Part shown: piece by piece, positions 1 through 64,000 of the stretch | How positions within the stretch are numbered: position 1 is the stretch's first letter | Layout: every line of letters begins with the position of its first letter | Translations under genes and position numbers: made by a program | Notes under the pieces: model-generated | Seen by the model: the letters and a program-made list of their open reading frames with translations, nothing else | Databases searched by the model: none | Told to the model about the DNA's origin: nothing | Origin: Chloroflexota bacterium | GTDB taxonomy: Bacteria; Chloroflexota; UBA11872 | NCBI GenBank assembly: GCA_034423235.1 | Contig: DAOUIX010000141.1 | Location: 2,158 to 66,157 of the forward strand | Direction of reading: 5' to 3' | DNA length: 64,000 nucleotides

Positions 1-52
1 TCGGGTGACTCGGTCTTCGCCTTGCCGAGCAGTCTGAGCACGGGCGTGTGCC

Positions 53-2329
53 TTAGCCGCCGGCGTCGTTGGACGCCACGGCGGCCTGGACTTCGCGGGG
101 GGAGGCGGGGAGGTCGCGGATGCGGACGCCGATGGCGTTGGAGATGGCGTTGGCCATGGCCGCCAGGGGCGGGACGATGGGGACTTCGCCGACGCCACGC
201 ACGCCGTACGGGTGACCCGGGTTGGGAACCTCAACGATGACCGTCTCGATCATCGGCAGGTCGAGCGAGGTGGGCATGCGGTAGTCGAGGAAGCTGGCGT
301 TGAGCATGCGGCCTTCAGGGCTGTAGACGTACTCCTCGTTCAGCGCCCAGCCGACGCCCTGGGCAACGCCGCCTTCCATCTGGCCCTCGACGTAGGGCGG
401 GTAGATGGCGGTGCCGGCATCCTGCAAGGCCGTGTAACGCAGGACCTCGACCTTGCCGGTTTCGGTGTCGACTTCCACGTCGGCGATGTGGATGGCAAAG
501 GTGTTGCCGGAGCCATCGGGTGACGCGGTGGCCTTGCCCACGACTTCCAGGCCGTCCTCCTGGAGCGCGGCCGCGGCTTCCTGGAAGCTGAGGCTGGTCC
601 CGTTCTGGCTGAACATGCCAGCCTCGAACGTGACCGAATCAGCGGGCACGTCCCAATAGTCGGCCAGACCCTCGACCATCTGATCTTTCAGGTCCTCCGC
701 GGCCTCGATGGCCGCCCAGCCGGTGGCGAAGGTGACGCGGCTGCCGCCGGTGACGCCAGTGAAGGCGATGGAGTCGGTGTCCGGGACGATCGGGTCCACG
801 TCTTCGATGGGAATGCCCAGGAATTCGGCCAGTTGCATGGCGATGGACGTGCGTGTGCCGCCGATGTCCATGGAGCCTTCCAGCAGGGTGACGGTTCCGT
901 CGCCGTTGAGCCTGGCCACGGCGCTGGACTTGCCGCCGCCGTTGAGCCAGTAGCCGGAGGCCACGCCGCGGCCGCGGCGCTTGGTGCCGGTGGACTCGCC
1001 CAGCGGAGACTGCCAGTGGTCGGTGGCTTCGGCCGCATCGATGGTCTCGATGTTGCCGATGGGGTGGAAGCGCGTGCCGTCCACCCGCAGGTCGCCTTCC
1101 TTGGAGGCGTTGAGGCGGCGGAAGTCGAGGGGGTCCATGTCGAGCTCTTCGCAAATCTCGTCGATCAGGGCGTCGACGGCGAACTCGGCCTGGGGCGCGC
1201 CGGGGGCGCGGTAGGCGTGGGACTTGGGCTTGTTGACGATGACGTCGTAGCCGTCGACGCGGAAGTTCTCGATGTCGAACGGTCCGATGCAGCACAGGCA
1301 GCCGGCACTCACGGCCGAGCCGGGGTAGCCGCCGGCCTCGAAGGCCAGGTCGACGTTGACGGCCGTGATCTTGCCTTCATTGGTGACGCCCATTTTGACG
1401 GTCATGAAGGCGCCGGGAGCCGGGCCGGTGCCGATGAGGACCTCGGTGCGATTCATGGTCATCTTGACCGGGCGGCCGATCTTGCGGGACAGCACGGCCG
1501 CCAGCGGTTCGAGATAGACGGTGGTCTTGCCGCCAAACCCGCCGCCGATTTCCGCCGGGAGCACGCGGATCTTGGACTTGGGGTGCTCGAGCATGGTGGC
1601 CAACTCGTCGCGGATGCCGAAGTGGCCCTGCGAACTGGACTCCACGATCAGGTGGCCGTCCTGGTTCCAGTGGGCAAGGGCGTTGTGCGGCTCGATGTAG
1701 CCCTGGTGGACCATGGCGGTGGAGTAGGAACGCTCCATAATCAGGTCAGCCGCGGCATAGCCGGCCTCGACATCGCCTTCTTCGAAGATGAAGTGCTTGG
1801 CGATGTTGCTGGGGTTGTCATCGAAGACACCGCCGGTCTCGGTGTAGAGGTCGTCCAGGATGACTGGGGCGTCGTCGCGCATGGCTTCGCGGACGTCCAG
1901 CAGGGGCGGCAGGACTTCGTAGTCGACTTCAATCAGGCGCAGGGCTTCCTCGGCCTCGTGCACGCTGGCGGCGGCCACGGCGGCAATGACCTGGCCCTCA
2001 TAAGTGACGCGGCCGCGGGCGATGACCCGCTCGGCCATGTAGCGCAGGCTTTGCATGCCGGACTCGTTGGCCTCGGCCTCGCCGGCGCCCGGGTCGGGAA
2101 AGTCGTCGCCAGTGACCACGGCGAGAACCTGGCTCGAAGCCTCGGCGCGCGACGTGTCGATATTGCGAATGCGAGCCCTGGCGTGCGGGCTGCGCAGCAC
2201 TTTGCCCCAGACCATTCCGGGCATGTGGGCGTCCACGCCGTAGCGTGCGCGTCCCGTGACCTTGTCCACGCCGTCGTGGCGGACCGGTCGGGTTCCAACG
2301 ACTCGATACGCGCCGTTGCCTGCTGTCAT
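53..2329 (-). CDS. Xanthine dehydrogenase/aldehyde oxidase/CO-dehydrogenase-family molybdopterin-binding large subunit (paralog 2)
   Basis: 758 aa. N-terminal YRVVGTRPVRHDG..KVTG.ARYG and a long Mo-binding domain (GGGFGGK, AYRAPGAPQAEF) typical of the XDH/CoxL family. The active-site loop is neither form I (AYxCSFR) nor form II (AYRGAGR). About 55-60% identical by eye to the upstream paralog. Confidence 0.85.
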   Translation of the reverse strand: MTAGNGAYRVVGTRPVRHDGVDKVTGRARYGVDAHMPGMVWGKVLRSPHARARIRNIDTSRAEASSQVLAVVTGDDFPDPGAGEAEANESGMQSLRYMAERVIARGRVTYEGQVIAAVAAASVHEAEEALRLIEVDYEVLPPLLDVREAMRDDAPVILDDLYTETGGVFDDNPSNIAKHFIFEEGDVEAGYAAADLIMERSYSTAMVHQGYIEPHNALAHWNQDGHLIVESSSQGHFGIRDELATMLEHPKSKIRVLPAEIGGGFGGKTTVYLEPLAAVLSRKIGRPVKMTMNRTEVLIGTGPAPGAFMTVKMGVTNEGKITAVNVDLAFEAGGYPGSAVSAGCLCCIGPFDIENFRVDGYDVIVNKPKSHAYRAPGAPQAEFAVDALIDEICEELDMDPLDFRRLNASKEGDLRVDGTRFHPIGNIETIDAAEATDHWQSPLGESTGTKRRGRGVASGYWLNGGGKSSAVARLNGDGTVTLLEGSMDIGGTRTSIAMQLAEFLGIPIEDVDPIVPDTDSIAFTGVTGGSRVTFATGWAAIEAAEDLKDQMVEGLADYWDVPADSVTFEAGMFSQNGTSLSFQEAAAALQEDGLEVVGKATASPDGSGNTFAIHIADVEVDTETGKVEVLRYTALQDAGTAIYPPYVEGQMEGGVAQGVGWALNEEYVYSPEGRMLNASFLDYRMPTSLDLPMIETVIVEVPNPGHPYGVRGVGEVPIVPPLAAMANAISNAIGVRIRDLPASPREVQAAVASNDAGG

Positions 2330-2432
2330 TCCCTGCTCCCGCGGTGCTGTGGTGCGTCTGGATCGAGAACTGATTCCAGAGAGTCTAGCCGTAAGTTATC
2401 CGAGCCTGAGTGAGGGGCGGGGCCGAAGACCC

Positions 2433-2753
2433 TCACCCTGCCCTCTCCCAGAGGAAGAGGGGACGAGGGCTCGATTCCCGATGGGATGGCGCCCCGCCGC
2501 CGAGCGCCTCCACGAAGAACAGCTCGCTGTCGGGCTGGAGCTTGGTGCGCAGGCGGCGGCCGACGTTCGCGCCGTCCACAAAGACCGACAGGCCCGGGCG
2601 GAGCTGGCCGTCCTCGACCAGCCGCCCGCCCAGGCCCGGGTAGCTCGCTTCCAGGCGGTCCACGATTTCCCGAACCGTGGCGCCTTCTATCTCAACCCTG
2701 GCGGCGCCGTCCGTCGCCACCCGCATGGGGGTGGGGATGTGAACGGTCGCCAC
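2433..2753 (-). CDS. CysO/MoaD/ThiS-like sulfur-carrier (beta-grasp) protein with C-terminal extension after GGG
   Basis: 106 aa. TVHIPTPMRVATDGAARVEIEGATVREIVDRLEASYPGLGGRL...VFVDGANV...ELFFVEALGGG resembles mycobacterial CysO / MoaD-family carriers. 19 further residues follow the Gly-Gly before the stop. Confidence 0.6.
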   Translation of the reverse strand: MATVHIPTPMRVATDGAARVEIEGATVREIVDRLEASYPGLGGRLVEDGQLRPGLSVFVDGANVGRRLRTKLQPDSELFFVEALGGGAPSHRESSPRPLFLWERAG

Positions 2754-2759
2754 GGTGGG

Positions 2760-5057
2760 TTACTCCTGCGCAGCCAGAGCCGCTTGCACGCGGGCCGGCG
2801 ACATGGGCAGATGGCTCATGCGGAGGCCGGTCGCGTCGTGAATCGCGTTGGCCACGGCCGCGGGCGGCGGCACGATGGGTACTTCGCCCACGCCGCGAAC
2901 ACCGTAGGGATGCCCGGGGTTGGGCACCTCGACGATGATCGTCTCGATGTTGGGAACGTCGAGCGCGGTCGGCATGCGGTAGTCCAGCAAGCTGGCATTG
3001 AGCAAGTGACCGTCGGCGTTGTAAACGTACTCCTCGTTGAGCGCCCAGCCGACGCCCTGCACGACGCCGCCCTGCATCTGGCCTTCGACGTACGGCGGAT
3101 AAATGGCGACGCCGGCGTCCTGAACGGCGGTGTACCGCAGGACTTCGACTTTGCCGGTTTCTTCATCCACTTCCACGTCGGCAATATGGACGGCGAAGGC
3201 GCCACCCTCGCGGGTGGGCGTGACCGTGTTTTTGCCGATTGGGAATACGCCCTCTTCCTCCAGCAGACCGGCCGCTTCGCCCACGGAGGCCGAGTTGCCG
3301 TTGGCCGAGAATGTACCGTCGGCATGCGCGATTGAGTCAGCGGCGACATCCCAGAGGTCCGCCAGGCCTTCGACAATCTGATCCTTCATGTCGTTGGCGG
3401 CGTTGTGGGCGGCCAGGCCGGTGGCAAAGGTGACCCGGCTGCCGCCGGTGACGTCGGTCTGCCCGACGGAGTCTGTGTCGGCCACGATCGGGTCCACGTC
3501 CTCGACGGAGATTCCCAACGTCTCGGCGAACTGCATGGCGATTGACGTTCGGGTTCCGCCGATGTCGGTTGAACCCTCAAGCAGCGTTACGCTGCCGTCG
3601 CTGTTCAACTTGGCGATCACGCTGGAGGTGAAGCCGATGTTGAACCAGAACCCGGAGGCGATGCCGCGCCCGCGCTTCTTGCCCGGGGCGGTTTCCAGCG
3701 GGGTCTGCCACTGGGCGGAGTCGCGCGCGGCCTCCATGCACTCGATGTGGCCGATGCGCGGATAGGGCGGCTGGGCAAGCTGCCAGTCGCCTTCCTTGGC
3801 GCTGTTCTTGAGGCGGAACTCGACGGGATCGATGTCGAGCGTGCGGCAGATTTCGTCGACCACCGTCTCGCTGGCGAACTCGGCGTGGGTGGCGCCGGGC
3901 GCGCGGTAGGCGTGGGTCTTGGGCTTGTTGACGACGACGTCAAAGCCTTCGACCTTGGCGTTGGGCATGTTGTACGGCGCGAAGACGCAGCGACAGCCCG
4001 CGCCCACGACGGAGCCGGGATAGCCGCCGGCGTCGAATGCCAGGTTGGCGTAGCCAGCGGTGATCATGCCGTCGTTGGTGACGCCCATCTTGACGCGCAC
4101 GTAGCCGCCCGGGGTCGGGCCGGTTGCTTTCAGGACGTCAGCCCGATCCATGGCCATCTTGATGGGATGGCCGGTCTGCTGGGACAGCAGGGCGGCCAGG
4201 GGCTCCAGGTAAGCCGTGGTCTTGCCGCCGAATCCGCCGCCGATCTCCATCGGCACGACATGAATCTTGGTAATCGGGTGATTGAGCAGGTCGGCCAGTT
4301 CCTGCCGGATGGTGAACGCGCCCTGGGAACTGCACCAGACGTGCAGGTGGCCGTCCTTGAGCCAGTTGGCGGTGGCGTTATGGGTTTCGATGTAGCCCTG
4401 GTGGACGACGCCAAACGTGAATTCGCGGTCGACGACCAAGTCCGCCGCTTCAAAGCCGGCATCAACGTCGCCAACCTCGTAAAGCATTTCCGCCGCGACG
4501 TTGCTGGGCTCTTCGGCGGTCGTGCCGTCAGCCCTGGCGGTGTAGAGGTCCTCGATGATGACCGGGGCGTCGGACTTCATTGCGTCCCAGACCTCAAGAA
4601 CCGGGTCGAGCACTTCGTACTCGACGTCGATCAGCTTGAGGGCCTCGGCGGCGACGTGCGGGTTGGCGGCCGCCACGGCGGCGATGGCGTGGCCGTGGTA
4701 GTGGACCTTGCCGCGCGCGAGCATGTTGGCGCTCTTGAATTTGAGCGGAAGACCAGGCGCTTCGCCGCCGCCGGTGAGCTTGTCGCCCGGGTCGGGGAAG
4801 GCGGCGCTGGTAATGACGGCGCGAACGCCGTCCAGGGCCTCGGCGCGGCTGGTGTCGATGCTGACGATGCGGGCATGGGCGTGCGGGCTACGCAGCACCT
4901 TGCCGTGTAGCTGGCCGGGCAGGTTGATGTCGGAGCCGTAGCGCGCTTCGCCGGTGACCTTTTCGAGGCCGTCGTGGCGAATTGGCCGGGTTCCGATGAC
5001 TTTGTATTCCTCGTCGTGATGCTTGATGGTCTGGCCAACTCTGGTGTCTACAGCCAT
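2760..5057 (-). CDS. XDH/CO-dehydrogenase-family molybdopterin-binding large subunit (paralog 1)
   Basis: The ORF track starts at 5240, but the motif-supported start is the internal Met (MAVDTRVGQTIKHHDEEYKVIGTRPIRHDG). Placing the start at 5057 leaves a 3-nt gap to the upstream 2Fe-2S subunit. Carries GGGFGGK and AYRAPGATHAEF motifs. Confidence 0.85.
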   Translation of the reverse strand: MAVDTRVGQTIKHHDEEYKVIGTRPIRHDGLEKVTGEARYGSDINLPGQLHGKVLRSPHAHARIVSIDTSRAEALDGVRAVITSAAFPDPGDKLTGGGEAPGLPLKFKSANMLARGKVHYHGHAIAAVAAANPHVAAEALKLIDVEYEVLDPVLEVWDAMKSDAPVIIEDLYTARADGTTAEEPSNVAAEMLYEVGDVDAGFEAADLVVDREFTFGVVHQGYIETHNATANWLKDGHLHVWCSSQGAFTIRQELADLLNHPITKIHVVPMEIGGGFGGKTTAYLEPLAALLSQQTGHPIKMAMDRADVLKATGPTPGGYVRVKMGVTNDGMITAGYANLAFDAGGYPGSVVGAGCRCVFAPYNMPNAKVEGFDVVVNKPKTHAYRAPGATHAEFASETVVDEICRTLDIDPVEFRLKNSAKEGDWQLAQPPYPRIGHIECMEAARDSAQWQTPLETAPGKKRGRGIASGFWFNIGFTSSVIAKLNSDGSVTLLEGSTDIGGTRTSIAMQFAETLGISVEDVDPIVADTDSVGQTDVTGGSRVTFATGLAAHNAANDMKDQIVEGLADLWDVAADSIAHADGTFSANGNSASVGEAAGLLEEEGVFPIGKNTVTPTREGGAFAVHIADVEVDEETGKVEVLRYTAVQDAGVAIYPPYVEGQMQGGVVQGVGWALNEEYVYNADGHLLNASLLDYRMPTALDVPNIETIIVEVPNPGHPYGVRGVGEVPIVPPPAAVANAIHDATGLRMSHLPMSPARVQAALAAQE

Positions 5058-5059
5058 GG

Positions 5060-5557
5060 CTACGCCTCCGCGCGCATGCGTTCGGCGGCGTCCAGGACGG
5101 CGCGTACGATCTTGTCGTAGCCCGTGCACCGGCAGAGGTTGCCGGCAAGCCACCAGCGAACTTCGTACTCCGTGGGATTCGGGTTTTCTTCCAGCAGGGC
5201 CTTGGCCGCGACGATGAAGCCGGGGGTGCAGACGCCGCACTGGAGGGCGGCGTTTTCAAGGAACGACTGCTGCAGGGGGTGCAGGCCCTCGGGCGAAGCG
5301 ACACCCTCAATGGTTTCGATGGTCGAGCCGGCCGCTTCCACGCTGAGCACGCAGCAGGAGTTGACCAGCACGCCGTCCATGACGACGTTGCAGGCGCCAC
5401 AGTTGCCGTTGTTGCAGCCTTCCTTGGCGCCGGTGAGCCCCAGGTTGTCGCGCAGGACCTCCAGCAGGCTCTCGCGCGGCTCGGCCAGAAAGTCCACCGA
5501 CTCGCCGTTAATGGTGGTCTGAACGTGGACCTTTCCCGACTGGATTTCAGTGGCCAT
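5060..5557 (-). CDS. (2Fe-2S)-binding small subunit of the XDH/CO-DH-family enzyme (CoxS-like)
   Basis: 165 aa from the internal Met. Plant-type ferredoxin Cys cluster CNNGNCGACNV and a second cluster QCGVCTPG...CRCTGY. The track's N-terminal extension was rejected. Confidence 0.85.
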   Translation of the reverse strand: MATEIQSGKVHVQTTINGESVDFLAEPRESLLEVLRDNLGLTGAKEGCNNGNCGACNVVMDGVLVNSCCVLSVEAAGSTIETIEGVASPEGLHPLQQSFLENAALQCGVCTPGFIVAAKALLEENPNPTEYEVRWWLAGNLCRCTGYDKIVRAVLDAAERMRAEA

Positions 5558-6434
5558 TGGTGGGACTGCCTCCCTGGGCGCGAGCCCTGGCGCCGCGCAG
5601 GGCGCGCTGGGTGAGAACGTAGGAGAGCTGCTTGCGATGGGCGATGGTGCCGCGCATGTCGTCGATCGGCGACGCGGCATCGCGGGCGATGTCGGCGGCG
5701 ACCGCAAACGAGTCTTCGTTGGCGGTCAAGCCGATCAGGGCGTCGCCGGCAGCTTGGACGAAGAGTGGCGTAGGGGCCACGGCGCCTAGCGAGACGCGGG
5801 CGGCCGTGATGCTCTCGCCGTCCAACACCAGTGAGGCGCCGGCGCCGACGACCGCGATGTCCATCTCGTTGCGGGGAATGAAGCGCAGGTAGTGCGAACC
5901 CGAGCCAGCCGGTGGCTTGGGGAGGGTGAGAGAGACCAGCAACTCGCCGTCGGCCAACACATTGCGTCCGGGAGCGGTGCAGAAGTCTTCGACGGCCACG
6001 GTTCGCTCACCGTCGGGGCCGGCGATGTTGCAGACGGCCGAGTGGACGATCAGCGGCGGAATGGTGTCTCCGGCCGGGCCGGAGTTGCACAAGTTGCCGC
6101 CGACCGACGCGCGGCCCTGAATGCCGGTGCTGCCGATGATGCGGGCGGCGTCGACCACGGCCCCGTAACTGGCCGCGAACTGAGCGTTGTTGTAGAGCTG
6201 ATGACACGGGACGGCGGCGCCGAGGGTCGTGCTGCCGTCGGCGTTGACCGAGAGGTCCATGAGCTCAGGGATCTTCTTGGCGTCCACGAATACGCCGGTA
6301 TCCCGAGCGTCTTCGCGGACCTGGACGATCAAGTCCGTCCCGCCGGCAAGCATGCGGGCATTGGCGCCATGCTCGGCGAGAATGGCTACAGCGTCCTCGA
6401 CGGTCGAGGGCGCGGCGTACTGAATCGCGCGCAA
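5547..6434 (-). CDS. FAD-binding subunit (CoxM/XdhB-like molybdopterin dehydrogenase FAD-binding domain)
   Basis: 295 aa. MRAIQYAAPSTVEDAVAIL...LAGGTDLIVQ.. FAD-binding PCMH fold. First gene of the M-S-L-carrier-L operon, overlapping the S subunit by 11 nt. Confidence 0.8.
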   Translation of the reverse strand: MRAIQYAAPSTVEDAVAILAEHGANARMLAGGTDLIVQVREDARDTGVFVDAKKIPELMDLSVNADGSTTLGAAVPCHQLYNNAQFAASYGAVVDAARIIGSTGIQGRASVGGNLCNSGPAGDTIPPLIVHSAVCNIAGPDGERTVAVEDFCTAPGRNVLADGELLVSLTLPKPPAGSGSHYLRFIPRNEMDIAVVGAGASLVLDGESITAARVSLGAVAPTPLFVQAAGDALIGLTANEDSFAVAADIARDAASPIDDMRGTIAHRKQLSYVLTQRALRGARARAQGGSPTNGH

Positions 6435-6586
6435 AGCGGCCTCCGTTTCCTGACAGTGACGGATTCTGCGCGCCTATTGTCACGACTTCGGGCGATGCTT
6501 ACCAGTCGCAACGGGCGTTTGTGGACTGAATCGCAGGTTGGACGGGTCGCATCGACGACCCTGATCACCAAGAGCACCGCGTCAAA

Positions 6587-7729
6587 TCAGGCGTAGAGCC
6601 CCGCGCCCGGACGCCGACCCCAGGGGCTGGCCATGGCCTGGGGCGAGGCCTGCTCGACGGTGTGGGCGGCCAGGCGGTCGGCGTCGAACTCAATGCCGAA
6701 GCCGGGCCGCTCGCCCAGGACGAGCCAGCCGTCGTTGAGCTGGATGTCGATGTCGAAGAGCGAGTCGCGACCCGCGCCCAGGACTTCAAGCATGGTGTGG
6801 TTGGGCATGGCCGCCGCGGCGTGGGCCATGAAGCTGCCGGGGGAGTTCATCATGGAGACTGGCCTCTCGATGCCGTAGACCATGTCGGCCACGATCATCG
6901 CGCCTGTGATACCGCAGGTATCGCTGCCGACCTGGAAGACGTCGATTGCCCGGTGGTCGATCAGGTGGAGGAACTCGCCGGGGTGCCGCAAGTTTTCGCC
7001 GCTGGCCACCGCGGCCGCCACGCCGTCGGATACCTGGCGGAGGCCGGTGGCGTCCCAGCGACGGGCGGGTTCTTCGATCCAGGTGAGATCGAAGTTGCGT
7101 TCGATCTCACGCACCCGGCGGATGGCTTCCTTGGGGGTCCAGAACTCGTTGACGTCCAGCATCAGGTCGACGCGCTTGCCGGAGGTGGCCAGGGCGTCGC
7201 GCATGATGCCGAGGCGGCGCAGGTCGTCCTGGAAGTCTGCCCCACCCTTGAGCTTTCCGGCCGAGATCCCCTGCGCGGCCATGCCGGCGTAATAGGCGTA
7301 TAGCTCCTCGTCGGACAGCGGCGAGTCGAGGCCGCTGGCGTAGGCGCGCACGCGCGGCGAGGAGGCGCCCAGCGTGCGCCAGAGCGGCTCGTCGTTGGCC
7401 TTGGCCTTCAGATCCCAAAGAGCCAGGTCGAGTGCGGACAGCCCCACGGCCGCCGGTCCCACGGGGCCCAGCTTGAACACGGAGTCCATCATCTGCTTCC
7501 ACAGGCCGCGCACGCCGCGTGGATCCGATCCGATCAGCCGGCCGGCCAGGCTCTGGACGTGGGGGCGTCCGGGTGGACTGCCAAGACCCAGGCCGGTGAT
7601 GCCGGCGTCGGTGTCCACGTAGACGACCAGGCCGGAGTTGAGCGAACGACCGGAAGGGCTGTTGACGTCGCCCAGGGGACGGGCCAATTCGTATTCGAAG
7701 ACGACAGTACGAATCTCGGTGATGCGCAT
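6587..7729 (-). CDS. Enolase-superfamily enzyme (mandelate racemase / muconate lactonizing enzyme family)
   Basis: 380 aa. MRITEI.TVVFEYEL N-terminal capping domain, a KxK-containing barrel (GKLKGG), and metal-ligand region DVNEFW...WIEEP...DHRAIDVFQ. Confidence 0.8.
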   Translation of the reverse strand: MRITEIRTVVFEYELARPLGDVNSPSGRSLNSGLVVYVDTDAGITGLGLGSPPGRPHVQSLAGRLIGSDPRGVRGLWKQMMDSVFKLGPVGPAAVGLSALDLALWDLKAKANDEPLWRTLGASSPRVRAYASGLDSPLSDEELYAYYAGMAAQGISAGKLKGGADFQDDLRRLGIMRDALATSGKRVDLMLDVNEFWTPKEAIRRVREIERNFDLTWIEEPARRWDATGLRQVSDGVAAAVASGENLRHPGEFLHLIDHRAIDVFQVGSDTCGITGAMIVADMVYGIERPVSMMNSPGSFMAHAAAAMPNHTMLEVLGAGRDSLFDIDIQLNDGWLVLGERPGFGIEFDADRLAAHTVEQASPQAMASPWGRRPGAGLYA

Positions 7730-7854
7730 GGGTGGATAAGCCCCGGGCCGATGGCTGCACTCAGTGTAGAGATGGCATCAGCGCGGTGGCGCCGGAATGG
7801 GTGCCCTGGCCGGTGGAAACCGTGTACAGTCGGACCAGGAGTTGGAGGTGCGCT

Positions 7855-8238
7855 ATGGCTGTCTTCGATACGCTGCGCGCAGCTCGAACGCTGAAGGCGG
7901 CAGGGTTCGGGGACGCGAAGGCGGAAGCGGTTGCCGAGATTGTGCAGGCAGTCGCGAACGGGAATCGTGTGAGCAAAGTGGACTTGCAAGGGTTCGCAAC
8001 AAAAGCGGACTTTGATCAGTTCGCCAGGACGTTGGACCTGGACAGGTTTGCCACCAAGGAGGACCTCGAGAGGTTCGCGACCAAGGAAGACTTGGCGCGG
8101 TTTGCGACCAAGGCCGAGCTCAAGTCCGAGATTCATGAGCTTGAGCTTCGGCTCACCATTCGAATGGGCGTGATCGCCGCGAGCTCGGTGACGATCGCGA
8201 CCGCGCCGACGGCGGCGCTGAGCCAACTCTTGCTATAG
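7855..8238 (+). CDS. DUF1640-like coiled-coil protein with internal 11-residue tandem repeats
   Basis: Internal ATG follows a GGAGG RBS. MAVFDTLRAARTLKAAGF.. N-terminus is typical of DUF1640. Four repeats (FATKADFDQ / FARTLDLDR / FATKEDLER / FATKEDLAR / FATKAELK). Confidence 0.5.
   Translation: MAVFDTLRAARTLKAAGFGDAKAEAVAEIVQAVANGNRVSKVDLQGFATKADFDQFARTLDLDRFATKEDLERFATKEDLARFATKAELKSEIHELELRLTIRMGVIAASSVTIATAPTAALSQLLL
7990..8125 (+). repeat. About four 27-33 bp imperfect direct repeats inside the DUF1640-like CDS
   Basis: ttYgcSaccaagga(g/a)gacYt.. repeated in tandem, encoding the FATKEDL(E/A)R units. Confidence 0.5.
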
Positions 8239-8269
8239 ACGCGGTTCCGCAGGCACCTTTTGTGCCGCG

Positions 8270-8626
8270 CTAGACGAGAGCCAGGAAGATTGCGGTCAGG
8301 ACCGCCACGGCTACCGCGGCACCATAGGCCACGAGGGCAATTAGCCCGCCAGGTAGCGGTGCGTGCAGGTCCACGGCGAGGTGGCGCAGGCGGTGGCAGG
8401 CGTGGACGGCGATCAGGGCGACGACTGCTCCGATGGCCAGCCGCACGATGGCGTGCTGGAGGAGATCGCGGATTCCGTCGTAGGTGAGGGCGTCGGCGAA
8501 CCAGCGCCAGCCGAAGGGGCCGACGACGGACGTCACCAATATGATCGCCGGGACGAACACGGCGGCCAGCACGCTGCCGGCCGCGAACAGCGACCAGAAC
8601 AGGGCTTCGTGCGAGCGGCCGCTCAC
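8270..8626 (-). CDS. Succinate dehydrogenase/fumarate reductase small membrane-anchor subunit (FrdD/SdhD-like)
   Basis: About 118 aa with 3 predicted TM helices. GTG start overlaps the upstream gene's stop (GTGA). Last gene of an A-B-C-D operon. The track's 239-aa version is a spurious extension. Confidence 0.5.
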   Translation of the reverse strand: MSGRSHEALFWSLFAAGSVLAAVFVPAIILVTSVVGPFGWRWFADALTYDGIRDLLQHAIVRLAIGAVVALIAVHACHRLRHLAVDLHAPLPGGLIALVAYGAAVAVAVLTAIFLALV

Positions 8627-8994
8627 GTCGCGCCCACCCAGGCCACCCAGAGGAAGAGAAGCACGGTAACCGCGGCCAGTCCGGCGAACTGCTGACCGAT
8701 GATGAAGGCTGCCGGGATGCGGCGACCGGCGACCTGGCTGGGCAGCGCGCTCGGGGCGATCAGGAAGAACGTGATGGTGTGCCAGAGCGCAAACGCGAGC
8801 GCCACGAGGTGGAACACCACCATCAGCGGATGCCAGAGGAAGTCTCGAAAGGCCAGGTAGGTCTCCGCGTCCTGCCCGGCCTTGTGGATCAAGAGCATGA
8901 AGAACACGATCTCGGCCAGGATGAAGGCCGAGCTGACCTCGCGCAGGAATATCCGAAAGTAGGACCCCTTCTGGGTCCACCAATTCCACCCCAT
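8623..8994 (-). CDS. Succinate dehydrogenase/fumarate reductase membrane-anchor subunit (FrdC/SdhC-like)
   Basis: About 123 aa from the internal Met (MGWNWWTQKGSYFRIF...), 3 TM helices. Lies immediately downstream of the Fe-S subunit gene. Confidence 0.55.
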   Translation of the reverse strand: MGWNWWTQKGSYFRIFLREVSSAFILAEIVFFMLLIHKAGQDAETYLAFRDFLWHPLMVVFHLVALAFALWHTITFFLIAPSALPSQVAGRRIPAAFIIGQQFAGLAAVTVLLFLWVAWVGAT

Positions 8995-9014
8995 ACGCCG
9001 GTCGAGCGGCCGGT

Positions 9015-9761
9015 TCACGAGCGCCTGGCCCAGGGCGTCAGCAGCCGCTTGTAGTAGTCGACGGCGCCTTCCAGCTTGGCCTGCTGGATGGCGCCCGCGG
9101 GGTCGACGTGCTTGGGGCAGACCTCGGAGCACTCGCCCACGAAGGTGCACTCCCAGATCCCTTCGTTCTGGAAGATCACGTCCTGCCGCAGCTGCTTGCC
9201 CTGATCGCGAGAGTCCAGGTTGTAGCGCTGGGCGAGCGCGAGCGCGGCGGGACCGATGAAGTCGTCCACGCGGCCAATCACCGGGCAGGCCGCGTAGCAG
9301 AGCATGCAGTTGATGCACATGCTGAACTGCTTGTAGCGGTCCAGCTGGGTCGGCGTTTGCATGTACTCGGCACTCAGGTCGTCGGCTTCGTCCTCGCGCA
9401 CCAGGTAGGGCTTGACGTGGTCGAGCTTCTCCATGAAGCCGTTCATGTCGACCACGAGGTCGCGCTCCACCGGGAAGTTGATGAGTGGCTCAACGCGAAC
9501 CGGCCCGGGCATGTGATCGCGCAGGAACGCGGCACAGGTGAGCGACGGTTCGCCGTTGACCTGCATGCCGCAGGAGCCGCAGACGCCCATGCGGCAGGAC
9601 CAGCGGAAGCTCAGGGAGCCGTCGATGTAGTTCTTGACATAATTCAAGGCGTCCAGGACGACCCAGTCGTCGTGATACGGCACTTCATAAGATTGGAAAG
9701 TCGGCCCACCGTTATCGGGGCGATAGCGAAAGACTTCGAGCTGGATTGTCGTTTCGCTCAC
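9015..9761 (-). CDS. sdhB: Succinate dehydrogenase/fumarate reductase iron-sulfur subunit
   Basis: 248 aa. 2Fe-2S motif [15 protein letters not shown], 4Fe-4[13 protein letters not shown] and 3Fe-4[13 protein letters not shown]. Confidence 0.9.
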
Positions 9762-9766
9762 TGTGC

Positions 9767-11587
9767 CTACTTCCCGTCCTTCTCGCCGGACGATCCGTAC
9801 ACGCGTTCAGCCGGTGGCCAGCGTGTGATTACCACGTCCTTGTACTCGATGCGCGGGTCGCCGTCGGTGCGGTAGGCCATGGAGTGCTTGAGATAGTTGG
9901 CGTCGTCGCGCGTGGCGTAGTCGGTTCGTTGATGGGATCCGCGCGACTCGGTGCGATCGAGGGCCGCGTGGGCCAGCGCCTGCGAGATGTCGACCATGCA
10001 GTCGAGCTCGAGCGCGCTGATAAGTTCGGTGTTGTAGACGGGACTCGAATCGTCGAGGGATATCCGAGTCACACGGTCTTCAAGCTCGCGAAGCGTTCCG
10101 CAGCAGGCGGATAGCGAAGCCTCGTCGCGAAATATTCCGGCGCCGGCTTCCATGGCCGTGGTCAGGTCGTCGCGAATGACGGCAATGCGCTCTCCGCCAG
10201 ACGGGCGCGCGCGAAGGTCCTCAATGCGGTCGCGCTCCGAGCTCACCTGGCGATCCACCTCCGGCCCGTCGGCTAGCTGCTGGCCGCCGACCGCGGCCGC
10301 CGCGTGACGGCCGGCGCGCGCTCCGAACACCACCAGTTCCGTGAGCGAATTCGATCCCAGCCGGTTGGCGCCGTTGATGCTGACGCAGGCGCATTCGCCG
10401 GCGGCGTACAGGCCGGGGAGGGTCGTTAAGCCGTGCACGTCGGTGTCGATACCGCCCATCATGTAGTGGACGACGGGCCGCACGGGGATCGGCTCGACGA
10501 CCGGATCGATCCCGGCGTAATTGGATGCGAGCTCTCGCACAAACGGAATCCGGGTGTCGATTAGTTCTTCGCCGAGATGCCGCACGTCGAGATGCACATA
10601 GTCCCCATAGTCGCCCTGGAACGTCCGTCCGGCGGCCTGCTCGTGCATGAACGCCTGTGACAGGCGGTCACGCGGACCCAGCTCCATCGTTCGATTCTGA
10701 GGGTGCCGCGGGTCGTGGATGTCCAGGGGCTCGCCAAGGTCATAGTCCTGCAAATAGCGGCGGTTTTCCGTGTTTAGAAGAATGCCGCCCTCGCCGCGCG
10801 AGGCTTCCGTGATCAGGATGCCGGTGCCGGGCAAGCCGGTGGGGTGGTACTGCACAAACTCCATGTCCTTCAGCGCCACGCCCGCGCGATAGGCGAGGGC
10901 CAGGCCATCACCGGTCTTGATGGAGCCGTTGGTGGTGAACGGAAAGATCCGGCCGAAACCGCCGGTACAGATGATGACGGCGTTGGCACGGAGCACGTGC
11001 AACTCGCCCGTGCGCAGTTCCAGCGCCACGCATCCTTGGCAGCGGCCGTCCGCCGTGATCAAGCTCGTGGCGAAGTATTCGTCGTAGCGCGTGATCTGGC
11101 TGAATTGCAGCGAGGTCTGAAAGAGCGCGTGCAGCACATGGAAGCCGGTCTTGTCGGCCGCGTACCAGGTGCGTTCGATCTGCATGCCGCCGAATGGCCG
11201 CACGGCGACGTGCCCCGAGTCTTCGCGGCTCCAGGGACAGCCCCAGTGCTCCAGCTGGATCAGTTCGCGCGGGGCCTCGTCCACGAACATCTCGACGGCG
11301 TCCTGGTCGGCCAGCCAGTCGGAGCCGCTGATCGTGTCGTAAATGTGGTGCTCGCGCGCATCGTTTCCCTTGATCACCGCGGCCATGCCGCCCTCGGCGG
11401 CCACCGTGTGGCTGCGCATGGGGTAGACCTTGGACACGAGGCCGATTGAGAGATCGGGGTTGGATTCGACAACCGCCATAGCAGCGCGAAGGCCGGCGCC
11501 GCCGGCCCCGATGACGAGAATGTCGTGTCGGATTTCGTTCACGAAAGTGATCTTAGGGACGCCGGGCAGGGGCCGCAATCGACCCAC
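9767..11587 (-). CDS. sdhA: Succinate dehydrogenase/fumarate reductase flavoprotein subunit
   Basis: 606 aa. Dinucleotide fold [15 protein letters not shown], covalent-FAD His region [10 protein letters not shown], and typical Frd/Sdh catalytic regions. The true start may be a few codons downstream of 11587. Confidence 0.9.
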
Positions 11588-11641
11588 GCGGTCCGTCCGA
11601 TTCGGTCAGTCGGATAACGTACGTGTCCCGTCGAGCGCAGC

Positions 11642-12838
11642 TCATGCTCCGTCACGTGACGTCTCTCGAGACGACCGGCCGGAGCGCCTGAGCTCGCCCA
11701 GCACATCGGGGCGCCGCTCGAGGAGAGCCAGGAGCGCCTGCTTGGTGGCGTCCCGGCGCTCCGGCGCTTCCGAGTCATTGGACGCGTCCAGGGCACGCAG
11801 CTCCGCGAGCAGATCGGCGGCTACCAGCTCGGGGTCCGCGGCCGGCCGACGGCGCCAGCCGCGCCGCCAAATCACCAGCGCCAGCCCCGCCACGACCGCC
11901 GGAACCGCGGCGAAGATCGCCCAGCGGTCGGCCGTCGTGGCGCGAAGCGTGCGTACGATGCCGGGCAGCGACGTGTCGGCAATCCGAACGCCAAACGACT
12001 GACGCGCTGGTACCCCGTTTTTCTGCCAGCGAAGGACCCTGGTGCCTCCGAAGGCGTCGTCGCCACGTGCCTCCAGCCCGGTGACCGTCGTGGTTAGCGG
12101 GCCGGTCTCAACCAGCAGAATCGCGACATCGGTATTCAGCGCCGGCACCCAATCGAAGGCGACGGTCCCGCCGTCGAGCGCCAATTGGTAGCCGTAAACC
12201 ATCGTCGTCACGCCTGGTTGGAGTCCGGCGAAGACCGCGAAGCCCGGTCCGCCGATGACGGCGTCACCGGGCCCGAAGCCCGCGACCGGCTGCAAGTTGA
12301 ACGCGCCATCGGGGACGCCGAACCGCAACGGCGGAGGCGAGCCCGGCTGCTGCACCGGCAGGTAGGCGCGGTCGCCGGGTACGTGCACCTCGGCGACTTC
12401 GACAACCGAGAGCGTGTCAGCCGTCTGGCGTCTGAGCAGGCGGGTCAGGCTCTGAAAGCTGATGCCAGGATCGGTCTCGGTCACGGCAAAGACTTCGATC
12501 TCAACCGCCGTGCGCTCACCCGCTGCTACCTGAAGCACATCGCTGCTGTAGCGGACGCCCTCAGCCTCGAACGAGATGAGATAGGCGTATTCGCCGCCGG
12601 CAGCCACGTCGGCGAACACGAAGGCGCCGTCGGCACCTACCGCAGTCTCGCTGGTGGGCAGGCGATCAGTCTGTCGAAACCCGTCAAGCCTGACCAAGAG
12701 GCCCGATGGCAATGCCGCGCCCGGCGTGGCCGGCCGCAGGCGCCCGACGATTTCACCACTTCCCTCGGCCTGCACGCCGGCTACGCCGACGATGGCAAGG
12801 GCGAATAGCACGGCGACTAGTCCAAGCGCTCGTTTCAT
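11642..12838 (-). CDS. Secreted, C-terminally membrane-anchored protein with carboxypeptidase-regulatory-like (CarbopepD_reg) domain; last gene of the ccm operon
   Basis: Signal peptide MKRALGLVAVLFALAIVGVAGVQA. G.IVGRL....G..LPSGLLVRLDG...T..DGAFVFADV resembles the CarbopepD_reg fold. C-terminal TM (AIFAAVPAVVAGLALVIW) followed by RRGWRRR. Its ATG overlaps the upstream gene's stop (ATGA). Confidence 0.5.
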   Translation of the reverse strand: MKRALGLVAVLFALAIVGVAGVQAEGSGEIVGRLRPATPGAALPSGLLVRLDGFRQTDRLPTSETAVGADGAFVFADVAAGGEYAYLISFEAEGVRYSSDVLQVAAGERTAVEIEVFAVTETDPGISFQSLTRLLRRQTADTLSVVEVAEVHVPGDRAYLPVQQPGSPPPLRFGVPDGAFNLQPVAGFGPGDAVIGGPGFAVFAGLQPGVTTMVYGYQLALDGGTVAFDWVPALNTDVAILLVETGPLTTTVTGLEARGDDAFGGTRVLRWQKNGVPARQSFGVRIADTSLPGIVRTLRATTADRWAIFAAVPAVVAGLALVIWRRGWRRRPAADPELVAADLLAELRALDASNDSEAPERRDATKQALLALLERRPDVLGELRRSGRSSRETSRDGA

Positions 12839-14073
12839 CGCCAGGTGGTTCCCGCGTCGCGGCTGCGGAATACCGAGCCGTCGGCCGCGACCGCGTAGAG
12901 CGTGCGTCCGGTAATCGCCAGCGCACGCACGTCCGCGCGCAGGGGAAGCTGCACCCACGACTGCATGCCGTCGACGGACTTGAATACGCCGGCGTCGGTG
13001 GCCACGAAGGCGGCGCCCTCAAATCGCTCGCCGGACGCCGAACTGTAGGAGTCGCCGGTTTCGGGCTCGTAGACCACGGCCCGGACGGTGATCGTGGGCA
13101 GGACGCCGTTGACGAAGCCGTTGGCACCGCGCCAGCCGCCGGTGCTCTCGGAGGCGAGCACGCCTTCAGCGCCGGTGGCCGCCAGTAGAAATGGGGTGCC
13201 GAAGTCGACGAGGGCCAGACCCGTAAGGCTGAGCGGAGCGTCGGCGGGGCCTGACTCCCAGCTGCGGCCCATGTCATTGCTCACGAAAATCGACCCGGAG
13301 TCATCGACGCCAGCCAGTCCCCGGGTTCGCAGTCCAATGGCTAGTCGCCGGAACGCCGGGAAGCCGGACTCGCGACCCCAGGTGGCGCCATGATCCCGAC
13401 TTGACCACACGCCGTCGCGGGCGAGCACGTAGAGCGCGTCGGAGCCTGCCGCGGCGCCCACGGCTTCTCCCGGACCCTCGGCGGGCGCCCAGGTCTGCCC
13501 GCCGTCACGGCTCAGCTGCGCGCCGGTGGCGTGGCTGACGAGCAGCAGATTGGCGTTGCCGGCCGCTACGGCCGTTCCCGAGATTGCCGCGACGCCGACG
13601 TTGCCGACAGGTTCCTGTTCGGCGGCCGCGGATCGCGCTCCGACGGTGATCACGACGACCAGCGCGCCCAGCAGCGTCACCAGCGCGACGCTCGGCGCAA
13701 CCCACGCCAGCGTCCGAGCACGCGAGGGTGTCCGAGCCGCCACCGGGACGGCGGTGGGCGCCTCGCCTCCAACCAGCGCCTCCACCGCGGCATCCAGGCG
13801 CCGGCGTCGCTGGTCGCGCTCGTGCAGTCGCCGCGCGGTATCTCGCCTAACGTCGCCGCTGACCCGCTCGAAATCCGCGTTGCTGATGGCTCCCCGATCG
13901 CGTTCGGCCTGCAAGTCGTCCAGCATTCGCAGCCCGCGCTCCACGGCCAGGTCGTCATCGGGTCCGATCAAGTCGCCGCGTTCGAGCGATCGACGCAGCA
14001 GCGGAGCGATGATCCAGGCCAGTCCGGCAAGGGCGATCAGGAGGACCGCCAGGCTCAGCAGGGGCGCCGTCAC
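12835..14073 (-). CDS. CcmI (CycH) N-terminal domain fused to a BNR/Ycf48-like beta-propeller
   Basis: GTG start overlaps the ccmH stop (GTGA). N-terminus VTAPLLSLAVLLIALAGLAWIIAPLLRR...DDDLAVERGLRMLDDL matches the CcmI membrane/helical module. C-terminal half carries at least four S-x-D-x-G-x-T/S-W BNR motifs (SRDGGQTW, SRDHGATW, SNDMGRSW, SRDAGTTW). Confidence 0.6.
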   Translation of the reverse strand: MTAPLLSLAVLLIALAGLAWIIAPLLRRSLERGDLIGPDDDLAVERGLRMLDDLQAERDRGAISNADFERVSGDVRRDTARRLHERDQRRRRLDAAVEALVGGEAPTAVPVAARTPSRARTLAWVAPSVALVTLLGALVVVITVGARSAAAEQEPVGNVGVAAISGTAVAAGNANLLLVSHATGAQLSRDGGQTWAPAEGPGEAVGAAAGSDALYVLARDGVWSSRDHGATWGRESGFPAFRRLAIGLRTRGLAGVDDSGSIFVSNDMGRSWESGPADAPLSLTGLALVDFGTPFLLAATGAEGVLASESTGGWRGANGFVNGVLPTITVRAVVYEPETGDSYSSASGERFEGAAFVATDAGVFKSVDGMQSWVQLPLRADVRALAITGRTLYAVAADGSVFRSRDAGTTWR

Positions 14074-14555
14074 GCTGGTGGTGGCGAGTCGCGCCCGGCC
14101 TGGCGCAGGTCGTCCACCTGCCGCTCGTAGGCCTGTAGATCTTCGTCGTCGGCCGCGAGTACGGGCTGGCGTCCACGAGCGAGAACCCAGCCGAGCAGCA
14201 GGATGCCCAGGCTGAGGATGACGACCGGACCGATCCAAACGCCCAGGGCCAGACCCTCGCGAGGCGGCTCGCGCAAGACCGCCAAGCCGTAACGATCCGC
14301 AAAGAAGTCCATGATCTGCGATTCGGACTCGCCTGCCTGGAGCTTGATCAGGATGATTTCACGCATCTGGGCGGCGAGCTGGGCATTGGATTCGCGCACG
14401 GACTGCCCCTGGCAGACGGGACAGTCAAGCCGCTCGGCGATCGACCACAGGCGTTTGCGCGTGGCCAGATCCGGCTCGTCGTCCGCGTGGGCCGGCACGG
14501 CCAGGAGCGTGGCCGCCAGCAGGGCCATGAGCAGGCTCGCGCGGAACCGACTCAC
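14070..14555 (-). CDS. ccmH: Cytochrome c-type biogenesis protein CcmH (NrfF-like)
   Basis: LDCPVCQGQSVRESNA (the LRCPxCQ motif), signal peptide, C-terminal TM. GTG start overlaps the ccmF stop. Confidence 0.75.
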   Translation of the reverse strand: MSRFRASLLMALLAATLLAVPAHADDEPDLATRKRLWSIAERLDCPVCQGQSVRESNAQLAAQMREIILIKLQAGESESQIMDFFADRYGLAVLREPPREGLALGVWIGPVVILSLGILLLGWVLARGRQPVLAADDEDLQAYERQVDDLRQAGRDSPPPA

Positions 14556-16552
14556 GACGCGGCCGGCTGCGTGGCGGCACCCGAAATCGCCGCTGTTTCC
14601 CTCGGCTCGGCAGGCCAGGCGATCACGAGGATGCCGACGAAGTAGACGATTCCGCCGATCCAGAGCAGCACGACCAACGGGTTGATTAGCAGTCGAATGG
14701 TGGCCGAGGCACCGCTCTGGTCCCACGAGCTCAGCAGCACGTACACGTCGTCCAGGTGCGGCAGGGTGGTGCTGACCGCCACGTCGGCCGTGGGCTGATT
14801 CTCCCAGCCGGCGTGAATGCGACGGGCAGGGGCCAGGCGATCGATCACGGCGCCGTCGCGCCGAACGTCCACGGCGGCGACTACCGTGTTCAGGCCCGGC
14901 TGGACGCTGCTGCGGAGTCCCTGGAAGACGATGTCGTACGAGCCCAGGCTCACGGCCTCGCCGCGCTCCACGGTGGCGGCAGTCTCCTGGCTGAAGGCGG
15001 CGGAGGCAATGATTCCGAGGGCCAGGATGGCGATGCCCAGGTGCACGAGATAGCTGCCCAGCCGCCGCCGATTGCCCACCATGAGCGGGTACGGGCCCGT
15101 CGCCGTCTCACGCCGGCGCGCCAGGCCGGCGCGCAAGCTGCGGGCGTACTCGAGCGCGACACCCACCGCGACGGCCGCTGTGAGCCCGATGGCAATGATC
15201 GGCAGGCCGTCGCGCATGCCGAAAACCGCCAGCAGCACCGAAACAACGACCAGCGTGGCGATGGGCCAGCGCGTGGCGCGCCAGGCGGCTCGCAGGGACG
15301 TGCGGCGCCAGGCCAGCAGCGGCCAGATGGCCAGCAGCCCCAGCGTTGCGACCAGCAACGGCACGTTGACCTGGGTGTAGAAGGGCGGTCCCACCGCGAT
15401 GCGGGCGCCTTGCACGATTTCCGTGATCAGCGGGAATACCGTGCCCCAGAACGTCGCCGCGGCAATGGCCAGCATCAGCAGGTTGTTGATCAGAAAGCCC
15501 GCTTCTTTTGACGCGATGTCGGTGATCGGTTCGTCCGAACGGATGAGAGGCAGGCGGTAGATGAACAGCACGGCCGAGAGAATCAGGAGCGCCCCGACAA
15601 ACACGAAGAAAATCGGGCCAACATCGGACAAGGCGAAGTTGTGGACTGACGACAGGATGCCGCTGCGAACCACGAAGGTGCCAAATATCGCCAGCGCATA
15701 GGTCACCAGCACCAGCCCGATGGCCCAGGCCCGCAGTTGGCCGCGCCGCTCCTGGGCGAGCGCAGAGTGCAGGTAGGCCGTGGCCACCAGCCAGGGCAGG
15801 AGCGCCACGTTCTCCACGGGGTCCCACCCCCAGTAGCCGCCCCAGCCAAGCACGCGGTACGCCCACCAGGCGCCGAGCAGCAGTCCGGCGCTCTGAATGG
15901 CCCAGGCCAGGAGCATCCAGTTCCGCATTTCCCGCAGCCACGGCTGGGTGACGCGCCCAGCGGTGAGCAACCCGACCGCGAACGCGAAGGGGAGTCCGAA
16001 GCTCATGTAGCCGGATAGCAGCATGGGGGGATGGATCTGCATGCCGCTGTCCCACAGCAACGGATTGAGCCCGCGCCCCTCGGCCGGTGCGGCCACCAGG
16101 CGCGAAAACGGTGACGACGTGAAAACCAGGACACCCAGGAAGAAGAGTTGCAGACCGCTGAGCACGACGACTCCGTGCGGGCCGGCGACGCTGTCCGCGG
16201 TCAACATGCGGCGGGTGGCGACTGCCGCGAAGAGGCTCATGGACCAAGTCCAGAAGAGCAGCGAGCCTTCCTGACCGCCCCATAGGGCGGCGATGGTGAG
16301 GCCGGTCGGCATGGTTGAACTGGAGTGGTCGGCAACGAATTGAATCGAGAAATCGCGCGCCAGGAAGCCGGCCGCCAACCCAGCGACCACCACTGTCAGC
16401 AGGGCGGCCTGCACCGACGCGGCATTGGCGGCGCTGCGGCTTAGTTCAGGCGTACGGCGTAATGCTCCCGCGAGTCCAAGCAGCACCTGGAGCACAGCGA
16501 CGCCAAAGGCAACGCCGAGTCCCAGCCGGCCGGCATCGACGAGGTCAGGCAT
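14552..16552 (-). CDS. ccmF: Cytochrome c-type biogenesis heme lyase CcmF
   Basis: 666 aa, polytopic. WGGYWGWDPVEN WWD domain. Confidence 0.9.
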   Translation of the reverse strand: MPDLVDAGRLGLGVAFGVAVLQVLLGLAGALRRTPELSRSAANAASVQAALLTVVVAGLAAGFLARDFSIQFVADHSSSTMPTGLTIAALWGGQEGSLLFWTWSMSLFAAVATRRMLTADSVAGPHGVVVLSGLQLFFLGVLVFTSSPFSRLVAAPAEGRGLNPLLWDSGMQIHPPMLLSGYMSFGLPFAFAVGLLTAGRVTQPWLREMRNWMLLAWAIQSAGLLLGAWWAYRVLGWGGYWGWDPVENVALLPWLVATAYLHSALAQERRGQLRAWAIGLVLVTYALAIFGTFVVRSGILSSVHNFALSDVGPIFFVFVGALLILSAVLFIYRLPLIRSDEPITDIASKEAGFLINNLLMLAIAAATFWGTVFPLITEIVQGARIAVGPPFYTQVNVPLLVATLGLLAIWPLLAWRRTSLRAAWRATRWPIATLVVVSVLLAVFGMRDGLPIIAIGLTAAVAVGVALEYARSLRAGLARRRETATGPYPLMVGNRRRLGSYLVHLGIAILALGIIASAAFSQETAATVERGEAVSLGSYDIVFQGLRSSVQPGLNTVVAAVDVRRDGAVIDRLAPARRIHAGWENQPTADVAVSTTLPHLDDVYVLLSSWDQSGASATIRLLINPLVVLLWIGGIVYFVGILVIAWPAEPRETAAISGAATQPAAS

Positions 16553-16602
16553 GGCCGGTTCGCGCTAGCGGCGCGGTCCGAGTCGTCGCCGCCGAGTTCT
16601 TG

Positions 16603-16770
16603 TCAGTGGCTTGACGCTTCCCGCCCTGCGTGCGGCGCATCGAGCTGCCCACGCAGATCTTGTAACTCGTCGCGCACGCTGCGCACGCGGCCGGTGACGT
16701 AGACCAGGTAGCCGAAAATCCCAAGCCACACGGCACCGAAGCCGATGAAGAGATACAGCAGGTCGCTCAT
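16603..16770 (-). CDS. ccmD: Heme exporter protein CcmD (small ORF absent from the >=60 aa track)
   Basis: My own translation: MSDLLYLFIGFGAVWLGIFGYLVYVTGRVRSVRDELQDLRGQLDAPHAGREASSH (55 aa). One TM followed by a charged tail. Its ATG overlaps the ccmC stop (ATGA), and it sits between ccmC and ccmF as in canonical ccm operons. Confidence 0.6.
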   Translation of the reverse strand: MSDLLYLFIGFGAVWLGIFGYLVYVTGRVRSVRDELQDLRGQLDAPHAGREASSH

Positions 16771-17513
16771 GCGGATTCCTCGTTTCGCTCGTGAAGCCGC
16801 TCGCGCAGGCTTCCGAGTTCAGCAACAGCGAGTTCAAGCTGCATGCGCTGTCGCAGCAGCGCCACGTAGAAGACGGTAAAGGCGGCAACGGACACCAGCA
16901 GCGTGGTCAGCATTTCGCGCGGCATACCGCCGCCGGGACTGGTGACCGAGGGCGTGGGGTGCAAGCTGCGCCACCACTCCACCGAAAACCAGACAATCGG
17001 CACGCTGACCACGCCGACGATGCCGAGTACGGACGACATGCGCCGGCGGGCGTCCGGGTCGTCGATATATGAGCGCAGCGCCAGGTAACTCACGTAGATG
17101 AACCACATGATGAGGGTGGTCGTCAGGCGCGGATCCCACTGCCACCAGACGCCCCAGACACTGCGGCCCCAGACGGAGCCCGTGACCAGGGTCAGGGTCG
17201 TGAACAGGACGCCGATCTCCGCGGAGGCGTGCGCAAGGCGATCCCAGCGGGATCTCCCGCGAATGAGGTACATCACGCTGCCTACGGCTACCACGCCGAA
17301 CGCGGCGAACGCCAGCCAGGCGCTGGGCACGTGCACGAAGAGCAGGCGGTAGACCTCGGCCTGTACGCGCTCGGCCGGCGCAAAGATGAAGGCCATGAAG
17401 AGCGCCAGGCCCATGCTCAGCAGCAGCGCGGCATAGAGCGCCACCGTCCCGGGATGCCGGAGCGCGCCGAGCCACCCTGGTCGGGCCAACTCCGTCGTAC
17501 GAGCCTGACTCAT
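16767..17513 (-). CDS. ccmC: Heme exporter protein CcmC
   Basis: 248 aa. WGVWWQWDPRLTTTL WWD motif. GGGAGG RBS upstream. Confidence 0.9.
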   Translation of the reverse strand: MSQARTTELARPGWLGALRHPGTVALYAALLLSMGLALFMAFIFAPAERVQAEVYRLLFVHVPSAWLAFAAFGVVAVGSVMYLIRGRSRWDRLAHASAEIGVLFTTLTLVTGSVWGRSVWGVWWQWDPRLTTTLIMWFIYVSYLALRSYIDDPDARRRMSSVLGIVGVVSVPIVWFSVEWWRSLHPTPSVTSPGGGMPREMLTTLLVSVAAFTVFYVALLRQRMQLELAVAELGSLRERLHERNEESA

Positions 17514-17525
17514 TCCTGCCTCCCG

Positions 17526-18875
17526 TTAGGTCCGGGCCGCGTGCGGGTAGAGCACCGTCCCGAGAGCCAAGAATACGACCGTGACAACGGCCAGCAACCC
17601 GAACCAGGCGCCTTGCTGGCCGGCTGGCGTGACTTCGAGCGCGCCGAGCGTGATGCCCACCCCCGCAAGGAGCACGGGGACGGCCGGTGGGATTGCCAGT
17701 AGCGGCATCAGCATCTCGCGCGCGCGGGCGTTCACGACCAGGGAACTCTGCAGGGCAAGGATGGCGCTGATCGCCGCCGAGGCCAGGGCCACAGCTCCCA
17801 CGGTGGTGGCCTGAAACAGCGAAACATTCAACAGCAGGCTGAGAAACACCAGTTGGGCAACGCCGACGAAAGCCGTCTCCAATGCCAGCAGCGCGAACTT
17901 AGCGAGGTAGATCCCGCTCGGGTCGACAGGCGCGACCAGCAAACCGTCCAGAGTTCCTCGCTCGTACTCGGTAGCGAACAGACGCGTGCCGGCCAGCGTG
18001 GCGGCCAGCAGCACGCTGATCCAGAGAACCCCGACGGCCACGGCCGCGACTTCGGACCCCAGGGCGGCGATAAAGGCCATGTCGAAGACGACCGCGGCGA
18101 GCAGGGTAAACATGAGCAGGGTTGGCACCTGCTCGCGCGCCCGCCACTCGACGCGCGCGTCCTTGGCGATCATGGCCCCGACTGCCCGGGCGAAGCTCGG
18201 CGGACGCGGTCGAGTTCCGCTTCCTCGCAGCTTCAGCGGCGCCGGCTTTTCCGTGACAGTCGTGAGCCGCCCGGCTCTTAGCCTGACGATTCGAGCGCCC
18301 AGCGCGTGCGCCACCCGCTCGTCGTGTGTGCTGAAGAGTACGGCCGCGCGGGGCGCCAGCGCGTCAATCATCACAGGTAAGTCGTCTACGCCGGCGGCGT
18401 CCAGGCTGGCGTCTGGTTCGTCCAGGAGCACGACGTCCGGTTCCGGCAGCAAGGCAAGCGCGAGACCAAGGCGCTGCTGCATGCCGCGGGAAAAGTCGCG
18501 CACCAGGCGGTTGGCATCGGCCGCAAGACCCACAACCTCTAGCGCGGACTCGATGCGCGCGGCGTCAGTGGGGCCATGCAGCCGCGCAGCGAAGGCGAGG
18601 TTCTCCCGAGCGCTCAGATGCGGGTAGAGGGAGGGTCGATGTCCCAGGAAGCCGAGGCCGGCGCGCGTGGCCGGCTCGTCGGGGCCGCGGCCGCCTCGCA
18701 AGCTGACATGGCCGCGCCTGGGGCGAATCAGACCTGCGAGCGCCCGGATCAACGTGGTCTTGCCCGCGCCGTTGGGCCCGACAACGGCCAGGCGTTCGCC
18801 GGGCGCCAGGGACAGCGAGACACCGCGAAGAACATTGCGCTGACCCAGCCGTACCGCCAAGTTGTCCGCGGCCAT
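17526..18875 (-). CDS. ccmAB: Fused CcmA (ABC ATPase) - CcmB (heme exporter permease)
   Basis: One uninterrupted 449-aa frame. N-terminal half has Walker A GPNGAGKTTL, signature FSRGMQQRL and Walker B VLLDEPD. C-terminal half is a 6-TM CcmB-like permease (TEYERGTLDGLLVAPV). Confidence 0.75.
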   Translation of the reverse strand: MAADNLAVRLGQRNVLRGVSLSLAPGERLAVVGPNGAGKTTLIRALAGLIRPRRGHVSLRGGRGPDEPATRAGLGFLGHRPSLYPHLSARENLAFAARLHGPTDAARIESALEVVGLAADANRLVRDFSRGMQQRLGLALALLPEPDVVLLDEPDASLDAAGVDDLPVMIDALAPRAAVLFSTHDERVAHALGARIVRLRAGRLTTVTEKPAPLKLRGSGTRPRPPSFARAVGAMIAKDARVEWRAREQVPTLLMFTLLAAVVFDMAFIAALGSEVAAVAVGVLWISVLLAATLAGTRLFATEYERGTLDGLLVAPVDPSGIYLAKFALLALETAFVGVAQLVFLSLLLNVSLFQATTVGAVALASAAISAILALQSSLVVNARAREMLMPLLAIPPAVPVLLAGVGITLGALEVTPAGQQGAWFGLLAVVTVVFLALGTVLYPHAART

Positions 18876-18940
18876 GGCCGGCGGCGCTGCCTGTGAACTT
18901 CGCGAATCGCCGAACGCGGGAGCTTCGACTTTGTCTGCCC

Positions 18941-19387
18941 CTACTGTGCTGGGATTTCGCGCGGCTCGAACTCAGGCCCGTGCTTGACGATCAGGCTGCG
19001 GGCGCGGAAGGCGCCGCTGGGTTCGAGCTGGCCTTCGACGATCACTTCCTGGTAGCGGTCTTCGGCTGAGTAGCCAAACAGATCGGGCGGCGTTCCGCGG
19101 TATTCCACGGGCAGCCGCCCGGAGTCGTCCTGAAGGTCAAAGCTGATCACGTTGCCGTCGCCGGAGGTCTGGATCGAGCCGTCCGCGACGATGCCATTGA
19201 CGCGAATCAGGCGGTAGTACGCCTCGGAATCCATGGCGCGCACTTCGCCGACCGTGTGGTAGTAGACCGTGGCTCCCTGGGTTCCAGTCCAGATCAGGAA
19301 GCCGACAGCCGCAGCCAGCGCGGCCGCCAGCAGCAAGAGCTTCGTCGGCAAGCGGGGGCGGGGTGACGTAGTCGTCGTTGCGTTCAT
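18941..19387 (-). CDS. ccmE: Cytochrome c-type biogenesis heme chaperone CcmE
   Basis: N-terminal TM (KLLLLAAALAAAVGFLIW), OB-fold region, and SLIVKHGPEF with the heme-binding His in the expected position. Confidence 0.8.
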   Translation of the reverse strand: MNATTTTSPRPRLPTKLLLLAAALAAAVGFLIWTGTQGATVYYHTVGEVRAMDSEAYYRLIRVNGIVADGSIQTSGDGNVISFDLQDDSGRLPVEYRGTPPDLFGYSAEDRYQEVIVEGQLEPSGAFRARSLIVKHGPEFEPREIPAQ

Positions 19388-19403
19388 CGTGTCCGGGTCC
19401 AGC

Positions 19404-19877
19404 CTAGCCGACACTCCTGAAGCTGAGTTCGGCCATCTCGTTCAGGATCAGCGACAGCAGGTAAATCGCAAGCCCGAGTCCAACGATCGCGGCTGTGCGA
19501 CTCTGCCACCAGGGTCGGCGGTCCGGGTTCGCGGTCTGGGGATTCGCGGAACGGCGGCCGGGAACCGCCAGCCGGAACATGGCCAGCGCAAGCAGCAGCT
19601 TGCTCACCAGCACCGCAACGTAGGCCGCGTCGATCGACTGCTCCGCGAGGCGATTGAAGGTCAGCAACACGCCCGTGACTACAAAGACGGCGAATCCCGT
19701 GCCCACCAGCCGACCGACGGTTTGCCCCAGCACTGCGCTGGACACTCCACGAAGCGGCGCCAGGTTCGGCGTCGCGCGCGCGGCCAGGACGACGATTCCT
19801 CCGCCCACCCAGAGCGCCGCTGCCAGCACGTGGATAAAACGCAACACGACCAGCAAGACCACTGGGCTCTCGGCCAT
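19404..19877 (-). CDS. 4-TM membrane protein of the CopD/HemJ-like superfamily (function unknown)
   Basis: 157 aa. LRFIHVLAAALWVGGGIVVL resembles the HxxxxxxxW-GG N-terminus of CopD/HemJ-type proteins. Lies between the ACIII cytochrome c gene and ccmE. Confidence 0.4.
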   Translation of the reverse strand: MAESPVVLLVVLRFIHVLAAALWVGGGIVVLAARATPNLAPLRGVSSAVLGQTVGRLVGTGFAVFVVTGVLLTFNRLAEQSIDAAYVAVLVSKLLLALAMFRLAVPGRRSANPQTANPDRRPWWQSRTAAIVGLGLAIYLLSLILNEMAELSFRSVG

Positions 19878-19891
19878 AGACGTGTTTCAAC

Positions 19892-20446
19892 TCAGGCGTC
19901 AGGCGCCGGCGACTCCTGGATCGACCGAATGTAGTTGACGAGCGACCAGCGCTGCTCGGCCGTGAGCAACGAACTGAATGACGGCATGCGATTGACGCCG
20001 TTGGTGATCGTCCAGAACAGCGCGCCGTCCTGCTGATCCGCCAACTCGGCCCGGCGCAACGAGGGCGGCGCCTTCTCCTGGTACTGCTCGAACTGCCTGG
20101 CCACATAGCTGTCGCCGTCGGCGTTGGCCCCGTGGCACATGGCACAGTTGGTTTCGAATACCGCACGCGCGGCGTCGATTGACTCGCCCGTGAAGGGCAC
20201 CGGGTTCTCTTTGGCGATCATGGCGACAAAATCCGTCACCGGCACTTCGCCGCCCGAGGTCGGGATTGAACCTTCCGGTAGACCGACGTGCGACGGCTCC
20301 TGCGTCCGGTACGACGCCTGGTAGTGCATCTCCGGGAAGATGTCGAGCGGATAAGCGCCCGTCTCGCAGGCGACGAGCGTCAGTACCGTGACCAGCCCCA
20401 GCGCGAGGGCGGCGACGTTTCGAAACCGAAATCGGGGTAGCGTCAC
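19892..20446 (-). CDS. actE: Monoheme cytochrome c lipoprotein (ACIII ActE-like)
   Basis: Lipobox LTLVAC, a single CAMCHG heme motif and a Met-rich C-terminal region. Follows actD. Confidence 0.75.
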   Translation of the reverse strand: MTLPRFRFRNVAALALGLVTVLTLVACETGAYPLDIFPEMHYQASYRTQEPSHVGLPEGSIPTSGGEVPVTDFVAMIAKENPVPFTGESIDAARAVFETNCAMCHGANADGDSYVARQFEQYQEKAPPSLRRAELADQQDGALFWTITNGVNRMPSFSSLLTAEQRWSLVNYIRSIQESPAPDA

Positions 20447-21003
20447 GTGGTTCCTGTCGCGTGCATCAGGCTGCCCTCCTTGGAGAGCAGGTCGATGGGT
20501 GAAGCTTCTTCCAGCGCGATCTGGGCGTCGGGCAAACGGCGCTCGCGCGCCATGACCGAGATACCGATGTAGCCCTCGGAGATCCGGTCGTCGTAGAGGC
20601 CGACGCCGTCGGGCAGTCGCGATTCAAACAGCACGCCGAGCACCGTGAACAGTACCGCGCCCAGCAGGGTGCCCTCGTAGAGAATCTGGATGATGGCTGG
20701 AACCGCGACCACCGGCTTGCCGCCGGTGATGATCGGCAGAGAGACCTGCGCGCCCACGATCCAGGCAATGCCCACGGCCAGGCCGCAGGCGGCGCCGGCG
20801 AATGGAAAGGCGAAGAGCCGGTGCTTGGTGTGCCCCTCGCCGAAGGCGCCCTCCGGGTAGGGCGTGCTGCTCAGGATTTCGATGTCGTTGTCCTCGAATC
20901 CGGCGCTCTGCAGGCGCTCGACAGCGTCGGCGGCCTGGTCCGGCTCCTGGTAGAGCGCCAGCAGTTCGCGTTTGGCTTGGGACTGCATTGCCATAGACCT
21001 CAC
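20443..21003 (-). CDS. actD: ACIII membrane subunit ActD (DUF3341)
   Basis: 186 aa, two TM helices in the middle and a soluble N-domain. Position and size match ActD. Its start overlaps the upstream gene's stop. Confidence 0.7.
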   Translation of the reverse strand: MRSMAMQSQAKRELLALYQEPDQAADAVERLQSAGFEDNDIEILSSTPYPEGAFGEGHTKHRLFAFPFAGAACGLAVGIAWIVGAQVSLPIITGGKPVVAVPAIIQILYEGTLLGAVLFTVLGVLFESRLPDGVGLYDDRISEGYIGISVMARERRLPDAQIALEEASPIDLLSKEGSLMHATGTT

Positions 21004-22373
21004 TCCCGCATGGCGGCCGGGACGTTGGCGCGACCGACTCTAATGCGGTCGGCCAGAATCTGGCCTTCCTTGATATCCGCGGCCGGCATGATCGGCAGCA
21101 GCTTGGAGAACGTCAGGAACCCGAGAATCACCAGGGCAAAGGATGCGGCTACCAGGATGAATTCGGATAACGAGGGGGCGTAATCGCCGTACGTGAACGT
21201 CAGGCCGCTCTTCCGCTCCAGGGCCGGCACCACGACCATGTAGCGCTCCAGCCACATGCCCACGTTGACCAGGATGGTGGTTACGAACATCCAGAAGAAG
21301 TTTCGGCGAATGGCGCGGAACATCCACATCGGCACCGGGATGATGTAGGCGCAGATGATGAAAGTAATGGCGATGACGACCCAGGGCGGCTCGACCAGTC
21401 GTCGCTGCCAGGTGTCGACTTCGGCCGGTTCGGTGCCGTAGAGGCCGAAGAAGAAGTCCAGCAGGAAGAAGAACAGCCAGACTGTCGCCACCACGATCAG
21501 CAGGCGGGCCAGCGAGTCGATGTGATCGCGGGTGATGAACCGCTTCAGCCCGAACGCGTAGCGCATCACGATCATCACGGTGACGACTGCCGACACACCG
21601 GAGTGCACGGCCCCGATCACGAAGTACGGGGCGAAGATGGTGTTGTGCCAGCCGGGAACCGAGGTGACCGCGAAGTCCCAGGACACAATGGAGTGCACCG
21701 AGACGAAGATCGGCAGGATGATGGCCGAGAGCAACAGGCCGGCCACGGTCTGGATTCGCCACTGCCGCGTGGTGCCTCGGAAGCCCATCGCGAGCACGCC
21801 GTAGATCGCACGACTTACGGGATTCGGCGCCCGGTCGCGCGCCAGCGCCAGGTCGGGAAGTAGCGCCACGTAGACAAACAGAATGGTTGACGTCAGGTAG
21901 GTGAAGATCGCCGACGGGTCCCAGACGAGCGGCGACCGCGGGTTGGGCCAAGCGCCGCGGTTCCAGTCGTACGGGAACGTCCAGTACATCGTGCGCCAGG
22001 GTCGGCCGGAGTGGATCAGGGGGAACTGCACGGCCGTCAGCAGCGAGAAGATTGTTAGCACCTCGGCGGCGCGTGTGACGGGCCGTCGCCACTCCGCCTG
22101 GGTCAGCCGCAAGATGGCGGAAACCATGATTCCGGCGTGGCTGACGCCAATCCAGAACACGAAGTTCACGATCAGGAAGCCCCAATACACTGGATGCGAG
22201 TACCCCAGGAACTGGAGCCCGAACATCAGCATCAGGATCACGACCACGAACGCGGCGACCAGCAGGCCGTTCAGCGCTCCGCCGACGGCGAAGAACCAAG
22301 CCGGCCAGGCGAAGACGAAGTCGAGCAGCTCGCGGTTCGAGGTTTTAGTGTCGGCGACGACCGGTTCTTGCAT
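21000..22373 (-). CDS. actF: NrfD/PsrC-family polytopic quinol-interacting subunit (ActF-like)
   Basis: 457 aa, about 10 TM helices, NrfD-like. Second of two tandem NrfD paralogs in the ACIII operon. Confidence 0.8.
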   Translation of the reverse strand: MQEPVVADTKTSNRELLDFVFAWPAWFFAVGGALNGLLVAAFVVVILMLMFGLQFLGYSHPVYWGFLIVNFVFWIGVSHAGIMVSAILRLTQAEWRRPVTRAAEVLTIFSLLTAVQFPLIHSGRPWRTMYWTFPYDWNRGAWPNPRSPLVWDPSAIFTYLTSTILFVYVALLPDLALARDRAPNPVSRAIYGVLAMGFRGTTRQWRIQTVAGLLLSAIILPIFVSVHSIVSWDFAVTSVPGWHNTIFAPYFVIGAVHSGVSAVVTVMIVMRYAFGLKRFITRDHIDSLARLLIVVATVWLFFFLLDFFFGLYGTEPAEVDTWQRRLVEPPWVVIAITFIICAYIIPVPMWMFRAIRRNFFWMFVTTILVNVGMWLERYMVVVPALERKSGLTFTYGDYAPSLSEFILVAASFALVILGFLTFSKLLPIMPAADIKEGQILADRIRVGRANVPAAMRE

Positions 22374-23722
22374 CAGTCCGGCTTCCCGATCACGAGGACG
22401 TGCGTCTTCATGAAGGTCCGCTCTTTACGCAGCATCGATCCCTGGCGCATTTCCCAGCCGTTGAGCACGGGAATCCGCGAGGCCGCGTAGACGAACACGC
22501 CAAACATCAACCCGATGAATCCGATGATGAACAGAATGTCGAGGGCGTTTGGCCAGTACGGCGCCGGCAGCACTTCCATCGCGTGCCCGAACGGCGACGG
22601 ATTGGCCATGGGCGCGACGTAGAAGCGAATGCGGTCGAAGATCAGGCCCACCACGATCAGGACCGATACGCCCGCTATGAGCGACAGCGACTGTCGAACC
22701 CTGTTAAAGATGAGCAGCGCCAAGGGCACGACCAGCATCAGCACGGCGGCCACCACAAACGGCATTTTGTAGGTAATGGCCACGGTGACCTGCATGGCGG
22801 CCACCTCGCTGGGTAGCCGGGCATACCAGATCAGCAGGAAGTCGGACCAGAAGAAGTAGAACCACATCAGCGTGGCCGCCAGCAGAATCTTGCCGAGGGC
22901 GGACGCCTGTTCGTCACCAAGGAAGCGAGCGGCCTCGGGCGAAAAGCGGCGCATCAGCGCCGCGGTCAGCAGCGTTAGCGCTATTCCGGCCTGGATCCCG
23001 GTCACAGCGTTGTAGACCGGGAAGATCCCGGAACGCCAGCCCGGCAGCAGGCTCTGGCCCAGGTCGGTTGAGAGCAGCATGTGCACGAAGGCGTAGCCCA
23101 TCAGATAAAAGGCTCCGAGCGTCAGGTTGGCGGTCCGCAGGACCTTCCACTGCCGCGCCGAGCCCGTCCAGTTCAGGAAGAGCAGGCGCTGCCAGCGCCC
23201 CATCGCGCGTACGCGGCTGGGCGGACCGGCGAGGTCAGGCACGGCCGAGAACCAGAGCAAGGCCATCCCCGTCAGCAGCAGGATCGCCAGCGCCAACGCG
23301 TCGGTCAGGAACGGCGCGCCGGCCCTGAATTCAAACCACAGGGTGGAGCGACCTTCCAGCGGCGGCAGCGACGCCATGATCGGAATCAGCAAAACAAAGC
23401 TGAGCAGCGACGGCACCGCATACAGCGCGGCGATGCGTCGAAGCGGCAGCGCCCAATACCCCTTGGCCATTCGCGAGGCGTAGGCAATGAGCGGCGCCGC
23501 AGTGGCGGTGGACAGAATGAACATCAGAACCACGGTCGGATAGGCCCAGGCCGCGCGGTCGCCCCAGGCCGTAATCAACTTCACGACGTACATCACGATG
23601 CCCAGCGCGCCCAGCAATGCCAGTAGCGCGATTCCCGCATTGTTCAGCGAGATGCTCAGCGCCTGGGGCCGGTATGGGGGCCGCAGCGACAGCTTCAGGC
23701 CGGCGGCTTCCGGAGCGATCAT
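22373..23722 (-). CDS. actC: NrfD/PsrC-family polytopic quinol-interacting subunit (ActC-like)
   Basis: 449 aa, NrfD-like. Directly downstream of the ferredoxin-like ActB2. Confidence 0.8.
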   Translation of the reverse strand: MIAPEAAGLKLSLRPPYRPQALSISLNNAGIALLALLGALGIVMYVVKLITAWGDRAAWAYPTVVLMFILSTATAAPLIAYASRMAKGYWALPLRRIAALYAVPSLLSFVLLIPIMASLPPLEGRSTLWFEFRAGAPFLTDALALAILLLTGMALLWFSAVPDLAGPPSRVRAMGRWQRLLFLNWTGSARQWKVLRTANLTLGAFYLMGYAFVHMLLSTDLGQSLLPGWRSGIFPVYNAVTGIQAGIALTLLTAALMRRFSPEAARFLGDEQASALGKILLAATLMWFYFFWSDFLLIWYARLPSEVAAMQVTVAITYKMPFVVAAVLMLVVPLALLIFNRVRQSLSLIAGVSVLIVVGLIFDRIRFYVAPMANPSPFGHAMEVLPAPYWPNALDILFIIGFIGLMFGVFVYAASRIPVLNGWEMRQGSMLRKERTFMKTHVLVIGKPD

Positions 23723-24555
23723 GCGTGCGCCCCGGCGTGCGCGTGCTCGTCTTCGTGAATCTCCGCGTGCGGATCCACCTTCTTGAGGTAGATGATGCCG
23801 GGGTCGGTTCCGAAGTGTTCAAGCAGCGTGTAGCCGCGGTCGGCTTCGGCCTCGGCCAGGCGCGCGGGCGCGCTCTCGGGGTTGTTGATATCGCAGAAGA
23901 CGAGGGCGCTGGTCGGGCACGACTGTGCGCAGGCCGGCTGAACTTCGCCGGGGCGGAGGTCGCGTCCTTCGGTGCCCGCCGTCACGTGCGCGCGGTTGAT
24001 CCGCTGCACGCAGAAGGTGCATTTTTCGATGATGCCCTTCGTGCGCACCGTCACTTCCGGGTTGAGCTGGTTGTTCAGCGGCTCCGGCCACTCCGGATTC
24101 CAGAAGTTGAAGTAGCGCACCGAGTACGGGCAGCCGTTGGCGCAGAACCGGGTGCCGATGCAGCGGTTGTAGACCTGGACGTTCAAGCCCTCGTTGTTGT
24201 GGTACGTGGCCCAGACCGGACAGACCGTCTCGCACGGCGCGTTGCCGCAGTGTTGGCACAGCACCGGGATAAAGCGGGCCTTCGCGTTCGGGAACTCGCC
24301 TTCCCAGTAGCGTTCGATCCGGATCCAGGTCTTGGCCCGGCGCTCCAGCACGCGCTGTTCTTCGTTGAGGGCGATGTTGTTTTCGGCCTGGCAAGCCACC
24401 ACGCAGGCCTGGCAGCCGGTGCAGCGATCCAGGTCTACCACCATGCCCCAGCGCACGCCCTCGGGATGAGGGACTTCGGCATCCGTGGGAATCGTTCGTC
24501 CCATCTCGGAGACGGCGCTGGCGCGGGCGGCGGCCTCGTTGGCTGAGCTACTCAT
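23719..24555 (-). CDS. actB2: ACIII 4Fe-4S ferredoxin-like subunit (ActB2; PsrB/DmsB-like)
   Basis: Multiple Cys clusters: CTGCQACVVACQAEN, CQHCGNAPCETVCP, CIGTRFCANGCP, CTFCVQR, CAQSCP. Its ATG overlaps the ActB1 stop. Confidence 0.85.
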   Translation of the reverse strand: MSSSANEAAARASAVSEMGRTIPTDAEVPHPEGVRWGMVVDLDRCTGCQACVVACQAENNIALNEEQRVLERRAKTWIRIERYWEGEFPNAKARFIPVLCQHCGNAPCETVCPVWATYHNNEGLNVQVYNRCIGTRFCANGCPYSVRYFNFWNPEWPEPLNNQLNPEVTVRTKGIIEKCTFCVQRINRAHVTAGTEGRDLRPGEVQPACAQSCPTSALVFCDINNPESAPARLAEAEADRGYTLLEHFGTDPGIIYLKKVDPHAEIHEDEHAHAGAHA

Positions 24556-26798
24556 TTGTGGTGGTCACCATTGCCATTCGTGACTTGCACGATTACTTCC
24601 TCGACGTCGTTGCGCGCGTTCGGCAAGACCTCAATGGTCGGGAGCTGTCGGTAGTCGCCCGTCGGCCGCACGCGAGCGCGCGTGGCGGCCCAAGCAAGCG
24701 CGCCGGACCCGGCGACGGTCAGCGGCGCCAGGCTGGCCAGGACATTGGAACCCCGATCCTCGCGCCAGCGGCCGCCGAACGTGTGCCCCTGACCGATCGG
24801 CACGCCCAGCACGCCGGGCGCGGCGGCCGGCGAAATGTACACGCCGGCTTCGAATTCGCCGTGAGCCGTCTCGATTCGCACGACGTCGCCGCGGGAAACG
24901 TCCAGCGCCGCCGCCGTCGAAGGGTTCATCTCGACCCACGTCGTCCAGGTAGCCGTGGAGATCGGATCGGGTGTGGCCTGCAACCAGGGGTTGGCCGTCT
25001 CGTCGCCGCCGCCCAGCGCCACGCCCTCGAAGGGAATGAGGTGTAGCGGGTATTCGATCCCGTTGTCGCTGAACGCCGGCTCGGCCAGCAGGTTGATGTG
25101 CCAGTTCGGAGTCGATCTGAACTCGGGCGTCCAGTCGTCATTCCAACCGCCGCCGTTCTTCAGCAGCTCCACCCATCGCTCCTCGAAATCGCCGCCCCTG
25201 AAGACTTCGGAGGCGCTGGCCCGCACCGCATCGCGCATGGTGTCCCAGGGCGGCGCCAGGTTCGGCCGCAGGTCGTGCCACAGGGTCAGCAGGATGTCGC
25301 CGAAGCTCCGTCCCGAGATTGACGGCGTAACCACCGGCTGTTGCAATCCCACCACGTGCTGTCGCGGCGCGGGATCGGGCACATAGTCGCCCCATTCCTC
25401 GAACGGGTGGGTGGACGGCAGCACCAGGTCAGCGTGACCCAGCGTCTCGCTCATGATCGTGCCAATGCCGACGACGAACGGAATCTTGCCGAGCGCATCC
25501 GAAAAGCGCGTCGCCACGGGCATGCCGTAGACCGGATCGGCTTCAAAGACGATCGCCACGTCCGGGGGCTCGCCCTCGAGCCAGGTATTGCCACGGCCTG
25601 CCAGGTCGGCAAATGACGTCGGTTCGGTCGGTGGCGTCACCGCGCTGCGCAAATCGGGATTCGGGAGCAGTCCACCCGGCTGTCCCACGCTGCCCACCAT
25701 GTGGTTCAGCAGCATGGTCGCCAAGCCGTTGTCCAGCCCGTTGGTACTGGCCAGGGCCGGTCCGCCGGCAATGGCGAACCCGGGCTGATGGCTGGCGAAC
25801 TCGCGGGCAATCTCCTGGATACGCTCAACCGGCACGCCCGTGCGTTGGGAAACGCGGTCAGGCGCGAAGGCATTCAGGGCATCGAGACCGCCGATTTCAC
25901 TCACGACATTGAACCAGTTGTCCGGCGGCGCCAGCCCCTCGGCGGCGATGACCTGCGCGATTGACAGCGCCAGCGCGCCCTCCTGGCCCGGATGCACGTA
26001 GACCCACGAGTCGGCGTTCGCGCCGGTGAGCGACATGCGCGGCTCAACCTGAATCAGGCGCCCGCGCTCGCCGTGGCCTTGGCGAAACTCGCCGTAGCCG
26101 ACGCCGTATTGCGTCGGGGACAGCCAGGACGACAGGAAGTCAGCGCCGAAGGACAGAATGGAATGTGCGTTGGCAATGTCCAGGAACGGCAGCCGCCTCG
26201 CGCCGAGCCCGTCCTGAACAGATTTCCGCCAGACCGTTGATTCCAGAGTTTCGTAGACGACGTGCTCCCCGCCGAAGGCGGTTGCGAAGTCACGGGCAAT
26301 GCGGGCCCTGGTTCCGCTGATCGGCCCTGTAATCACAACGACGCTGCGAGCCTCGGACATCTTTTCGGTCAGCAGGTCAAGTCCGGCGGGCCACTCCAGA
26401 TCCTCAAATTCGTTCGCGCCTCGCAGGCCGCGCCGACGCTTCGGAACCGTGAGGCGGTCCGGGTGGTACAGCGATTGCACGCCCGCCTGGCTGCGCACGT
26501 TCAGCTTGCCCTGGTTGACCGGAAAGGCGGGGTTGCCTTCGACCTTTTTTGCTCGCCCGTCGATCGTGCGCACGACCACGCCGTTTCCGCAGGCGGAGTG
26601 TGCGCACGACGTTGCAAACCACAGTTCCTGGCCCGGCAGCGACAGTTCCGGCTGGAGCACGAAGCTCTGTACCTGGGACTCGCGCTCCGGCGCCGCGCAG
26701 GCCACCACAGTGGCGCCGCCGACCAGTGCGGCCGACCCCGCCAGGAAGCGTCGTCGTCCAATGCCGCTCATGCGGTCCGATCGACTCACTTGTGACAT
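24552..26798 (-). CDS. actB1: ACIII molybdopterin-oxidoreductase-like subunit (ActB1) with Tat signal
   Basis: Twin-arginine motif GRRRFLAGSAALVGGATVVA and complex-iron-sulfur-molybdoenzyme fold. ActB is split into B1 and B2 ORFs here. Confidence 0.85.
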   Translation of the reverse strand: MSQVSRSDRMSGIGRRRFLAGSAALVGGATVVACAAPERESQVQSFVLQPELSLPGQELWFATSCAHSACGNGVVVRTIDGRAKKVEGNPAFPVNQGKLNVRSQAGVQSLYHPDRLTVPKRRRGLRGANEFEDLEWPAGLDLLTEKMSEARSVVVITGPISGTRARIARDFATAFGGEHVVYETLESTVWRKSVQDGLGARRLPFLDIANAHSILSFGADFLSSWLSPTQYGVGYGEFRQGHGERGRLIQVEPRMSLTGANADSWVYVHPGQEGALALSIAQVIAAEGLAPPDNWFNVVSEIGGLDALNAFAPDRVSQRTGVPVERIQEIAREFASHQPGFAIAGGPALASTNGLDNGLATMLLNHMVGSVGQPGGLLPNPDLRSAVTPPTEPTSFADLAGRGNTWLEGEPPDVAIVFEADPVYGMPVATRFSDALGKIPFVVGIGTIMSETLGHADLVLPSTHPFEEWGDYVPDPAPRQHVVGLQQPVVTPSISGRSFGDILLTLWHDLRPNLAPPWDTMRDAVRASASEVFRGGDFEERWVELLKNGGGWNDDWTPEFRSTPNWHINLLAEPAFSDNGIEYPLHLIPFEGVALGGGDETANPWLQATPDPISTATWTTWVEMNPSTAAALDVSRGDVVRIETAHGEFEAGVYISPAAAPGVLGVPIGQGHTFGGRWREDRGSNVLASLAPLTVAGSGALAWAATRARVRPTGDYRQLPTIEVLPNARNDVEEVIVQVTNGNGDHHK

Positions 26799-27346
26799 GT
26801 CGCGCAGTCCAACGAGGCGGAGTTCTCGCGGTGGCAACCCTGACAATCTCCCATGGCGAGGGAGCGTACCTGCTTGACTTCCTTCATCGAGGCCACGTCG
26901 CCGTGGCAGGTCTCGCACGCGACCCCCGCCTGGATGTGCGGCGCGTGGACGAAGCGCACGTGATCAGGCACGCGATGCACGCGCGCCCAGTTCACCGGCG
27001 TCTGTGTGTCCCAGTGCGCTTGCAGCAATTGAATCTGTGGGCTGTCGGTCTTCACGACCGAGTGGCAGAACATGCACTGCTCGACCGAGGGCACCGTGGC
27101 GGCGGCCTGCGTGCCCACACCGCGGTGACAAAACTCGCAAGGAATGGCCGCATCGCCGGCGTGTACCGAGTGGTCGAAGGCGATCGGCTGTTGCGGCGCG
27201 GGCGTTGCCGTCCCACCTGAAGCCATGAGAAACAGCAGAATGGCCAATACTCCCGCGCCCCCCAGCAGCAACGGCGCCGTGGCGCCTGCAAGGATCAAGG
27301 TCTGTTTGAGCGTGACGCGCGGCAGGAGGGCCGTCAGGTACTGCAT
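26786..27346 (-). CDS. actA: Pentaheme cytochrome c (ActA)
   Basis: Five CxxCH motifs (CEFCH, CMFCH, CETCH, CQGCH, CATCH) after an N-terminal TM anchor. Confidence 0.85.
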   Translation of the reverse strand: MQYLTALLPRVTLKQTLILAGATAPLLLGGAGVLAILLFLMASGGTATPAPQQPIAFDHSVHAGDAAIPCEFCHRGVGTQAAATVPSVEQCMFCHSVVKTDSPQIQLLQAHWDTQTPVNWARVHRVPDHVRFVHAPHIQAGVACETCHGDVASMKEVKQVRSLAMGDCQGCHRENSASLDCATCHK

Positions 27347-27350
27347 ACCG

Positions 27351-27674
27351 CTAGATCGCCAGCCGCGGGTAGATGTCCGGCAGGATGTTCAGCGCCAGCA
27401 GCGTGGCCTTGATCACCAGTACAACGACGGCGACGCATCCCATGGCCACGATGAGATAGAGCGGGGCGCGCATCCGTCGGGCGACGGCCGCGGGCAGATC
27501 GCCGGTGTCCATCAGTGACGGAATCATGGCGTGCGCCAGCATGTAGGTCAGACCGGTTACGACCAGCGCGGCGGTAAAGAACCAGAGGTGGGCGACCAGT
27601 TCCGAGAGCTTGACCCAGTCGGCGGCCGTGAGCTCGCTTAGTTGCACCCGTGCGTCTCCATCAACACCCGGCAC
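27351..27674 (-). CDS. Small 2-TM membrane protein leading the ACIII operon (possible accessory subunit)
   Basis: 107 aa with two hydrophobic helices. Its stop is 5 nt before the actA start. No recognizable motif. Confidence 0.35.
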   Translation of the reverse strand: MPGVDGDARVQLSELTAADWVKLSELVAHLWFFTAALVVTGLTYMLAHAMIPSLMDTGDLPAAVARRMRAPLYLIVAMGCVAVVVLVIKATLLALNILPDIYPRLAI

Positions 27675-27804
27675 CGCACGACCGGCGGCGAATGGTATCC
27701 GACCGACCCGCCGGCTGCGCGAGTGATGCGTCGTCTATTGGCCCGACCGACAGAATGAGGGCAGGGCTGCATCAGGCGAATTTCGTCTCCGGGCCGGGTG
27801 ACAA

Positions 27805-27820
27805 CGTGAAATGTTTCACA
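27805..27820. promoter_or_regulatory. CRP/FNR-family-like palindrome cGTGA-N6-TCACa in the divergent region upstream of the ACIII operon
   Basis: cgtgaaatgtttcaca is a 5-6-5 inverted repeat with one mismatch to TGTGA-N6-TCACA. It sits in a locally AT-rich patch of a roughly 320-nt divergent intergenic region. Confidence 0.35.
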
Positions 27821-27991
27821 AATCAACCCGCACTGCAAGAGACGCCGACGGTAAGTCGCCAAGGGCAACCCCTCCGGCGCGTCCGCGCCGGTGCTGTCAC
27901 AATACGCTGACCATTCGTGGCGTCCCGCCGGGCGGGCGCCACGCCCTGATTTGCCAGCGGCCTGACCTCCTCGGAAAGGACTCGTATCGCT

Positions 27992-29404
27992 ATGAAGATG
28001 TACATCGCCGGCGCCTGGACGAACGGGCAGTCGAGCATGGACGTGCTCAATCCCTACGACGGCTCCGTCGTCGACACCGTGCCGCGCGGCACGGCGGCAG
28101 ACGTGGACCGCGCGCTGGAGAGCGCGGTCCGCGGCGCGCGTGTGATGGCCGAACTGACCGGCTTCGAGCGCTACGAACTGCTGCACCGAACGGCCGATCT
28201 CATCGTGGCCAACACCGAGAGCCTTGCAACTTGCCTCACTCGCGAAGAGGGCAAGATCATTTCCGAGGCTCGCATTGAGGTTGAGCGGGCCGCGGAGATC
28301 ATCTACCTGTCGGCCGAAGAGGCGAAGCGGCTGGACGGGGAGGTCATTCCGCTCGAAGGCGGCCCCGGGGTCAAGGGCAAGTTCGGCTTCACCCTGCGCG
28401 TGCCCTGCGGCGTAGTCGCCGCCGTCACGCCGTTCAACTTCCCGCTGCACCTGGTGTGCCACAAGGTCGGCCCCGCCCTTGCCGGCGGAAATGCCGTGGT
28501 GGTCAAGCCGGCCAGCGACACGCCGCTGATGGCCCTGCGCCTGGTTGAGCTGCTGCTGGAGGCCGGCGTGCCCGCGGAAGCCGTGCATTGCGTCACCGGC
28601 TCCGGCGCCGAAATCGGCGACGCCCTGGTGTCCGACCCGCGCGTCCGCAAGATCAGCTTTACCGGCAGCCGCGACATTGGCGAGCGCATCTGCAAGCAGG
28701 CGGGAATCAAGAAGGTCACGATGGAGCTCGGCTCCAACGCGCCGGTGATCGTGATGCCCGACGCGGACATGGACAAGGTCCGCACGGTCATTCCGCAGAC
28801 GGCCTTCGCCAACGCCGGCCAAGTCTGCATTTCCACGCAGCGCGTGATCGCGCCCGCGCCGATCTACGACGAACTCGTCGAGACCCTGGTTCCCGCCGTT
28901 GCCGCCCTGTCGGCCGGCGACCCGCTCGATCCCGCCACGTCCGTCGGTCCGATGATCCGCGAGTCGGACGCCGCACGGGTTGGCAACTGGATTGACGAAG
29001 CCGTTGGCGAGGGCGCCGAACTGCTGGTCGGCGGTGGGCGCTCGGGTCAGCTCTTCGAGCCGACCCTGTTGGCCGGCGTCAACCCCGAGATGCGCGTGTC
29101 CTGTGAAGAACTCTTCGGTCCCGCCATGGGCGTGACCCGCGTGGACGACGTGGACCAGGCGATCGAGCTGGCCAATGACTCGATTTACGGTCTCAGCGCG
29201 GCCATCTTCACCCAGGACATCGATACGGCGATGCGCTTCGCCCGCAGCGTGGACTCAGGCAACATCCACATCAACTGGGGCAGCCAGTGGCGCACCGATC
29301 TGATGCCCTACGGCGGCCTGAAGGACAGCGGCATGGGCAAGGAAGGTCCCAAGTACGCGGTCGAGGAGATGACCGAGTACAAGCTGGTGGTCATTCACGA
29401 CTGA
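27992..29404 (+). CDS. NAD(P)-dependent aldehyde dehydrogenase
   Basis: 470 aa. ALDH fold with FTGSRDIG, ELGSNAP (the ELGGKSP region), catalytic Cys in GQVCIS, and EELFGP. Confidence 0.9.
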   Translation: MKMYIAGAWTNGQSSMDVLNPYDGSVVDTVPRGTAADVDRALESAVRGARVMAELTGFERYELLHRTADLIVANTESLATCLTREEGKIISEARIEVERAAEIIYLSAEEAKRLDGEVIPLEGGPGVKGKFGFTLRVPCGVVAAVTPFNFPLHLVCHKVGPALAGGNAVVVKPASDTPLMALRLVELLLEAGVPAEAVHCVTGSGAEIGDALVSDPRVRKISFTGSRDIGERICKQAGIKKVTMELGSNAPVIVMPDADMDKVRTVIPQTAFANAGQVCISTQRVIAPAPIYDELVETLVPAVAALSAGDPLDPATSVGPMIRESDAARVGNWIDEAVGEGAELLVGGGRSGQLFEPTLLAGVNPEMRVSCEELFGPAMGVTRVDDVDQAIELANDSIYGLSAAIFTQDIDTAMRFARSVDSGNIHINWGSQWRTDLMPYGGLKDSGMGKEGPKYAVEEMTEYKLVVIHD

Positions 29405-30597
29405 ATCGCACCGCGCACCCGAAGTCGGCTGATCGCCGCCAGGGACGCGACACCGGCCGCCGCGCCCGCCCAGAACAACAGGGCGGGCGCGGCGTCTCCG
29501 GCTGCAATAGCCAGTAGCGCCGCCAGCGCCACGCCGATCGAATAGGCGGTCGAATCGATGGCCATGGCCTGGCCCAGGCGCCCATGCGGCGTCACGTCCG
29601 CCGCCAGCGCCACGATTAGCCCCTGAAAGACACTCTGCGTGAAGGCGTAGGGCACCCAGAGCGCCAGGAGCGCCCCAAACGCGTCGATCTGGCCGTAAAC
29701 GGCCGTATTCACCGCCCCAACGGCCAGCGCAACAGCCAGGGCCCCGCGGCGACCCCAGCGGTCCGAGAGCGCCCCCACCGCCACCTGCGCGCTGGCTCCC
29801 CCGACCGCTGACAGGAACACCAGCCACCCCACGGCCGTCAGGTCGCCGCCCGCGTCCACCAGCTTTGGCCCGGCCAGGATGATGAAGGCGCCGTACGTCA
29901 CGGTGGTGCAGGCGCGGATGAACGCCAGAATCCGAATCGCCGGCACACGCGTCAGTTGCAGCAGCTCGCGAATCCTGACCTCGCCGGCGCGCGGCGCCAC
30001 CGGCACGGCCGGCAGCAGCGTGAGCGCCGCCAGCGCCGCCGCGCCGATAATCAGCGCGGCGACCAGCGCAAAGATTCGAAACCCGAAGGCATTGGCCAGC
30101 ACGCCCAGCGCCAGCCCTCCGACGCCGGGCGCCACCCCCACCGTGAAGCTCACCAGCGACGACGCCAGTCCCCGCCGGGCCGCCGGCGCCACTTGCATGG
30201 CATAGGTCTGCGAGGCCGACCAGTGCAACCCCAGCGCCAGCCCGCCGAACGGGGCCGCGACGATAAAGAGCCCCAGGTCCGGCGTGACGATCATCACGGC
30301 CACCAGCACGGCCAGACCGGCCAGGCCCAGCGCGTACGTCCGCTGGCTGCCGAACCGGGCGATGGGCACGGAGGCGAAGACTCCCAGCACGGCTCGCGCA
30401 CCGTGCATGGCCACCAGTAGCACGCCAGCCCCCGCCACGCCGCGTCCTAGGTCGTCCCGCACGAACAGCGACAGGAAATTGACGACCGGCAGCCAGCCGG
30501 CCACGCCCAATCCCATGATCGCGATCAGCGTGACGAAGCGGCGCGATCCAAGTCGCGCCGCGGGATCAGCCGCCTGGCTGGTCACCGCGCATCTCAA
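29395..30597 (-). CDS. MFS transporter
   Basis: 400 aa, about 12 TM helices, MFS-like loop motifs. Confidence 0.8.
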   Translation of the reverse strand: MRCAVTSQAADPAARLGSRRFVTLIAIMGLGVAGWLPVVNFLSLFVRDDLGRGVAGAGVLLVAMHGARAVLGVFASVPIARFGSQRTYALGLAGLAVLVAVMIVTPDLGLFIVAAPFGGLALGLHWSASQTYAMQVAPAARRGLASSLVSFTVGVAPGVGGLALGVLANAFGFRIFALVAALIIGAAALAALTLLPAVPVAPRAGEVRIRELLQLTRVPAIRILAFIRACTTVTYGAFIILAGPKLVDAGGDLTAVGWLVFLSAVGGASAQVAVGALSDRWGRRGALAVALAVGAVNTAVYGQIDAFGALLALWVPYAFTQSVFQGLIVALAADVTPHGRLGQAMAIDSTAYSIGVALAALLAIAAGDAAPALLFWAGAAAGVASLAAISRLRVRGAIQS

Positions 30598-30830
30598 ATC
30601 CGGTCTCCGTCATCTGTCGCCGCCGTCCTTCCGGCGCCGACCGCGTTGAGCGCGCGCACCGTAGCAGCCCTTCCCGTCGATTGCCCGACCGCGCCGCTAC
30701 CGGCCGGCGAAAAACGACCGTAGCGGAACTCACGTTGACGCTCCGGCGCAGGCCCACGCCCGCCTAGAATCCAGTCAGAGCGTGGCGACGCTGCGGGAGT
30801 AACGCGCTGGAGGCACTGGGCCGGTTCACG

Positions 30831-33002
30831 GTGCGGTGGCGCTGGCCGATTATTGCGGCCTGGCTGCTCGCCGCGTCCCTCTCGTTACTGGCGCTGCCGC
30901 AGGTCGGTTCGATCCTGCGCGCGGGCGGCTTTTCCGCGGACGGCATCGAGGCCGAGGAAGCGTTCGAGCGCTTCGAGCAGGACTTTGGCGCCGTCGGCTC
31001 GCCCATTCAGATCGCCTTTCACCACGACGAATGGCTGGTTACGGACGAGGCATTCGCGGCCGAGGCGGCTCGCGTGTTGGCCCCATTGGCGGCCCTGCCG
31101 GACGTCATGCGCGTCTCGACCTACCAGGACAACCCAACCCAGATTGCGCCGGGCGGCCACACGGCCTACGCCACGCTGTTCTTTGACCTGCACCCCGACG
31201 TGGCCCACCGCATCGTGCCCGAGCTTCGCGAGCGGCTGGAACCGTCGGAACTCAACGTACACATTGCCGGCTCCCCCGTCTACTACTCGGACATCCAGAC
31301 CCTGAGCGAGTCCGACCTGCAGCGAGCGGAGACCGTGGGACTGCCGTTCGCGCTCATCGTTCTGGTCCTGGTCTTCGGTTCTGTGGTCGCCGCCGGCATT
31401 CCCGTCCTGGCCGGTGGCGCGAGCGTCGTGGTCGGCCTGGCGCTGCTCTGGCTGTTCGGCCAGCAGGTCGGCTTCTCGATATTCGCCCTGAACGTGGTGA
31501 CGCTCGTGGGCCTGGGCTTGGGCGCCGACTACTCCCTCATCCTGGTCAGCCGCTTCCGCGAGGAACTTGCCGCAGGTCAGACCGTCGAGGCCGCGGTGCC
31601 CCGCACGGTTGCTACGGCCGGAAAGGCCGTGGTGTTCTCAGGCGCGGCGGTTCTGACGGGGCTGGCGTCGCTGATGGTGTTCGAGTTCATGATGCTGCGC
31701 TCCATCGGCGCCGGCGGCGCGCTGGTCGTGCTGATCGCCGTCGCGGCCGCCACGACATTTGTGCCCGCCCTGCTGGCCGCGCTGGGTCCGCGTGTCAATC
31801 TGTGGCGCGTGTGGCGGCCGCGTGTCGGTCCCCAGAACGGCTGGGCGCGGCTGGCTCGTGCCGTCATGCGGCGGCCGTTGCCAATTTTCCTCAGCGTTTC
31901 TTTTTTCCTCGTGGTGCTGGGTCTGCCGTTTCTAAACGTCCGCCTCAACGCACCCGACGCCAGGGTGCTCACGCCGGACTCGCCGTCCCGCGTGGCCTAC
32001 GAGTTTCTGAGGGACGAATTCGGCGAAGGCCACCAGACGCCACTGTTCCTCGTGTCCCGCTTCCCAGAGGGCGCACTGGCCCCTGAGGCCGTGGCCGCGC
32101 AGCACGCGCTCACGCGCGCGCTGGAAGCCGATCCGCGCGTTGCCAGGGTCGGCGGCATCACCGCCCTCGACCCGCGGATCACGCTTGAGCAATACCAGTT
32201 GCTCTATCGCTACGCACCTGGGATTGGAGACCCCTGGGCCAGGGCGCTGGCCGAAACGTTCACGCGCGAGAACGCCGCATTCCTACTGGTCGAGCCCAGC
32301 GTGCCGTCAACCTCGCCCGAAGCCGAAGGCCTGGTCGAAGCCATACGCGCCTACCGCGACGCCAACGGACTCGATCTCCTGGTCGGCGGCGGCGCGGCCG
32401 GACTCAAGGACTTCGTCGACCGGCTCTATACCGACTTTCCCAAGGCCGTGCTGCTGATCCTGGTGATTACGTACGTGGTACTGGCCGTGCTCTTTCGGTC
32501 GGTCGTGTTGCCGCTCAAGGCGGTGCTCCTGAACGTGCTAAGCCTGCTGGCCAGCTTTGGCGCGCTGGTGCTGGTGTTCCAGGACGGCTGGCTGTCGAAC
32601 GTCCTGCGCTTCGAGCCGCTCGGCTACATCGATTCCCTGCTGCCCATCGTGCTGTTCGCCATGCTCTTCGGACTGAGCATGGACTACGAAGTCTTCCTGC
32701 TGTCTCGTGTCAAGGAGGCGCACGACGAGGGCCGCTCCAACACCGAAAGCGTGGCCATCGGCATGGAGCGCAGCGGCCGTGTGGTCACCAGCGCGGCCCT
32801 GGTGGTGATTGCCGTGTGCCTGGCCTTCGTCACCGCCGACATCGTGCTCATCAAGGCGCTGGGCCTGGGCGCGGCCATTGCCGTCTTTGTGGACGCCGCC
32901 ATCGTGCGCGCCCTGCTGGTGCCGGCCACGATGCACCTGCTGGGGCGCTGGAACTGGTGGGCGCCCTCGCTGCGCTGGCCGCGGCTAAGGAGTGCCACGT
33001 GA
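30831..33002 (+). CDS. MMPL-family (RND superfamily) membrane transporter
   Basis: 723 aa. Two 6-TM bundles each followed by periplasmic domains, MMPL-like. GTG start. Confidence 0.85.
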   Translation: MRWRWPIIAAWLLAASLSLLALPQVGSILRAGGFSADGIEAEEAFERFEQDFGAVGSPIQIAFHHDEWLVTDEAFAAEAARVLAPLAALPDVMRVSTYQDNPTQIAPGGHTAYATLFFDLHPDVAHRIVPELRERLEPSELNVHIAGSPVYYSDIQTLSESDLQRAETVGLPFALIVLVLVFGSVVAAGIPVLAGGASVVVGLALLWLFGQQVGFSIFALNVVTLVGLGLGADYSLILVSRFREELAAGQTVEAAVPRTVATAGKAVVFSGAAVLTGLASLMVFEFMMLRSIGAGGALVVLIAVAAATTFVPALLAALGPRVNLWRVWRPRVGPQNGWARLARAVMRRPLPIFLSVSFFLVVLGLPFLNVRLNAPDARVLTPDSPSRVAYEFLRDEFGEGHQTPLFLVSRFPEGALAPEAVAAQHALTRALEADPRVARVGGITALDPRITLEQYQLLYRYAPGIGDPWARALAETFTRENAAFLLVEPSVPSTSPEAEGLVEAIRAYRDANGLDLLVGGGAAGLKDFVDRLYTDFPKAVLLILVITYVVLAVLFRSVVLPLKAVLLNVLSLLASFGALVLVFQDGWLSNVLRFEPLGYIDSLLPIVLFAMLFGLSMDYEVFLLSRVKEAHDEGRSNTESVAIGMERSGRVVTSAALVVIAVCLAFVTADIVLIKALGLGAAIAVFVDAAIVRALLVPATMHLLGRWNWWAPSLRWPRLRSAT

Positions 33003-34066
33003 TTCGGCGCGCGCTGTGCCTGGCCCTGGCCGCGCTTCTGCTGGCTGCCTGCGGAGAGGTTGCGCCGCCGCTGCCCGAGCCGGCGCCCAACCGATTCGAT
33101 GCCTCCACGCTACCCCCCATCGATCTGCCCCGCGACGACGCACCGCACGCCAACCTGACCGAGTGGTGGTACGTCAGCGGCCATCTGCAGACGGCCGAAG
33201 GCGATCCCTTCGGCTTCGAGTTCGCACTCTTCCAGTCAATTCGCCAGGGTGCCCCGCCCGGCTACGCCGCCCACTTCGCCGTGACCGACGTTGGCCGTCA
33301 GCGCTTTCACTACGGCGAGCGTACCGAGGTGGCCGACCCGTACGCGAAGCAGTCAGGCCCGCCAGCGGGCCTCGACCTCTCCGTGGATGGCTGGACCCTG
33401 CGCGACGCGCCCGGAGGGTTTTCCATTTCCGCTGGTCTGGACACCGTGGCTCTCCAGGTGGAACTCACTCCTACCAAGCCGGCCGCCATCCACAACGAGA
33501 CGGGCATTCTGGATTTCTCTCCGTTCGGCTGGAGCTACTACTACTCCTACACGCGCGCCGAGGTTCGCGGCGTGCTGCTGGACCAGGGTCTGCCGCGGCC
33601 GGTGACCGGGATCGCCTGGATCGACCACCAGTGGGGCGACTTCATCTCCATCACCTCCGGCGGTTGGGACTGGTACAGCGTCCACCTGGATGACGGCCGG
33701 GACGTCACGGCGTCCGTCGTTCGCGACGAAACGGGCGCCACGGTGCTCCGGTACGGCACGTTGGTCGGTCCCGCCGGCGAGACGCGACACCTGCGGGCGG
33801 ACGAATTGGAGGTCCGAGCCACCGGCCGCTGGACCAGTCCGCACACCGGGATCGTCTATCCGTCCGGCTGGACCATCTCGGTTCCCGGCGAAGGTCTGCG
33901 CCTGCGCCTGGACCCGTTCCTCCGTGACCAGGAACTCGACACCCGCGCCAGCACCGGCGTCGTGTACTGGGAAGGCGCCGTGCACGTCAGCGGCGACGGC
34001 GGCGAGACCGGCCTGGGCTACGTGGAGCTGACCGGCTACCGGCCGATGCCGTCGAAGTCGGCGTAA
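32999..34066 (+). CDS. AttH/CrtC-like (hydroxyneurosporene-synthase fold) lipoprotein
   Basis: GTG start overlaps the MMPL stop (GTGA) and is preceded by an AAGGAG RBS. Lipobox LLLAACGE. TEWWYVSGHL...GFEFALF resembles the AttH/CrtC family. Confidence 0.7.
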   Translation: MIRRALCLALAALLLAACGEVAPPLPEPAPNRFDASTLPPIDLPRDDAPHANLTEWWYVSGHLQTAEGDPFGFEFALFQSIRQGAPPGYAAHFAVTDVGRQRFHYGERTEVADPYAKQSGPPAGLDLSVDGWTLRDAPGGFSISAGLDTVALQVELTPTKPAAIHNETGILDFSPFGWSYYYSYTRAEVRGVLLDQGLPRPVTGIAWIDHQWGDFISITSGGWDWYSVHLDDGRDVTASVVRDETGATVLRYGTLVGPAGETRHLRADELEVRATGRWTSPHTGIVYPSGWTISVPGEGLRLRLDPFLRDQELDTRASTGVVYWEGAVHVSGDGGETGLGYVELTGYRPMPSKSA

Positions 34067-34121
34067 TGCGGCGATCCGGCGTACCATCGAGCGTCGCGCT
34101 GATCTAACGGAGTCGATACGC

Positions 34122-35192
34122 ATGTCCGCTCGCCAGGCTCGCATCGGCGTCATCGGCGCCGGCTGGTGGTCCACCTACACACACATTCCGGGACTCATCG
34201 AGAACCCCCACGCTCACCTGGCCGCGATCTGCGACCGAAGCGAGGAAGCCTGCGAGCGCGCCACCACGGCGTTCCCCGGCCCCGCCGCCTACGTGGACGT
34301 CGAAACCATGCTCGCCGAAAACGAACTTGACGGCGTGGTCATTGCCGTGCCCCACGTGGCGCACTACGACCTGGCGGCGCGCTGCCTGGAGGCTGGTCTC
34401 AACGTCATGCTGGAAAAGCCAATGGTGCTGACGGCCAAGCACGCCGCCGCCCTGGTTCAACGAGCCGAAGCACGCGGCGTTGAACTCATCATCGGCTACC
34501 CCTGGCACTTCACCCGCACCGCCATCCGCGCCCGCGAGGTCATTGGTTCGGGCGAGCTTGGCGCCATCCAGCATGTCGTCTGCACCTTCTCGTCCATGGT
34601 GGTCGAGTTCTACCGGGGCAACGACGCCGCCTATCAGCCGGTCTTCGAATGGAGCGTCGCCGGCCCCGGCGACGTATACGCCCGCCCCGAACTCTCCGGC
34701 GGCGGTCAAGGACACCTCCAGATCACGCACTCGTCAGGCCTGATGTTCTTCGTCACCGGCCTGCGCGCCCGGCGCGTCAGCGCGCTGATGCGTTCGTTCG
34801 ACCTACCTGTGGACCTGGTGGACGCCATGACCGTCGAGTTTGAGGGTGGTGCACTGGGCGTCGTATCCAGCACCGGCAACGTGCCCGTTGGCGACGCCGG
34901 CCAGCTGGATGTCCGCGCCTATTGCGAGCACGGCTATGTACTGCTGGACGCGATCACGGGCGCGCTGGAGATCCACCGCGGCGACGGGTCCATCGAGCGC
35001 GAGCAGCTCCCCGCGGACGACTCGTACCCCCGCTTCGCGACAGCCGCCAATCTGGTGGACGTGTGCCTCGGCCGTGCGCCGAACGGTTCACCGGCCACGT
35101 TCGGACATCGATCGGTTGAACTGCTGGATGCCGCCTACCGATCGGCCGAGGACGACGGACGCATGGTGGAGGTCAGCGATCTCTACGACTGA
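34122..35192 (+). CDS. Gfo/Idh/MocA-family NAD(P)-dependent oxidoreductase
   Basis: RIGVIGAGWWSTYTHIPGL Rossmann N-terminus and EKP motif (MLEKPMVLT). Confidence 0.8.
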   Translation: MSARQARIGVIGAGWWSTYTHIPGLIENPHAHLAAICDRSEEACERATTAFPGPAAYVDVETMLAENELDGVVIAVPHVAHYDLAARCLEAGLNVMLEKPMVLTAKHAAALVQRAEARGVELIIGYPWHFTRTAIRAREVIGSGELGAIQHVVCTFSSMVVEFYRGNDAAYQPVFEWSVAGPGDVYARPELSGGGQGHLQITHSSGLMFFVTGLRARRVSALMRSFDLPVDLVDAMTVEFEGGALGVVSSTGNVPVGDAGQLDVRAYCEHGYVLLDAITGALEIHRGDGSIEREQLPADDSYPRFATAANLVDVCLGRAPNGSPATFGHRSVELLDAAYRSAEDDGRMVEVSDLYD

Positions 35193-35235
35193 TCCTCTGG
35201 ACCACGCTTCAATCGCCGCTGGGGAACTGACCGTG

Positions 35236-35517
35236 ACACCCGAGGCTGCCCTGGCGCTGCACACGGCGCTGCAGGACGGCAACGGTGCCGAGGCGCCCAC
35301 ACGGGTGATACGCATTTCGCTGGATGCGGCCAACCGCATGCGCCTGTCGCTGAGCGACGTATGGGAAGGCGATCGGAAGGTGGTGTTCGACGACCGAGTG
35401 ATCCTGGTCGCCGAGCCGGAGGTAGCCGACGCACTCGCCGGACGCACGCTCGCGATTCAGACCGCCGCCGGGCGGTCGACTTTCACCTTGCGGCCCACCC
35501 GGGACGCTGACGCTTAG
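35236..35517 (+). CDS. Small HesB/IscA-fold-like protein lacking the conserved cysteines (hypothetical)
   Basis: About 93 aa from a GTG. LTVTPEAALALHTAL...VIRISLD...MRLSLSDVWEGDRKVVFDDRVILVAEPEVADALAGRTLAI follows the IscA/ErpA sequence pattern but has none of the three Cys. Fills an otherwise 320-nt gap. Confidence 0.3.
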   Translation, partial: TPEAALALHTALQDGNGAEAPTRVIRISLDAANRMRLSLSDVWEGDRKVVFDDRVILVAEPEVADALAGRTLAIQTAAGRSTFTLRPTRDADA

Positions 35518-36104
35518 GCCGGTTCGGCCGCGAGCACCGGCGCGAGCAATTCATCCAGTTCGTTATCCGTGAGCGGACCGACCCAGCGGCGAACCAGCAC
35601 GCCCTGACGGTCAATGACAAAGGTCTCGGGCAAGCCGGTCACGCCAAACTCGACTGGAATCAGCCGGGTGGTGTCTTCGGCGTTCGGGTATGTGACTCCC
35701 ACGTCGTTCAGGAACTCGATGGCTGCTGCCTGGTCGTCCCAGACGTCGATGCCCAGAATGGTCACGCCGGCGGATTCAAGCCGCACGGCCGCCCGCTGCA
35801 ACACCGGCGCTTCCACTCGGCAGGGTGGACACCACGTAGCCCAGAAATTTAATACCACGATCCGTCCGCGAAAGTCCGAAAGCTGAATCCGCTGCCCGTC
35901 AAACGACGTCAGCACAAAGTCGGGCGCCGGGCGCGGGCGAACGTCCGTGGCGCGGCCGATCGAGATGATCCCCAGGCCGCTGCGCTCGCTTCCGCCCTGC
36001 ATAACCAGCCCGATCACCACGATTAGCGCCACCAGCGTCGCGACACCGGCGATCGCCGCCACGAGCTGCGGGGCCGTCAGCCGCTGAGGCTGTATCGAGT
36101 CCAC
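35514..36104 (-). CDS. Membrane-anchored thioredoxin-fold thiol:disulfide oxidoreductase (CcmG/ResA/TlpA family)
   Basis: N-terminal TM, WCPPC active site, and a TlpA-like fold (VLNFWATWCPPCRVEAP). Confidence 0.8.
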   Translation of the reverse strand: MDSIQPQRLTAPQLVAAIAGVATLVALIVVIGLVMQGGSERSGLGIISIGRATDVRPRPAPDFVLTSFDGQRIQLSDFRGRIVVLNFWATWCPPCRVEAPVLQRAAVRLESAGVTILGIDVWDDQAAAIEFLNDVGVTYPNAEDTTRLIPVEFGVTGLPETFVIDRQGVLVRRWVGPLTDNELDELLAPVLAAEPA

Positions 36105-36267
36105 GGGCTGGCTGCTCCAGGTAGGTCAAAAAGCCGACTGCCGGCCAATTCGAGCATAGCCGCGCCGCAATCGGGCCGCTCTGTAGACGATCTCACGACC
36201 GCCGACTCGCGTTCCCCCGCAGAATGCTTGGATAATTGCCTTCAGGCAGCAATCGGGGCGGAACTGC

Positions 36268-36885
36268 ATGCACGCACGCCGGAGCGCGGTCGGGCGACGT
36301 CGAGTATTGGCCGGTATGGGTGCGGGCTTGTTGCTCACGGCCTGCGGCGAAGCCATGGGCTCGGAAACGACGCCGGCGCCAACCGCCGCGGCGACCACTG
36401 ATGCCTCTGGTTTCCCCGCCGGCGAGACGCGCCCCGCCCCCGACTTCACGTTCGAGACCTACCAGGGAGCGGACCTGGTTGGCGGTGAAACCGTCCAGTT
36501 CAGCCAGATCCTCGCGGCCGGCAAGCCCGTCGTCCTGAATTTCTGGGCTGCCCAGTGCCCGCCCTGCCGCGTGGAAATGCCGGAGTTCGATCACGCGTGG
36601 CAAGCCGCCAGGGACCGTGTGCTGCTGGTGGGCCTGGATGTCGGCCCCCTCATCAACCTCGGAACGCGCGCCGAAGGGCAGGCCTTGGCCGAAGAGCTCG
36701 GTGTCACCTACCCAGTGGGAACGACGTCGGACGCAACCGTCATGCAGCGGTACCAGGTGCTGGGCATGCCCTCCACACTCTTTATTACGACGCAGTCCCA
36801 GATCTTTCGTCAGTGGACTGGCATCCTGGATGAGGCCGCAACCACAGAGTTCATCGACGAACTGGTCCAGCAGTCAGGAGGCTGA
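36268..36885 (+). CDS. TlpA-like thioredoxin-fold lipoprotein
   Basis: Lipobox LLLTACGE and VVLNFWAAQCPPCRVEMP active site. Confidence 0.8.
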   Translation: MHARRSAVGRRRVLAGMGAGLLLTACGEAMGSETTPAPTAAATTDASGFPAGETRPAPDFTFETYQGADLVGGETVQFSQILAAGKPVVLNFWAAQCPPCRVEMPEFDHAWQAARDRVLLVGLDVGPLINLGTRAEGQALAEELGVTYPVGTTSDATVMQRYQVLGMPSTLFITTQSQIFRQWTGILDEAATTEFIDELVQQSGG

Positions 36886-36897
36886 GGTGACCGCGTC

Positions 36898-37731
36898 GTG
36901 AGCGCCGGCTGGGCGCGCAGCCCGTGGGTGGGAACGGCGCTGGGGTACGGCGTACCGGCATTGCTGGTCGCCGTTCTTATCGGCGCGCTCATCTCCGTCC
37001 AGGCCAACGCCGAGGCCGCCGTATCCGACTTCGCGGGGGCCTTGCCGATCGGCTTCGCCGCCGCCGCCGGCGTCGTAGCCAGCGTCAATCCATGCGGCTT
37101 CTTCATGCTGCCCGGCTACGTGGCCTACCAACTCGGCACGCAGGAAGCCGGCTATGACCAGCTCTCGGCTTCCCGACGCGTGGCGCGGGCGCTGGCCGTC
37201 GGCCTCATGGCCACGCTCGGCTTCGTCCTGATCTTTGCCGCGGTCGGGGCGGTTATCGCCGCGGGCGGGAATTTCCTCGGCCGAGTGTTCCCATTCCTGG
37301 GGCTTGCCGTTGGTGTCCTGATGGTGATCTTCGGCGCCTACTTGCTCATCAGCCATCGGTATATCGGGGTGCTCGCGGCTAGTCGGATCCAGGTCACGCC
37401 GCGACGCAACCTCGGCAATGCGTTTGTCTTTGGACTCGGCTACGCCGTCGGGTCGCTCAGTTGCACGCTGCCAATCTTCCTGGTCGTCGTCGGCGGCGCG
37501 CTTGGCGCGGCTGGCTTTCTGGCCTCGTTCAGCCAGTTCATCGCGTTCGCGCTGGGCATGGGCGTGGTCGTGATCGCCGTCACGATCGGCGCGGCCATCT
37601 TCAGGGACGCCGTGTCCCGCTTCCTGCGCGGCGCGCTCCCCCACGTTCACCGCGCCAGTTCGCTGTTCCTGGTTGGCGCGGGCGGCTACCTCATCTACTA
37701 CTGGGTCTTCTTCGCCGGGCTCAACCTCTAG
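36898..37731 (+). CDS. ccdA: Cytochrome c biogenesis thiol-disulfide transporter CcdA (DsbD family)
   Basis: 277 aa, 6+ TM helices, with the two conserved Cys in SVNPCGF and SLSCTLP. Confidence 0.8.
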   Translation: MSAGWARSPWVGTALGYGVPALLVAVLIGALISVQANAEAAVSDFAGALPIGFAAAAGVVASVNPCGFFMLPGYVAYQLGTQEAGYDQLSASRRVARALAVGLMATLGFVLIFAAVGAVIAAGGNFLGRVFPFLGLAVGVLMVIFGAYLLISHRYIGVLAASRIQVTPRRNLGNAFVFGLGYAVGSLSCTLPIFLVVVGGALGAAGFLASFSQFIAFALGMGVVVIAVTIGAAIFRDAVSRFLRGALPHVHRASSLFLVGAGGYLIYYWVFFAGLNL

Positions 37732-37767
37732 GACCAGTTAACAAGACCACCAAGACTTTGGCTTCCT

Positions 37768-38328
37768 CTAGCGGGTCGGCTCCCACTCCTCCCGCAGGAC
37801 GGCGTAGATCACACCTGCTTCGCGAGAATCGCTCCCTTTCCGCCCGGGCGCGTGGCGAAGCGTGCCTTCGTAGGACATTCCCAGCTTTTCCATGACGCGG
37901 ATGGAGGCCTGGTTCCCGGCGTTCGCGCCCGCCTGCACACGCGCCAATTCGGGCAACGACCCGAACGCCGCCTCGATCACGGCCCGCGCCGCCTCCGTCA
38001 TATAGCCGCGCCCCCAAAGACGCCGAGCCACCGCATAACCCATCTCGGCGTTTCGCTGCTGATGGTTGATTCGCAGGTTGATTCCGCCAGACGCGCGCCC
38101 GGCAATCTCGATCGTCCAGACCGGGTGGGTTGACCAGTCCTGCAAGACCCACCGCGCCACTGCCTCTTCGGCATGGCGTCGCTCGTACGGTTTGGGAACC
38201 GGCAGAAACCGCGACCACTCCGGATCGGCGGCATAGGCCAGCACGTCGTCCGCATCCGCCAGCGTCCACCGGCGCAGGACCAGCCGCTCCGGCTCGATTC
38301 GTTCCGGCAACAGCGGCACGCCGCTCAT
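37768..38328 (-). CDS. GNAT-family N-acetyltransferase (RimJ/RimL-like)
   Basis: 186 aa. RLVLRRWTLADADDV...IEIAGRASGGINL...RRLWGRGYMTEAARAVIEAAF matches the GNAT A/B motifs. Confidence 0.8.
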   Translation of the reverse strand: MSGVPLLPERIEPERLVLRRWTLADADDVLAYAADPEWSRFLPVPKPYERRHAEEAVARWVLQDWSTHPVWTIEIAGRASGGINLRINHQQRNAEMGYAVARRLWGRGYMTEAARAVIEAAFGSLPELARVQAGANAGNQASIRVMEKLGMSYEGTLRHAPGRKGSDSREAGVIYAVLREEWEPTR

Positions 38329-38933
38329 GGGTCAAGCACCCGCGGCGTCCAGTCGGTCCGGAGCATGCCGTAGACCGCCAGGTCGATCAGTTCGCCCTGG
38401 CGCACAAAGGCGCGGCGCATCACGGCCTCGCGTTGCATCCCGACTTTTTCGAGCACGCGCACCGACGCGACGTTGGGCGGATCGACGCGACCCCAGACCC
38501 GCCCGAGTTGCGTGTCCAGAAACACGCGGTCCACCACCGCGCGGACAGCCTCCGTCGCCAGCCCCTGACCGCGAAGGTCAGGTCGCATGGCGTAGCTCAA
38601 TTCGGCCTGCGCGTGCTCGGGCTCGATGTTCAGCCCGACCCAGCCGACCACCCGACCGTCAATTTCAATGGCCCACGTCGGCTCGGTTCGCCAGTGCGCC
38701 AGGAATCGCCGGGCAACCCAGCGCTCCGCGTCACGCCGCTGGTATGGCTGCCGCGCGTCCGGCAGCAGCCGCATCCAGATGTCCTCGCAAGCGAAACTGA
38801 AGACGTCGTCCGCGTCCTCCAGCCGCACCCGGCGCAGCGTCAGGCGGCGCGTCCGAATGGCCGCCGGCAGTTTGGGAATCTGGCCCTCGTCAGCAGTACC
38901 CAAGTCGCTGTCCCGGTCTTCGCAATCGCGCAC
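38325..38933 (-). CDS. GNAT-family N-acetyltransferase (tandem paralog)
   Basis: RLTLRRVRLEDADDV...IEIDGRVVGWVGL...RGQGLATEAVRAVVDRVF. 4-nt overlap with the downstream paralog. The true start is probably downstream of 38933. Confidence 0.75.
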   Translation of the reverse strand: MRDCEDRDSDLGTADEGQIPKLPAAIRTRRLTLRRVRLEDADDVFSFACEDIWMRLLPDARQPYQRRDAERWVARRFLAHWRTEPTWAIEIDGRVVGWVGLNIEPEHAQAELSYAMRPDLRGQGLATEAVRAVVDRVFLDTQLGRVWGRVDPPNVASVRVLEKVGMQREAVMRRAFVRQGELIDLAVYGMLRTDWTPRVLDP

Positions 38934-38988
38934 CCACGCGGCAGTCTGACCGATAAGCGCCGAATCGGCCCGCTGCTAGCATCGCGTT

Positions 38989-39522
38989 GTGCTCCGCAGA
39001 ATTCTTGAACTCCCCGATCCCGACCTCCGCGAAGTCGCGGAGCCGATACCCAAAGTGACGCCCCGCGTCGAGGCGCTGGTTGACGACATGTTCGCCACCA
39101 TGCACGAAAACCTGGGGATCGGCCTCGCGGCGCCCCAGGTCGGAGAACTGTTGCGGCTGGTGGTCATCGAACTGCCGCCCAACGAAAAGGACCCGCAGGC
39201 CGGCATGCCGTTGGTGCTGATCAATCCCGAGCTGCGCCGGCTGGGAGAACGAGAGGCCATGAGCGAAGGCTGTCTTTCTCTCCCCGGTTTCCGCGCCATG
39301 GTCGAACGGGCGCGCACGGCCACAGTCACCTACACCGGCATGGACGGCCGGCTGGCCATGCTGGACGCCCAGGGTCTCCTGGCCCAGGCCATTCAGCACG
39401 AGATCGACCATCTGAACGGCGTGCTCTTCATCGATCACCTGGAATCCCTGGCTGAACTCGAACAGATCCCGCCGGACGGTCTCGACTGGGTTCCGGCCGA
39501 GGAGGACGACGAGGAGACGTAG
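38989..39522 (+). CDS. def: Peptide deformylase
   Basis: GIGLAAPQVG, EGCLSLPG and QHEIDHLNG motifs. Confidence 0.9.
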   Translation: MLRRILELPDPDLREVAEPIPKVTPRVEALVDDMFATMHENLGIGLAAPQVGELLRLVVIELPPNEKDPQAGMPLVLINPELRRLGEREAMSEGCLSLPGFRAMVERARTATVTYTGMDGRLAMLDAQGLLAQAIQHEIDHLNGVLFIDHLESLAELEQIPPDGLDWVPAEEDDEET

Positions 39523-39535
39523 CCCGTGCCTCGTC

Positions 39536-40072
39536 CTAGCGCGAGACTTCGCGGATGAGGTGCCGAAGTTCAGGCACCAGGAGATCTCCCAGCGCCAATT
39601 CCACCGCCGCGGTCGAACCCGGCGAGCACACCACCAGCGCCCGTCGGTACTTGCCGGCTACTGCCCGCGACAGGATTGATGCCGCACCGATCTGGTCCCA
39701 ACTAGCCCGCCGGAACCACTCCCCGTAACCGTCCAGCACCTTCTCCAGCATGGGCGTTACCGTGTCCACGGTGATGTCCCGGTCCCCCAGGCCGGTGCCG
39801 CCTGTACAGAACACGAACCGGCTCCCGGCCTCAATGGCGGCGTCGACCGCGGCGCGAATGTCGTCGGCCTCGTTTCGGATCAGGGCCTCGTGAATCACCT
39901 GGTGTCCGCCCGTCTCGATCAGAGCGGTCGCCGTCCGTCCTGATCGGTCAGTCCGCTCTGTCCGGCTGTCGCTGATCACAATCACCGCGCACGCGACTGC
40001 GCCAATCCCCTCGGCCTCGTGCCGGTGTTCACGAGTGGACGCGGATGCGTCGTGCGAATGGTCGTGACTCAC
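39536..40072 (-). CDS. moaB: Molybdenum cofactor biosynthesis protein MoaB/MogA family
   Basis: IVISDSRTE...FVFCTGGTGLGDRDIT...PGS matches the MogA/MoaB fold motifs. Confidence 0.8.
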   Translation of the reverse strand: MSHDHSHDASASTREHRHEAEGIGAVACAVIVISDSRTERTDRSGRTATALIETGGHQVIHEALIRNEADDIRAAVDAAIEAGSRFVFCTGGTGLGDRDITVDTVTPMLEKVLDGYGEWFRRASWDQIGAASILSRAVAGKYRRALVVCSPGSTAAVELALGDLLVPELRHLIREVSR

Positions 40073-40147
40073 GCGCAGTCTCCTAGGTCACAGGTGCGGA
40101 TTCGGAATCATACCCAGCGCGAACCCAGCCGCTGGTAGGCTCACAAC

Positions 40148-40447
40148 ATGGCCAGAGTGAAGCCCTCGGCCGCCACGTCGCCGCCCGAGGCCCCCGACCT
40201 TATTGCCGTGCGCGTCTTGTGCTTCGCCTCGCTGGCGGACCTGATGGGCGAACGGCGGCGCACCGTCAACCTGCCGTCTGGCGCCACCATCGCTGACGCC
40301 TTGAACGAACTGGCGAACGATGTGCCTGAGATCACCTGCCGTGCGCCGCACGTCTCGTTCGCCCTCAACGAAGCGTTTGTGCCCGCGGACACGCCTCTGT
40401 CGGACGGCGACGAACTGGCGCTCATCCCTCCGGTCTCCGGCGGATGA
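40148..40447 (+). CDS. moaD: Molybdopterin synthase sulfur-carrier subunit MoaD
   Basis: Ends ...ELALIPPVSGG and overlaps moaE by 4 nt. The functional start is probably the internal TTG/GTG (IAVRVLCFASL...), giving about 80 aa. Confidence 0.75.
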   Translation: MARVKPSAATSPPEAPDLIAVRVLCFASLADLMGERRRTVNLPSGATIADALNELANDVPEITCRAPHVSFALNEAFVPADTPLSDGDELALIPPVSGG

Positions 40448-40875
40448 TCGTCGAACTCACGTCGGACCCCATCGACGTTCCGCGGCTGATCGACCACGTC
40501 AACCAGCCGTCCAATGGCGGCATCTGCACATTTCTCGGCGTCGTGCGCGACAACGCCGACGGCCGGCCGGTCGTCAAGCTCGGCTACGAGGCCTACGAGT
40601 CGATGGCCGTCGCGCAGATGCGTACGATCGTCGAGGAGGCCATGCGGCGCTGGGACCTGGACGCCGTGGCGCTCTCACACCGTACCGGCGAACTGCGGAT
40701 CGGCGAGGCCAGCGTCGCCATCGCCGTCGGCGCACCCCATCGCGCCGAGGCCTTCGAGGCCTGCCGCTTCATCATCGACACGCTCAAGACCCGTGTCCCG
40801 ATCTGGAAGAAGGAGTTCTTCCAGGACGGTGCCGTTTGGGTCGAACCCGTGTCCTCCCAATCGTCGGCGGGCTGA
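40444..40875 (+). CDS. moaE: Molybdopterin synthase catalytic subunit MoaE
   Basis: GGICTFLGVVRD...SVAIAVGAPHRAEAFEACRFIID.LK...PIWKKE, MoaE signature. Confidence 0.85.
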   Translation: MIVELTSDPIDVPRLIDHVNQPSNGGICTFLGVVRDNADGRPVVKLGYEAYESMAVAQMRTIVEEAMRRWDLDAVALSHRTGELRIGEASVAIAVGAPHRAEAFEACRFIIDTLKTRVPIWKKEFFQDGAVWVEPVSSQSSAG

Positions 40876-40963
40876 TTCGGACCTCGCCTGGGAGGCCCAC
40901 TCAGTCGCGCGCCCACCACTCCACGCGCAAGTACGTCGCGTCAGGCCGGTCGGTTGGGCAGGC

Positions 40964-41188
40964 TCATCCGAATCGCTCCCGACCCTCCCGCACCGTCGCA
41001 ACGATCTCCTCGGTCGACACGCCCAGGTCAACGCCCTCAACGTCCAGGGGCGATGTCCGTGGAGTATCGGGCTGGACCACGAACGCTTGTCCACTTCGTC
41101 TACGAATCATGACAGCGCCATCCTGCTGGGCGACGTCCAGCAACGACGCGAGGTTCTGCCTGGCCTCCGAATAGGTGTAGACCTTCAC
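40964..41188 (-). CDS. Phd/YefM-family type II antitoxin
   Basis: VKVYTYSEARQNLASLLDVAQQDGAVMIRRRSGQAFVVQPD... carries the YSEARQNL YefM signature. GTG start overlaps the VapC stop (GTGA). Confidence 0.7.
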   Translation of the reverse strand: MKVYTYSEARQNLASLLDVAQQDGAVMIRRRSGQAFVVQPDTPRTSPLDVEGVDLGVSTEEIVATVREGRERFG

Positions 41189-41589
41189 GTGCCGACCTCC
41201 AGGACTTCCACTCCAGCGAGGGGCGCAGATATGGCTAGGCGCTTGTCCAATGTGAGCACGGGGCAGCGCATGAGCTGAGCACACGCGAGAACGTAGGCGT
41301 CGTAGGCGTACAGGCCAAGGCGCTGCGACAACCGGAGCGCCTGGCACAAATCCACGTCAATGAACCGGAACAACATTTGTTGGTAGCGCTCGACGGCTAG
41401 TTCGGCCTGCGCCAATGTAATCCGCCTGCGGCGAAGCATCGCGGAAAAGGCATTGCCTACTTCCCAGTGCATAGACGCTGGCGCCAATAGGCTGGCGCCG
41501 ATGGTGTGTTCAACGATTGCGGCGCGTTCCGACTCGTTGGCAATCACGGCGATGACCGCGGAAGTGTCGACAACCACTTTCATGGGCAA
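41185..41589 (-). CDS. vapC: PIN-domain ribonuclease toxin VapC
   Basis: 134 aa with PIN acidic residues: VVDTSAVIA (D), HWEVGNA (E), AYDAYVLA (D), LTLDKRL (D). Confidence 0.8.
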   Translation of the reverse strand: MPMKVVVDTSAVIAVIANESERAAIVEHTIGASLLAPASMHWEVGNAFSAMLRRRRITLAQAELAVERYQQMLFRFIDVDLCQALRLSQRLGLYAYDAYVLACAQLMRCPVLTLDKRLAISAPLAGVEVLEVGT

Positions 41590-41675
41590 TTGTACAAGTA
41601 ATCAGTCTGGTCGTCGCCCGCATTGTCGCCCCTCGAATCCATACTTCGTCGTGGTGGCCGAGCCCTGCCTTCGTG

Positions 41676-43484
41676 TCAGCCCACGTCCTGAGGCGGCTCA
41701 TACCCCAATCGCGCCGCTTCCTCGTAAGCGGCCTGCGCTTCTTCCGCGCGGCCAAGTTCATCCAGAATCTGCCCGCGGGTGTAATGCGCGATCCCCAGTT
41801 CGGGATTAGCCGCCACCGCGGCTTCGATGTCCTCCAGCGCCAGGTCCAGGTCGCCCATCAACATCCGTGCGTCGGCCAGGTTGTTCAGGGTTACCGCGTC
41901 AGCCCCCCGTAACTCCAGCGACCGTTCGTAGTCGGCAATCGCCTCCTGGTAGCGCTCGGCCTGGTGGTGCAGCAGAGCGCGCGCCGCGTAGGCGGACGCG
42001 TCGCTCGGGTCGATCTCGATGGCAGCCGCCAGGTCCTCCAGCGCTCCAGGCTCGTCGCCGAGGGACATGCGGATGCTGGCCCGCAACTCGTAGGCCAGGG
42101 GCAGTCCTGGCTCGTCCTCGATCAGCGCGCTCACCACGGCCAGCGCGTCGTCCAGCCGCTCGGCGAACCGCAGCACATCGGCGTAGAGCAGCCGGACTCC
42201 TACCCGCTCAGGCGCTGCCGCCACCGCGCGTTCCAGGTCCGCCAGCGCCGGCTCGACGTTCTGAAGATCGAGATGCAAGCGCGCCCGCTCGGCCAGGTAG
42301 TCGGGATTGTCGCCGGCAATGTCCAGCGCGCGCGTCAGCGCCTCGATGGCGCCCTCCACGTCACCCTGCGCGCTGAGCGATTGCGCCTGCCCGGCATGCG
42401 CCAAGGGATTGAGAGGATCGATACGAGCGGCCGCGCCATAGTCCTCGGCTGCGCCCATTGCGTCGCCCAGCGCAAGTCGTATGTCGCCGCGCGTGAATAG
42501 GGCAGGGAGAAACTCAGGAGCTATCTCCACCGCATACGTCGCCTCGGCCAGCGCTCGGTCTAATTCGCCGATCCCCTGCAAGGTCAGCGCCAGAACCAAT
42601 GCGGGCCGCGGATCGTCGGGCGAAGCGGCCTTCGCCAGCTCCAGGTCGTTGATGGCGGCATCGATTTCCTCCATCGCCAGGTACAGGCGGGCACGCTCGA
42701 TCAGATAGGCGGCGTTATTGGTGGAAATGTCGATAGCACGCGAAAGGGCGTCAACGGCGCCGGGAAGATCGCCTTGCGCCGCAAGAGCCCGTCCGTGCCC
42801 GAGGTGCGCCGAGGAGTTAAGCGGTTCGATTCGTATGGCCGACGTGTAGTCCTCGGCGGCGGCGGCAGCATTTCCCAACGCCAGGTGAATGTCGGCGCGC
42901 GTGATGAGCGCGGGCAGAAACTCGGGCGCCACTTCGACGGCCCGCGTCGCCTCGGCCAGCGCTCCTTCCAGGTCGCCGGCGAACTGATCCGCCAGCGCCA
43001 TCCCCATCAGGGGACGCGGGTCGTCCGGTACAGCCTCGGCCGCAGACTCGAATAACTTCCGAGCCTCCTCCAGGTCACCGCCCTGCAGAAGCTCCAGCGC
43101 GCGCTCGAGGTCGGCCTGAATTGATACCGGCGTTGCGGCCGCACCCGGAGAACTGGGCGGCGGTGCAAAGTCTGGCGGCGCCGTAATCACCGGGCTGGCA
43201 GTTGGGGGCGCCGTGACGCGGCCGATGGGCCCGCCGGCCCGCAGGTTTATCGTCGGCAGCCGCGGCGGCGCGTCCGCCGCCGGCGACTGATTTGCCGTTG
43301 GCGCAGCGGACGGCGTTATTGGCTCTGCCGCTGGCGATGGGGTGTCCGGCGTCTCCGTGACGAGAGGCGGATCGGTGGGCGACTCGCCGCAAGCCATCGC
43401 CGCGGCTGCCAGAAGCGCTCCCCCGAGCAGCAAGCCGGTGGCTTCCCGGCAGCGCCGTGTGCGGGCAGCTAGAAGGCCGGTCAC
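41676..43484 (-). CDS. TPR-repeat lipoprotein
   Basis: GTG start overlaps the upstream gene's stop. Lipobox AAAMACGE, a Pro/Ala/Thr-rich linker, then about 12 TPR-like units (repeated A..A...Y..A..IDP.N..A... pattern). Confidence 0.7.
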   Translation of the reverse strand: MTGLLAARTRRCREATGLLLGGALLAAAAMACGESPTDPPLVTETPDTPSPAAEPITPSAAPTANQSPAADAPPRLPTINLRAGGPIGRVTAPPTASPVITAPPDFAPPPSSPGAAATPVSIQADLERALELLQGGDLEEARKLFESAAEAVPDDPRPLMGMALADQFAGDLEGALAEATRAVEVAPEFLPALITRADIHLALGNAAAAAEDYTSAIRIEPLNSSAHLGHGRALAAQGDLPGAVDALSRAIDISTNNAAYLIERARLYLAMEEIDAAINDLELAKAASPDDPRPALVLALTLQGIGELDRALAEATYAVEIAPEFLPALFTRGDIRLALGDAMGAAEDYGAAARIDPLNPLAHAGQAQSLSAQGDVEGAIEALTRALDIAGDNPDYLAERARLHLDLQNVEPALADLERAVAAAPERVGVRLLYADVLRFAERLDDALAVVSALIEDEPGLPLAYELRASIRMSLGDEPGALEDLAAAIEIDPSDASAYAARALLHHQAERYQEAIADYERSLELRGADAVTLNNLADARMLMGDLDLALEDIEAAVAANPELGIAHYTRGQILDELGRAEEAQAAYEEAARLGYEPPQDVG

Positions 43485-45331
43485 GAAGGCGCCGGAAAGC
43501 CCATCGCGAACGCGAATTCGTCCTGAAAGTCCGGGACCGCCGACAGTTCCACATAGGAGACCCGCGCCGGCAAGTCCATGGCCCGCACACGCGCGGTAAG
43601 CGAAAGCAGGCACATCCGCGCCCCGTGCCCCGCGGCGTTCCCCACCGCGCGAATGGCTTCGGGGCCGACGTCCGGCACCAGGCCGATCGCGATGGCTCCC
43701 GCGGGATCGATGTAGCTGCCGAAAGCGCCGGCCAGGATCACTTCATCAAGGTCCTCGGCGGCCAGGCCGGCATGTGTCAACAGCACGTTCACCCCGCAAC
43801 GGATGCTCCCCTTGGCCAGTTGCAACTGCCGGATGTCCTGCGCGTGCAGCTTGATGGCCGAATCAGGATCGTCGGCCGATCCGTACAGCACGATCGCGCC
43901 GCCCGTCTGGTCCGGGATGATCCGGTCGGCATGGGCTGGGACGGCTTGCTCGGCCTCTTCCTGCCAGAGCAAGCGCCCACTCGGTGTCACAAGTCCGGTT
44001 CGTACTAACTCGGCCACGGCGTCGACCAACCCCGACCCGCAGATCCCGACGGGCTCGGCGTTGTCGATCATGTCGACCTCTATCGCGTCACCCTCAATGC
44101 GCACGCGCTCGATCGCGCCGGGCGCCGCCCGCATGCCTTGCGAGATCTCAGCGCCCTCAAACGCCGGTCCCGCGGGCGCCGCCGTGGCGAACAGCTCACG
44201 GCCCTTCTGCAGCACGATCTCGCCGTTCGTGCCCACGTCGATCGCCAGCACGTTGCCGCGGCGCCGTCCCAGGTTCGCGCTCAGCATCATTCCCACGATG
44301 TCGCCACCCACGTAGCTCGCCACGTTGGGCGAGATCCACACGGCTGCCGACGGCAACACGTCCAGTCCCACCTCGGCCGCGGTGGCGGTGATGGGATCGA
44401 CCATTGTGGGCACGAACGGCGAATACGAAATGCGCGACGGGTCCGCCCCAATCAACAGGTGTTCCATCACGGTGTTGCCAACGAACGTGAGTTCGTAGAC
44501 CTCGTGTCGCGCCACGCCACTGGCCTCAAGGCACCGCCCGATGATGTCGTTGACCGTCGACCGGACCGCCTGCGTCAGCCGCTCCACCCACTCGGCTCCT
44601 CGCATCGTCACACTCATGCGGCTGATCACGTCGCCGCCGTAGATGTGCTGCCCGTTCAGGCCGGAGGCCACGGCCACCTCTTCGCCCGTCACCAGGTTCA
44701 TCAGCGCCCCGACCACGGTTGTGGTGCCGATGTCGAACGCCAGGCCGAATCCGCGTGCGGTCGTATCGCCCGGCTCAACCGAGATGATCCGGTTCCCGGC
44801 AATCACCACCGTGATCCCGTGGCCGATGTCTTCGCCAATCGCCGCCAGTCGCCGCAGCGCTTCCAGCGATGGATCCAGGTCGCCCGCCACTGCCGCCAGT
44901 TCGTCTTGGATGCGCGACCAGTCGGCGCTCTGATCGTGCAGCGTCGGCTCGGTTGGCTTGACATAAATCTTCTGCACGTCCGGGTCCAGCCGAATTCGTC
45001 CCAACCCGGAACTCTCCACCACCCGCACGGCCCGCACGCCAACCGGGTGCGTATAGACCGCGCTCTCTTCCAGCGGGTGCTGACACGCCAGCCGCCAGCC
45101 GTGCGCCAACTGCTGGTCCGATAGGCGGCGACGGTCGTGCGCGTTCGGCAGCGGCGGTTCGGTCTCGCGAATCAGGACCCGGCAGGTCCCGCACGATCCT
45201 TTGCCGGAGCAGACCGTTTCAACCGGAATGTCGTTGGCCTGCGCGGCATCCAGGATCGTGACGCCCTCGGACGCGGTGATCTCGCGGTCCTCAGGCAGAA
45301 AGCGCGAACGGATAATCGGGTCAACGTTGAT
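43481..45331 (-). CDS. RACo-like protein: N-terminal plant-type [2Fe-2S] ferredoxin domain fused to an ASKHA-fold ATPase (DUF4445)
   Basis: [35 protein letters not shown] ferredoxin domain, a Cys/His-rich linker, then a large ASKHA/DUF4445-type domain ([12 protein letters not shown]...). Start is a probable TTG. Confidence 0.7.
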
Positions 45332-45459
45332 CAAGGAATCCCGCCGGGGCGACGCGAGCGAATGTTGGGCCTGATCTTCGCACGCCCACGGCCCGTGCCG
45401 ATGCCAGCGGCATGCTTGGGTACAATGAGCGGTCCACACAATGGACCCAGGAGAAGCAC

Positions 45460-46089
45460 GCCATGGCGGACGCCCGCGATCAGGGCGGTGAACACCGGCA
45501 CGACTTCGGTCTCGATCAGATTCCGCTGGGCCACCAGCCGTGGGGACGCGCTGACGTGGAGCTTGGCGAGGACACCATTCCGCTCGTCCAGGCCACCAAC
45601 GTCGTTGGTGGCCTCGACATCATCACCACGACCGTGGACAAGCTCTTTACCTGGTGCCAGGCCAATTCCCTGTGGGCCATGGGCTTCGGTCTCGCTTGCT
45701 GCGCCATCGAGATGATGGCCAGCGCCGCGCCCCACTACGACCTGGACCGGTTCGGCACCGTCTTTCGGGCCTCGCCGCGCCAATCGGACGTCATGGTCGT
45801 CTCGGGTACCGTCACCAACAAGATGGCGCCGGTCGTCAAGCGGCTGTATGACCAGATGCCCGACCCCAAGTGGGTCATCGCCATGGGCGCCTGCGCCACC
45901 TGCGGCGGACCCTTCCGCAGCTACAGCACCCTGCAGGGCGTCGACCGTGTGGTTCCGGTCGACATCTACATCGCCGGTTGCCCGCCCCGCCCCGAGGCCC
46001 TGATCGACGGCATCATGGCCCTCCAGCGGAAGATCAATAGCGACGGCATCATGGGAACCGGCCGTAAGACGGAGCCCGTTCAGGCCTGA
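45460..46089 (+). CDS. nuoB: NuoB-like (complex I 20-kDa / NiFe-hydrogenase small-subunit-like) protein, orphan
   Basis: [22 protein letters not shown] and GCPPRPE, the four Cys ligands of the N2 [4Fe-4S] cluster. No other nuo genes within 15 kb on either side. Confidence 0.8.
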
Positions 46090-46097
46090 CACCTCCC

Positions 46098-46802
46098 GTG
46101 AGCGAGGCCGAGGCCCCGCAACCTCAGCGCCTGCGCGTCGAGCTTCACTCGCATACGCACGCGTCTCCGGACTCCCGCCTCTCGGCGGAGACCATCACGC
46201 GCGTCAACCGTGAGCGTGGCATTGATGTCGTGGCTGTTACGGACCACAACACCATGGCCGGCGCCTTCGAGATGGCCGAACGCCTCCCCTTTCCCGTCAT
46301 CCTCGGCGAGGAAATCAAGAGCACCGAAGGTGACATCATCGGCCTGTTTCTGTCCGAAGAGATCCCTCGCGACATGTCGCCTGCAGAAACCGTAGCCGCC
46401 ATACGTGAACAAAATGGCCTGGTGCTGGCCCCCCATCCGTTCGACGGTCTCCGCCGCTCGGCCCTTGGCCGCGAGGCGGTCGACTCCATCGTCGACGACA
46501 TCGACATCCTCGAAGTCTTTAACGGGCGGACTCTCCGTCGTCGGGACAACGACGCCGCCGACCGTTACGCCGACGAACATGGCCTGATTAAGTCCGTCGG
46601 TTCCGACTCCCATCTGGCCGCCGAAATCGGCCACTGCTGCCAGTCCATGCGGCTCTGGGGCGATCCCCAGGACTTCCTGGCATCCCTGCGTGAAGCCGAG
46701 TTGCACGCGACCCTCGCTCCTGCCTGGGTCCACCTGGGAAGTTCGCTGCATGCCTACGCAGCCAAGGTTGAGCGACGCCTTCGACGCCTGACGCGCGCTT
46801 GA
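46098..46802 (+). CDS. PHP-domain metal-dependent phosphoesterase
   Basis: VELHSHTHASPDS, AVTDHNT and HPFD are the PHP His/Asp metal-ligand motifs. Confidence 0.75.
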   Translation: MSEAEAPQPQRLRVELHSHTHASPDSRLSAETITRVNRERGIDVVAVTDHNTMAGAFEMAERLPFPVILGEEIKSTEGDIIGLFLSEEIPRDMSPAETVAAIREQNGLVLAPHPFDGLRRSALGREAVDSIVDDIDILEVFNGRTLRRRDNDAADRYADEHGLIKSVGSDSHLAAEIGHCCQSMRLWGDPQDFLASLREAELHATLAPAWVHLGSSLHAYAAKVERRLRRLTRA

Positions 46803-48166
46803 ACCAGGCAGCCGCCGGCGCTGGGTCGTCTGGCGCGGCTACCCAGTCCCCATCGTTCAACCGGCGCGCGACTACCCTCCTGCTTCCGGCCTCCTTGAAT
46901 CTCGGGATCACCCACGTCCTCGCGCCAGCGCTCAACGGCCTTATGGCCCGCAGCGTCGAGCCGGAAGCCGCCATCGGCGGCTACGCCATTGCCATGGGCG
47001 TCATGGGCCTGGTGGCGCTGCCCCAGATGCGCATCCAGCAACTGACGCTGGTCTTTCTTGACGACCAGGGCTCGCTCAGCCGGCTCCGTCGCTTCGTCGC
47101 GCTATTTGCTCTGCTCAGTGGCCTCGTGGCCGCGGTCGTCGCTTTCACACCCTTGCTCCACGTGCTGCTCGACGGCGTATTCGCCACCACCGGCACTCTC
47201 CGCGCCGAGTCCGCGGCCGCCCTGGTCGCCCTCGCGCCCTTCCCGGTACTGGCCATCGTCCGCACTCACCTCTACGGCGTCGCGCTAAGGATTGGCCGCC
47301 CGCGCCTGGTATGGATCGGCACCGGCGCCGGTGCGGTCGCGGTCATCGCCGTTGCCGCGCTGGTGCTTTGGCTTGACTCGTCGGCCGGTGCAGCCATCGC
47401 CGCCATCGCGGTGACCGCCGGCGCCGGCGTTGAGACCCTCGTTCTCCTCGCGGGTACGGCAGGACCATTGCGCCGTGACCTCACCCCGTCAGCGGATTCG
47501 CCGCCCACCTACGGCGCCCTGCTCCGCTTCTTCGGGCCGCTGTTGGTGGCCGCCTTCCTGCCCGCCGTCACCCAGCCCGTCATCAACGCCATCCTCACGC
47601 GCGCCCCGGAGCCCGAGGCCAGCGTGGCCGCTGTGTCGCTCACCTTTGGCGTCAACCAGATCTTCCTGATCGCCCTCTGGGGCGTGCAGCCAACCCTGCT
47701 GGCCCTCATGGCTCGCGGCGAGAACCCCGCGGCCGCCCGGCGCTTCGCCAACATCGTCGGACTCATCACCGTGGGTCCCTCCGCCGTCGTCGCGTTCATT
47801 CCTGCGCTCACCAGCCTCGTCGTCCACGACTGGCTGGGCGCTACCGGCCGGCTTCAGGAGATGACCGAAACCGGCCTGCGCATCCTGGCCCTGCTGCCGC
47901 CCATCTTCGTGCAGGAAGCCATCTTCACCAGCGCCATCCTGCGCGTGCGCCGGGCCCATCTCCTCGTATACGTCAACGCGATCCGGCTCGTCGGACTTGT
48001 CGCCATCCTGCTCATCGGCGTCAACGCCACCGACCTGTCCGGCGGAGTCATTGGCATTACGGCTATCGGCGGCGCGCTCGTCATCGAAGCGATCGCGACC
48101 GTTGCCCTGGGCCGTGGCGCGCAGCGCCAACTCGAACGCGGATGGCAACCGCCTTTTTCCTTTTGA
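46799..48166 (+). CDS. Polytopic membrane protein, MOP-flippase/MATE-like (Wzx/MurJ-like)
   Basis: 455 aa, about 12-14 TM helices, Ala/Leu-rich, internal two-fold repeat. No catalytic motifs. Confidence 0.45.
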   Translation: MNQAAAGAGSSGAATQSPSFNRRATTLLLPASLNLGITHVLAPALNGLMARSVEPEAAIGGYAIAMGVMGLVALPQMRIQQLTLVFLDDQGSLSRLRRFVALFALLSGLVAAVVAFTPLLHVLLDGVFATTGTLRAESAAALVALAPFPVLAIVRTHLYGVALRIGRPRLVWIGTGAGAVAVIAVAALVLWLDSSAGAAIAAIAVTAGAGVETLVLLAGTAGPLRRDLTPSADSPPTYGALLRFFGPLLVAAFLPAVTQPVINAILTRAPEPEASVAAVSLTFGVNQIFLIALWGVQPTLLALMARGENPAAARRFANIVGLITVGPSAVVAFIPALTSLVVHDWLGATGRLQEMTETGLRILALLPPIFVQEAIFTSAILRVRRAHLLVYVNAIRLVGLVAILLIGVNATDLSGGVIGITAIGGALVIEAIATVALGRGAQRQLERGWQPPFSF

Positions 48167-48190
48167 CAGACGCAAATGCTTGTCTATCCT
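48163..48190 (+). promoter_or_regulatory. Sigma70-like promoter candidate (TTGACA-16nt-TATCCT) ahead of the ABC-transporter operon
   Basis: A perfect -35 hexamer, rare in this GC-rich DNA, then a -10-like hexamer 16 nt later. It heads a roughly 220-nt leader containing inverted repeats (gcggatgcg / cgcatccg; cggatc / gatccg). Confidence 0.25.
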
Positions 48191-48409
48191 CAGGTTCACG
48201 GCCCGAGAACCGCTTCGGCCCAAAGCACACGTGAGCAGATTCTGATGCGGATGCGCTCCTTCGTTACCCCGGCCACGCCCGGCCGGAGCTACCTGAGTTC
48301 CGCCGTGCCCTGACCCGCATCCGTCGCACGCCGCCGCCGCGGATCAGGCGCCGAACTCACGGGCGATCCGCGGTTTTTTGTTTGTCGCGAACTTTCGGGA
48401 ATTGAGGCC

Positions 48410-49240
48410 ATGCAACCCGCTGTATCCATCGACCACCTGGTCAAACGTTTCGACCCCGCCGGTTTCGGCGGCGCGTGGCGGCGCGCCCTGGGCCGTCCGC
48501 TCAAGGACCCCATCGTCGCCCTCGACGCCATCAATGTGAGCGTCCAACGCGGCGAGGTGTACGGCATCGTTGGCTCCAACGGTTCCGGCAAATCCACCCT
48601 GGCTCGTGTCATCGCCACGCTACTGCTGCCGGACTCGGGTTCGGTCCAGGTCTTCGGTCACGACGTCGTTAACGGGGCGCGCACCGTGCGCCGCTTCATG
48701 AACCGGGTCTCCGTCGAGGCGTCGTTCTTCAAGAAGCTCAGTCCGCTGGAGAACCTGGTCTTCACCGCCCGCATCTACGGCCTGCCGTCCGGCGACGCCC
48801 ACAGACGCATCTTCGGAATCCTCAAGCGCCTGGGCATCGAGGAGAAGGCAATCCGTCGCCCCATGGACCAGATGTCCCGCGGCCAGCAACAGAAGGTCGC
48901 CGTGGCCCGCGCGCTGCTGACATCGCCGGTGCTCCTGATTCTTGACGAACCCACCACGGGCCTCGATCCACGCTCCAAGCGCGAAGTCCAGGACTTCGTC
49001 CGCGAGGTCCGTGACACCCACGACGCCACCGTGATCCTTATGACGCACGACATGGACGAAGCCGAGCAGCTCTGCGACCGCCTGGCCGTAATCGACAAGG
49101 GTCGAATCCTGATCGAAGACAAGCCCAGTGCCCTGCGCCGCGAAGGCGAGACCCTGGAAGACGCCTTCATTCGGCTCACCGGCCACGCCGTTGAAGTTGA
49201 CGAACCCGACGAAACCGCCGACGACGGTGGGGGAGGCTGA
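48410..49240 (+). CDS. ABC transporter ATP-binding protein
   Basis: Walker A GSNGSGKST, signature MSRGQQQKV, Walker B LLILDEPTTGLD, H-loop MTHDM. Confidence 0.9.
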   Translation: MQPAVSIDHLVKRFDPAGFGGAWRRALGRPLKDPIVALDAINVSVQRGEVYGIVGSNGSGKSTLARVIATLLLPDSGSVQVFGHDVVNGARTVRRFMNRVSVEASFFKKLSPLENLVFTARIYGLPSGDAHRRIFGILKRLGIEEKAIRRPMDQMSRGQQQKVAVARALLTSPVLLILDEPTTGLDPRSKREVQDFVREVRDTHDATVILMTHDMDEAEQLCDRLAVIDKGRILIEDKPSALRREGETLEDAFIRLTGHAVEVDEPDETADDGGGG

Positions 49241-49244
49241 CTTG

Positions 49245-50069
49245 ATGGTTCCGTTGAGACGTGAGCTCGGCGCCTCATACGCCTTCGTGGAACGCAACTT
49301 CCGCGCCGTGCGCCGCTACTGGGGTTGGGAGGTCGTGTTCCTCGTCTACGCCATCGTCAATGCGCTCACCGTGGCCTACATCGCGCCTGGAGGCGTAGTC
49401 GTGGCCGGTCAGCAATTCGATGCCGACCGGCTGGTGCTATTCCTGGTTGTCGGCACCGTGGTCTGGGCGTACCTGAACAGCGTCTTCGACTCCGTGGCGT
49501 TCATGGTCTCGTGGGAGCGCTGGGAAGGCACGATCGAAAGCACCTTCATGGCCCCCATCCGCCGGGTGACCTTCATCGCCGGCAGTTCCGCCTTCGCCGT
49601 GCTCTACTCGTTCGCCCGCGCCGTCGTCATCCTCGTGGTCGTGGCCCTGTTCTTCAGTCTCGATCTGGCCTCGGCCAACTGGGTAGGCGCCTTTGCCGTG
49701 CTGGCCATCGGCAGCCTGGGGCTGCTCGGCATCGGCATCATGTCAGCCTCGTTGCCCCTGCTGTTCCTGGAACGTGGCTCCCAGATGACCGTGGTTGTCC
49801 AGGCCTCGCTGCTGCTCGTGTCCGGCGTGTACTACCCAGTCGAGGTTCTGCCCGACTGGCTGGAGTGGTTCTCGGTGATCTCGCCCGCCACCTACGTTCT
49901 CAACGCCATGCGCGCCGCGGTGCTCGACGGCGTCACCCTGACGGACCTGCTGCCCCATTTTGGTCCGCTCATGCTCATCACCGCCGTCACCCTGCCCGTC
50001 GGCGTCTGGGTCTTCGGCTGGGCCGAACGCTACGCCCTGCGCCACGGCCGCCTGAAGCGCAGCGGCTGA
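49245..50069 (+). CDS. ABC-2-type transporter permease
   Basis: About 274 aa, 6 TM helices. ATG 5 nt after the ATPase stop with a GGGAGG RBS. Confidence 0.75.
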   Translation: MVPLRRELGASYAFVERNFRAVRRYWGWEVVFLVYAIVNALTVAYIAPGGVVVAGQQFDADRLVLFLVVGTVVWAYLNSVFDSVAFMVSWERWEGTIESTFMAPIRRVTFIAGSSAFAVLYSFARAVVILVVVALFFSLDLASANWVGAFAVLAIGSLGLLGIGIMSASLPLLFLERGSQMTVVVQASLLLVSGVYYPVEVLPDWLEWFSVISPATYVLNAMRAAVLDGVTLTDLLPHFGPLMLITAVTLPVGVWVFGWAERYALRHGRLKRSG

Positions 50070-50083
50070 GACCGGTCAGGCGT

Positions 50084-51772
50084 CTACGCGAGGTCGACTG
50101 CGCCAGTCTCGGCCAGGCGTTGCAGCGTCGCGGACACAAGGTCGCGCAGATCGGATTCGATCGGTGTGCCGGCGTAGCGCTCCCGCAGATCGGCGGCGAT
50201 GTCCAACCCGCTGCGGCGGCCGTCCAGCCGCTCCAGCACCGGGAGCGCCGCGATCGGCAGCTCAATGTGCTCCGGACCGGCGTTGGGGTGCACCCGCGTG
50301 ACTCGCGTGATCGGTCGCAGAAGCTCCTCGTGTTCAGCCATGTGCGGGCGAAAACTGATGGCTTCACCCAGCCGTGGTCGTCCAAGCAGCACGCTGGTGG
50401 TCGTGTGGGTTCGCGTCGGCGATTGCCCGAATCTCACCTCTTCCTGGCTGATCTCGGTTTGACTGTCGGCATCAAGGTCCGTCGCCAGGTTGTCGTAGAT
50501 CAATTCCAACTGCCGCGGGCTGTACCCGCCGGCCGACCGCAACTTCCCGCCAGCCCCCTGCGTGCCTGTAACGCCGGCTGACAGGTGGATAAAGGCCTGG
50601 CGGATTGAGAAGTTGCGCGTCGGATCGGCCAGCTTCTTGGCGCGCCAGAACCAAGCATCCGCCTCGGCGTGCCCGCCGTACCAGTGCTCGGCCAGGTCCG
50701 CGAAGTCCGTGGCGATACTCCGGTACTCCGTTTCGTACCAGTCCATCGCCAGCCCTTGCAGCCACGGCGCAGCGCGTCCCGTCCGGATCGCCCGCGCGGC
50801 TCGCAGCGCCCCATTGACCGCCAGCGTCACGCCCGTTGAAAGAATCGGGTCGATGAAGCACGCCGCATCGCCAACCTGTAGATACCCGGGACCGGCGAAT
50901 CTGGAACAGAAGAACGACCAATCGCTCAGCGTCTCGACCCGCTCGCTCACCCACTCGCTGCCCTCCAACAGTGCGGCAATCTCGGGACACGCTCGAACTT
51001 GCTCCAGGTAGTAGTCCGTCCGGCTGCCCGCGTTAAGGCTGGCCACCGCGTCTGGATCCGTTACCAGCCCCACGCTGCGCATCGTGTCCGCGATCGGGAT
51101 GTGCCAGATCCACCCGTCCGGCACCGTCACGATCAGGATGTTCCCTGCGTCCTTTGTGTCTTCGGACCCGAGCACCTCGTCCAGGTCGCGGCCGCCGCTC
51201 CAGTGTCCGTAGAAGGCCACGTGACGCAGCGCTGTGTTGTACTGACGCGTCCGGAATACCCGCCCGAACAGCGCGTCCTGCCCCGTCGCGTCGATAGTCA
51301 GATCGGCCGTCAGCGCGCGCTCGCGCCCGTCCGCCGCTCGAACTCGCGCACCGTGAACGTCATCCGCCGAACCAACCGGCCCCAGCGCCGTGACGCCTTG
51401 CCGAACCTCCACGCCTTCCGCCGCCGCGTGGTCCAGCAGCAGCTTGTCGAACCTCGCGCGGTCCACCTGCCAGGCATAGGCCTGGTCCGGGTACACCTCG
51501 CTGAACTTCACCGTCCACGGTTCGCGCGTTCGGCCCCAGATGTAGGTCGCCCCGAACTTCTGGGTGAATCCGGCCTGCTCCACGAGCGGCAGCGCCCCGC
51601 TCGCATCCAGCGCCGGCAGCACGCCCGGAATCAGCGACTCGCCTACGTGCGGACGCGGCATGTGCTCGCGCTCAACCAGCGCCACCCGCATTCCGTCCTG
51701 GGCCAGCAACGTGGCCAGCGTTGAGCCGGCCGGTCCGCCGCCCAGGATCAGCGCGTCGTAGCCGTTGCTCAC
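50084..51772 (-). CDS. Flavin-dependent halogenase-like FAD enzyme with C-terminal PqqD/RRE-like domain
   Basis: GTG start overlaps the upstream stop (GTGA). Contains GxGxxG (ILGGGPAGS), the halogenase hallmark WxWxIP (GWIWHIPI) and GDAACFIDPILSTG. The C-terminal 70 aa (IELPIAALPVLERLDGRRSGLDIAADLRERY...DLRDLVSATLQRLAETGAV) follows the PqqD/RiPP-recognition-element pattern. The track's 795-aa form has a spurious Gly/Arg-rich N-terminus. Confidence 0.7.
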   Translation of the reverse strand: MSNGYDALILGGGPAGSTLATLLAQDGMRVALVEREHMPRPHVGESLIPGVLPALDASGALPLVEQAGFTQKFGATYIWGRTREPWTVKFSEVYPDQAYAWQVDRARFDKLLLDHAAAEGVEVRQGVTALGPVGSADDVHGARVRAADGRERALTADLTIDATGQDALFGRVFRTRQYNTALRHVAFYGHWSGGRDLDEVLGSEDTKDAGNILIVTVPDGWIWHIPIADTMRSVGLVTDPDAVASLNAGSRTDYYLEQVRACPEIAALLEGSEWVSERVETLSDWSFFCSRFAGPGYLQVGDAACFIDPILSTGVTLAVNGALRAARAIRTGRAAPWLQGLAMDWYETEYRSIATDFADLAEHWYGGHAEADAWFWRAKKLADPTRNFSIRQAFIHLSAGVTGTQGAGGKLRSAGGYSPRQLELIYDNLATDLDADSQTEISQEEVRFGQSPTRTHTTTSVLLGRPRLGEAISFRPHMAEHEELLRPITRVTRVHPNAGPEHIELPIAALPVLERLDGRRSGLDIAADLRERYAGTPIESDLRDLVSATLQRLAETGAVDLA

Positions 51773-52644
51773 GCGCAAAGGTGTTGCCGGCGTAGTTCCC
51801 GGCTCTCCGCTGCGAGCCCCGCGGCAGCCAGCAGCTCCGCCGCCCTGGCGTATCCAGCCTTGTGGTCCGCGCTTCCGCTGATCTTCAGGGCCCGAGCACG
51901 CGCCTGCCACGCCCGTGCGGCCACCAGCGGTGCTCGCTCGTCGTCCACGACCTTCAGGGCCGTGTCCGCCAGCCCTTGCGCCGCTGATGCGAACTGCTGC
52001 CGCTCGGTCTTTGGATGGTCCAGCAGCAACCCGCTCAGCAGGAGTTGGCAACGGGCATGCGCCGTGGCGTCGACGTCTGCAGTCAACGTAGCGGCCGCGC
52101 GTCGAGCGTGCCCCACGGCACGCTCGATCAGCGGGGCCCGATCGTCGGTCGGGTAGATCGCAAACACCTCCGCAATCTCCAGGTCGGTGCGCGCGGCCGC
52201 CGCGGCGTCTCCCGCCGTCTGGCGGTATTGTGCCGCCGCCAGCAGGTCCATTGCCGACGATTCCAGCACCCGGGCGTGGTCGTCGTCCCCTGGCACTGCA
52301 GCCAGGCGGCGCGCAACGCCCCGAGCCTCCTGTGCGTCGGCCCGCGCTGGCTGTTCCGAGCCCGGAAGACTCTCGAGCCAGCGTTCCGCTGCCTCTACGG
52401 CCTCGCGCGCCTGGGCTCTTGTCACCGCCTGTCCGGCCTGCGCCATCGCCCGCAGGCCCAGCGCCAACCACCGCGCGGCTCGCACCGACGCCGTCGGAAA
52501 CGACTCGAATTCGAGAACCGTCCAGGCCCGCCGGGCGGCTGCAAACCGTCCCGCAGTTTCGGTCGTTGCGGCGTCGCCCATCGCCGCCACGGCGAACCCC
52601 AGGGGATCCACCGCCAGGTCCACGGTCGACGCGTCAGAAGTCAT
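51769..52644 (-). CDS. Ala-rich all-helical hypothetical protein, translationally coupled to the halogenase-like gene
   Basis: 291 aa with no recognizable catalytic motif. Its stop overlaps the halogenase GTG. Confidence 0.45.
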   Translation of the reverse strand: MTSDASTVDLAVDPLGFAVAAMGDAATTETAGRFAAARRAWTVLEFESFPTASVRAARWLALGLRAMAQAGQAVTRAQAREAVEAAERWLESLPGSEQPARADAQEARGVARRLAAVPGDDDHARVLESSAMDLLAAAQYRQTAGDAAAAARTDLEIAEVFAIYPTDDRAPLIERAVGHARRAAATLTADVDATAHARCQLLLSGLLLDHPKTERQQFASAAQGLADTALKVVDDERAPLVAARAWQARARALKISGSADHKAGYARAAELLAAAGLAAESRELRRQHLCA

Positions 52645-52761
52645 GACAGCGCCAACGCTGGTGTGTGGAAGTGTCGCGGAATCATGGGAGAATCAGTCTA
52701 GCCGCAGGCTCCGGATCGTTGGTCTGCCAATCGGACGACGTCTCGACAGAGGGGAATAATC

Positions 52762-53553
52762 ATGGCTACCCAAACGCTCGCACGCCTGACGCCAGCGCAG
52801 GTCCACGCGTTCTGGCGCGACGGATACCTTGCCCTGCCGGACTTTCTTAGCGACGACGACATCGCCACCCTGCGGACCAGCATGGACGCTCTGGAGAGTT
52901 GGGCGCAGAGCCATGAGCACCGCGACTTCCAGCGCGAACCGAATGCGCTCCACACCGAGCGGCTCGCGATCCGCAAAATCAACCACATTCACAAATACGG
53001 CGGGGTGATCTGGGACGAATTGATGCGCCGCGACGAAGTGCTGGACCTCATGGAAGATCTCATCGGTCCTGACATCCGGTTCCATCACTCCAAGATGATG
53101 GTGAAGCCGCCGTTCGAAGGCTCCGCCAAGCCCTGGCACCAGGACCTGCCGGAAGGCTTCATCACGCACGAGGAAGCCGACCGTCTCCGCCCTTGGGGAA
53201 CCGACTTGCAGCCCGAGCAGGTGCCGGTCGTCGCCATCCAGTACTACCTGGACGATTCGACGCTTGAGAACGGCTGCATCCAGGTCGTCCCAGGCAGCCA
53301 CCGACGCGGCTTGTTCGAAGACCCCTTGCACGAGTCGCTGATTGATCAGTCGGAAGTCGTGGCCGCCGAGCTCAAGACTGGCGGCGCGCTGCTGTTTCAC
53401 TGCCTGACGTACCACTATTCGGCGCCAAACACCTCTCCGAACGGGCGTCGCGGCGTCGTGTACGAGTACATGGCCCCGGCAACGGGTGTGGAGCTCTCCT
53501 ACGACGTCGAAGCCGACGCTGGCTGGGGGACGCCGCTGCGCGGCGCCGACTAG
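52762..53553 (+). CDS. PhyH-family Fe(II)/2-oxoglutarate-dependent dioxygenase
   Basis: KPWHQDLPEG (HxD) plus a distal His (FHCLTYHYS). PhyH-like size. GAGGGG RBS. Confidence 0.8.
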   Translation: MATQTLARLTPAQVHAFWRDGYLALPDFLSDDDIATLRTSMDALESWAQSHEHRDFQREPNALHTERLAIRKINHIHKYGGVIWDELMRRDEVLDLMEDLIGPDIRFHHSKMMVKPPFEGSAKPWHQDLPEGFITHEEADRLRPWGTDLQPEQVPVVAIQYYLDDSTLENGCIQVVPGSHRRGLFEDPLHESLIDQSEVVAAELKTGGALLFHCLTYHYSAPNTSPNGRRGVVYEYMAPATGVELSYDVEADAGWGTPLRGAD

Positions 53554-53652
53554 ACTCAGCCTCACGCCCGTCCGCCGGCGGTCGGCGGATTTGCCGACCA
53601 TGCCGCTAGCTTGTCACGCTGGGCCTCACACCGCGCCGTAGGAGCACCTCCC

Positions 53653-54780
53653 GTGGGCAACAAGCCGACATATAAAGTCGCGCTGGTGAGTTGCGCCATG
53701 CACCAGCCGCAGCAGTACGCCCCGACGTTCGCCACCCACCCGCGCACCGAGGTGGTCTGCGTGGCGGACGACCCCAATGAGATCGACGACTACGTCGTCG
53801 AAACCAACCGCTCCGAGGCCGACCTCTACGGCGTGCCGTACATCGAGAGCATCGACGCCGTGGCCAACGACCCGTCAATTGACATCGTCAGCGTCTGCCC
53901 GCAACTCGAACGTCGCGGCGGTGTTTCGGCTCGCCTGGCCGAAGCCGGCAAGCACCTGTTCATGGACAAGCCCAACGCCATTACCGTGGCCGAAGCGCGT
54001 GCCATCGCGGATGCTGCCCGCGCCAACAACGTCCGCACCGTCATCTACGGACGCCACCTCTCGACAATGATGCGGCAGATCAAGAGCGAGTTGGACGCCG
54101 GCTCGATCGGCGAACTCAAGACCATTCACTGGGACCTGATCTTCGCCAAGGGCCAGGCCGGCACCGTTCCCGACGACTGGTCGACCGCTATCTCGCAGGA
54201 CCTCTCCCGCTTCACGTACCGTGCGGAAAACGCCGATCCCTCGGGCTCTGGACACAACGTCTGGGCCAAGCGCGAGCTACACGAGATCGGCCTCTACCCG
54301 GTCGGCCAGGTGCAATACCTTGCCGATTCGCCGGTAAGCACGGTCTACGCGCAGCTAGGTCAGTACTGGCTGGGCACCCATGCCGAGCGCGGCCTCGAAG
54401 ACTTCGCCGTTCTGCACATGACCTTCGAGAACGGCGTGACCTCCACCATCACCACCGGCCGTTACGGCCGCGAAACCGACCCCGGCAGCGGCGTGGACAA
54501 GGTGTCGGTGGTCGGAACCCGCAGCGCCATCGTGGCGGATGGCTCGCCGCCCACGGCCATGGCCTATGGCACACCCGGCGACGATGGCAAGGGAGCGACC
54601 CGAGTCGACGCCATGGACTCAGGCGGCATTGAGGCGCTCATCGACGAGTTCATTGTCTGCATCGACGAAGGACGGGAGACCCTCAATAACGCTGATGCCG
54701 GCATCGCCCAGGTCGAAACCCTGCTCGCCGGCTACGCTTCCTACTTCAGCGGACAGCCCGTCGCGCTGCCGCTGGAATGA
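53653..54780 (+). CDS. Gfo/Idh/MocA-family oxidoreductase (divergent N-terminus)
   Basis: KVALVSC... Rossmann-like start, MDKPNAITV (the EKP motif), and a C-terminal alpha/beta domain typical of the family. GTG start. Confidence 0.65.
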   Translation: MGNKPTYKVALVSCAMHQPQQYAPTFATHPRTEVVCVADDPNEIDDYVVETNRSEADLYGVPYIESIDAVANDPSIDIVSVCPQLERRGGVSARLAEAGKHLFMDKPNAITVAEARAIADAARANNVRTVIYGRHLSTMMRQIKSELDAGSIGELKTIHWDLIFAKGQAGTVPDDWSTAISQDLSRFTYRAENADPSGSGHNVWAKRELHEIGLYPVGQVQYLADSPVSTVYAQLGQYWLGTHAERGLEDFAVLHMTFENGVTSTITTGRYGRETDPGSGVDKVSVVGTRSAIVADGSPPTAMAYGTPGDDGKGATRVDAMDSGGIEALIDEFIVCIDEGRETLNNADAGIAQVETLLAGYASYFSGQPVALPLE

Positions 54781-54787
54781 GTTTGAC

Positions 54788-55408
54788 CTAGTCGGGCCGC
54801 GCGTCCTCGGCCGACGAGCCCTTCTGCCGCTCGAGTTCCCCGTGCACGTGCAGGATGCGTTGAATCGCGGTGATCTGCGTCACCACGCTGAGCAGCCACA
54901 GACCGGCGCTCAGCAGCCAGGCCGGTCCCAGCAGGGCAATGCCCAGCACCAGCAGGCGCTCCGGCCGCTGAAGAACCCCAATCTCGCAGTCCACGCCCAA
55001 ACCCTCGGCGCGCGCTCGCGTGTAACTGATCAGCATCGAACCCAGCATCGTGGTCACGGCCAGCACCACCTCGATCCGCGCGTCCTGTGCCACGAAATAC
55101 CAGACCAGCCCCGTGAAGATCAGCCCTTCCGCCCAGCGATCCAGGGTCGAGTCCAGAAACGCGCCGAACTTCGATCCGTTGCCGCTCACGCGCGCTACCG
55201 CGCCGTCCAGCATGTCGAACCCACCGGTCACCAGCACCAGTAGCCCGCCGGCCAGCGTCCAGCCAAAGCCGATGCAGACGGCCGTGACGACGCTCACCAG
55301 CAGGCCAGCCACCGTGAGCGCGTTCGGATCGATCCCGGTCCGAGCCAGCGGACCCACCAGGCGCTCCACCGTGCGGCGCGTGCTTGCCTCGATGTGCGCC
55401 TTGTTCAC
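54788..55408 (-). CDS. CDP-alcohol phosphatidyltransferase (PgsA/phosphatidylinositol-phosphate synthase-like)
   Basis: DMLDGAVAR...G...GAFLDSTLDRWAE is the D-G-x-AR...G...D...D signature. 5-6 TM helices. Confidence 0.85.
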   Translation of the reverse strand: MNKAHIEASTRRTVERLVGPLARTGIDPNALTVAGLLVSVVTAVCIGFGWTLAGGLLVLVTGGFDMLDGAVARVSGNGSKFGAFLDSTLDRWAEGLIFTGLVWYFVAQDARIEVVLAVTTMLGSMLISYTRARAEGLGVDCEIGVLQRPERLLVLGIALLGPAWLLSAGLWLLSVVTQITAIQRILHVHGELERQKGSSAEDARPD

Positions 55409-56592
55409 GGTGGCGAGCCCCCGGCCCGAACCAGGTCCGCGTCGGCTGACCAGTAGGCCGCGCCAAGTTCGTCCTCGTTGAGTAGTTCCTCGTAGTAGGC
55501 CACCACGCGGTCCGTAATCGTGCTCCAGGTGAAGTCATGGGCGCGTCGCCGTCCGGCCTCCGCCATCCGCCGGCTCTTGTCCGGATTGTCCGACACGCGC
55601 ATCAGGGCGCGTGCCAGCGCGACGTGATCCTTGGGCGGCACCAGGATTGCCGCCTCCTGGTCGGTCAGCATGGTGCGCGAGGCGGGTATGTCCGAGGCCA
55701 CCACTGGCGTCCCGGCCGCCATGGCCTCCAGCAGCGTAATGCCTTGGCTCTCGCCGCCCAGCGCCGGCCAGCAGAAGATGTCGGCCGTCTGCAGGTACTG
55801 GCGCTTTTCCTCGTCCGAGACAAAGCCCTTGAACAGAACGTGCCGCAGGCCGAACTGCCGAACCTGTCGCAGATACGCGCGTCGCTGACCCGGTCGAAAC
55901 GCCCCAATCACGATCAGTCGAGCCTGCGGTCGCAGCTGGCACACCAGCGCCATAGCACGCAGCAGGTAGTCCAGGCCCTTGCGCTTCTCCAGCCGACCCA
56001 CGAACACGATGTTCAGCTTGCCGTCCTGCAAGTCGCTGGCCGGCGGCTGCGGTGCGCCATAGAAGTCGACGTCGATCCCGTTCGGGATGATTCGGTAGGC
56101 GCCCTTGTACGAGCGAAAGACCAGCTCCCGCGCCGCCTCGGAAACCGCGATCTTGCCGTGCAGACGGCGCTGCAGCCGCCGGATCAGCGGTCGCGTGGTC
56201 CGGTAGAACAGCGCCGAATTGCGCGCGGCGTGAAACGTACCGACGTTCACGCTCGTCGAGTACTGAAGAACGGTGAGTGGCAGCGCCGGAATCAGCGGCT
56301 CTTGCAGGTGCACGATGTCAAACCGCTGCTGTCGCAGGTAGCGACGCACCCGCGGCAGCAGCTGGGGGGAGAGCGTCAGCCGCGCCCGCGATTGGTTGAC
56401 CGGCAGCGGCACCACGCGAGATCCGATTCGCACGAACCCCGGAAACCGCTCTTCGACTTCGTCGTCGGTGCTTGGCGCCATGATGGCCACCTCGTGGCCG
56501 CGCGCTCGCAGTTCACGTTCCAGATTCAGGATGTGCTGGGTCACGCCCCCCGGGTAGGGGAAGTCGTACGGCGAGACCTGAAGAATCCTCAC
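55405..56592 (-). CDS. GT4-family glycosyltransferase (PimA-like mannosyltransferase)
   Basis: [25 protein letters not shown]-terminus and E-x7-E region near the C-terminus (GGESQGITLLEAMAAGTPVV). GTG start overlaps the acyltransferase stop. Confidence 0.85.
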   Translation of the reverse strand: MRILQVSPYDFPYPGGVTQHILNLERELRARGHEVAIMAPSTDDEVEERFPGFVRIGSRVVPLPVNQSRARLTLSPQLLPRVRRYLRQQRFDIVHLQEPLIPALPLTVLQYSTSVNVGTFHAARNSALFYRTTRPLIRRLQRRLHGKIAVSEAARELVFRSYKGAYRIIPNGIDVDFYGAPQPPASDLQDGKLNIVFVGRLEKRKGLDYLLRAMALVCQLRPQARLIVIGAFRPGQRRAYLRQVRQFGLRHVLFKGFVSDEEKRQYLQTADIFCWPALGGESQGITLLEAMAAGTPVVASDIPASRTMLTDQEAAILVPPKDHVALARALMRVSDNPDKSRRMAEAGRRRAHDFTWSTITDRVVAYYEELLNEDELGAAYWSADADLVRAGGSPP

Positions 56593-57488
56593 GCGTCCAG
56601 CGCCTCCGGCCACATTGGGCGAAACATGTACCACTGGGCCGGCGCCTTGCGAATCAACGTTTCCAGATCCTGCATGACCTGCTGCATGGCCTGCTGAATC
56701 GCCTCGGCCGCCGGTCGGTCTTTGTCGATCACGATCGGTGCCATGCCGTGCGCCGAGTACGTACCGTCGGCGTACCGAATCATCCCGCCGACCAGCAGCG
56801 GGCTGCCGGTATGCCGTGCCAACACCGCCGCGCCCTCCGGCACCCAGACCGGCCGGTCGAAGAACATGACCTGCACGCCCTTGCCCGGCGTCGGCCGGTC
56901 CGCCAGCAACGCCACGAACTCGCCCCGCCGCAACGCACGCAGAATCCCGCGCGCCGCGTTGCCCAACTGGATGGACCGCAGGTTCTTGCGTGCACGAACG
57001 CTGTCCAGCAGGGCGGTCGCCGACCGGCTGCTGAACGTCTCCGCCACGGCGTAGGTGGGCCGGTCAACCGAAACCAGGCTGCCGCAGCAGTCCCAATTGC
57101 CGAAGTGCGCCGTGACCATGATTCCGCCGCGCTCCATCTCTTGGAACTCGCGCCAATGGTGCAGGCCCTCGATGGTCACCGTCTGGCGCAGCAATTCCTC
57201 CGGTGTCATTCGATAGGTGCGCAGGAAATCCACCATGAACTCGGCGTAGTTGATCACCGAGCGCATGGCCAGCGCGCGCACCCGCGGATCGGTCGCCGGC
57301 AGGTTCAGAACCACGGACATGTTGGCCGTGGTGTTCCGACGAATCCTGGGAACCAGCCAGTACACCAACATCCCAAAAAGCCGCGCCAAGCCAAACTTCA
57401 CTGGGCGGGGAACCCACCGCTCGGCGCTGGCCGCAAGGGCGACTAGGGTGATCACGCGCCTACGCGTCGCTCCGGGCGCCGGCGGCAA
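56589..57488 (-). CDS. Lysophospholipid/lipid-A-type acyltransferase (HtrB/PatA-like LPLAT)
   Basis: HFGNWD (the HX4D acyltransferase motif) plus an LPLAT fold. Sits between ino1 and the GT4 gene, as the PIM acyltransferase does in actinobacteria. Confidence 0.75.
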
Positions 57489-58560
57489 TGGTCGCCGTGC
57501 GGATGAACTCCTCCGTCATTACGCGCGCTTCCTCGTCCGAGTACTGGATCGGCGGCGACTTCATCAGGTAGGCCGACGGACCCTCCACCGCACCGCTTAG
57601 CCCGCGGTCCATCGCGATCTTGCAGCAGCGCAGCGCGTCGATCACCACGCCGGCCGAGTTCGGTGAGTCCACCACTTCCAGCTTCAACTCGGCGTTCAAC
57701 GGCTGACCGCCAAACGACACGCCCTCCATCCGGATGTACGCCCACTTGCGGTCGCCTAGCCACGGCACGTAATCGCTGGGCCCGATATGCACATTCTCGG
57801 CGCCGATGTCGTACTCCAACTGGCTTGTAACCGCGTCGGTCTTGGAGATCTTCTTGGACTCCAGCCGTGAGCGCTCCAGCATGTTCTTGAAGTCGGAGTT
57901 CCCGCCCACGTTCAGTTGATACGTGCGTAGAACTTTTACGCCCCGTTCCCGGAAGAGGCGGGTCAGCACCCGGTGGGTAATGGTTGCCCCGATCTGTGAC
58001 TTCACGTCGTCGCCGATGATGGGAACTCCGGCACTGCGAAATCGTCCCTGCCAGTACTCCTCGCGCGCAATGAAAACGGGCATGCAGTTCACCATGGCGC
58101 AACCGGCGTTAAGAATCTGTTCCACGTACCACTTCGTGGCCTCTTCGCTGCCCACCGGCAGGAAGTTCACGACGACGTCCGTGTGCGTATCCCGCAGCAG
58201 TTCCACGATGTTGTCGGTCGCGCCCTCGGCCTTGTACACCGTGTCGGCCATGTAGGCGCCAATGCCGTCGTGGGTCATCCCGCGCATGACGGGTACGCCC
58301 AGGCGGCCGACCTCCGCGAACTGCGGCGTGTTGTTGGGTGGCGCAACCAGGGCTTCGGACAGATCCCTGCCCACTTTGCCGCGATCGATGTCAATGGCGG
58401 CTGAGAACTCAATATCCCCGACGTGGTACGGGCCGAGCTGGGTGTGCATCAACCCCGGAATGAACTCGTCGGCTGCTGCGTCTCGGTAGAAGTTCACGCC
58501 CTGCACCAGCGACGAGGCGCAGTTGCCCACGCCGATAATTCCGACTCGGACTTTCGACAC
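57460..58560 (-). CDS. ino1: myo-Inositol-1-phosphate synthase
   Basis: [25 protein letters not shown]-like region, and a conserved SYNHLGNNDG-equivalent ([10 protein letters not shown]). Length and motifs match bacterial/archaeal MIPS. Confidence 0.9.
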
Positions 58561-58578
58561 GCGTTTCCTCCTCGGAAG

Positions 58579-58938
58579 CTACGCCAGCACCCGGGCCGGC
58601 TCTGGAGATTTGGCGTCCGATCCACTCTCGTCGGATGCCGTTAGTTCCTCGATCAGGTTGCTGAGCGCCGCATGTCGGGCGCTCAAAGTGGGTCGATCCA
58701 GCGCATAGAGCATGCGGCGACCCTGTCGCCGTGCACGGACAAGACCCGCGCGCCGCAAGCGCCGCAAGTGCCACGACATGAGCGGCTGGCTGACGCCGAC
58801 GCGGCGCGAAAGCTCGCTGACGTCCAATTCGTCGGCTGAGGCCAACTCGTCCAGCGTAATCAGTCGTGTTCGCGAGGCAAGCGCTCGGGTGTACGCGCGC
58901 ATTGCGGCCAGATCCGCGTTCACTCCCACCTCACACAT
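58579..58938 (-). CDS. ArsR/SmtB-family winged-helix transcriptional regulator
   Basis: LDELASADELDVSELSRRVGVSQPLMSWHLRRLRRAGLV is the canonical ArsR HTH. First gene of the ino1 operon. Confidence 0.75.
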   Translation of the reverse strand: MCEVGVNADLAAMRAYTRALASRTRLITLDELASADELDVSELSRRVGVSQPLMSWHLRRLRRAGLVRARRQGRRMLYALDRPTLSARHAALSNLIEELTASDESGSDAKSPEPARVLA

Positions 58939-58946
58939 AAAGCAAT

Positions 58947-58972
58947 GTTTGATAAATAAAACTTTATCACAG
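58947..58972. promoter_or_regulatory. AT-rich inverted repeat (GATAAA-N7-TTTATC), candidate ArsR operator/promoter
   Basis: tgtttGATAAAtaaaacTTTATCaca begins 9 nt upstream of the ArsR start. It is the most AT-rich 30-mer in the window. Confidence 0.35.
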
Positions 58973-59026
58973 CCGTCCCGGCCTGACGACCCCGCCCCAG
59001 GATGACCGCACGGCCCGTGCCCGTGG

Positions 59027-60577
59027 CTAGCGCGCGTACTCCACGGCCCGCGTCTCCCGGATCGTTGTGATCTTGATCTGACCCGGGTACTCCATCGATT
59101 CCTGGATGCGCTTGGCAATGTCGTTCGCCAGCCGCTGAACGCCGGCTTCGTCTACCTGGTCGGGCCGAATCAGCACGCGAAGTTCGCGACCAGCCTGAAT
59201 CGCATAGCAGTTGTCGACGCCGTCGAACGACTGCGCGATCTCCTCCAGTTTCTCTAGTCGCTGCAGATACCGCGTAACGGTCTCCCGTCGCGCCCCGGGA
59301 CGCGACGCTGAAATGGCGTCGGCGGCGGCCACCGCAAACGCCTCGAAGCTGCGCAACTCCACTTCGAAATGGTGCGCTTCGGCGGCGTGCGCTACGTCCT
59401 CGGAGAGCCCGGAGCGTCGCAGCAACGCCCCGCCGATCAGCGCATGCGGACCCTCGATCTCGTGGTCGACAGCCTTGCCGATGTCGTGCAGGAAGCCCGC
59501 CCGGCGCGCCACTTCCACGTCCCCGCCAATCTCGGCGGCCATCGTCGCCGCCAGCAGCGATACCTCCACGGAGTGACTCAGCACGTTCTGCCCGTAGCTC
59601 GTACGGAACCGCAAACGCCCCATGTAGCGCAGGATGTCGCGCGGCAAGGCCGGCGTGCCCGCGTCATAGGCCGCTTGCTCGCCTTCCCGCTCGATGATCT
59701 CTTCGACCTCGGACCGCGCCTTGGTCACCGAGTCCTCAATGCGCGCCGGGTGGATCCGGCCGTCTTCCGTCAGCCGCTGCAAGGCCACCCGTGCCACCTC
59801 GCGCCGCACGGGATCGAACCCCGAAAGCACCACCGTTTCCGGCGTGTCGTCAATGATGATATCAATCCCGGTCGCAGCTTCCAGGGCGCGGATGTTGCGG
59901 CCTTCACGTCCGATGATTCGACCTTTCATGTCGTCGCTCTTGAGGTCGACGACCGATGTGGTGATCTCGGTTGTATGCATCGCCGCCACCCGTTGCAGCG
60001 AGAGCCCAACCAGCCAACGTGCCCGAGTCTCGGCGGTCTCCTTGGCCTCCGCCGTGATCTCGCGCACGCGCTGGTCGCAGATCTCGCGCATCTCGCGTTC
60101 GACCGAGGCCAATAGCTGGTCCTTGGCTTCGTCGCGCGTCAGGCTCGCCGCTGCCTCCAACGCGACCACCTGCTGCTCACGCAGGTCTTCCAGCTCGGAC
60201 TCGCGTCGATCCAGGCCGCGCTTACGGGTATCGAGCGTGTCGTCCCGCTTCAGAAACTCCCGTTCCAGGTCGTCCAGGCGCTCCGAGCGCTTATCCAGCG
60301 TCTGCTCACGTTGCTGGAGTCGACGCTCCTGCTGGCGCAACTCGCGACGGCGCTCGCGCGTTTCGCGTTCCGCATCCGCGCGCTCGTTGCGGATCTTTGC
60401 GCTGGTGTCCTTGATACTGGCTCGTTGTCGGGCTTCGACTTCTGCCAACTCGTGCTCCACCCGGCGCGCGAATTCGCGCCCGCGCGCCTGGGATAGCCGT
60501 ACCTGATAGAAGTAGCCCGCCACGAGCCCTACTACGAGCGCCGCCAGACCGGCGACGATCGCCAATAGGGCTTCCAC
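59027..60577 (-). CDS. rny: Ribonuclease Y
   Basis: N-terminal TM, long coiled-coil, KH domain (GREGRNIRALE), and HD domain (FLHDIGKAVDHE). Confidence 0.9.
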   Translation of the reverse strand: MEALLAIVAGLAALVVGLVAGYFYQVRLSQARGREFARRVEHELAEVEARQRASIKDTSAKIRNERADAERETRERRRELRQQERRLQQREQTLDKRSERLDDLEREFLKRDDTLDTRKRGLDRRESELEDLREQQVVALEAAASLTRDEAKDQLLASVEREMREICDQRVREITAEAKETAETRARWLVGLSLQRVAAMHTTEITTSVVDLKSDDMKGRIIGREGRNIRALEAATGIDIIIDDTPETVVLSGFDPVRREVARVALQRLTEDGRIHPARIEDSVTKARSEVEEIIEREGEQAAYDAGTPALPRDILRYMGRLRFRTSYGQNVLSHSVEVSLLAATMAAEIGGDVEVARRAGFLHDIGKAVDHEIEGPHALIGGALLRRSGLSEDVAHAAEAHHFEVELRSFEAFAVAAADAISASRPGARRETVTRYLQRLEKLEEIAQSFDGVDNCYAIQAGRELRVLIRPDQVDEAGVQRLANDIAKRIQESMEYPGQIKITTIRETRAVEYAR

Positions 60578-60775
60578 GGCTGGCCTCCAGAAGGGTGTGT
60601 TGTACGAACAGTCGAATCAATCGCATTGACGAACTGGTTGGGCGGCGCCACGCGACGCCTCCACGACGCGATGCTACTCGGCGCCCCAAATCGCGGTCAA
60701 AGACCGGACGCCGGTCAGCCGCGCTACGCGCGCCGCTTATACTTCGCCTGACGGCGCCCGCCTTGGAGAGTTCGC

Positions 60776-61945
60776 GTGAATAAAAAGGAAACAAACGGCT
60801 CGATGACCGGACGCCAGCGCTACCTCAACGCGCTCCAGGGCAAGCCGGTAGACCGGATTTGCGTCGGCAGCCCCACGTCCCTGGCGACCTACGAGGAAAT
60901 GCGGCGCCTCGGCATCGAATGGCCCGACGCCCACTACGAGGCCGCGCCGATTGCGCTATTGGCCGAACGCAGCTACACCGACCACGGCTACGACTCGATC
61001 ATGCCCTATTTCAGCATCATCCTCGGCGCCGCCGCCCTGGGCGCCGACATCGAGTGGGGCGAGGACCCCTGGGAATTCGACAAAGGCACCGGCAAGATCA
61101 TTTCCGGCCCCCGTATGCCCGCCGTCAGCCCGCCCAGCCCCTGGACCACCCCGGACGAGATCGTCATTCCCGACGACTTCCTCGAACGCCGCGAGACCAA
61201 GGCTGTCATCGACTCCATCAAGATTCTGCGCGAACGACACCCCGACGCCGCCGTCATTGGCAAAGTCATGGGTCCGTGGACGCTCTCGTACCACATGTTC
61301 GGGCCGCAGGAATTCCTGATCAACGTCATCCTCGATCCCGACTACGTGCATGCCTGCCTCGACCGGCTCATGCCCGCGTCCATCGAGTTCGCCAACGCCC
61401 AGATCGAGGCCGGCGCCGACGCGATCTGTCTGGCCGACCACTCCACCGGTGACCTCGTCCGCGCCGAGACCTACCGCGACTTCCTCATGCCCGTACACCA
61501 GAAGATCACCCCGCAGATCAACTCGCCCGTGATCCTCCACTGCTGTGGCAAGACGCTGGACCGGATGCAATACATCAAGGACGCCGGCTTTGAAGCCTTT
61601 CACTTCGCCACCGAAAACGACCCGCACGAGGCCAAGGCCGTCGTGGGTGACTTCAAACTCGTCGGCAACGTCAGCAACTTCGTCACCTTGCTTACCGGCC
61701 GGCCCGAGGACGTCGCGTTCGAGGTCGAGGACATCGTCTCCGCCGGCATTGACATCATCGCCCCCGAGTGCGCCGTCCCGCCCCAGGTCGCCAACGCCAA
61801 TCTGATGGCCGTGCCGGCCGCCGCGCGAGGTGAATTCCAGGGCGATCCGTCGGTGACCAATCCCAGAAATATGGCCCACGAGTACCGCGTGGACGTCGCC
61901 AAGCAGAGCGCGGCAGCCTCGGCTGGACCGGCCCTCAGCCTCTAG
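60776..61945 (+). CDS. Uroporphyrinogen-decarboxylase-fold protein (MtaA/CmuA-like methyltransferase family)
   Basis: URO-D family TIM barrel. May start at the internal ATG (MTGRQRYLNAL) preceded by AAGGAA. Confidence 0.7.
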   Translation: MNKKETNGSMTGRQRYLNALQGKPVDRICVGSPTSLATYEEMRRLGIEWPDAHYEAAPIALLAERSYTDHGYDSIMPYFSIILGAAALGADIEWGEDPWEFDKGTGKIISGPRMPAVSPPSPWTTPDEIVIPDDFLERRETKAVIDSIKILRERHPDAAVIGKVMGPWTLSYHMFGPQEFLINVILDPDYVHACLDRLMPASIEFANAQIEAGADAICLADHSTGDLVRAETYRDFLMPVHQKITPQINSPVILHCCGKTLDRMQYIKDAGFEAFHFATENDPHEAKAVVGDFKLVGNVSNFVTLLTGRPEDVAFEVEDIVSAGIDIIAPECAVPPQVANANLMAVPAAARGEFQGDPSVTNPRNMAHEYRVDVAKQSAAASAGPALSL

Positions 61946-62049
61946 GCGACGGTACCCGCTGCCCGTCCCTGGGTGGTCGCAGCAGTCGGCCACAAGGCGG
62001 CGACTGGGAGTTCCCGGCCTGATGGGCCGCTCGGAGGACTATCGCCGCT

Positions 62050-63258
62050 ATGCCTGATCGACGCTCCCGCTGGCGCGAGGTGTCGGGCATCCCGGTCGAA
62101 GCCCCGTTCCTTCGCGCGGTGGAAGCGCTGGGCGGTCCCGCCGTCCTTGGCTATCCCATCACGCCCGGCCTGTTCGCTGGCGACGCGTTGCAGCAGTACT
62201 TCAATCATGGACGGCTGGACGTGCCCGGCCGTTCCAGCGTCCGTCAGGTCGGCGTGCCGCGGCTCGCGAACCTTGGTCTGGCCATGGCTCTGGCGCTACA
62301 GGCGCCGCCCGCCGGGGGCTCCGCCGGTCCCTTCGCCGATCCCTGGACCGACGAGTCGCGCCGCGACCGCGCCGGACCGCCAGCCAGCGCACCCTTCGAC
62401 TGGCGCGGCTGGCGAATACGCCTCTACGACCGCGACCTGGTGCGAATGCTGGATCGTTCCCCCGTGGACGCGCGGCCAACCCCTGGCCATCTGGGCGACC
62501 TCTTCGTCACGCTTGACGAGGCTGAGCGCGCTCGCGGCGCGACGGGCCCGGTGCCCGTCCAACGCCCGATCACTGATCCGCCGCCCGAAGTACAGGTGCC
62601 GATCCTCACGTACCACCGCACCGCCGGCCCCGCGGCCTTCCAGGCACAGCTCGAAGGGCTGATGGATGCCGGCCTCACCCCCGTCTCCTTCGAACGGCTG
62701 GTCGCCGCCATCGAAGGCTGGGCCGAAGTGCCCGACGGGGCATTCGTCGTGTCCTTCGACGACGGCTGGCTCGACCAACTTGATGGGGCCCTGCCCGTTC
62801 TTGAGGCGCTCCGTGTACCCGCCGTCTTCTTTGTCCTCCCCGGCTTCGACCGCCACGGCCAAGGCCACATGACATTGGCCGACATTCAGGCCGTGCGCGC
62901 AGCCGGTGTCACGGTCGGCTCGCACACCATCAACCACGCCGACCTGCCGCCGCTCTACCGGACCAATCTGGGCGCCGCCCAGGCCGAAGTCGTCGAGTCC
63001 CGCCAGCGGCTGGAGGCCGACGTGGACGGCGTCGACTACTTCGCCTATCCCCTGGGCCGCTTCGACCCCGACGTCATAGCGCTCGTTGCCGCTGCCGAAT
63101 ATCGAGCGGCCGTCACAACCGTGCCCGGCATCGTGCACAACATGGATCGACTTCTCGAACTACGCCGCATCGGTGTCGAAACCTGGTGGCCGCTTGCTGA
63201 TGTCGTGCAGAGAATCCGGGAAGCGGCCCAGTTCGACGGCGTGCCGTCGCCGATCTAG
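62050..63258 (+). CDS. Polysaccharide deacetylase (NodB-homology domain) with unknown N-terminal domain
   Basis: C-terminal FDDGW...GSHTINHADL...YFAYPLGR matches the NodB motifs. N-terminal 180 aa unassigned. Start uncertain. Confidence 0.6.
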   Translation: MPDRRSRWREVSGIPVEAPFLRAVEALGGPAVLGYPITPGLFAGDALQQYFNHGRLDVPGRSSVRQVGVPRLANLGLAMALALQAPPAGGSAGPFADPWTDESRRDRAGPPASAPFDWRGWRIRLYDRDLVRMLDRSPVDARPTPGHLGDLFVTLDEAERARGATGPVPVQRPITDPPPEVQVPILTYHRTAGPAAFQAQLEGLMDAGLTPVSFERLVAAIEGWAEVPDGAFVVSFDDGWLDQLDGALPVLEALRVPAVFFVLPGFDRHGQGHMTLADIQAVRAAGVTVGSHTINHADLPPLYRTNLGAAQAEVVESRQRLEADVDGVDYFAYPLGRFDPDVIALVAAAEYRAAVTTVPGIVHNMDRLLELRRIGVETWWPLADVVQRIREAAQFDGVPSPI

Positions 63259-64000
63259 GCCCGAGCCACAAACGCTAACCCGAACGCCCCCGGCCCCGTG
63301 TGCGTACCGATAACCGGGCTGATCGGCACGTCCGGGATCGTGTCGCCGTCCGCGTTCAGCGGGTCTGCCACGTCTCGCTTCAGGCGGTCGTGTTCCGACT
63401 GGGCGTTCGCGTGCAGAATGGCCCAGCTGGAAACGCCGTTCGGCGCCTGTTCCCGCACGCGGTCCGCAATGGCCGCGTAGGCCTTCCGCATGGTGCGCAC
63501 GCGTGTCACCGGCGCCACAACGCCGTCGCTCAACTCCAGCACCGGCTTTACTTTGAGCAGCGACCCCACGAAGGCCTGGGCACCGCCAACGCGTCCGCCC
63601 CGCTTCAGGTACTCCAGCGTCTGCACCACGAAGATGATGTGCGCCCGCTCGGCATGATCGGCCACAATGCCCTGAATGTCCTCCAGGCTGGCCCCGTCCC
63701 GTGCGGCGCGCGCCGCGGCGATCGCGCTGAACGCCATCGCCGGACCGACGAGCCGGGAGTCCAGCACCAGGATCTCGCGGTCCACCTGGGCTGCGCCCTG
63801 CCGGGCTGACTCAACGGTCTTGCTCAGGTCCGTTGACACGTGAATCGACACAATCGGTCCGTCCCCCGCAACCTCGCCATAGGCTTGCGCAAACTCGGCG
63901 GGGTTTGGCTGCGAGGTCATCGGGTGATCCGGCGATGTTTCCAGCAGCCGATAGAATTCCTCGGTGCCCAGGTCCACGCCGTCCCGGTAACTCGTAGTCC
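63255..64000 (-). CDS. DegV-family fatty-acid-binding protein (5-prime end beyond window)
   Basis: DegV/EDD fold. The N-terminus runs off the window end. Confidence 0.65.
   Translation of the reverse strand, partial: TTSYRDGVDLGTEEFYRLLETSPDHPMTSQPNPAEFAQAYGEVAGDGPIVSIHVSTDLSKTVESARQGAAQVDREILVLDSRLVGPAMAFSAIAAARAARDGASLEDIQGIVADHAERAHIIFVVQTLEYLKRGGRVGGAQAFVGSLLKVKPVLELSDGVVAPVTRVRTMRKAYAAIADRVREQAPNGVSSWAILHANAQSEHDRLKRDVADPLNADGDTIPDVPISPVIGTHTGPGAFGLAFVARA

What the first reader, a model, noticed from the sequence alone, without database searches (positions are those of the whole stretch)
53..6434. XDH/CO-dehydrogenase-family operon with two tandem Mo-large-subunit paralogs sharing one FAD and one FeS subunit, and a CysO-like sulfur carrier between them
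Gene order on the minus strand is M(FAD)-S(2Fe2S)-L1-carrier-L2. Both L proteins have AYRAPGA(T/P) in the active-site loop, matching neither form I nor form II CoxL, so the substrate is unknown. The small gene between them is CysO/MoaD-like but continues 19 residues past the Gly-Gly, so a JAMM-type protease would be needed to expose it. None is nearby. Members of this family need a terminal sulfido ligand on the Mo cofactor. A dedicated sulfur-carrier in the operon could be a non-canonical sulfuration route and might explain the absence of xdhC/coxF-type maturation genes here.
Basis: partly seen in the sequence, partly recalled or inferred. Interest (0 to 1): 0.6.

Follow-up and report, generated by a model that had tools for sequence, protein, structure and literature searches.

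The report
Sulfur-carrier gene inside molybdenum-enzyme operon
A small CysO-type sulfur-carrier gene is a conserved fourth member of one clade of xanthine-dehydrogenase-family operons, probably supplying sulfur to the enzyme's molybdenum cofactor; the second large-subunit gene and the carrier's 19-residue tail are later, secondary additions.

Summary
On the minus strand lie FAD subunit M, 2Fe-2S subunit S, Mo subunit L1, a 106-aa ThiS-family gene (T) and a second Mo subunit L2. All five are intact and under purifying selection.

T is CysO-like by profile and by fold, and is distinct from the canonical moaD-moaE pair at 40.1-40.9 kb in the same window.

- **Ancestral unit:** M-S-L-T is the ancestral unit. 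44 of 47 T relatives of at least 40% identity sit beside an L1-like XDH-family operon, many with no L2. L2 is a later tandem duplicate placed after T.
- **Tail:** The 19-residue tail is not a family trait. A ~105-nt dispersed-repeat insertion sits in front of the old stop codon. The closest relatives read GGG-TAG, and about half of all orthologues end at Gly-Gly.
- **Distant relatives:** These sit in classical JAMM/ThiF/CysM operons. The XDH-linked clade has lost that linkage.

No XdhC, CoxDEFG, JAMM or E1 gene lies in the 64 kb. A role in delivering sulfur to the Mo cofactor is plausible but untested, and the substrate is unknown.

The parts
5547..6434 (-). M: FAD-binding medium subunit (295 aa, TTG start)
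   Evidence: Pfam FAD_binding_5 1e-37 and CO_deh_flav_C 3e-20. dN/dS 0.07-0.11.
5060..5557 (-). S: small subunit with two [2Fe-2S] domains (165 aa); its start overlaps the end of M by 11 nt
   Evidence: Pfam Fer2_2 5e-31 and Fer2 1e-6. The nearest NCBIfam family is glyceraldehyde dehydrogenase gamma, below its cut-off.
2760..5057 (-). L1: molybdopterin-binding large subunit (765 aa), loop motif HAYRAPGAT. It is the orthologue of the single L in M-S-L-T operons elsewhere.
   Evidence: Three XDH-family Pfam domains. The best solved relative is HcrA, 1rm6_A, at 1e-91. Tree and motifs. dN/dS 0.05-0.11.
2493..2753 (-). T core: CysO-type beta-grasp sulfur-carrier protein, residues 1-87, ending LGGG. 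GTG start lies 6 nt after the L1 stop, with AGGAG 9 nt upstream.
   Evidence: Pfam ThiS. PDB profile hits to CysO. AlphaFold pLDDT 85-92 over residues 1-84, and Foldseek best match is CysO. dN/dS about 0.09-0.25.
2433..2492 (-). 19-codon tail of T plus stop (APSHRESSPRPLFLWERAG*), encoded entirely by inserted repeat DNA
   Evidence: Absent from close relatives, which read GGC GGC GGC TAG. Predicted disordered, pLDDT below 50 from residue 85. Tails are variable among orthologues.
2388..2492 (-). Insertion of about 105 nt of a dispersed repeat, with core GGGAGAGGGCAGGGTGAGGG. It lies between the GGG codon and the ancestral stop codon (TAG at 2385-2387).
   Evidence: DNA comparison with L002, L003, L006 and L007. 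The same core occurs at unrelated sites, L031:15451 and L015:14876. Longer versions sit at the same site in L001 and L005.
53..2329 (-). L2: second molybdopterin-binding large subunit (758 aa), loop motif HAYRAPGAP, about 62% identical to L1
   Evidence: Pfam. Present only in the Chloroflexota clade, and sister to L1 in the tree. dN/dS 0.07-0.09, so not a pseudogene.
40148..40875 (+). Context, not part of the operon: canonical moaD (99 aa, ends VSGG*) overlapping moaE
   Evidence: Pfam ThiS 1e-17 and MoaE 1.5e-41. hhalign of the T profile against this MoaD gives only 9.7% probability.

Best explanation
The locus is a four-gene module, M-S-L-T: an XDH-family Mo-hydroxylase (FAD, 2x[2Fe-2S] and Mo subunits) plus a dedicated CysO-type sulfur-carrier protein translated just after L. 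A tandem duplicate of L (L2) has been added downstream.

**Proposed mechanism (inferred):**
1. An E1 enzyme encoded elsewhere (MoeB/MoeZ type) adenylates T at its C-terminal Gly-Gly.
2. The adenylate is converted to a thiocarboxylate.
3. T donates that sulfur to the molybdenum cofactor of the enzyme it is co-expressed with. The most likely target is the cyanolysable terminal Mo=S ligand that this enzyme family needs, as installation or repair.

In this particular strain a dispersed repeat landed in front of T's stop codon. T is therefore made with a disordered 19-residue tail. That tail must be trimmed, by a JAMM-type or other peptidase not encoded here, before T can act.

**Shown:** the anatomy, the CysO-type identity of T, conservation of M-S-L-T, the secondary origin of L2 and of the tail, and purifying selection on all genes.

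**Inferred:** thiocarboxylate formation, the sulfur acceptor, and tail processing. The oxidised substrate is unknown.
For: - **T is CysO-type.** Profile hits to 4n6e_B (3e-18) and 3dwg_C (6e-13). The fold matches the same chains at target-normalised TM-score 0.85-0.88.
- **Gly-Gly is conserved.** It is invariant in all orthologues, and about half end exactly there.
- **The linkage is specific.** 44 of 47 T relatives of at least 40% identity lie directly after, or within 2 kb of, an L1-like XDH-family gene, usually with a gap of 25 nt or less. This holds in Chloroflexota and in unrelated metagenomic contigs.
- **Distant relatives differ.** Relatives below 40% identity lie in ThiF-CysO-CysM or JAMM-CysO-MoeZ operons.
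- **T is not the housekeeping MoaD.** A canonical moaD-moaE pair is present in the window.
- **T stays functional with a tail.** T core dN/dS is about 0.09 inside a clade where every member has a tail.
- **No standard maturation genes nearby.** No XdhC or CoxF gene lies in the window or in the flanks of related loci.
- **Precedent.** MoaD-like genes aorD and aorE in a tungsten-enzyme operon are regarded as maturation factors and are absent from the purified enzyme (PMC6365974).
Against: - No E1, rhodanese, cysteine desulfurase or JAMM gene is linked in any of about 45 loci, so no step of the proposed relay is seen.
- Known Mo=S insertion uses persulfide donors (XdhC with NifS-type desulfurase, or ABA3). 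No thiocarboxylate route has been described (established knowledge; literature searches found none).
- About half of the orthologues carry 2-50 extra residues after Gly-Gly and are still conserved. This could mean a free C-terminus is not needed.
- Three close T relatives are not next to XDH genes (L028; L040; L073, which follows a P450). L030 has M-S-T with no L within 10 kb.
- XdhC could simply be encoded elsewhere in the genome.
Confidence: 0.42

Rival explanations
1. T is a non-catalytic beta-grasp partner of the enzyme: a fourth subunit, assembly chaperone or ubiquitin-like modifier. Its free C-terminal carboxylate is dispensable, and no sulfur chemistry is involved.
For: - About half of the XDH-linked orthologues have tails of 2-50 residues with no JAMM gene nearby.
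- The core remains under strong purifying selection in a clade where all members have tails.
- Tight translational coupling to L suggests roughly 1:1 synthesis.
Against: - Gly-Gly is invariant even in lineages with tails, and the ancestral state is Gly-Gly followed by stop.
- The nearest relatives are bona fide carriers with E1, JAMM and CysM partners, many of which also carry short tails.
- No XDH-family enzyme with a beta-grasp subunit is known (own knowledge).
Confidence: 0.17
2. T is a second, enzyme-dedicated MoaD that works with MoaE to build the dithiolene of molybdopterin for this operon's enzymes.
For: - NCBIfam's best matches are SAMP1, which doubles as MoaD in Haloferax, and archaeal MoaD. 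Both are below their cut-offs.
- The MoaD-like genes aorD and aorE in the AOR operon are a precedent.
Against: - A canonical, translationally coupled moaD-moaE pair is already present at 40148-40875.
- T resembles CysO far more than MoaD: hhalign probability is 9.7% against the window's MoaD, and MoaD structures rank 13th and lower in Foldseek.
- No second moaE accompanies T in any locus.
Confidence: 0.12
3. T-thiocarboxylate is a sulfur donor for a small-molecule product of the pathway, not for the cofactor. The hydroxylase and the carrier act in successive steps, or the Mo=S is itself transferred to substrate and T re-sulfurates it each turnover.
For: - CysO-type carriers are recruited to thiosugar synthesis; the closest structure is 4n6e, the BexX/CysO complex.
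- A metallopterin enzyme that transfers its sulfido ligand to a heterocycle and is re-sulfurated each cycle exists: MES (PMC9516567).
- One close T relative follows a P450 rather than an XDH gene.
Against: - No sulfurtransferase, PLP enzyme or other biosynthetic partner is conserved next to the module. The neighbours differ between lineages.
- The catalytic Glu and other hydroxylase motifs are retained.
Confidence: 0.1
4. In this strain T has been disabled by the repeat insertion and is on its way to being a pseudogene. The operon now runs without it.
For: - The insertion is recent, since relatives with 92-98% identical T lack it.
- T core dN/dS against the closest insertion-free relative is 0.25, higher than the 0.05-0.08 of the neighbouring genes, although this rests on few sites.
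Against: - The core is intact.
- The same allele is fixed in six samples.
- Other lineages have kept a tailed T under strong constraint for long periods.
- Tails are common in CysO-type carriers.
Confidence: 0.08

Closest known systems
CysO sulfur carrier of the Mycobacterium tuberculosis CysO-CysM-Mec+-MoeZ cysteine pathway (PDB 3dwg, 3dwm) and Amycolatopsis orientalis CysO (PDB 4n6e, BexX complex)
   Same: Same beta-grasp fold. Same N-terminal V-H/S-I-P-T-x-L/M-R motif. Same length of about 87-93 aa. C-terminal Gly-Gly at the end of the last strand. These are the best sequence-profile and fold matches.
   Different: T is not linked to CysM, JAMM or MoeZ. It is linked to an XDH-family L gene instead. 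Here Gly-Gly is masked by a repeat-derived tail.
MoaD-like genes aorD/aorE in the tungsten aldehyde oxidoreductase operon of Aromatoleum aromaticum (PMC6365974)
   Same: A ThiS/MoaD-family gene embedded in the operon of a pterin-cofactor oxidoreductase. It is presumed to be a cofactor maturation factor and not part of the purified enzyme.
   Different: The enzyme family differs: AOR with W-bis-pterin, against XDH-family Mo-MPT/MCD. T is CysO-like rather than MoaD-like. Function is unproven in both cases.
XdhC/PaoD/CoxF-type Moco chaperones with NifS-type desulfurase, or eukaryotic ABA3/HMCS
   Same: These would serve the same need, namely installing the terminal sulfido ligand that XDH-family enzymes require.
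   Different: The proteins and the chemistry are entirely different: persulfide donor plus Moco-binding chaperone. None is encoded in the window or in the flanks of related loci.
Heterotrimeric bacterial XDH-family enzymes: 4-hydroxybenzoyl-CoA reductase HcrABC (1rm6), E. coli XdhABC, Sulfolobus glyceraldehyde oxidoreductase, CoxLMS
   Same: M, S and L have the same domain sets and conserved motifs. HcrA is the nearest solved L, at 1e-91.
   Different: Scores fall far below every NCBIfam equivalog cut-off, for example 450-472 bits against 995 for HcrA. The active-site loop AYRAPGA(T/P) is neither form I (AYxCSFR) nor form II (AYRGAGR). There is an extra carrier gene and a second L.

Membership tests
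ThiS/MoaD/CysO sulfur-carrier superfamily (for T) | Beta-grasp fold of about 65-100 residues | tested here: met
   Pfam ThiS E=3e-7 over residues 7-87. AlphaFold core pLDDT 85-92. Foldseek top hits are CysO, SAMP1, Urm1 and MoaD.
ThiS/MoaD/CysO sulfur-carrier superfamily (for T) | Gly-Gly at the extreme C-terminus, available for adenylation | tested here: not met
   In this window Gly-Gly (G86-G87) is followed by 19 residues. About half of the orthologues do end at Gly-Gly followed by stop, and Gly-Gly itself is invariant. The feature is met only after hypothetical trimming.
ThiS/MoaD/CysO sulfur-carrier superfamily (for T) | Cognate E1-like adenylating enzyme (ThiF/MoeB/MoeZ) in the genome | not testable with these tools
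   None in the 64-kb window or in flanks of about 45 related loci. Whole genomes could not be scanned.
ThiS/MoaD/CysO sulfur-carrier superfamily (for T) | Formation of a C-terminal thiocarboxylate | not testable with these tools
   Biochemical property; requires mass spectrometry.
CysO proper (cysteine biosynthesis carrier) | Operon linkage to CysM (PLP enzyme), Mec+ (JAMM) and/or MoeZ | tested here: not met
   Relatives below 40% identity have this linkage. T and its relatives of at least 40% identity do not.
MoaD (molybdopterin synthase small subunit) | Partner MoaE, usually adjacent; MoaD-type sequence ending in PP(V/I)SGG | tested here: not met
   The canonical moaD-moaE pair is elsewhere in the window. 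hhalign of T against that MoaD gives 9.7% probability. No moaE lies beside T in any locus.
Xanthine dehydrogenase / Mo-hydroxylase family (for M, S, L1, L2) | L with Ald_Xan_dh_C, MoCoBD_1 and MoCoBD_2; S with two 2Fe-2S domains; M with FAD_binding_5 and CO_deh_flav_C | tested here: met
   All domains are full length with E-values of 1e-20 to 1e-69.
Xanthine dehydrogenase / Mo-hydroxylase family (for M, S, L1, L2) | Conserved GGGFGGK segment and C-terminal catalytic Glu (G-x-G-E-x-P) | tested here: met
   GGGFGGK and GVGEVP are present in both L1 and L2. Equating these with the catalytic residues rests on my knowledge of the family, not on a structure-based alignment made here.
Form I CoxL (true CO dehydrogenase) | Active-site loop AYxCSFR with the Cu-binding Cys; coxDEFG accessory genes | tested here: not met
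   The loop is AYRAPGAT / AYRAPGAP, with no Cys. No accessory genes are present. NCBIfam CO_dehy_Mo_lg scores 297 bits against a cut-off of 991.
Form II CoxL | Loop AYRGAGR | tested here: not met
   The loop is AYRAPGA(T/P).
4-hydroxybenzoyl-CoA reductase (HcrABC) | NCBIfam equivalog scores for alpha, beta and gamma | tested here: not met
   Alpha scores 450-472 bits against a cut-off of 995. Beta scores 126 against 405. Gamma scores 161 against 258.

The most novel reading that the evidence does not exclude
The M-S-L-T enzymes may not be ordinary hydroxylases. They could be XDH-family sulfur-transferring enzymes in which the Mo=S ligand is delivered to the substrate, giving C-S bond formation on a heterocycle or aldehyde-level carbon. 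This would be analogous to the metallopterin ergothioneine synthase. The co-encoded CysO-type thiocarboxylate would re-sulfurate molybdenum every turnover. A milder version is an XdhC-independent, thiocarboxylate-based route for installing or repairing Mo=S; I put that at about 0.3-0.4, and it is part of the best explanation.
Probability: 0.06. Interest if true: 0.85.

Novelty: new variant of a known kind. Interest (0 to 1): 0.45.

Why it matters
XDH-family enzymes are inactive without a terminal sulfido ligand on molybdenum. The only known routes for installing it use XdhC-type chaperones with cysteine desulfurases, or the eukaryotic Moco sulfurase.

A CysO-type carrier that is consistently co-encoded with one clade of these enzymes, across Chloroflexota and other uncultured lineages, gives a concrete candidate to test. 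It could be a second, thiocarboxylate-based route, or a new accessory subunit.

The clade belongs to the large pool of 'coxL-like' genes of unknown function that dominate sponge-symbiont Chloroflexota (PMC8941161). A handle on its maturation or chemistry would therefore help in reading those genomes.

The locus also shows how a small dispersed repeat landing on a stop codon produces C-terminal extensions. Read from one genome alone, such an extension looks like a designed pro-sequence.

Tried and rejected
- **Frameshift or assembly error extending T:** rejected. The identical ORF occurs in six independent samples. The extension is explained by a 105-nt in-frame insertion.
- **L2 as a pseudogene:** rejected. 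It has full-length domains and motifs, and dN/dS of 0.07-0.09.
- **T as the housekeeping MoaD:** rejected.
- **Conserved acceptor cysteine in the L clade:** only one nearly conserved Cys, at L1 position 404. It is Ala in two single-L orthologues, so it is not a defining feature.
- **Riboswitch or other RNA, such as the Moco motif:** Rfam found nothing in the whole window.
- **Terminator between T and L2 created by the insert:** no terminator-like site on the minus strand. The insert's fold is no better than shuffles, z = -0.6.
- **Substrate clue from neighbours:**
  - The MR/MLE enolase-superfamily gene (6587-7729) is conserved only in the closest clade.
  - Deeper Chloroflexota relatives have the operon directly after the fumarate reductase/SDH genes.
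  - Other lineages have unrelated neighbours, so no substrate could be inferred.
- **T fusion proteins among distant representatives:** T fused to a membrane domain, a hydrolase-like region, a methyltransferase-like region and GTP cyclohydrolase I. These assignments were read by eye and not scanned. The partners are heterogeneous and uninformative.
- **L1-T read-through fusion:** L1 and T are in the same frame here, separated by TAA plus two codons. The frames differ in L029, L037 and L043, so this is coincidental.
- **Literature:** searches for a ThiS/CysO link to XDH-family maturation returned nothing.

Full report
**1. What is there**

The window is about 67% G+C. On the minus strand, five co-directional genes fill 53-6434:
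- M, 5547-6434, 295 aa: FAD_binding_5 plus CO_deh_flav_C.
- S, 5060-5557, 165 aa: Fer2 plus Fer2_2. Its start overlaps the end of M.
- L1, 2760-5057, 765 aa. Its ATG lies immediately after the S stop. The longer GTG ORF starting at 5240 overlaps S and is not the gene.
- T, 2433-2753, 106 aa, ThiS family.
- L2, 53-2329, 758 aa.

Both L proteins have the three XDH-family domains at full length. Both have GGGFGGK and GVGEVP, and the loops HAYRAPGAT (L1) and HAYRAPGAP (L2). T starts at a GTG 6 nt after the L1 stop, with AGGAG 9 nt upstream.

**2. The small protein is a CysO-type carrier, not MoaD**

- The Pfam ThiS profile ends at G87 (LGGG), and 19 residues follow.
- A profile of T orthologues hits A. 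orientalis CysO (4n6e_B, 3e-18), M. tuberculosis CysO (3dwg_C, 6e-13) and the Thermus MoaD-related protein.
- An AlphaFold model has pLDDT 85-92 for residues 1-84 and below 50 from residue 85 onward.
- The best Foldseek matches are the same CysO chains, with target-normalised TM-score 0.85-0.88. SAMP1, Urm1 and MoaD follow.
- NCBIfam gives only sub-threshold SAMP1 and archaeal MoaD hits.
- The window also contains a canonical, overlapping moaD-moaE pair at 40148-40875 and a MoCF_biosynth gene at 39536-40072.
- The T profile aligns to that MoaD with only 9.7% hhalign probability.

T is therefore an additional carrier.

**3. The tail is a repeat insertion**

T homologues share a highly conserved core up to Gly-Gly. 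Their C-termini differ in length and sequence.

- DNA comparison shows that the closest relatives (L002, L003, L006, L007, L009-L012 and others) read ...GGC GGC GGC TAG ACTTTC.
- The window has about 105 nt inserted between the GGG codon and that same TAGACT (insert about 2388-2492, old stop at 2385-2387).
- L001 and L005 carry versions of 310-383 nt at the same site.
- L004, L008, L013 and L017 carry a 7-nt insertion, GC(A/G)CCGC. It shifts the frame past the TAG and gives a 22-residue tail running to the L2 start. Whether that is an excision footprint is my inference.
- The 20-nt core of the insert recurs at unrelated positions in related genomes (L031:15451, L015:14876), with extended similarity, so it is a dispersed repeat. 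Only one copy lies in this window.
- The identical 106-aa ORF is found in six JGI samples, which excludes an assembly frameshift.
- Overall, about 22 XDH-linked orthologues end exactly at Gly-Gly and about 23 carry 2-50 extra residues.
- In a clade where every member has a tail of about 27 residues (L019-L024, L027), the core has median dN/dS 0.09 and the tail about 0.4. A tailed T therefore remains functional, and the tail itself is weakly constrained.
- Canonical CysO genes from JAMM/MoeZ operons also often carry one to about 30 residues after Gly-Gly. Extensions are therefore a common feature of this carrier type and not a peculiarity of this locus.

**4. The conserved unit is M-S-L-T; L2 is an add-on**

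I scanned GTDB species genomes and metagenomes with the T alignment and looked up individual homologues. That gave 47 loci with T at least 40% identical to the window's.
- 44 of them have T directly after an L1-like XDH-family gene, typically with a gap of 25 nt or less. The two exceptions among the 44 are L039, with two genes in between, and L030, with M-S-T and no L within 10 kb.
- The three unlinked loci are L028, L040 and L073, where T follows a P450.
- Twenty-seven Chloroflexota MAG species have M-S-L1-T-L2, and L025 has a third L. L029, L037, L043 and L072 have M-S-L-T with no L2; L047 and L074 show S-L-T at a contig start; L038 shows L-T at a contig start; L039 has no L2 either.
- In a neighbour-joining tree with midpoint rooting, L1 and L2 are sister clades, and the single-L proteins fall outside. 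The single-L proteins L029, L038, L039 and L043 share L1's AYRAPGAT loop; L037 reads AYRAPGGT and L047 reads AYRAPGSP.
- L1 and L2 are about 62% identical everywhere.
- All five genes show dN/dS of 0.05-0.25.
- Relatives of T below 40% identity lie in ThiF-CysO-CysM or JAMM-CysO-MoeZ operons.
- tblastn with those JAMM, MoeZ, ThiF and CysM proteins finds nothing in the window or in loci L001-L048.

**5. What the enzyme is**

- L1 and L2 are below every NCBIfam equivalog cut-off. The best are 4-hydroxybenzoyl-CoA reductase alpha (450-472 bits against 995), XdhA and glyceraldehyde dehydrogenase alpha.
- The nearest solved structure is HcrA, 1rm6_A, at 1e-91.
- The loop matches neither CoxL form.
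- Neighbours give no consistent clue to the substrate (section 8).
- The relatives are MAGs labelled Chloroflexota. I take isolate and bin names such as RHO, COS and jk18x to be from sponge studies; that is my inference, and sample metadata were not checked.
- This would fit the large Chloroflexi-dominated coxL cluster of unknown function reported in sponge symbionts (PMC8941161).

**6. Maturation genes**

Pfam scans of about 65 ORFs covering the window found no XdhC/CoxF, CoxD/E/G, JAMM, ThiF, rhodanese or desulfurase. The 7 kb beyond the window start holds none, and neither do the flanks of L037, L039, L070-L072 and L074. Whole genomes could not be searched, so the absence applies only to these neighbourhoods.

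**7. Interpretation**

The strongest conclusion is comparative. A CysO-derived carrier has been captured as a dedicated accessory of one clade of XDH-family enzymes, and it is under purifying selection there.

Three things favour a thiocarboxylate-forming carrier over a mere structural partner:
- The Gly-Gly is invariant.
- The ancestral state is Gly-Gly followed by stop.
- The nearest relatives are classical carriers.

The acceptor is unknown. I consider sulfur supply to the enzyme's own Mo cofactor most likely, specifically the terminal sulfido ligand, because:
- the canonical MoaD/MoaE machinery for the dithiolene is present separately;
- T is synthesised together with L;
- no biosynthetic partner for a sulfur-containing metabolite is conserved;
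- no XdhC-type gene accompanies any of these operons.

This remains inference, with confidence of about 0.4. The precedents are indirect: MoaD-like aorD and aorE in a tungsten-enzyme operon (PMC6365974), and per-turnover re-sulfuration of a metallopterin enzyme (PMC9516567).

The rivals are a structural or ubiquitin-like role, a dedicated MoaD, a sulfur donor for a metabolite, and strain-specific inactivation. They are listed with their tests in the Rival explanations section.

**8. What led nowhere**

- Rfam found nothing in the whole window.
- There is no terminator on the minus strand, and the insert folds no better than shuffles.
- No invariant cysteine in L could act as a sulfur acceptor.
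- The MR/MLE gene upstream is conserved only in the closest clade, and deeper clades have the operon directly after the SDH/fumarate reductase genes.
- Distant T fusion proteins have heterogeneous partners.
- Literature searches found no report of a ThiS/CysO gene in XDH-family operons.

**9. Verdict**

The finding is a new genomic variant of two known kinds of system, a sulfur-carrier protein and a Mo-hydroxylase. It is of moderate interest and testable.

Noticed in passing
window 39536-40875: Canonical Moco biosynthesis genes: a MoCF_biosynth (MoaB/Mog-like) gene on the minus strand, and an overlapping moaD (ends VSGG*) and moaE pair on the plus strand. No moeB/ThiF gene accompanies them.
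   Followed up: partly
window 2388-2492; L031:15370-15520; L015:14795-14945; L001:2418-2800; L005:8467-8776: A dispersed intergenic repeat family with core GGGAGAGGGCAGGGTGAGGG occurs in these Chloroflexota genomes. At the T stop codon it is found as 105-nt, 310-nt and 383-nt versions. In other species the same site carries a 7-nt GC(A/G)CCGC insertion, which might be an excision footprint.
   Followed up: partly
window 2753-2762: L1 and T are in the same reading frame, separated only by TAA plus two codons (…AAQE* P T V/M ATVH…). The arrangement is shared by the closest clade but not by L029, L037 or L043, so it is probably coincidental rather than a read-through fusion.
   Followed up: partly
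L025:12841-15114: One Chloroflexota MAG has a third tandem L gene after L2 (M-S-L1-T-L2-L3), showing continuing amplification of the large subunit.
   Followed up: no
window 8270-27700: A large respiratory gene block lies upstream: fumarate reductase/succinate dehydrogenase (8270-11587), cytochrome c maturation genes ccmABEFH (14070-19414), and an alternative complex III-like cluster (ActD, NrfD, 4Fe-4S, molybdopterin-oxidoreductase-like and multihaem subunits, 20443-27346). Placement of the SDH genes next to the XDH operon is conserved in deeper Chloroflexota clades (L070, L071).
   Followed up: partly
window 6587-7729: An enolase-superfamily (MR/MLE) acid-sugar-dehydratase-like gene lies directly upstream of M. 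Its best NCBIfam hit is L-talarate/galactarate dehydratase, far below cut-off. It is conserved only in the closest clade (L002-L018). A link to sugar-acid or aldehyde oxidation is possible but unsupported.
   Followed up: partly
L073:4579-6264: A T-like carrier (52% identical, ends at Gly-Gly) sits immediately after a cytochrome P450 gene that is called in two pieces, instead of after an XDH-family gene.
   Followed up: no
L063, L064, L065, L066 (CysO genes of JAMM-MoeZ operons): Several canonical CysO homologues have extensions of about 30 residues after Gly-Gly that end in cysteine-rich motifs (…CCCASCCCR, …CCCSSNR). These look like a conserved pro-sequence or metal-binding tail.
   Followed up: no
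window 43481-45439 and 50084-52471: A RACo-type reductive activator of corrinoid proteins lies at 43481-45439 on the minus strand. A 795-aa tryptophan-halogenase-like flavoprotein lies at 50084-52471 on the minus strand. Both are typical of organohalide or corrinoid metabolism in marine Chloroflexota.
   Followed up: no
window 11642-12958, 22373-23722, 46799-48166: Three long ORFs (438, 449 and 455 aa) have coding-type GC3 but no Pfam match.
   Followed up: no

What the first reader, a model, noticed from the sequence alone, without database searches (positions are those of the whole stretch)
11642..27674. 16-kb respiratory supra-operon: Alternative Complex III directly followed by a complete System I cytochrome c maturation set
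About 18 minus-strand genes run with only 0-20 nt gaps or 4-nt overlaps. The order is a small 2-TM protein, ActA (5 hemes), split ActB1/ActB2, two NrfD-like subunits, ActD, monoheme ActE, a CopD/HemJ-like membrane protein, CcmE, CcmAB, CcmC, CcmD, CcmF, CcmH, a CcmI::BNR fusion and a secreted CarbopepD_reg-like protein. ACIII needs six covalently attached hemes, so physical coupling to its own heme-attachment machinery is logical but striking. The subunit order (ActC-ActF-ActD-ActE) and the split ActB differ from the characterised Rhodothermus and Chloroflexus operons.
Basis: partly seen in the sequence, partly recalled or inferred. Interest (0 to 1): 0.5.

Follow-up and report, generated by a model that had tools for sequence, protein, structure and literature searches.

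The report
Alternative Complex III operon joined to cytochrome-c maturation genes
An uncultured Chloroflexota bacterium carries, in one tightly packed same-strand string, a rearranged Alternative Complex III, most of the System I machinery that attaches haem to c-type cytochromes, and a fumarate-reductase-type complex II; every part is a known kind, and only the arrangement, kept in about 32 related species, appears undescribed.

Summary
The gene string is real and mostly named correctly. On the minus strand, 27674 to 11642 holds 17 ORFs. They are a conserved 2-TM protein, ActA (5 CXXCH), split ActB1/ActB2, a divergent NrfD-like protein, ActC, ActD, ActE (1 CXXCH), a CopD-like 4-TM protein, CcmE, fused CcmAB, CcmC, CcmD, CcmF, CcmH, a CcmI-N::beta-propeller protein, and a membrane-anchored beta-sandwich protein.

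- The ActC orthologue is the second NrfD-like gene, not the first.
- Three spacers are 50-65 nt.
- CcmG is not in the cluster; two candidates lie about 8 kb away.
- The same-strand string continues into frdABCD-type complex II, giving 21 genes ending at 8270.

In 79 species-level Chloroflexota loci the eight-gene act core never changes order. The ccm block follows ActE in one monophyletic clade (32 loci). In the sister clade ActE is followed by sdhA, so ccm looks inserted. One SAR202 genome separately has ActE-CcmH-CcmF.

A CRP/FNR-type palindrome (27805-27820) is conserved upstream of the act genes, and no such box or terminator-like hairpin lies at an internal junction. Co-transcription remains untested.

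Verdict: a new variant of known systems, of moderate interest.

The parts
27805..27820 (-). Palindrome TGTGAAACATTTCACG (CRP/FNR-type TGTGA-N6-TCAC box). Candidate operator of the act promoter, about 150 nt upstream of the first gene.
   Evidence: Only copy in the 64-kb window. It is the best conserved block across clades in the upstream spacer alignment. It is present upstream of the act genes in 26 of 73 loci. These include the sister clade, where the upstream neighbour is co-directional. Function is inferred, not tested.
27351..27674 (-). Small 2-TM protein, 98-107 aa (JGI start at 27647). First gene of the act core; a possible extra ACIII subunit.
   Evidence: No Pfam, NCBIfam or PDB sequence hit. 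Detected in this position in most loci that reach it, absent from four of the most distant ones (L060, L062, L064, L080); identity 25-92%. Two hydrophobic segments.
26786..27346 (-). ActA, a membrane-anchored pentahaem cytochrome c.
   Evidence: 5 CXXCH motifs; 5 in all 73 orthologues. Best PDB hit 6f0k_A at 9e-34. Pfam Cytochrome_C7.
24552..26798 (-). ActB1, a Tat-exported molybdopterin-oxidoreductase-like subunit. Its FS0 cysteine motif is degenerate, so it is probably cofactor-less. Alternative start at 26771.
   Evidence: Pfam Molybdopterin and Molydop_binding. QrcB 1.3e-81, below cut-off. ACIII ActB chains at about 1e-30. RRRF motif present; only CX4C remains of CX2CX3CXnC.
23719..24555 (-). 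ActB2, an iron-sulfur subunit with 16 Cys arranged as four cluster motifs.
   Evidence: Matches 6f0k_B residues 797-1035 at 7.3e-66, against ArrB at 1e-29. Fer4 families. Cys positions.
22373..23722 (-). Second NrfD-like membrane subunit (449 aa, about 10 TM). An ActC paralogue that takes ActF's place but is encoded before ActC.
   Evidence: No Pfam or NCBIfam hit. PDB: ActC 1.8e-16, ActF 2.4e-9 to 0.017. Family profile: ActC 4.5e-37, ActF 4e-18 to 1e-10. Homologues at or above 33% identity occur only in Chloroflexota.
21000..22373 (-). ActC, the quinol-interacting NrfD-family subunit.
   Evidence: 6f0k_C 6.4e-84, 6lod_C 5.5e-83. PF03916 3.9e-23.
20443..20994 (-). ActD.
   Evidence: PF11821 1.7e-24. 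6f0k_D 4.7e-6.
19892..20446 (-). ActE, a monohaem cytochrome c lipoprotein.
   Evidence: 1 CXXCH and a lipobox LVAC. Best PDB hit 6f0k_E at 8.7e-13.
19404..19877 (-). CopD-clan 4-TM protein (157 aa) with an invariant His16. First gene of the inserted ccm block; role unknown.
   Evidence: NCBIfam CopD 1.2e-5. Pfam CopD in 6 of 20 orthologues, best 1.6e-6, plus DUF2269 and Urate_ox_N. Found only in ccm-linked loci. Invariant residues. The AF2 model is poor (pLDDT 60).
18941..19387 (-). CcmE haem chaperone. The haem-binding His is kept and the following Tyr is replaced by Phe (KHGPEF).
   Evidence: PF03100 4.7e-22. Motif present in 30 of 32 orthologues.
17526..18875 (-). CcmA-CcmB fusion: ABC ATPase plus permease in one ORF.
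   Evidence: TIGR01189 at 145.6 bits, above the 131.6 cut-off. PF03379 CcmB covers residues 234-448.
16767..17513 (-). CcmC.
   Evidence: TIGR01191 at 180.9 bits (cut-off 186). PF01578 7e-38. WGVWWQWDP motif read.
16603..16770 (-). CcmD (55 aa).
   Evidence: TIGR04391 CcmD_alt_fam at 38.4 bits, above the 24 cut-off.
14552..16552 (-). CcmF haem lyase.
   Evidence: PF16327 7.9e-52 and PF01578 6.3e-34. TIGR00353 5e-119.
14070..14528 (-). CcmH, with the motif LDCPVCQGQS.
   Evidence: PF03918 9e-30. Motif conserved in 27 of 32 orthologues.
12835..14073 (-). CcmI-like N-terminal module (TM, cytoplasmic helix, TM) fused to a periplasmic BNR/Ycf48-like beta-propeller in place of TPR repeats.
   Evidence: TIGR03142 matched by 13 of 18 orthologues, best 2.6e-5. 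Propeller models (F510_1955, Ycf48) matched by 18 and 10 of 18. BNR hit in Pfam. Alignment.
11642..12838 (-). Type-I membrane protein: signal peptide, two beta-sandwich domains, a TM helix and a cytoplasmic helical tail. It travels with CcmF/H/I; candidate accessory factor of unknown function.
   Evidence: No Pfam hit. AF2 pLDDT 83. Best PDB folds are ribophorin I (E 1.5e-9, TM 0.30) and the M1 aminopeptidase N-domain. A homologue sits next to CcmH-CcmF in SAR202 locus L063 (E 1.7e-5). Present in both ccm-linked sub-clades.
8270..11587 (-). Complex II of the FrdABCD type: flavoprotein 9767-11587, Fe-S subunit 9015-9761, FrdC 8623-8994, FrdD 8270-8626. Same strand, 54 nt after the previous gene.
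   Evidence: Pfam FAD_binding_2 1e-108, Fer2_3, Fumarate_red_C 3e-22, Fumarate_red_D 1.5e-23. In the sister clade sdhA follows ActE directly.
35514..36885 (.). Two divergently oriented exported TlpA/ResA/CcmG-like thioredoxins: 35514-36104 on the minus strand (WCPPC) and 36268-36885 on the plus strand (CPPC). They are candidates for the missing thiol-reduction branch and lie outside the cluster.
   Evidence: Pfam AhpC-TSA, Redoxin and Thioredoxin, 3e-26 and 2e-15. Motifs. The link to Ccm is inferred only.

Best explanation
This is the main aerobic electron-transport locus of an uncultured Chloroflexota bacterium. Several close relatives come from bins whose names suggest sponge metagenomes.

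The act genes encode a lineage-specific version of Alternative Complex III, a menaquinol:cytochrome c (or oxidase) oxidoreductase. By analogy with the solved complexes, quinol is oxidised at ActC. Electrons then pass through the Fe-S clusters of ActB2 to the five haems of ActA and the single haem of lipoprotein ActE. ActB1 is a cofactor-less scaffold. A second NrfD-like subunit, an ActC paralogue encoded before ActC, takes the place of ActF. A conserved 2-TM protein is probably an extra subunit.

Directly downstream lies the System I pathway. CcmAB-C-D loads haem onto CcmE, and CcmF/H with a CcmI-like protein ligates it to CXXCH. Three lineage-specific membrane proteins accompany it. This system makes the six covalent haems of ActA and ActE, and presumably every other cytochrome c of the cell. 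Next comes an FrdABCD-type complex II, which feeds the same quinone pool.

The ccm block was inserted between act and sdh in the ancestor of one clade and has been kept since. The likely benefit is co-expression from the act promoter, which carries a conserved CRP/FNR-type box.

Shown: gene identities, order, conservation and clade distribution.
Inferred: enzyme activity and direction, co-transcription, regulation by the box, and the roles of the unassigned proteins.
For: Every act product has an ACIII chain as best or joint-best solved relative:
- ActA 9e-34.
- ActB1 about 1e-30, tied with ArrA.
- ActB2 7e-66.
- ActC 6e-84.
- ActD 4.7e-6 plus PF11821.
- ActE 8.7e-13.

Haem sites are 5+1, conserved in 73 and 71 orthologues. 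The FS0 motif of ActB1 is lost, which argues against a catalytic molybdoenzyme.

The Ccm assignments come, with the functional motifs present.

The act core order is identical in all 79 species loci. The ccm block sits directly after ActE in 32 loci that form one clade in a tree of ActC+ActB2+NrfD2. In the sister clade ActE is followed by sdhA.

In the window's own sub-clade the spacers are constant: 14, 16, 65, 12, 50, 23 and -4 nt.

No terminator-like hairpin falls in an intergenic junction, and the total of 12 is no more than the 10.7 expected from shuffles.

The only CRP/FNR-type box in 64 kb lies upstream of the first gene and is conserved across clades.

A partial act-ccmHF linkage in a distant SAR202 genome shows the association is recurrent.
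Against: There are no transcript data, so operon boundaries are unknown.

Three spacers of 50-65 nt could hold promoters. So could spacers of 97-262 nt (ActE to the next gene) and 106-421 nt (CcmD to CcmF) in the other ccm-linked sub-clade.

The promoter scan only knows sigma-70 consensus, so its zero hits say little for a 67% GC Chloroflexota genome.

The A, B1 and B2 subunits score best in NCBIfam against the Qrc models, all below cut-off. No ActB or ActA model appeared among the NCBIfam hits for comparison.

No terminal oxidase or soluble acceptor is in the window.

CcmG is not in the cluster.

Whether this is the only cytochrome c maturation system of the genome could not be checked.
Confidence: 0.7

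Rival explanations
1. This is neighbourhood without a shared transcript. The act, ccm and frd units are three independent transcription units that happen to lie head-to-tail. The linkage reflects one historical insertion that has not yet been broken up, not selection for co-expression.
For: Spacers of 50-65 nt lie before ccmAB, ccmF and sdhA in the window. In sub-clade B the ActE/next-gene spacer is 44-262 nt in nearly all loci and the CcmD/CcmF spacer 56-421 nt, some with hairpin-rich insertions. Sister clades do without the linkage.
Against: The order is retained in 32 species whose orthologues have diverged to 41-60% identity. Many junctions overlap by 4 nt. No terminator-like hairpin sits at any junction. 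No conserved promoter-like block is visible in the aligned ActE/next-gene spacers. The single conserved regulatory palindrome lies upstream of the first gene.
Confidence: 0.25
2. The ccm genes form a dedicated maturation system for ACIII only, analogous to NrfEFG for NrfA. A separate general system (a second ccm set or System II) would sit elsewhere in the genome.
For: There is precedent in nrfABCDEFG, where a cytochrome/Fe-S/NrfD complex is encoded with CcmF/H homologues (established knowledge). CcmF here scores best against the NrfE subfamily model, though far below cut-off (416 bits against 927). In SAR202 locus L063 only CcmH-CcmF-CcmI-like genes follow ActE.
Against: All six haem sites are ordinary CXXCH, so no special lyase is needed. 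The block includes the general haem-delivery part CcmABCDE, not just a lyase. No second system is visible in the window, but whole genomes could not be searched.
Confidence: 0.1
3. The complex is not a quinol-oxidising ACIII. It would instead be a Qrc-like quinone reductase or another periplasm-facing CISM-type enzyme that takes electrons from a periplasmic donor.
For: The best NCBIfam matches of the A, B1 and B2 subunits are QrcA (3e-21), QrcB (1e-81) and QrcC (1e-71). The molybdopterin-like and Fe-S subunits are separate genes, as in Qrc.
Against: All Qrc scores are well below the family cut-offs (75 against 180, 275 against 440, 241 against 400). Qrc as described (QrcABCD; established knowledge) has no ActD, ActE or second NrfD-like subunit, and all three are present here. 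ActC and ActB2 match ACIII chains at 6e-84 and 7e-66. The genomic company is an Frd/Sdh complex II rather than sulfate-respiration genes. Direction of electron flow cannot be read from sequence.
Confidence: 0.07

Closest known systems
Alternative Complex III (ActABCDEF[G/H]) of Rhodothermus marinus, Flavobacterium johnsoniae and Roseiflexus castenholzii (PDB 6f0k, 6btm, 6lod)
   Same: A pentahaem ActA, a molybdopterin-like plus Fe-S ActB, NrfD-type ActC, ActD, a monohaem lipoprotein ActE and a second NrfD-like membrane subunit. All are best or joint-best PDB matches.
   Different: - ActB is encoded as two genes.
- The second NrfD-like subunit is closer to ActC than to ActF and is encoded before ActC instead of after ActE.
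- An extra conserved 2-TM gene leads the cluster.
- The neighbours are ccm and frd genes. The canonical loci sampled here (L086, L087) carry SCO1 and caa3 oxidase genes instead.
ACIII-like clusters with split actB1/actB2 in iron-oxidising Beta- and Zetaproteobacteria and MBNT15 (PMC4643136, PMC9386147)
   Same: Separate ActB1 and ActB2 genes.
   Different: Those clusters keep the order actA-B1-B2-C-D-E-F, and their ActB1 keeps the CX2CX3CX27C motif (PMC4643136). Here the motif is lost in 63 of 76 orthologues, the ActF position is empty, and ccm genes follow.
Qrc menaquinone reductase (QrcABCD) of sulfate reducers
   Same: Separate cytochrome, molybdopterin-like, Fe-S and NrfD-like subunits. 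These are the best NCBIfam names for A, B1 and B2.
   Different: All scores are below cut-off. Qrc lacks ActD, ActE and a second NrfD-like subunit.
E. coli nrfABCDEFG (cytochrome c nitrite reductase operon with its own CcmF/H-like haem lyase)
   Same: A multihaem cytochrome, Fe-S and NrfD-type membrane complex is encoded in one string with CcmF/CcmH-family genes. This is the closest precedent for coupling a respiratory complex to haem-attachment genes, especially for SAR202 locus L063 (ActE-CcmH-CcmF-CcmI-like).
   Different: NrfEFG is an extra lyase for a CXXCK site and works alongside a general ccm operon. Here the sites are ordinary CXXCH and the block includes CcmABCDE, so it looks like the general system.
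System I cytochrome c maturation (CcmABCDEFGHI) of Proteobacteria
   Same: CcmA, B, C, D, E, F and H are recognisable with their key motifs: WWD in CcmC and CcmF, His in CcmE, CXXC in CcmH.
   Different: - CcmA and CcmB are fused.
- The CcmE motif is HxxxF instead of HxxxY.
- The CcmI-like protein carries a beta-propeller instead of TPR repeats.
- CcmG is not linked.
- Two additional conserved membrane proteins are present: the CopD-like protein and the 398-aa beta-sandwich protein.

Membership tests
Alternative Complex III | Membrane-anchored pentahaem (or hexahaem) cytochrome c ActA | tested here: met
   5 CXXCH motifs and one N-terminal TM segment. 6f0k_A 9e-34.
Alternative Complex III | ActB: a molybdopterin-oxidoreductase-like domain (B1) plus a four-cluster Fe-S domain (B2) | tested here: met
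   Present as two adjacent genes overlapping by 4 nt. B1 hits Pfam Molybdopterin and Molydop_binding. B2 matches 6f0k_B residues 797-1035 at 7e-66. Absence of a Mo cofactor is not testable; loss of the FS0 Cys motif is consistent with it.
Alternative Complex III | NrfD-family quinol-interacting subunit ActC | tested here: met
   21000-22373 matches 6f0k_C at 6.4e-84. PF03916.
Alternative Complex III | ActD subunit (PF11821) | tested here: met
   86.8 bits against a 25.7 cut-off. 6f0k_D 4.7e-6.
Alternative Complex III | Monohaem cytochrome c ActE | tested here: met
   One CXXCH and a lipobox. The best PDB hit is ActE of 6f0k at 8.7e-13.
Alternative Complex III | Second NrfD-like subunit ActF, encoded after ActE | tested here: inconclusive
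   A second NrfD-like subunit exists (22373-23722). It is nearer to ActC than to ActF (profile 4.5e-37 against at best 4e-18) and lies before ActC. No other NrfD-like gene lies within 10 kb in any locus.
Alternative Complex III | Quinol:cytochrome c / HiPIP / oxidase oxidoreductase activity | not testable with these tools
   Needs biochemistry.
System I cytochrome c maturation | CcmABCD haem-export and release module | tested here: met
   - CcmA: TIGR01189 at 145.6 bits, above the 131.6 cut-off.
- CcmB: PF03379 at 79.8 bits.
- CcmC: PF01578 at 130.8 bits; TIGR01191 at 180.9 bits, just under the 186 cut-off.
- CcmD: TIGR04391 at 38.4 bits, above the 24 cut-off.
System I cytochrome c maturation | CcmE with the covalent haem-binding His in HxxxY | tested here: inconclusive
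   PF03100 at 78.7 bits. The His is present, but the motif is KHGPEF (Tyr replaced by Phe) in 30 of 32 orthologues.
System I cytochrome c maturation | CcmF/CcmH haem lyase | tested here: met
   CcmF_C at 176.9 bits and CcmH at 103.3 bits, with CPVC.
System I cytochrome c maturation | CcmI apocytochrome chaperone (membrane N-domain plus TPR domain) | tested here: inconclusive
   The N-domain model TIGR03142 scores below cut-off (16.5 bits against 29.3). It matches 13 of 18 orthologues, best 2.6e-5. A BNR/Ycf48-like propeller replaces the TPR domain.
System I cytochrome c maturation | CcmG (DsbE) thioredoxin, with CcdA/DsbD, encoded with the system | tested here: not met
   None lies between 8270 and 27674. 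Two TlpA/ResA-like thioredoxins sit 8-9 kb upstream. No DsbD/CcdA Pfam hit was found among the ORFs scanned.
Qrc menaquinone reductase | QrcA, QrcB, QrcC and QrcD equivalog scores above the NCBIfam cut-offs, with a four-subunit composition | tested here: not met
   Scores against cut-offs: 75.6/180, 274.8/440, 240.9/400 and 27.7/570 bits. ActD, ActE and a second NrfD-like subunit are also present.
Operon (single transcription unit) | One transcript spanning the act, ccm and frd genes | not testable with these tools
   Only indirect evidence: overlaps and short spacers, no junction terminators, and one conserved upstream palindrome.

The most novel reading that the evidence does not exclude
The 21-gene string is one CRP/FNR-controlled respiratory transcription unit. 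In it, a rebuilt ACIII is made together with a Chloroflexota-specific version of System I. In the ACIII, an ActC paralogue replaces ActF and a new 2-TM subunit is added. The non-canonical System I parts would be working components, so haem attachment would be organised differently from the proteobacterial paradigm. Those parts are the His-bearing CopD-clan 4-TM protein, the CcmI anchor carrying a beta-propeller instead of TPR repeats, the 398-aa membrane protein with ribophorin-like beta-sandwich domains, HxxxF CcmE and the fused CcmAB.
Probability: 0.25. Interest if true: 0.55.

Novelty: new variant of a known kind. Interest (0 to 1): 0.36.

Why it matters
Public records name these genes only generically ('polysulfide reductase NrfD', 'molybdopterin oxidoreductase', '4Fe-4S dicluster protein'). 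This analysis gives them a coherent assignment for a widespread group of marine and apparently sponge-associated Chloroflexota.

The rearranged ACIII offers a natural variant for asking what ActF does. It has two ActC-type subunits, no canonical ActF and an extra 2-TM subunit.

The conserved companions of CcmF/H are concrete candidates for unrecognised cytochrome c maturation factors in Chloroflexota. These are the CcmI-propeller fusion, the 398-aa beta-sandwich membrane protein and the CopD-like protein.

The linkage itself is a tidy example of a cofactor-insertion pathway captured next to its main client. It is not a new principle, because nrfABCDEFG already shows it.

Tried and rejected
- An apparent ActE::CopD-like fusion in five loci (spacer '-474') was an artefact of my ORF-extension script. 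A stop codon separates the genes.
- The sigma-70 promoter scan found 0 sites. The terminator scan found 12 against 10.7 expected, none intergenic within the string. The one at 27839-27827 overlaps the conserved promoter block.
- Rfam (gathering threshold) and tRNA scans of the window found nothing.
- A PDB sequence search with the small 2-TM protein gave no meaningful hit, so it cannot be equated with ActG or ActH.
- The AF2 model of the CopD-like protein has pLDDT 60, too poor for a fold search, so none was run.
- The fold search for the 398-aa protein gave only low-TM beta-sandwich matches (ribophorin I, M1 aminopeptidase N-domain). No function follows from them.
- Five literature searches for ACIII together with ccm genes, SAR202, Dehalococcoidia or sponge Chloroflexi found no description of this linkage or of this gene order. 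The library holds open-access papers only, so this is weak evidence of novelty.
- The aligned ActE/next-gene spacers of sub-clade B show no conserved promoter-like block.
Whole-genome cytochrome c and ccm/ccs inventories were also not done.

Full report
**What is there**

The window has 64-69% GC and many spurious ORFs. Third-position GC and family searches single out one chain of minus-strand genes between 27674 and 11642. JGI gene calls on an essentially identical metagenome contig (99.9% over 16.2 kb) give the same chain. In transcription order the genes are:

- a 98-107-aa 2-TM protein with no family hit
- ActA, with five CXXCH motifs
- ActB1, molybdopterin-oxidoreductase-like, with a Tat motif
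- ActB2, with four Fe-S cluster motifs
- a 449-aa polytopic protein with no Pfam hit
- a 457-aa NrfD-family protein
- ActD (PF11821)
- a monohaem cytochrome c lipoprotein
- a 157-aa 4-TM protein
- CcmE
- a CcmA-CcmB fusion
- CcmC
- CcmD
- CcmF
- CcmH
- a 412-aa protein with two TM segments and BNR repeats
- a 398-aa protein without family hits

Spacers run from a 13-nt overlap to 23 nt, except for 65 nt (ccmE/ccmAB) and 50 nt (ccmD/ccmF).

The string does not stop at 11642. After 54 nt come sdhA, sdhB and FrdC/FrdD-type anchors down to 8270. That makes 21 same-strand genes over 19.4 kb. Upstream, an aldehyde dehydrogenase gene is divergently oriented.

**Is it ACIII?**

Each act product was compared with all solved structures.

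| Product | Best solved relative | E-value |
|---|---|---|
| ActA | ACIII chain A | 9e-34 |
| ActB2 | C-terminal domain of ActB | 7e-66 |
| 457-aa NrfD protein | ActC | 6e-84 |
| ActD | ACIII chain D | 4.7e-6 |
| monohaem cytochrome | ActE | 8.7e-13 |
| ActB1 | ACIII ActB, on a par with ArrA | about 1e-30 |

NCBIfam names A, B1 and B2 after the related Qrc complex, but far below the cut-offs. Qrc as described (QrcABCD; established knowledge) has no ActD, ActE or second NrfD-like subunit. ActB1 keeps only CX4C of the FS0 cluster motif, as expected for a non-catalytic scaffold.

The 449-aa protein is a second NrfD-like subunit. Alone, it hits ActC at 1.8e-16 and ActF at 2.4e-9 to 0.017. As a 16-sequence family profile it hits ActC at 4.5e-37 and ActF at 4e-18 to 1e-10.

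The canonical ActC-ActD-ActE run is intact. What differs is that the second NrfD-like subunit is an ActC-like paralogue encoded before ActC, and nothing follows ActE in the ActF position. A split ActB is already known from iron oxidisers and MBNT15 (PMC4643136, PMC9386147).

**Is it System I, and is it complete?**

CcmA, B, C, D, E, F and H are all recognisable. The motifs are in place: WWD in CcmC and CcmF, CPVC in CcmH, and the haem-binding His in CcmE. CcmE reads KHGPEF rather than HxxxY in 30 of 32 orthologues.

The 412-aa protein has the CcmI architecture at its N-terminus: TM, cytoplasmic helix, TM. The CcmI N-domain model is matched below cut-off by 13 of 18 orthologues, best 2.6e-5. 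The periplasmic part is a BNR/Ycf48-like propeller, not TPR repeats.

No CcmG or CcdA lies in the string. Two exported TlpA/ResA-like thioredoxins (WCPPC, CPPC) lie at 35514-36885. 'Complete' is therefore too strong.

**The three unassigned genes of the block**

- The 157-aa protein belongs to the CopD clan. Six of 20 orthologues hit CopD, best 1.6e-6, and others hit DUF2269 or Urate_ox_N. It has an invariant His in TM1. It occurs only where the ccm block is present. Its AF2 model is too weak to use.
- The 398-aa protein models well (pLDDT 83). It has a signal peptide, two beta-sandwich domains, one TM helix and a cytoplasmic helical tail. Its nearest solved folds are ribophorin I and the N-domain of M1 aminopeptidases, at low TM-score. 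It is membrane-anchored, not secreted, and Pfam gives no CarbopepD_reg hit at E<=0.01.
- A distant homologue of the 398-aa protein (E 1.7e-5) sits beside CcmH-CcmF and a CcmI-N-like ORF in a SAR202 genome. This suggests it belongs functionally with the lyase module.

**Distribution**

Homologues of the 449-aa subunit at 33% identity or more exist only in Chloroflexota. A scan of one genome per GTDB species returned 79 loci with 10-kb flanks. All are Chloroflexota, including Dehalococcoidia and SAR202. Many bin names suggest sponge metagenomes, but I did not verify the hosts.

tblastn with the window's proteins shows the act core in the same order in every locus, as far as each contig reaches: ActA-B1-B2-NrfD-like-ActC-ActD-ActE, preceded by the 2-TM gene in all but four of the most distant loci.

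The ccm block follows ActE in 32 loci. In a neighbour-joining tree of ActC+ActB2+NrfD-like these form one clade with two sub-clades. Its sister clade has sdhA about 210 nt after ActE. More distant clades have unrelated neighbours. The simplest reading is one insertion of the ccm block between act and sdh, then retention while orthologues diverged to 41-60% identity.

SAR202 locus L063 has ActE-CcmH-CcmF-CcmI-N-like-398-aa homologue. This is a separate, nrfEFG-like linkage.

Two canonical ACIII loci from Acidobacteriota, sampled for contrast, are actABCDEF(G)-SCO1-coxBACD with no ccm genes.

**Transcription**

Nothing here measures transcripts. The indirect evidence for a shared transcript is:

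- 4-nt overlaps at eight junctions between the first gene and frdD
- invariant spacer lengths in the window's sub-clade
- no terminator-like hairpin in any junction, and no excess overall
- a single conserved regulatory-looking element

That element is the palindrome TGTGAAACATTTCACG at 27805-27820, a CRP/FNR-type box. It is the only one in 64 kb, and with the adjacent TTGC motif it is the best conserved block across clades in the upstream spacer. It recurs as TGTGATATGTTTCACA upstream of the act genes in the sister clade, where the upstream neighbour is co-directional. It therefore belongs to the act genes and not to the aldehyde dehydrogenase gene. No such box occurs at the internal junctions.

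Against a shared transcript, sub-clade B has ActE/next-gene spacers of 97-262 nt in most loci and CcmD/CcmF spacers of 106-421 nt. Some carry hairpin-rich insertions. Internal promoters are therefore quite possible there and cannot be excluded here.

**Mechanism proposed**

By analogy with the solved ACIII complexes (established knowledge), menaquinol is oxidised at ActC. Electrons pass through the ActB2 clusters and the ActA haems to ActE, and on to an oxidase or soluble acceptor that is not in the window. The two NrfD-like subunits may contribute proton pathways.

The ccm genes supply the six covalent haems, and probably those of every other cytochrome c in the cell, because the full CcmABCDE delivery module is present and all sites are plain CXXCH.

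Placing ccm behind act, and in front of complex II, would tie cofactor insertion and quinone reduction to the same signal. Activity, direction and co-regulation are all inferred.

**Novelty and score**

All the building blocks are known families. Split ActB is known, and coupling a respiratory complex to haem-lyase genes has the nrf operon as precedent.

Five full-text searches found no description of the following:
- the Chloroflexota-wide act gene order, with an ActC-like paralogue before ActC and a leading 2-TM gene
- the clade-wide act-ccm-frd string
- the non-canonical System I companions

Public records name these genes only generically.

I rate this a new variant of a known kind. It is useful for annotation and as a source of testable candidates, but it would not surprise a specialist in principle.

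Noticed in passing
window 27805-27820 (minus strand TGTGAAACATTTCACG): A CRP/FNR-type palindrome, the only one in the 64-kb window. It is conserved about 150-240 nt upstream of the act genes in 26 of 73 related loci across three clades. It is preceded by a conserved TTGC(A/G)G motif.
   Followed up: partly
window 8270-11587: An FrdABCD-type complex II (flavoprotein, Fe-S subunit, FrdC- and FrdD-like anchors) continues the same strand 54 nt after the last gene of the finding. In the sister clade sdhA follows ActE directly.
   Followed up: yes
window 35514-36104 (-) and 36268-36885 (+); 36898-37731 (+): Two divergently oriented exported thioredoxin-like proteins (WCPPC, CPPC) could be the unlinked CcmG/ResA function. 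They are followed by a 277-aa ORF with no Pfam hit (not examined for TM segments).
   Followed up: partly
window 18941-19387 and orthologues in L008-L039, L052: The CcmE haem-binding motif is KHGPEF (His kept, the usual Tyr replaced by Phe) in 30 of 32 orthologues and KHGPDF in the other two.
   Followed up: partly
window 17526-18875: CcmA (ABC ATPase) and CcmB (permease) are fused in one 449-aa ORF. Each ccm-linked locus gives a single tblastn hit to it; I did not check that the ORF is continuous there.
   Followed up: no
L002 (JGI 3300009935 contig), positions after 12626; corresponds to window 20916: This contig matches the window (99.98% over 12,626 bases) from 33541 down to 20916, just past the start of actD. 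It then continues into unrelated genes (a P-type ATPase fragment and a glyoxalase). This is an assembly chimera or a strain-level rearrangement.
   Followed up: partly
L060, L080 and 11 other basal loci versus the window's ActB1 (24552-26798): The CX2CX3CXnC FS0 cluster motif of ActB1 is kept in 13 basal Chloroflexota loci and lost in 63. This shows stepwise degeneration of the molybdoenzyme-like subunit within one lineage.
   Followed up: partly
L033 about 13843-14072 and L037 about 13843-14106: The ActE/next-gene spacer carries insertions with inverted repeats (ggattcccgc...gcgggaat). They may be REP- or MITE-like elements.
   Followed up: no
P0063, P0064 (hits): Two metagenomic proteins of 650-674 aa combine the ActD (PF11821) and NrfD (PF03916) domains in one chain. 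This would be an ActD-ActC fusion in other lineages.
   Followed up: no
window 53-6434: Two xanthine-dehydrogenase/CO-dehydrogenase-family large subunits (53-2329, 2760-5240) and a CoxM-like FAD subunit (5547-6434) lie on the minus strand, downstream of a mandelate-racemase-family gene (6587-7729).
   Followed up: no

Follow-up and report, generated by a model that had tools for sequence, protein, structure and literature searches.

We identified a two-gene module on the minus strand of the window (the whole 64-kb stretch of DNA that was analysed), in which a PIN toxin gene comes first and a YefM-like antitoxin gene second, and which we take from its sequence to be a real toxin-first toxin–antitoxin (TA) module. 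TA operons normally place the antitoxin gene first, an order that helps to guarantee antitoxin excess. To our knowledge, the well-studied toxin-first exceptions belong to other protein families and use extra promoters. The pairing of PIN with Phd found here is ordinary, and the reversed order is real. An earlier note on this DNA had treated the arrangement as a single odd locus, but it belongs to a large, conserved family in which the order is fixed. As a whole, the module is likely to be a functional type II TA operon of the VapBC kind that is toxin-first, that would repress itself in a YefM-like manner and whose antitoxin excess would be secured by translation. Its features are as follows.

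41185..41583, minus strand: PIN-domain (VapC-type) toxin gene, the first gene of the module (from Pfam, catalytic residues and AlphaFold/Foldseek)
40964..41188, minus strand: antitoxin gene with a GTG start, 74 aa plus stop
41185..41188, minus strand: GTGA shared by the toxin stop (TGA) and the antitoxin start (GTG), as read in the sequence itself
41196..41200, minus strand: putative Shine-Dalgarno sequence GGAGG for the antitoxin, 7 nt before the GTG, inside the toxin codons Leu-Glu-Val (cTG GAG Gtc)
41583..41597, minus strand: operator-like element that adjoins the toxin start and reads tTGTACA-AT-TGcCcA(TG) (from palindrome comparison)
41589..41594, minus strand: TACAAT, a -10-like hexamer 5 nt ahead of the toxin ATG (from the sequence)

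The two genes of the module

The first gene encodes a PIN (VapC-type) ribonuclease that is predicted to be catalytically intact. It runs from an ATG at 41583 to a TGA at 41187-41185 and specifies 132 aa plus stop. The earlier note had placed this gene at 41185-41589; the stop at 41185 is correct, but the TTG start at 41589 (134 aa), which comes from the ORF-finder listing, was rejected because the homologues begin at the ATG position and have 132 aa. The protein matches the Pfam PIN family (PF01850) with 43.4 bits (E=6e-11), and its acidic residues D6, E41, D95 and D113 are invariant across 28 homologues. The PIN domain with conserved acidic catalytic residues that characterizes a VapBC toxin is therefore present. 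An AlphaFold (AF2) model with a pLDDT of 95 shows the PIN fold, and its best PDB matches in Foldseek are PAE0151 (E=5e-7), PAE2754 and M. tuberculosis VapC26. NCBIfam holds no family for this protein.

The second gene is predicted to encode a chimeric antitoxin, consisting of a YefM-type DNA-binding head and a VapB-like C-terminal helix. A longer ORF of 127 aa, from a GTG at 41347, was rejected, since nearly all of the close database homologues are exactly 74 aa. The protein belongs to the Phd/YefM family by both curated thresholds, narrowly in each case: it scores 30.3 bits against Pfam PhdYeFM_antitox (PF02604; gathering score 29.8), over residues 1-39 only, and 21.5 against a cut-off of 20.8 for TIGR01552 phd_fam, with a Pfam/TIGRFAM coverage of about 40 residues. 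PF02604 is matched by 29/29 family members tested. Compared with E. coli YefM, the single sequence gives E=0.004 and the family profile E=2e-4 (2a6q), with the similarity ending at residue 40. These matches bear out both the gene content and the YefM-like N-terminus that the earlier note had recognized.

By sequence and model, the antitoxin has the architecture of VapBC antitoxins, that is, a predicted YefM-like DNA-binding head (residues 1-40, with the motif TYSEARQNLA), a flexible linker that is rich in Pro and Ser and predicted to be disordered, and a conserved C-terminal helix. In the family alignment this helix carries the motif SPLDVEGVDLGV(S/T)T(E/D)EIVxx(V/I)REGRER, and the pattern V-S/T-x-E-E-I-x-x-x-x-x-E-G-R recurs in a canonical Phd-type VapB from a Rhizobium plasmid. 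The AF2 monomer has helices at residues 6-23 and 59-73 and strands at 26-29 and 35-38, while residues 41-60 are of low confidence. Foldseek found no significant match for this small and flexible model; Phd (3hry) and YefM (6l8e) were listed with non-significant E-values.

Around the module, the sequence upstream of the PIN gene consists solely of a 92-nt spacer followed by the 3' end of a TPR gene (stop at 41676), and, in agreement with the earlier note, no antitoxin gene lies there. An 83-aa ORF (41510-41761) overlaps the spacer and the 5' region of the PIN gene and has no Pfam match. The next gene after the antitoxin in the window is moaE, which is convergent; no ORF lies between the two, and there is no YoeB-like gene 3' of the antitoxin. 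The GC content falls to 60% in the module, compared with 66-70% in the flanks. No terminator was found between the TPR gene and the module, the TPR–PIN spacer was no more structured than shuffled controls in RNA folding (z=0.21), and PADLOC returned no defence-system match for either the PIN protein or the antitoxin.

Gene order and distribution of the family

A scan of 185,579 species-representative genomes yielded 420 loci, the best 80 of which were inspected, and 78 of these were informative. In all 78 the PIN gene comes first and a Phd-like gene lies directly downstream on the same strand. The reciprocal check, starting from antitoxin homologues, placed a PIN gene directly upstream at 7 of 8 places. 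Judged by these two counts, the pairing of PIN gene and antitoxin gene is not due to chance. The toxin-first order, which the earlier note had described for the window, is a family trait and is fixed among the informative relatives inspected. The coupling that it had reported, by the TGA/GTG overlap at 41188-41185, is read directly from the sequence, and an overlap of 4 nt is found in 59 of the 78 loci; the remaining loci have gaps of 0-3 nt, overlaps of 1 nt or, at one locus, an overlap of 17 nt.

The family is mostly found in Chloroflexota, with a patchy distribution that also takes in Acidobacteriota, Gemmatimonadota, Planctomycetota, Firmicutes, Proteobacteria and one archaeal MAG. Most of the close relatives have proteins of 132 and 74 aa, and identity is at least 50% across phyla. 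Three or more unrelated genomic contexts harbour the toxin-first pair, with an upstream neighbour that varies accordingly (TPR, ABC transporter or IstB-like), and in several Dehalococcoidia genomes its position is syntenic, with an ABC-transporter gene on one side and an MR_MLE gene on the other. Two copies of the module are present within one genome in two cases (L074/L080 and L078/L082), and in one copy an IS21-family (IstB-like) sequence stands in place of the toxin gene, leaving the antitoxin orphaned. Searches of plasmids (tblastn, E≤1e-8) and phages (tblastn) found nothing at family-level similarity; at E≤1e-3 the plasmids gave only PIN relatives of 30-37% identity, which have the canonical order with the antitoxin first. 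We found no explicit description of a PIN-first, Phd-second family in the literature, where the orientation-specific pairs in the TASmania supplement may include one without comment.

Operator-like element and promoter

Palindromes were read directly from the aligned upstream regions of the family loci. Of the 78 loci, 62 have paired TGTACA boxes (GTACAATTGTAC) in the 100 nt that precede the toxin, 31 of them as exact matches, compared with no exact match in 450 kb of remaining locus DNA. The promoter and operator are placed 0-34 nt from the toxin start. E. coli YefM, in which the head motif is SYSEARQNLS, binds TGTACA-core palindromes that cover the -10 box of yefM-yoeB (PMC1802561). The paired TGTACA-core operator at the promoter that marks YefM-YoeB systems is thus present here by sequence, although the window copy has 2 mismatches. 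It reads TGTACAATTGCCCA, with a perfect TGTACA as box 1, within the palindrome TTGTACAA (41597-41590), and a second box that carries the 2 mismatches and overlaps the toxin ATG. The only match to GTACAATTGTAC within 2 mismatches in the window lies at 41584-41595, abutting the toxin ATG, and taken alone it is compatible with chance, as at least one match was obtained in 27 of 100 shuffles. The 16 loci that lack the TGTACA palindrome have other inverted repeats and keep the C-terminal motif of the antitoxin, but its N-terminal motif is altered (Mann-Whitney p=2e-7, based on ungapped identity, which is indel-inflated at some loci).

Since a TGTACA operator at the toxin promoter is combined with a YefM-like antitoxin head, autoregulation is probably YefM-like. 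The earlier note had expected a different autoregulation from the mixed families and the inverted gene order, which is not supported: a conserved palindromic operator of the YefM type at the promoter of the first gene is the ordinary arrangement.

A promoter scan of two relatives (L016 and L019) recovered TTGACA-17-TACAAT with 11/12 matches, ending 6 nt before the ATG. The scan of the window found no promoter, and the -35 box there is poor (3/6 matches). With a predicted operator that is partly degenerate and a weak -35 box, the copy in the window may be expressed at a low level or may depend partly on read-through from the TPR gene.

Translation signals

A Shine-Dalgarno-like motif precedes the antitoxin, inside the last codons of the toxin, in all 76 loci (76/76), as GGAGG in 48 of them. 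The Glu codon at this site is GAG in 63 of 74 loci, compared with 52% GAG elsewhere in both genes (p=1e-8). A Shine-Dalgarno sequence before the toxin was found in only 24 of 76 loci, and in the window there is none between the -10-like hexamer and the ATG. The pattern TAnnnT occurs 4-9 nt before the toxin start, without a Shine-Dalgarno sequence, in 35 of 76 loci, and in 21 loci TACAAT stands exactly 6 nt before the toxin ATG.

In Chloroflexota copies the -10 box lies 5–6 nt before the toxin ATG and, given the lack of a Shine-Dalgarno sequence, a leaderless or near-leaderless toxin mRNA is predicted. A TANNNT located about 12 nt before the start codon is a signature of leaderless bacterial genes, and such signals have been detected in Chloroflexi (PMC3160421). 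The toxin mRNA of the window may not be leaderless, because no terminator separates the TPR gene from the module.

Antitoxin excess is thus probably set by translation rather than by gene order. The different toxin:antitoxin stoichiometry proposed by the earlier note stands to the extent that these signals suggest it, in that the toxin, whose mRNA is predicted to be leaderless in Chloroflexota, lacks a Shine-Dalgarno sequence and the antitoxin has a strong one.

Proposed mechanism and alternative explanations

In the mechanism that we propose, the C-terminal helix of the antitoxin would plug the PIN active site, and its head, alone or together with the toxin, would bind the paired TGTACA boxes, which overlap both the -10 box and the predicted transcription start of the toxin. 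The entire operon would thereby be repressed, in the way that YefM represses yefM-yoeB. With the toxin gene in first place, antitoxin excess would have to be secured by translation. The toxin cistron, with no Shine-Dalgarno sequence and predicted to be leaderless in most Chloroflexota copies, would be the weak side, and the antitoxin cistron would be favoured by the strong GGAGG in the last codons of the toxin and by coupling through the ATGA/GTGA overlap. A leaderless toxin and a Shine-Dalgarno-dependent antitoxin on one mRNA could even amount to a built-in sensor of the translation state of the cell, a speculation that we consider rather doubtful. If it were true, conditions that favour leaderless/70S translation or impair the use of Shine-Dalgarno sequences would flip the ratio of toxin to antitoxin synthesis and the PIN nuclease would be activated without antitoxin proteolysis. 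The Chloroflexota-centred family would then have a distinct activation logic for VapBC-type modules, and would have originated by the grafting of two parts, a YefM head that reads the operator and a tail from VapB, onto a gene behind the toxin.

The source of the antitoxin excess could also be an extra promoter inside the toxin gene, producing an antitoxin-only transcript, with the translational asymmetry being secondary in a module that is still toxin-first. This is the documented solution in the characterised reverse-order systems mqsRA, rnlAB and hicAB of E. coli (Fraikin 2020, PMC7167474). A consensus scan found no sigma-70-like promoter within the toxin gene of the window, L016 or L019, although such scans are insensitive to weak or alternative promoters, especially non-sigma-70 or weak ones in a genome of 66% GC. 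The operator palindrome, however, occurs only upstream of the toxin, and the universal antitoxin Shine-Dalgarno sequence, together with the 4-nt overlap, already suffices as a mechanism; we therefore regard an internal promoter as the main source of antitoxin as fairly unlikely. Incidental adjacency of the two genes is far less probable still. On that account the Phd-like gene is an orphan or a yefM-yoeB remnant, as its YefM-like N-terminus and operator might suggest, and the PIN protein is held in check by some product, encoded upstream or internally, that has been overlooked; the 83-aa ORF across the spacer and the toxin 5' region would be the candidate. That ORF has no Pfam match, however, and with the promoter and operator so close to the toxin start there is no room for an upstream cistron, while the upstream genes differ between contexts. 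Furthermore, the pair is kept in every informative locus and at 7 of the 8 reciprocal places, no YoeB-like gene stands between the antitoxin and the convergent moaE, and the antitoxin C-terminus resembles that of Phd-type VapB and not that of YefM.

The module could also serve neither addiction nor defence, and be a chromosomally fixed, regulated ribonuclease with a dedicated inhibitor-repressor that has a housekeeping or stress RNA-processing role in Chloroflexota. The absence of the family, at family-level similarity, from the plasmid and phage collections, the lack of PADLOC defence matches, the high conservation of both proteins across phyla and in length, and the syntenic position beside the ABC-transporter and MR_MLE genes in several Dehalococcoidia genomes are all in keeping with such a role. 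Nevertheless, the patchy distribution across phyla, the three or more unrelated contexts, the paired copies within genomes, the GC dip in the module and the replacement of a toxin gene by IS21-family sequence are as in mobile TA modules, and we consider a housekeeping role unlikely. A toxin-first TA operon of the VapBC kind, with YefM-like autorepression and translationally secured antitoxin, is the reading that we prefer.

Significance

PIN/VapC, the commonest class of toxins, is also found in a toxin-first arrangement that is stable. The sequence suggests a purely translational restraint of the toxin, which would have neither a ribosome-binding site nor a leader, while the antitoxin site is hidden in the last codons of the toxin. 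The paired TGTACA boxes offer a concrete DNA target for a YefM-like head that sits on a VapB-like tail, and the antitoxin would be a clear case, found in nature, of ‘mix and match’ evolution of antitoxins from modules. The practical value is modest and lies in the annotation rules of TA finders that assume an antitoxin-first order, and in a candidate for leaderless translation in Chloroflexota.

Comparison with known systems

The nearest relatives in gene content are VapBC systems with a Phd/YefM-type VapB, such as M. tuberculosis VapBC4, VapBC5 and VapBC46, in which VapB4, VapB5 and VapB46 are Phd-type (PMC6504116), Synechocystis ssl1004-sll0525 and the Phd-VapC on a plasmid of Rhizobium sp. 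K1/93. The earlier note was correct that the module mixes PIN with Phd/YefM, but this content is not novel, being among the commonest VapBC types; 285 PHD-PIN pairs were counted by Makarova 2009 (PMC2701414), and the pairing of PIN with Phd/YefM makes up 22% of TA-associated PIN domains according to Matelska 2017 (PMC5499597). Like these systems, the module is an operon of two genes whose cistrons overlap or abut, its PIN toxin has the four catalytic acidic residues, and its small antitoxin joins an N-terminal head of the Phd/YefM type to a C-terminal tail that is predicted here to bind the toxin; the Rhizobium antitoxin and the family antitoxin have the C-terminal motif VS.EEI.....EGR in common. 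In contrast to those antitoxin-first systems, the toxin comes first in all informative members of the family (78/78); the canonical order of vapB before vapC, from which the module departs, is a habit that lies outside the formal definition of VapBC. In addition, identity between the PIN protein and its plasmid VapBC relatives is only about 30%, the antitoxin head is specifically YefM-like and the predicted operator is TGTACA-based. The closest solved structures are PAE0151 and PAE2754 of Pyrobaculum aerophilum (profile E=6e-5; Foldseek E=5e-7; TM-score 0.73), in which the four catalytic acidic positions align with those of the toxin, although these archaeal proteins are only 21-29% identical to it over the Foldseek structural alignments.

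With E. coli YefM-YoeB (and Axe-Txe) the module shares a similar antitoxin N-terminus, which is MRTISYSEARQNLS in YefM and MKVYTYSEARQNLA here, and a predicted operator in which a pair of TGTACA-core palindromes overlaps the -10 box (PMC1802561). The L repeat of E. coli yefM-yoeB, TCATTGTACAATGA, and the window operator have TTGTACAAT in common (PMC1802561). The boxes are, however, 8 bp apart from centre to centre here and 12 bp apart in E. coli, and the binding geometry may therefore differ. The partner toxin is a PIN nuclease and not the RelE-fold YoeB, and the gene order is reversed.

In having the toxin gene upstream in one operon, the module falls among the reverse-order type II systems, which include higBA, hicAB, mqsRA, rnlAB, brnTA and the PIN-HicB pairs of Synechocystis. 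Those systems are bicistronic operons run from a promoter upstream of the toxin (PMC7167474), and some toxin-first modules of Synechocystis have been reported to be leaderless (PMC4963859). Their antitoxins are HTH/Xre, HicB, MqsA or RnlB proteins, whereas the antitoxin here is Phd/YefM, and where they use internal antitoxin promoters, of which none was detected here, an asymmetry of translation signals is predicted instead.

Gene layout of the module

The module consists of a PIN toxin gene followed directly by an antitoxin gene on the same strand. The earlier note had described a toxin-first pair with a GTGA overlap and no antitoxin upstream, and every factual detail of this observation is borne out by the ORF list, the sequence and Pfam.

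Features of the module and its surroundings (positions in the window)
38989-39522, plus strand: peptide deformylase, next to the molybdopterin-cofactor cluster
39536-40072, minus strand: MoCF_biosynth gene of the cluster
40148-40447, plus strand: moaD/ThiS-like gene of the cluster
40444-40875, plus strand: moaE of the cluster
41188-40964, minus strand: antitoxin gene, GTG at 41188-41186, 74 aa (ORF list, Pfam, TIGRFAM)
41188-41185, minus strand: GTGA overlap of the toxin TGA (41187-41185) with the antitoxin GTG (41188-41186), read from the sequence
41200-41196, minus strand: antitoxin Shine-Dalgarno GGAGG, 7 nt before the GTG, formed by the toxin's Leu-Glu-Val codons
41583-41185, minus strand: PIN toxin gene, ATG at 41583 to TGA at 41187-41185, 132 aa, starting MKVVVDTS (ORF list, homologue alignment)
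41594-41589, minus strand: -10 box TACAAT, 5 nt from the toxin ATG
41676-43613, minus strand: 645-aa ORF upstream of the toxin, Ala/Leu-rich with TPR-like repeats
43481-45439, minus strand: 652-aa ORF upstream of the toxin, overlapping the coordinates of the 645-aa ORF

The genes adjoining the module at 38989-40875, including the convergent moaE 3' of the antitoxin, were assigned by synteny and by product lengths identical to those of the annotated homologous locus L001. A TTG at 41589 was ruled out as the toxin start, since alignment with 27 homologues sets it at the ATG. The antitoxin has the length of nearly all its close database relatives. On the 5' side, a 92-nt spacer separates the toxin from the stop (41676) of the TPR-rich ORF, whose 673-aa counterpart in L001 has no Pfam match on record; the sole ORF overlapping this spacer, of 83 aa, is also without a Pfam match. 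GC content is about 60% across the module (40950-41700), compared with 66-70% for the moaE and TPR genes on either side and 66.6% for the whole window, a weak hint of horizontal acquisition.

A VapC-type toxin and a two-part antitoxin

Pfam identifies the first protein as PIN (43.4 bits, E=6e-11), and the four acidic residues D6, E41, D95 and D113 are invariant across 28 family members. Its AlphaFold model (pLDDT 95) best matches Pyrobaculum PAE0151 and PAE2754 in the PDB, with M. tuberculosis VapC26 and further VapC toxins next. The second protein is PhdYeFM_antitox by Pfam, with 30.3 bits against a cut-off of 29.8 over residues 1-39 only, and barely clears TIGR01552 phd_fam (21.5 against 20.8). 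Its model comprises a helix (6-23), strands (26-29 and 35-38), a low-confidence Pro/Ser-rich linker and a C-terminal helix (59-73); a fold search with it returned no significant match.

Two blocks are conserved in the antitoxin family alignment, a head (M-x-V-Y-T-Y-S-E-A-R-Q-N-L-A…, within residues 1-40) and a tail in the C-terminal helix region (S-P-L-D-V-E-G-V-D-L-G-V-T-T-D-E-I-V-x-x-I-R-E-G-R-E-R). The YefM-like N-terminus that had been noticed from the sequence alone is real: the head resembles E. coli YefM (MRTISYSEARQNLS; E=0.004 with a single sequence, 2e-4 with a profile), a likeness that stops at residue 40. For the tail, the likeness is to the C-terminal end of a canonical VapB of Phd type encoded on a Rhizobium plasmid (VSQEEIQTWKQEGR against VSTEEIVATVREGR).

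Conservation of the toxin-first order

Close database relatives numbered 930 for the toxin and 2347 for the antitoxin, and most have 132-137 and 74 aa, respectively. When one genome was scanned for each of 185,579 species, 420 loci were detected, and gene order was read from six-frame ORFs of the best 80, searched with HMMs of both families. Among these 80, the majority are Chloroflexota/Dehalococcoidia MAGs; the others include Acidobacteriota, Gemmatimonadota, Planctomycetota, Proteobacteria, Firmicutes (Heliomicrobium), Nitrospirota, Bacteroidota and one archaeal MAG. In 78 of these 80 best loci, the PIN gene is directly followed, on its own strand, by an antitoxin homologue; in the remaining two, the contig ends within 30 nt of the PIN stop. 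The genes share a 4-nt ATGA/GTGA overlap in 59 of the 78, the others having gaps of 0-3 nt, 1-nt overlaps or, at one locus, a 17-nt overlap. In the reciprocal check with two antitoxin homologues, a 132-aa PIN gene was directly upstream at seven of eight places. At least three unrelated contexts surround the pair (TPR/moaE in the window, ABC-transporter/MR_MLE and IstB-like/HIT), and the conserved unit is therefore just the two genes. Judged from these sequences, the toxin-first arrangement is a family trait and not an accident.

Plasmid PIN relatives (30-37% identity), in contrast, have the canonical order: Phd before VapC in Rhizobium, a hypothetical gene before VapC in Nostoc and Arc before VapC in Acidibrevibacterium. 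The toxin-first family was absent from the plasmid and phage collections searched, and PADLOC gave no match for the module.

Several loci depart from the simple pair. At L096:1000-1725 (ENA ERZ25074053 ctg471134) the PIN gene is replaced by unrelated IstB/IS21-like gene sequence, and what is left of the toxin gene, its final ~50 nt with the antitoxin's GGAGG, stands ahead of an intact 74-aa antitoxin gene; on its sequence, this is an orphan antitoxin made by rearrangement or IS activity. Two copies of the module occur on Planctomycetota contig JBGLNR010000001.1 (L074 and L080) and in one Longimicrobiales MAG (L078 and L082), as would fit a module that moves or duplicates. A partial second antitoxin-like match (L087:3664-3810, E=2e-17), ~50 nt 3' of a full antitoxin gene, may be a tandem duplicate or remnant, and a distant second PIN-family match (L069:1650-2030, minus strand, E=3e-7) lies ~1 kb upstream of the module on the opposite strand. 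Module layout in MAGs labelled Gammaproteobacteria (L034), Legionellales (L041) and Clostridia (L042) is nearly identical to that of Chloroflexota copies, and the upstream sequences of L039 and L041 are almost the same; such cases could reflect recent transfer or binning errors.

A predicted YefM-type operator

Alignment of the 60 nt 5' of the toxin start across all loci revealed a perfect 12-bp palindrome, GTACAATTGTAC, given by two TGTACA boxes with a spacing of 8 bp. Of the 78 loci, 62 carry it no more than 100 nt ahead of the toxin (31 exact, 24 with one mismatch, seven with two), against no exact and one one-mismatch match in the other 450 kb of locus DNA. The only match with up to two mismatches in the 64-kb window, at 41584-41595, abuts the toxin ATG, and its second TGTACA box reads TGCCCA. 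Alone this match is weak, as at least one occurred in 27 of 100 shuffles; only its position and the pattern across the family lend it weight.

The 16 loci without the motif have other inverted repeats instead, and their antitoxins keep the tail motif while the head motif is altered (YTCSEAMKDL, LTCLEASQDL, YTGTELENLS…). Mean ungapped head identity is 0.28 in these loci against 0.70 (p=2e-7), a gap that indels inflate in some loci, and the changes are visible by eye. This is as expected if the head reads the operator. In a Dehalococcoidia sub-clade (L047, L065, L075), the antitoxin has a linker insertion of ~14 aa (88-89 aa in all) and the head motif LTCLEASQDL, and the inverted repeat ATCCGCGCAT…ATGCGGAT takes the place of the TGTACA boxes.

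In E. coli, the yefM-yoeB operator covers the -10 box with two palindromes, one long (L = TCATTGTACAATGA) and one short, which have TGTACA cores and are 12 bp apart; across diverse genomes, TGTACA boxes are also common in pairs 5' of yefM-yoeB (Kedzierska et al. 2007, PMC1802561). The DNA-reading head and the operator core are thus common to YefM and the antitoxin, which is predicted to bind these boxes. The inverted order had been taken to imply different autoregulation. This is unsupported: autoregulation ordinarily works from a promoter ahead of the first gene, where the predicted operator lies.

Translation signals

A Shine-Dalgarno motif stands 4-17 nt before the antitoxin start in all 76 of 76 loci (GGAGG in 48). 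At this site, 63 of 74 loci use GAG for Glu, whereas the other Glu codons of both genes are GAG in 52% of cases (p=1e-8), a bias that points to nucleotide-level selection. Before the toxin start, any Shine-Dalgarno-like motif is found in only 24 of 76 loci, and 35, essentially Chloroflexota members including the window, have instead a TAnnnT hexamer (mostly TACAAT) ending 5-6 nt before the start. In 26 of those 35, a -35 box matches TTGACA at 4-6 of six positions with a spacing of 16-19 nt. A promoter scan of L016 and L019 found TTGACA-17-TACAAT (11/12 matches) ending 6 nt before the toxin ATG and reported no gene-strand promoter inside the toxin gene. Zheng et al. (2011, PMC3160421) gave a TANNNT box ~12 nt ahead of the start codon as the mark of leaderless genes in bacteria and detected such signals in Chloroflexi. 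We infer a leaderless toxin cistron lacking a Shine-Dalgarno, followed by a Shine-Dalgarno-driven, overlap-coupled antitoxin cistron.

For the window itself, leaderless expression of the toxin has slightly less than an even chance. The -10 box is in place; the best -35 box matches at three of six positions, and the promoter scan of the window reported none. The closest relative, L009 (toxin 85% identical, same synteny), has the same weak -35 and only one mismatch to the palindrome. Neither a terminator nor significant RNA structure was found between the same-strand upstream TPR gene and the module, so that read-through is possible, in which case the window toxin would just be a poorly translated internal cistron.

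Overall, the pair is probably a fixed toxin-first operon in which a functional toxin of VapC type precedes an antitoxin with a YefM head and a VapB tail, repression acting at a TGTACA operator and translation signals setting the balance. The YefM-like head would read the operator, and the Shine-Dalgarno-driven antitoxin cistron, coupled by the stop/start overlap to a toxin cistron with neither leader nor Shine-Dalgarno, would supply antitoxin in excess. The earlier interpretation is supported in part: toxin-first order and the YefM-like head stand, and different autoregulation lacks support.

Comparison with known systems

Public annotation of the pair extends to 'VapC family toxin' and 'Phd/YefM family antitoxin'. 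The literature searched contained no explicit account of a PIN-first/Phd-second family, its TGTACA operator or its leaderless toxin; the family may stand uncommented in catalogue supplements. Pairing of PIN with Phd is routine (PMC4963859, PMC2701414, PMC5499597, PMC6504116), and toxin-antitoxin cluster pairs each tend to favour one order (NetFlax, PMC10440598; TASmania, PMC6504116). Toxin-first order is already known for other families, with leaderless toxin-first modules on record in Synechocystis (PMC4963859). In the characterised reverse-order systems rnlAB, mqsRA, hicAB and higBA, extra promoters supply the antitoxin (Fraikin et al. 2020, PMC7167474), whereas the present family would rely on translation signals. 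Such a translation-based balance would be in line with Deter et al. (2017, PMC5535158), who found that, in general, antitoxin excess is most often obtained by translational control.
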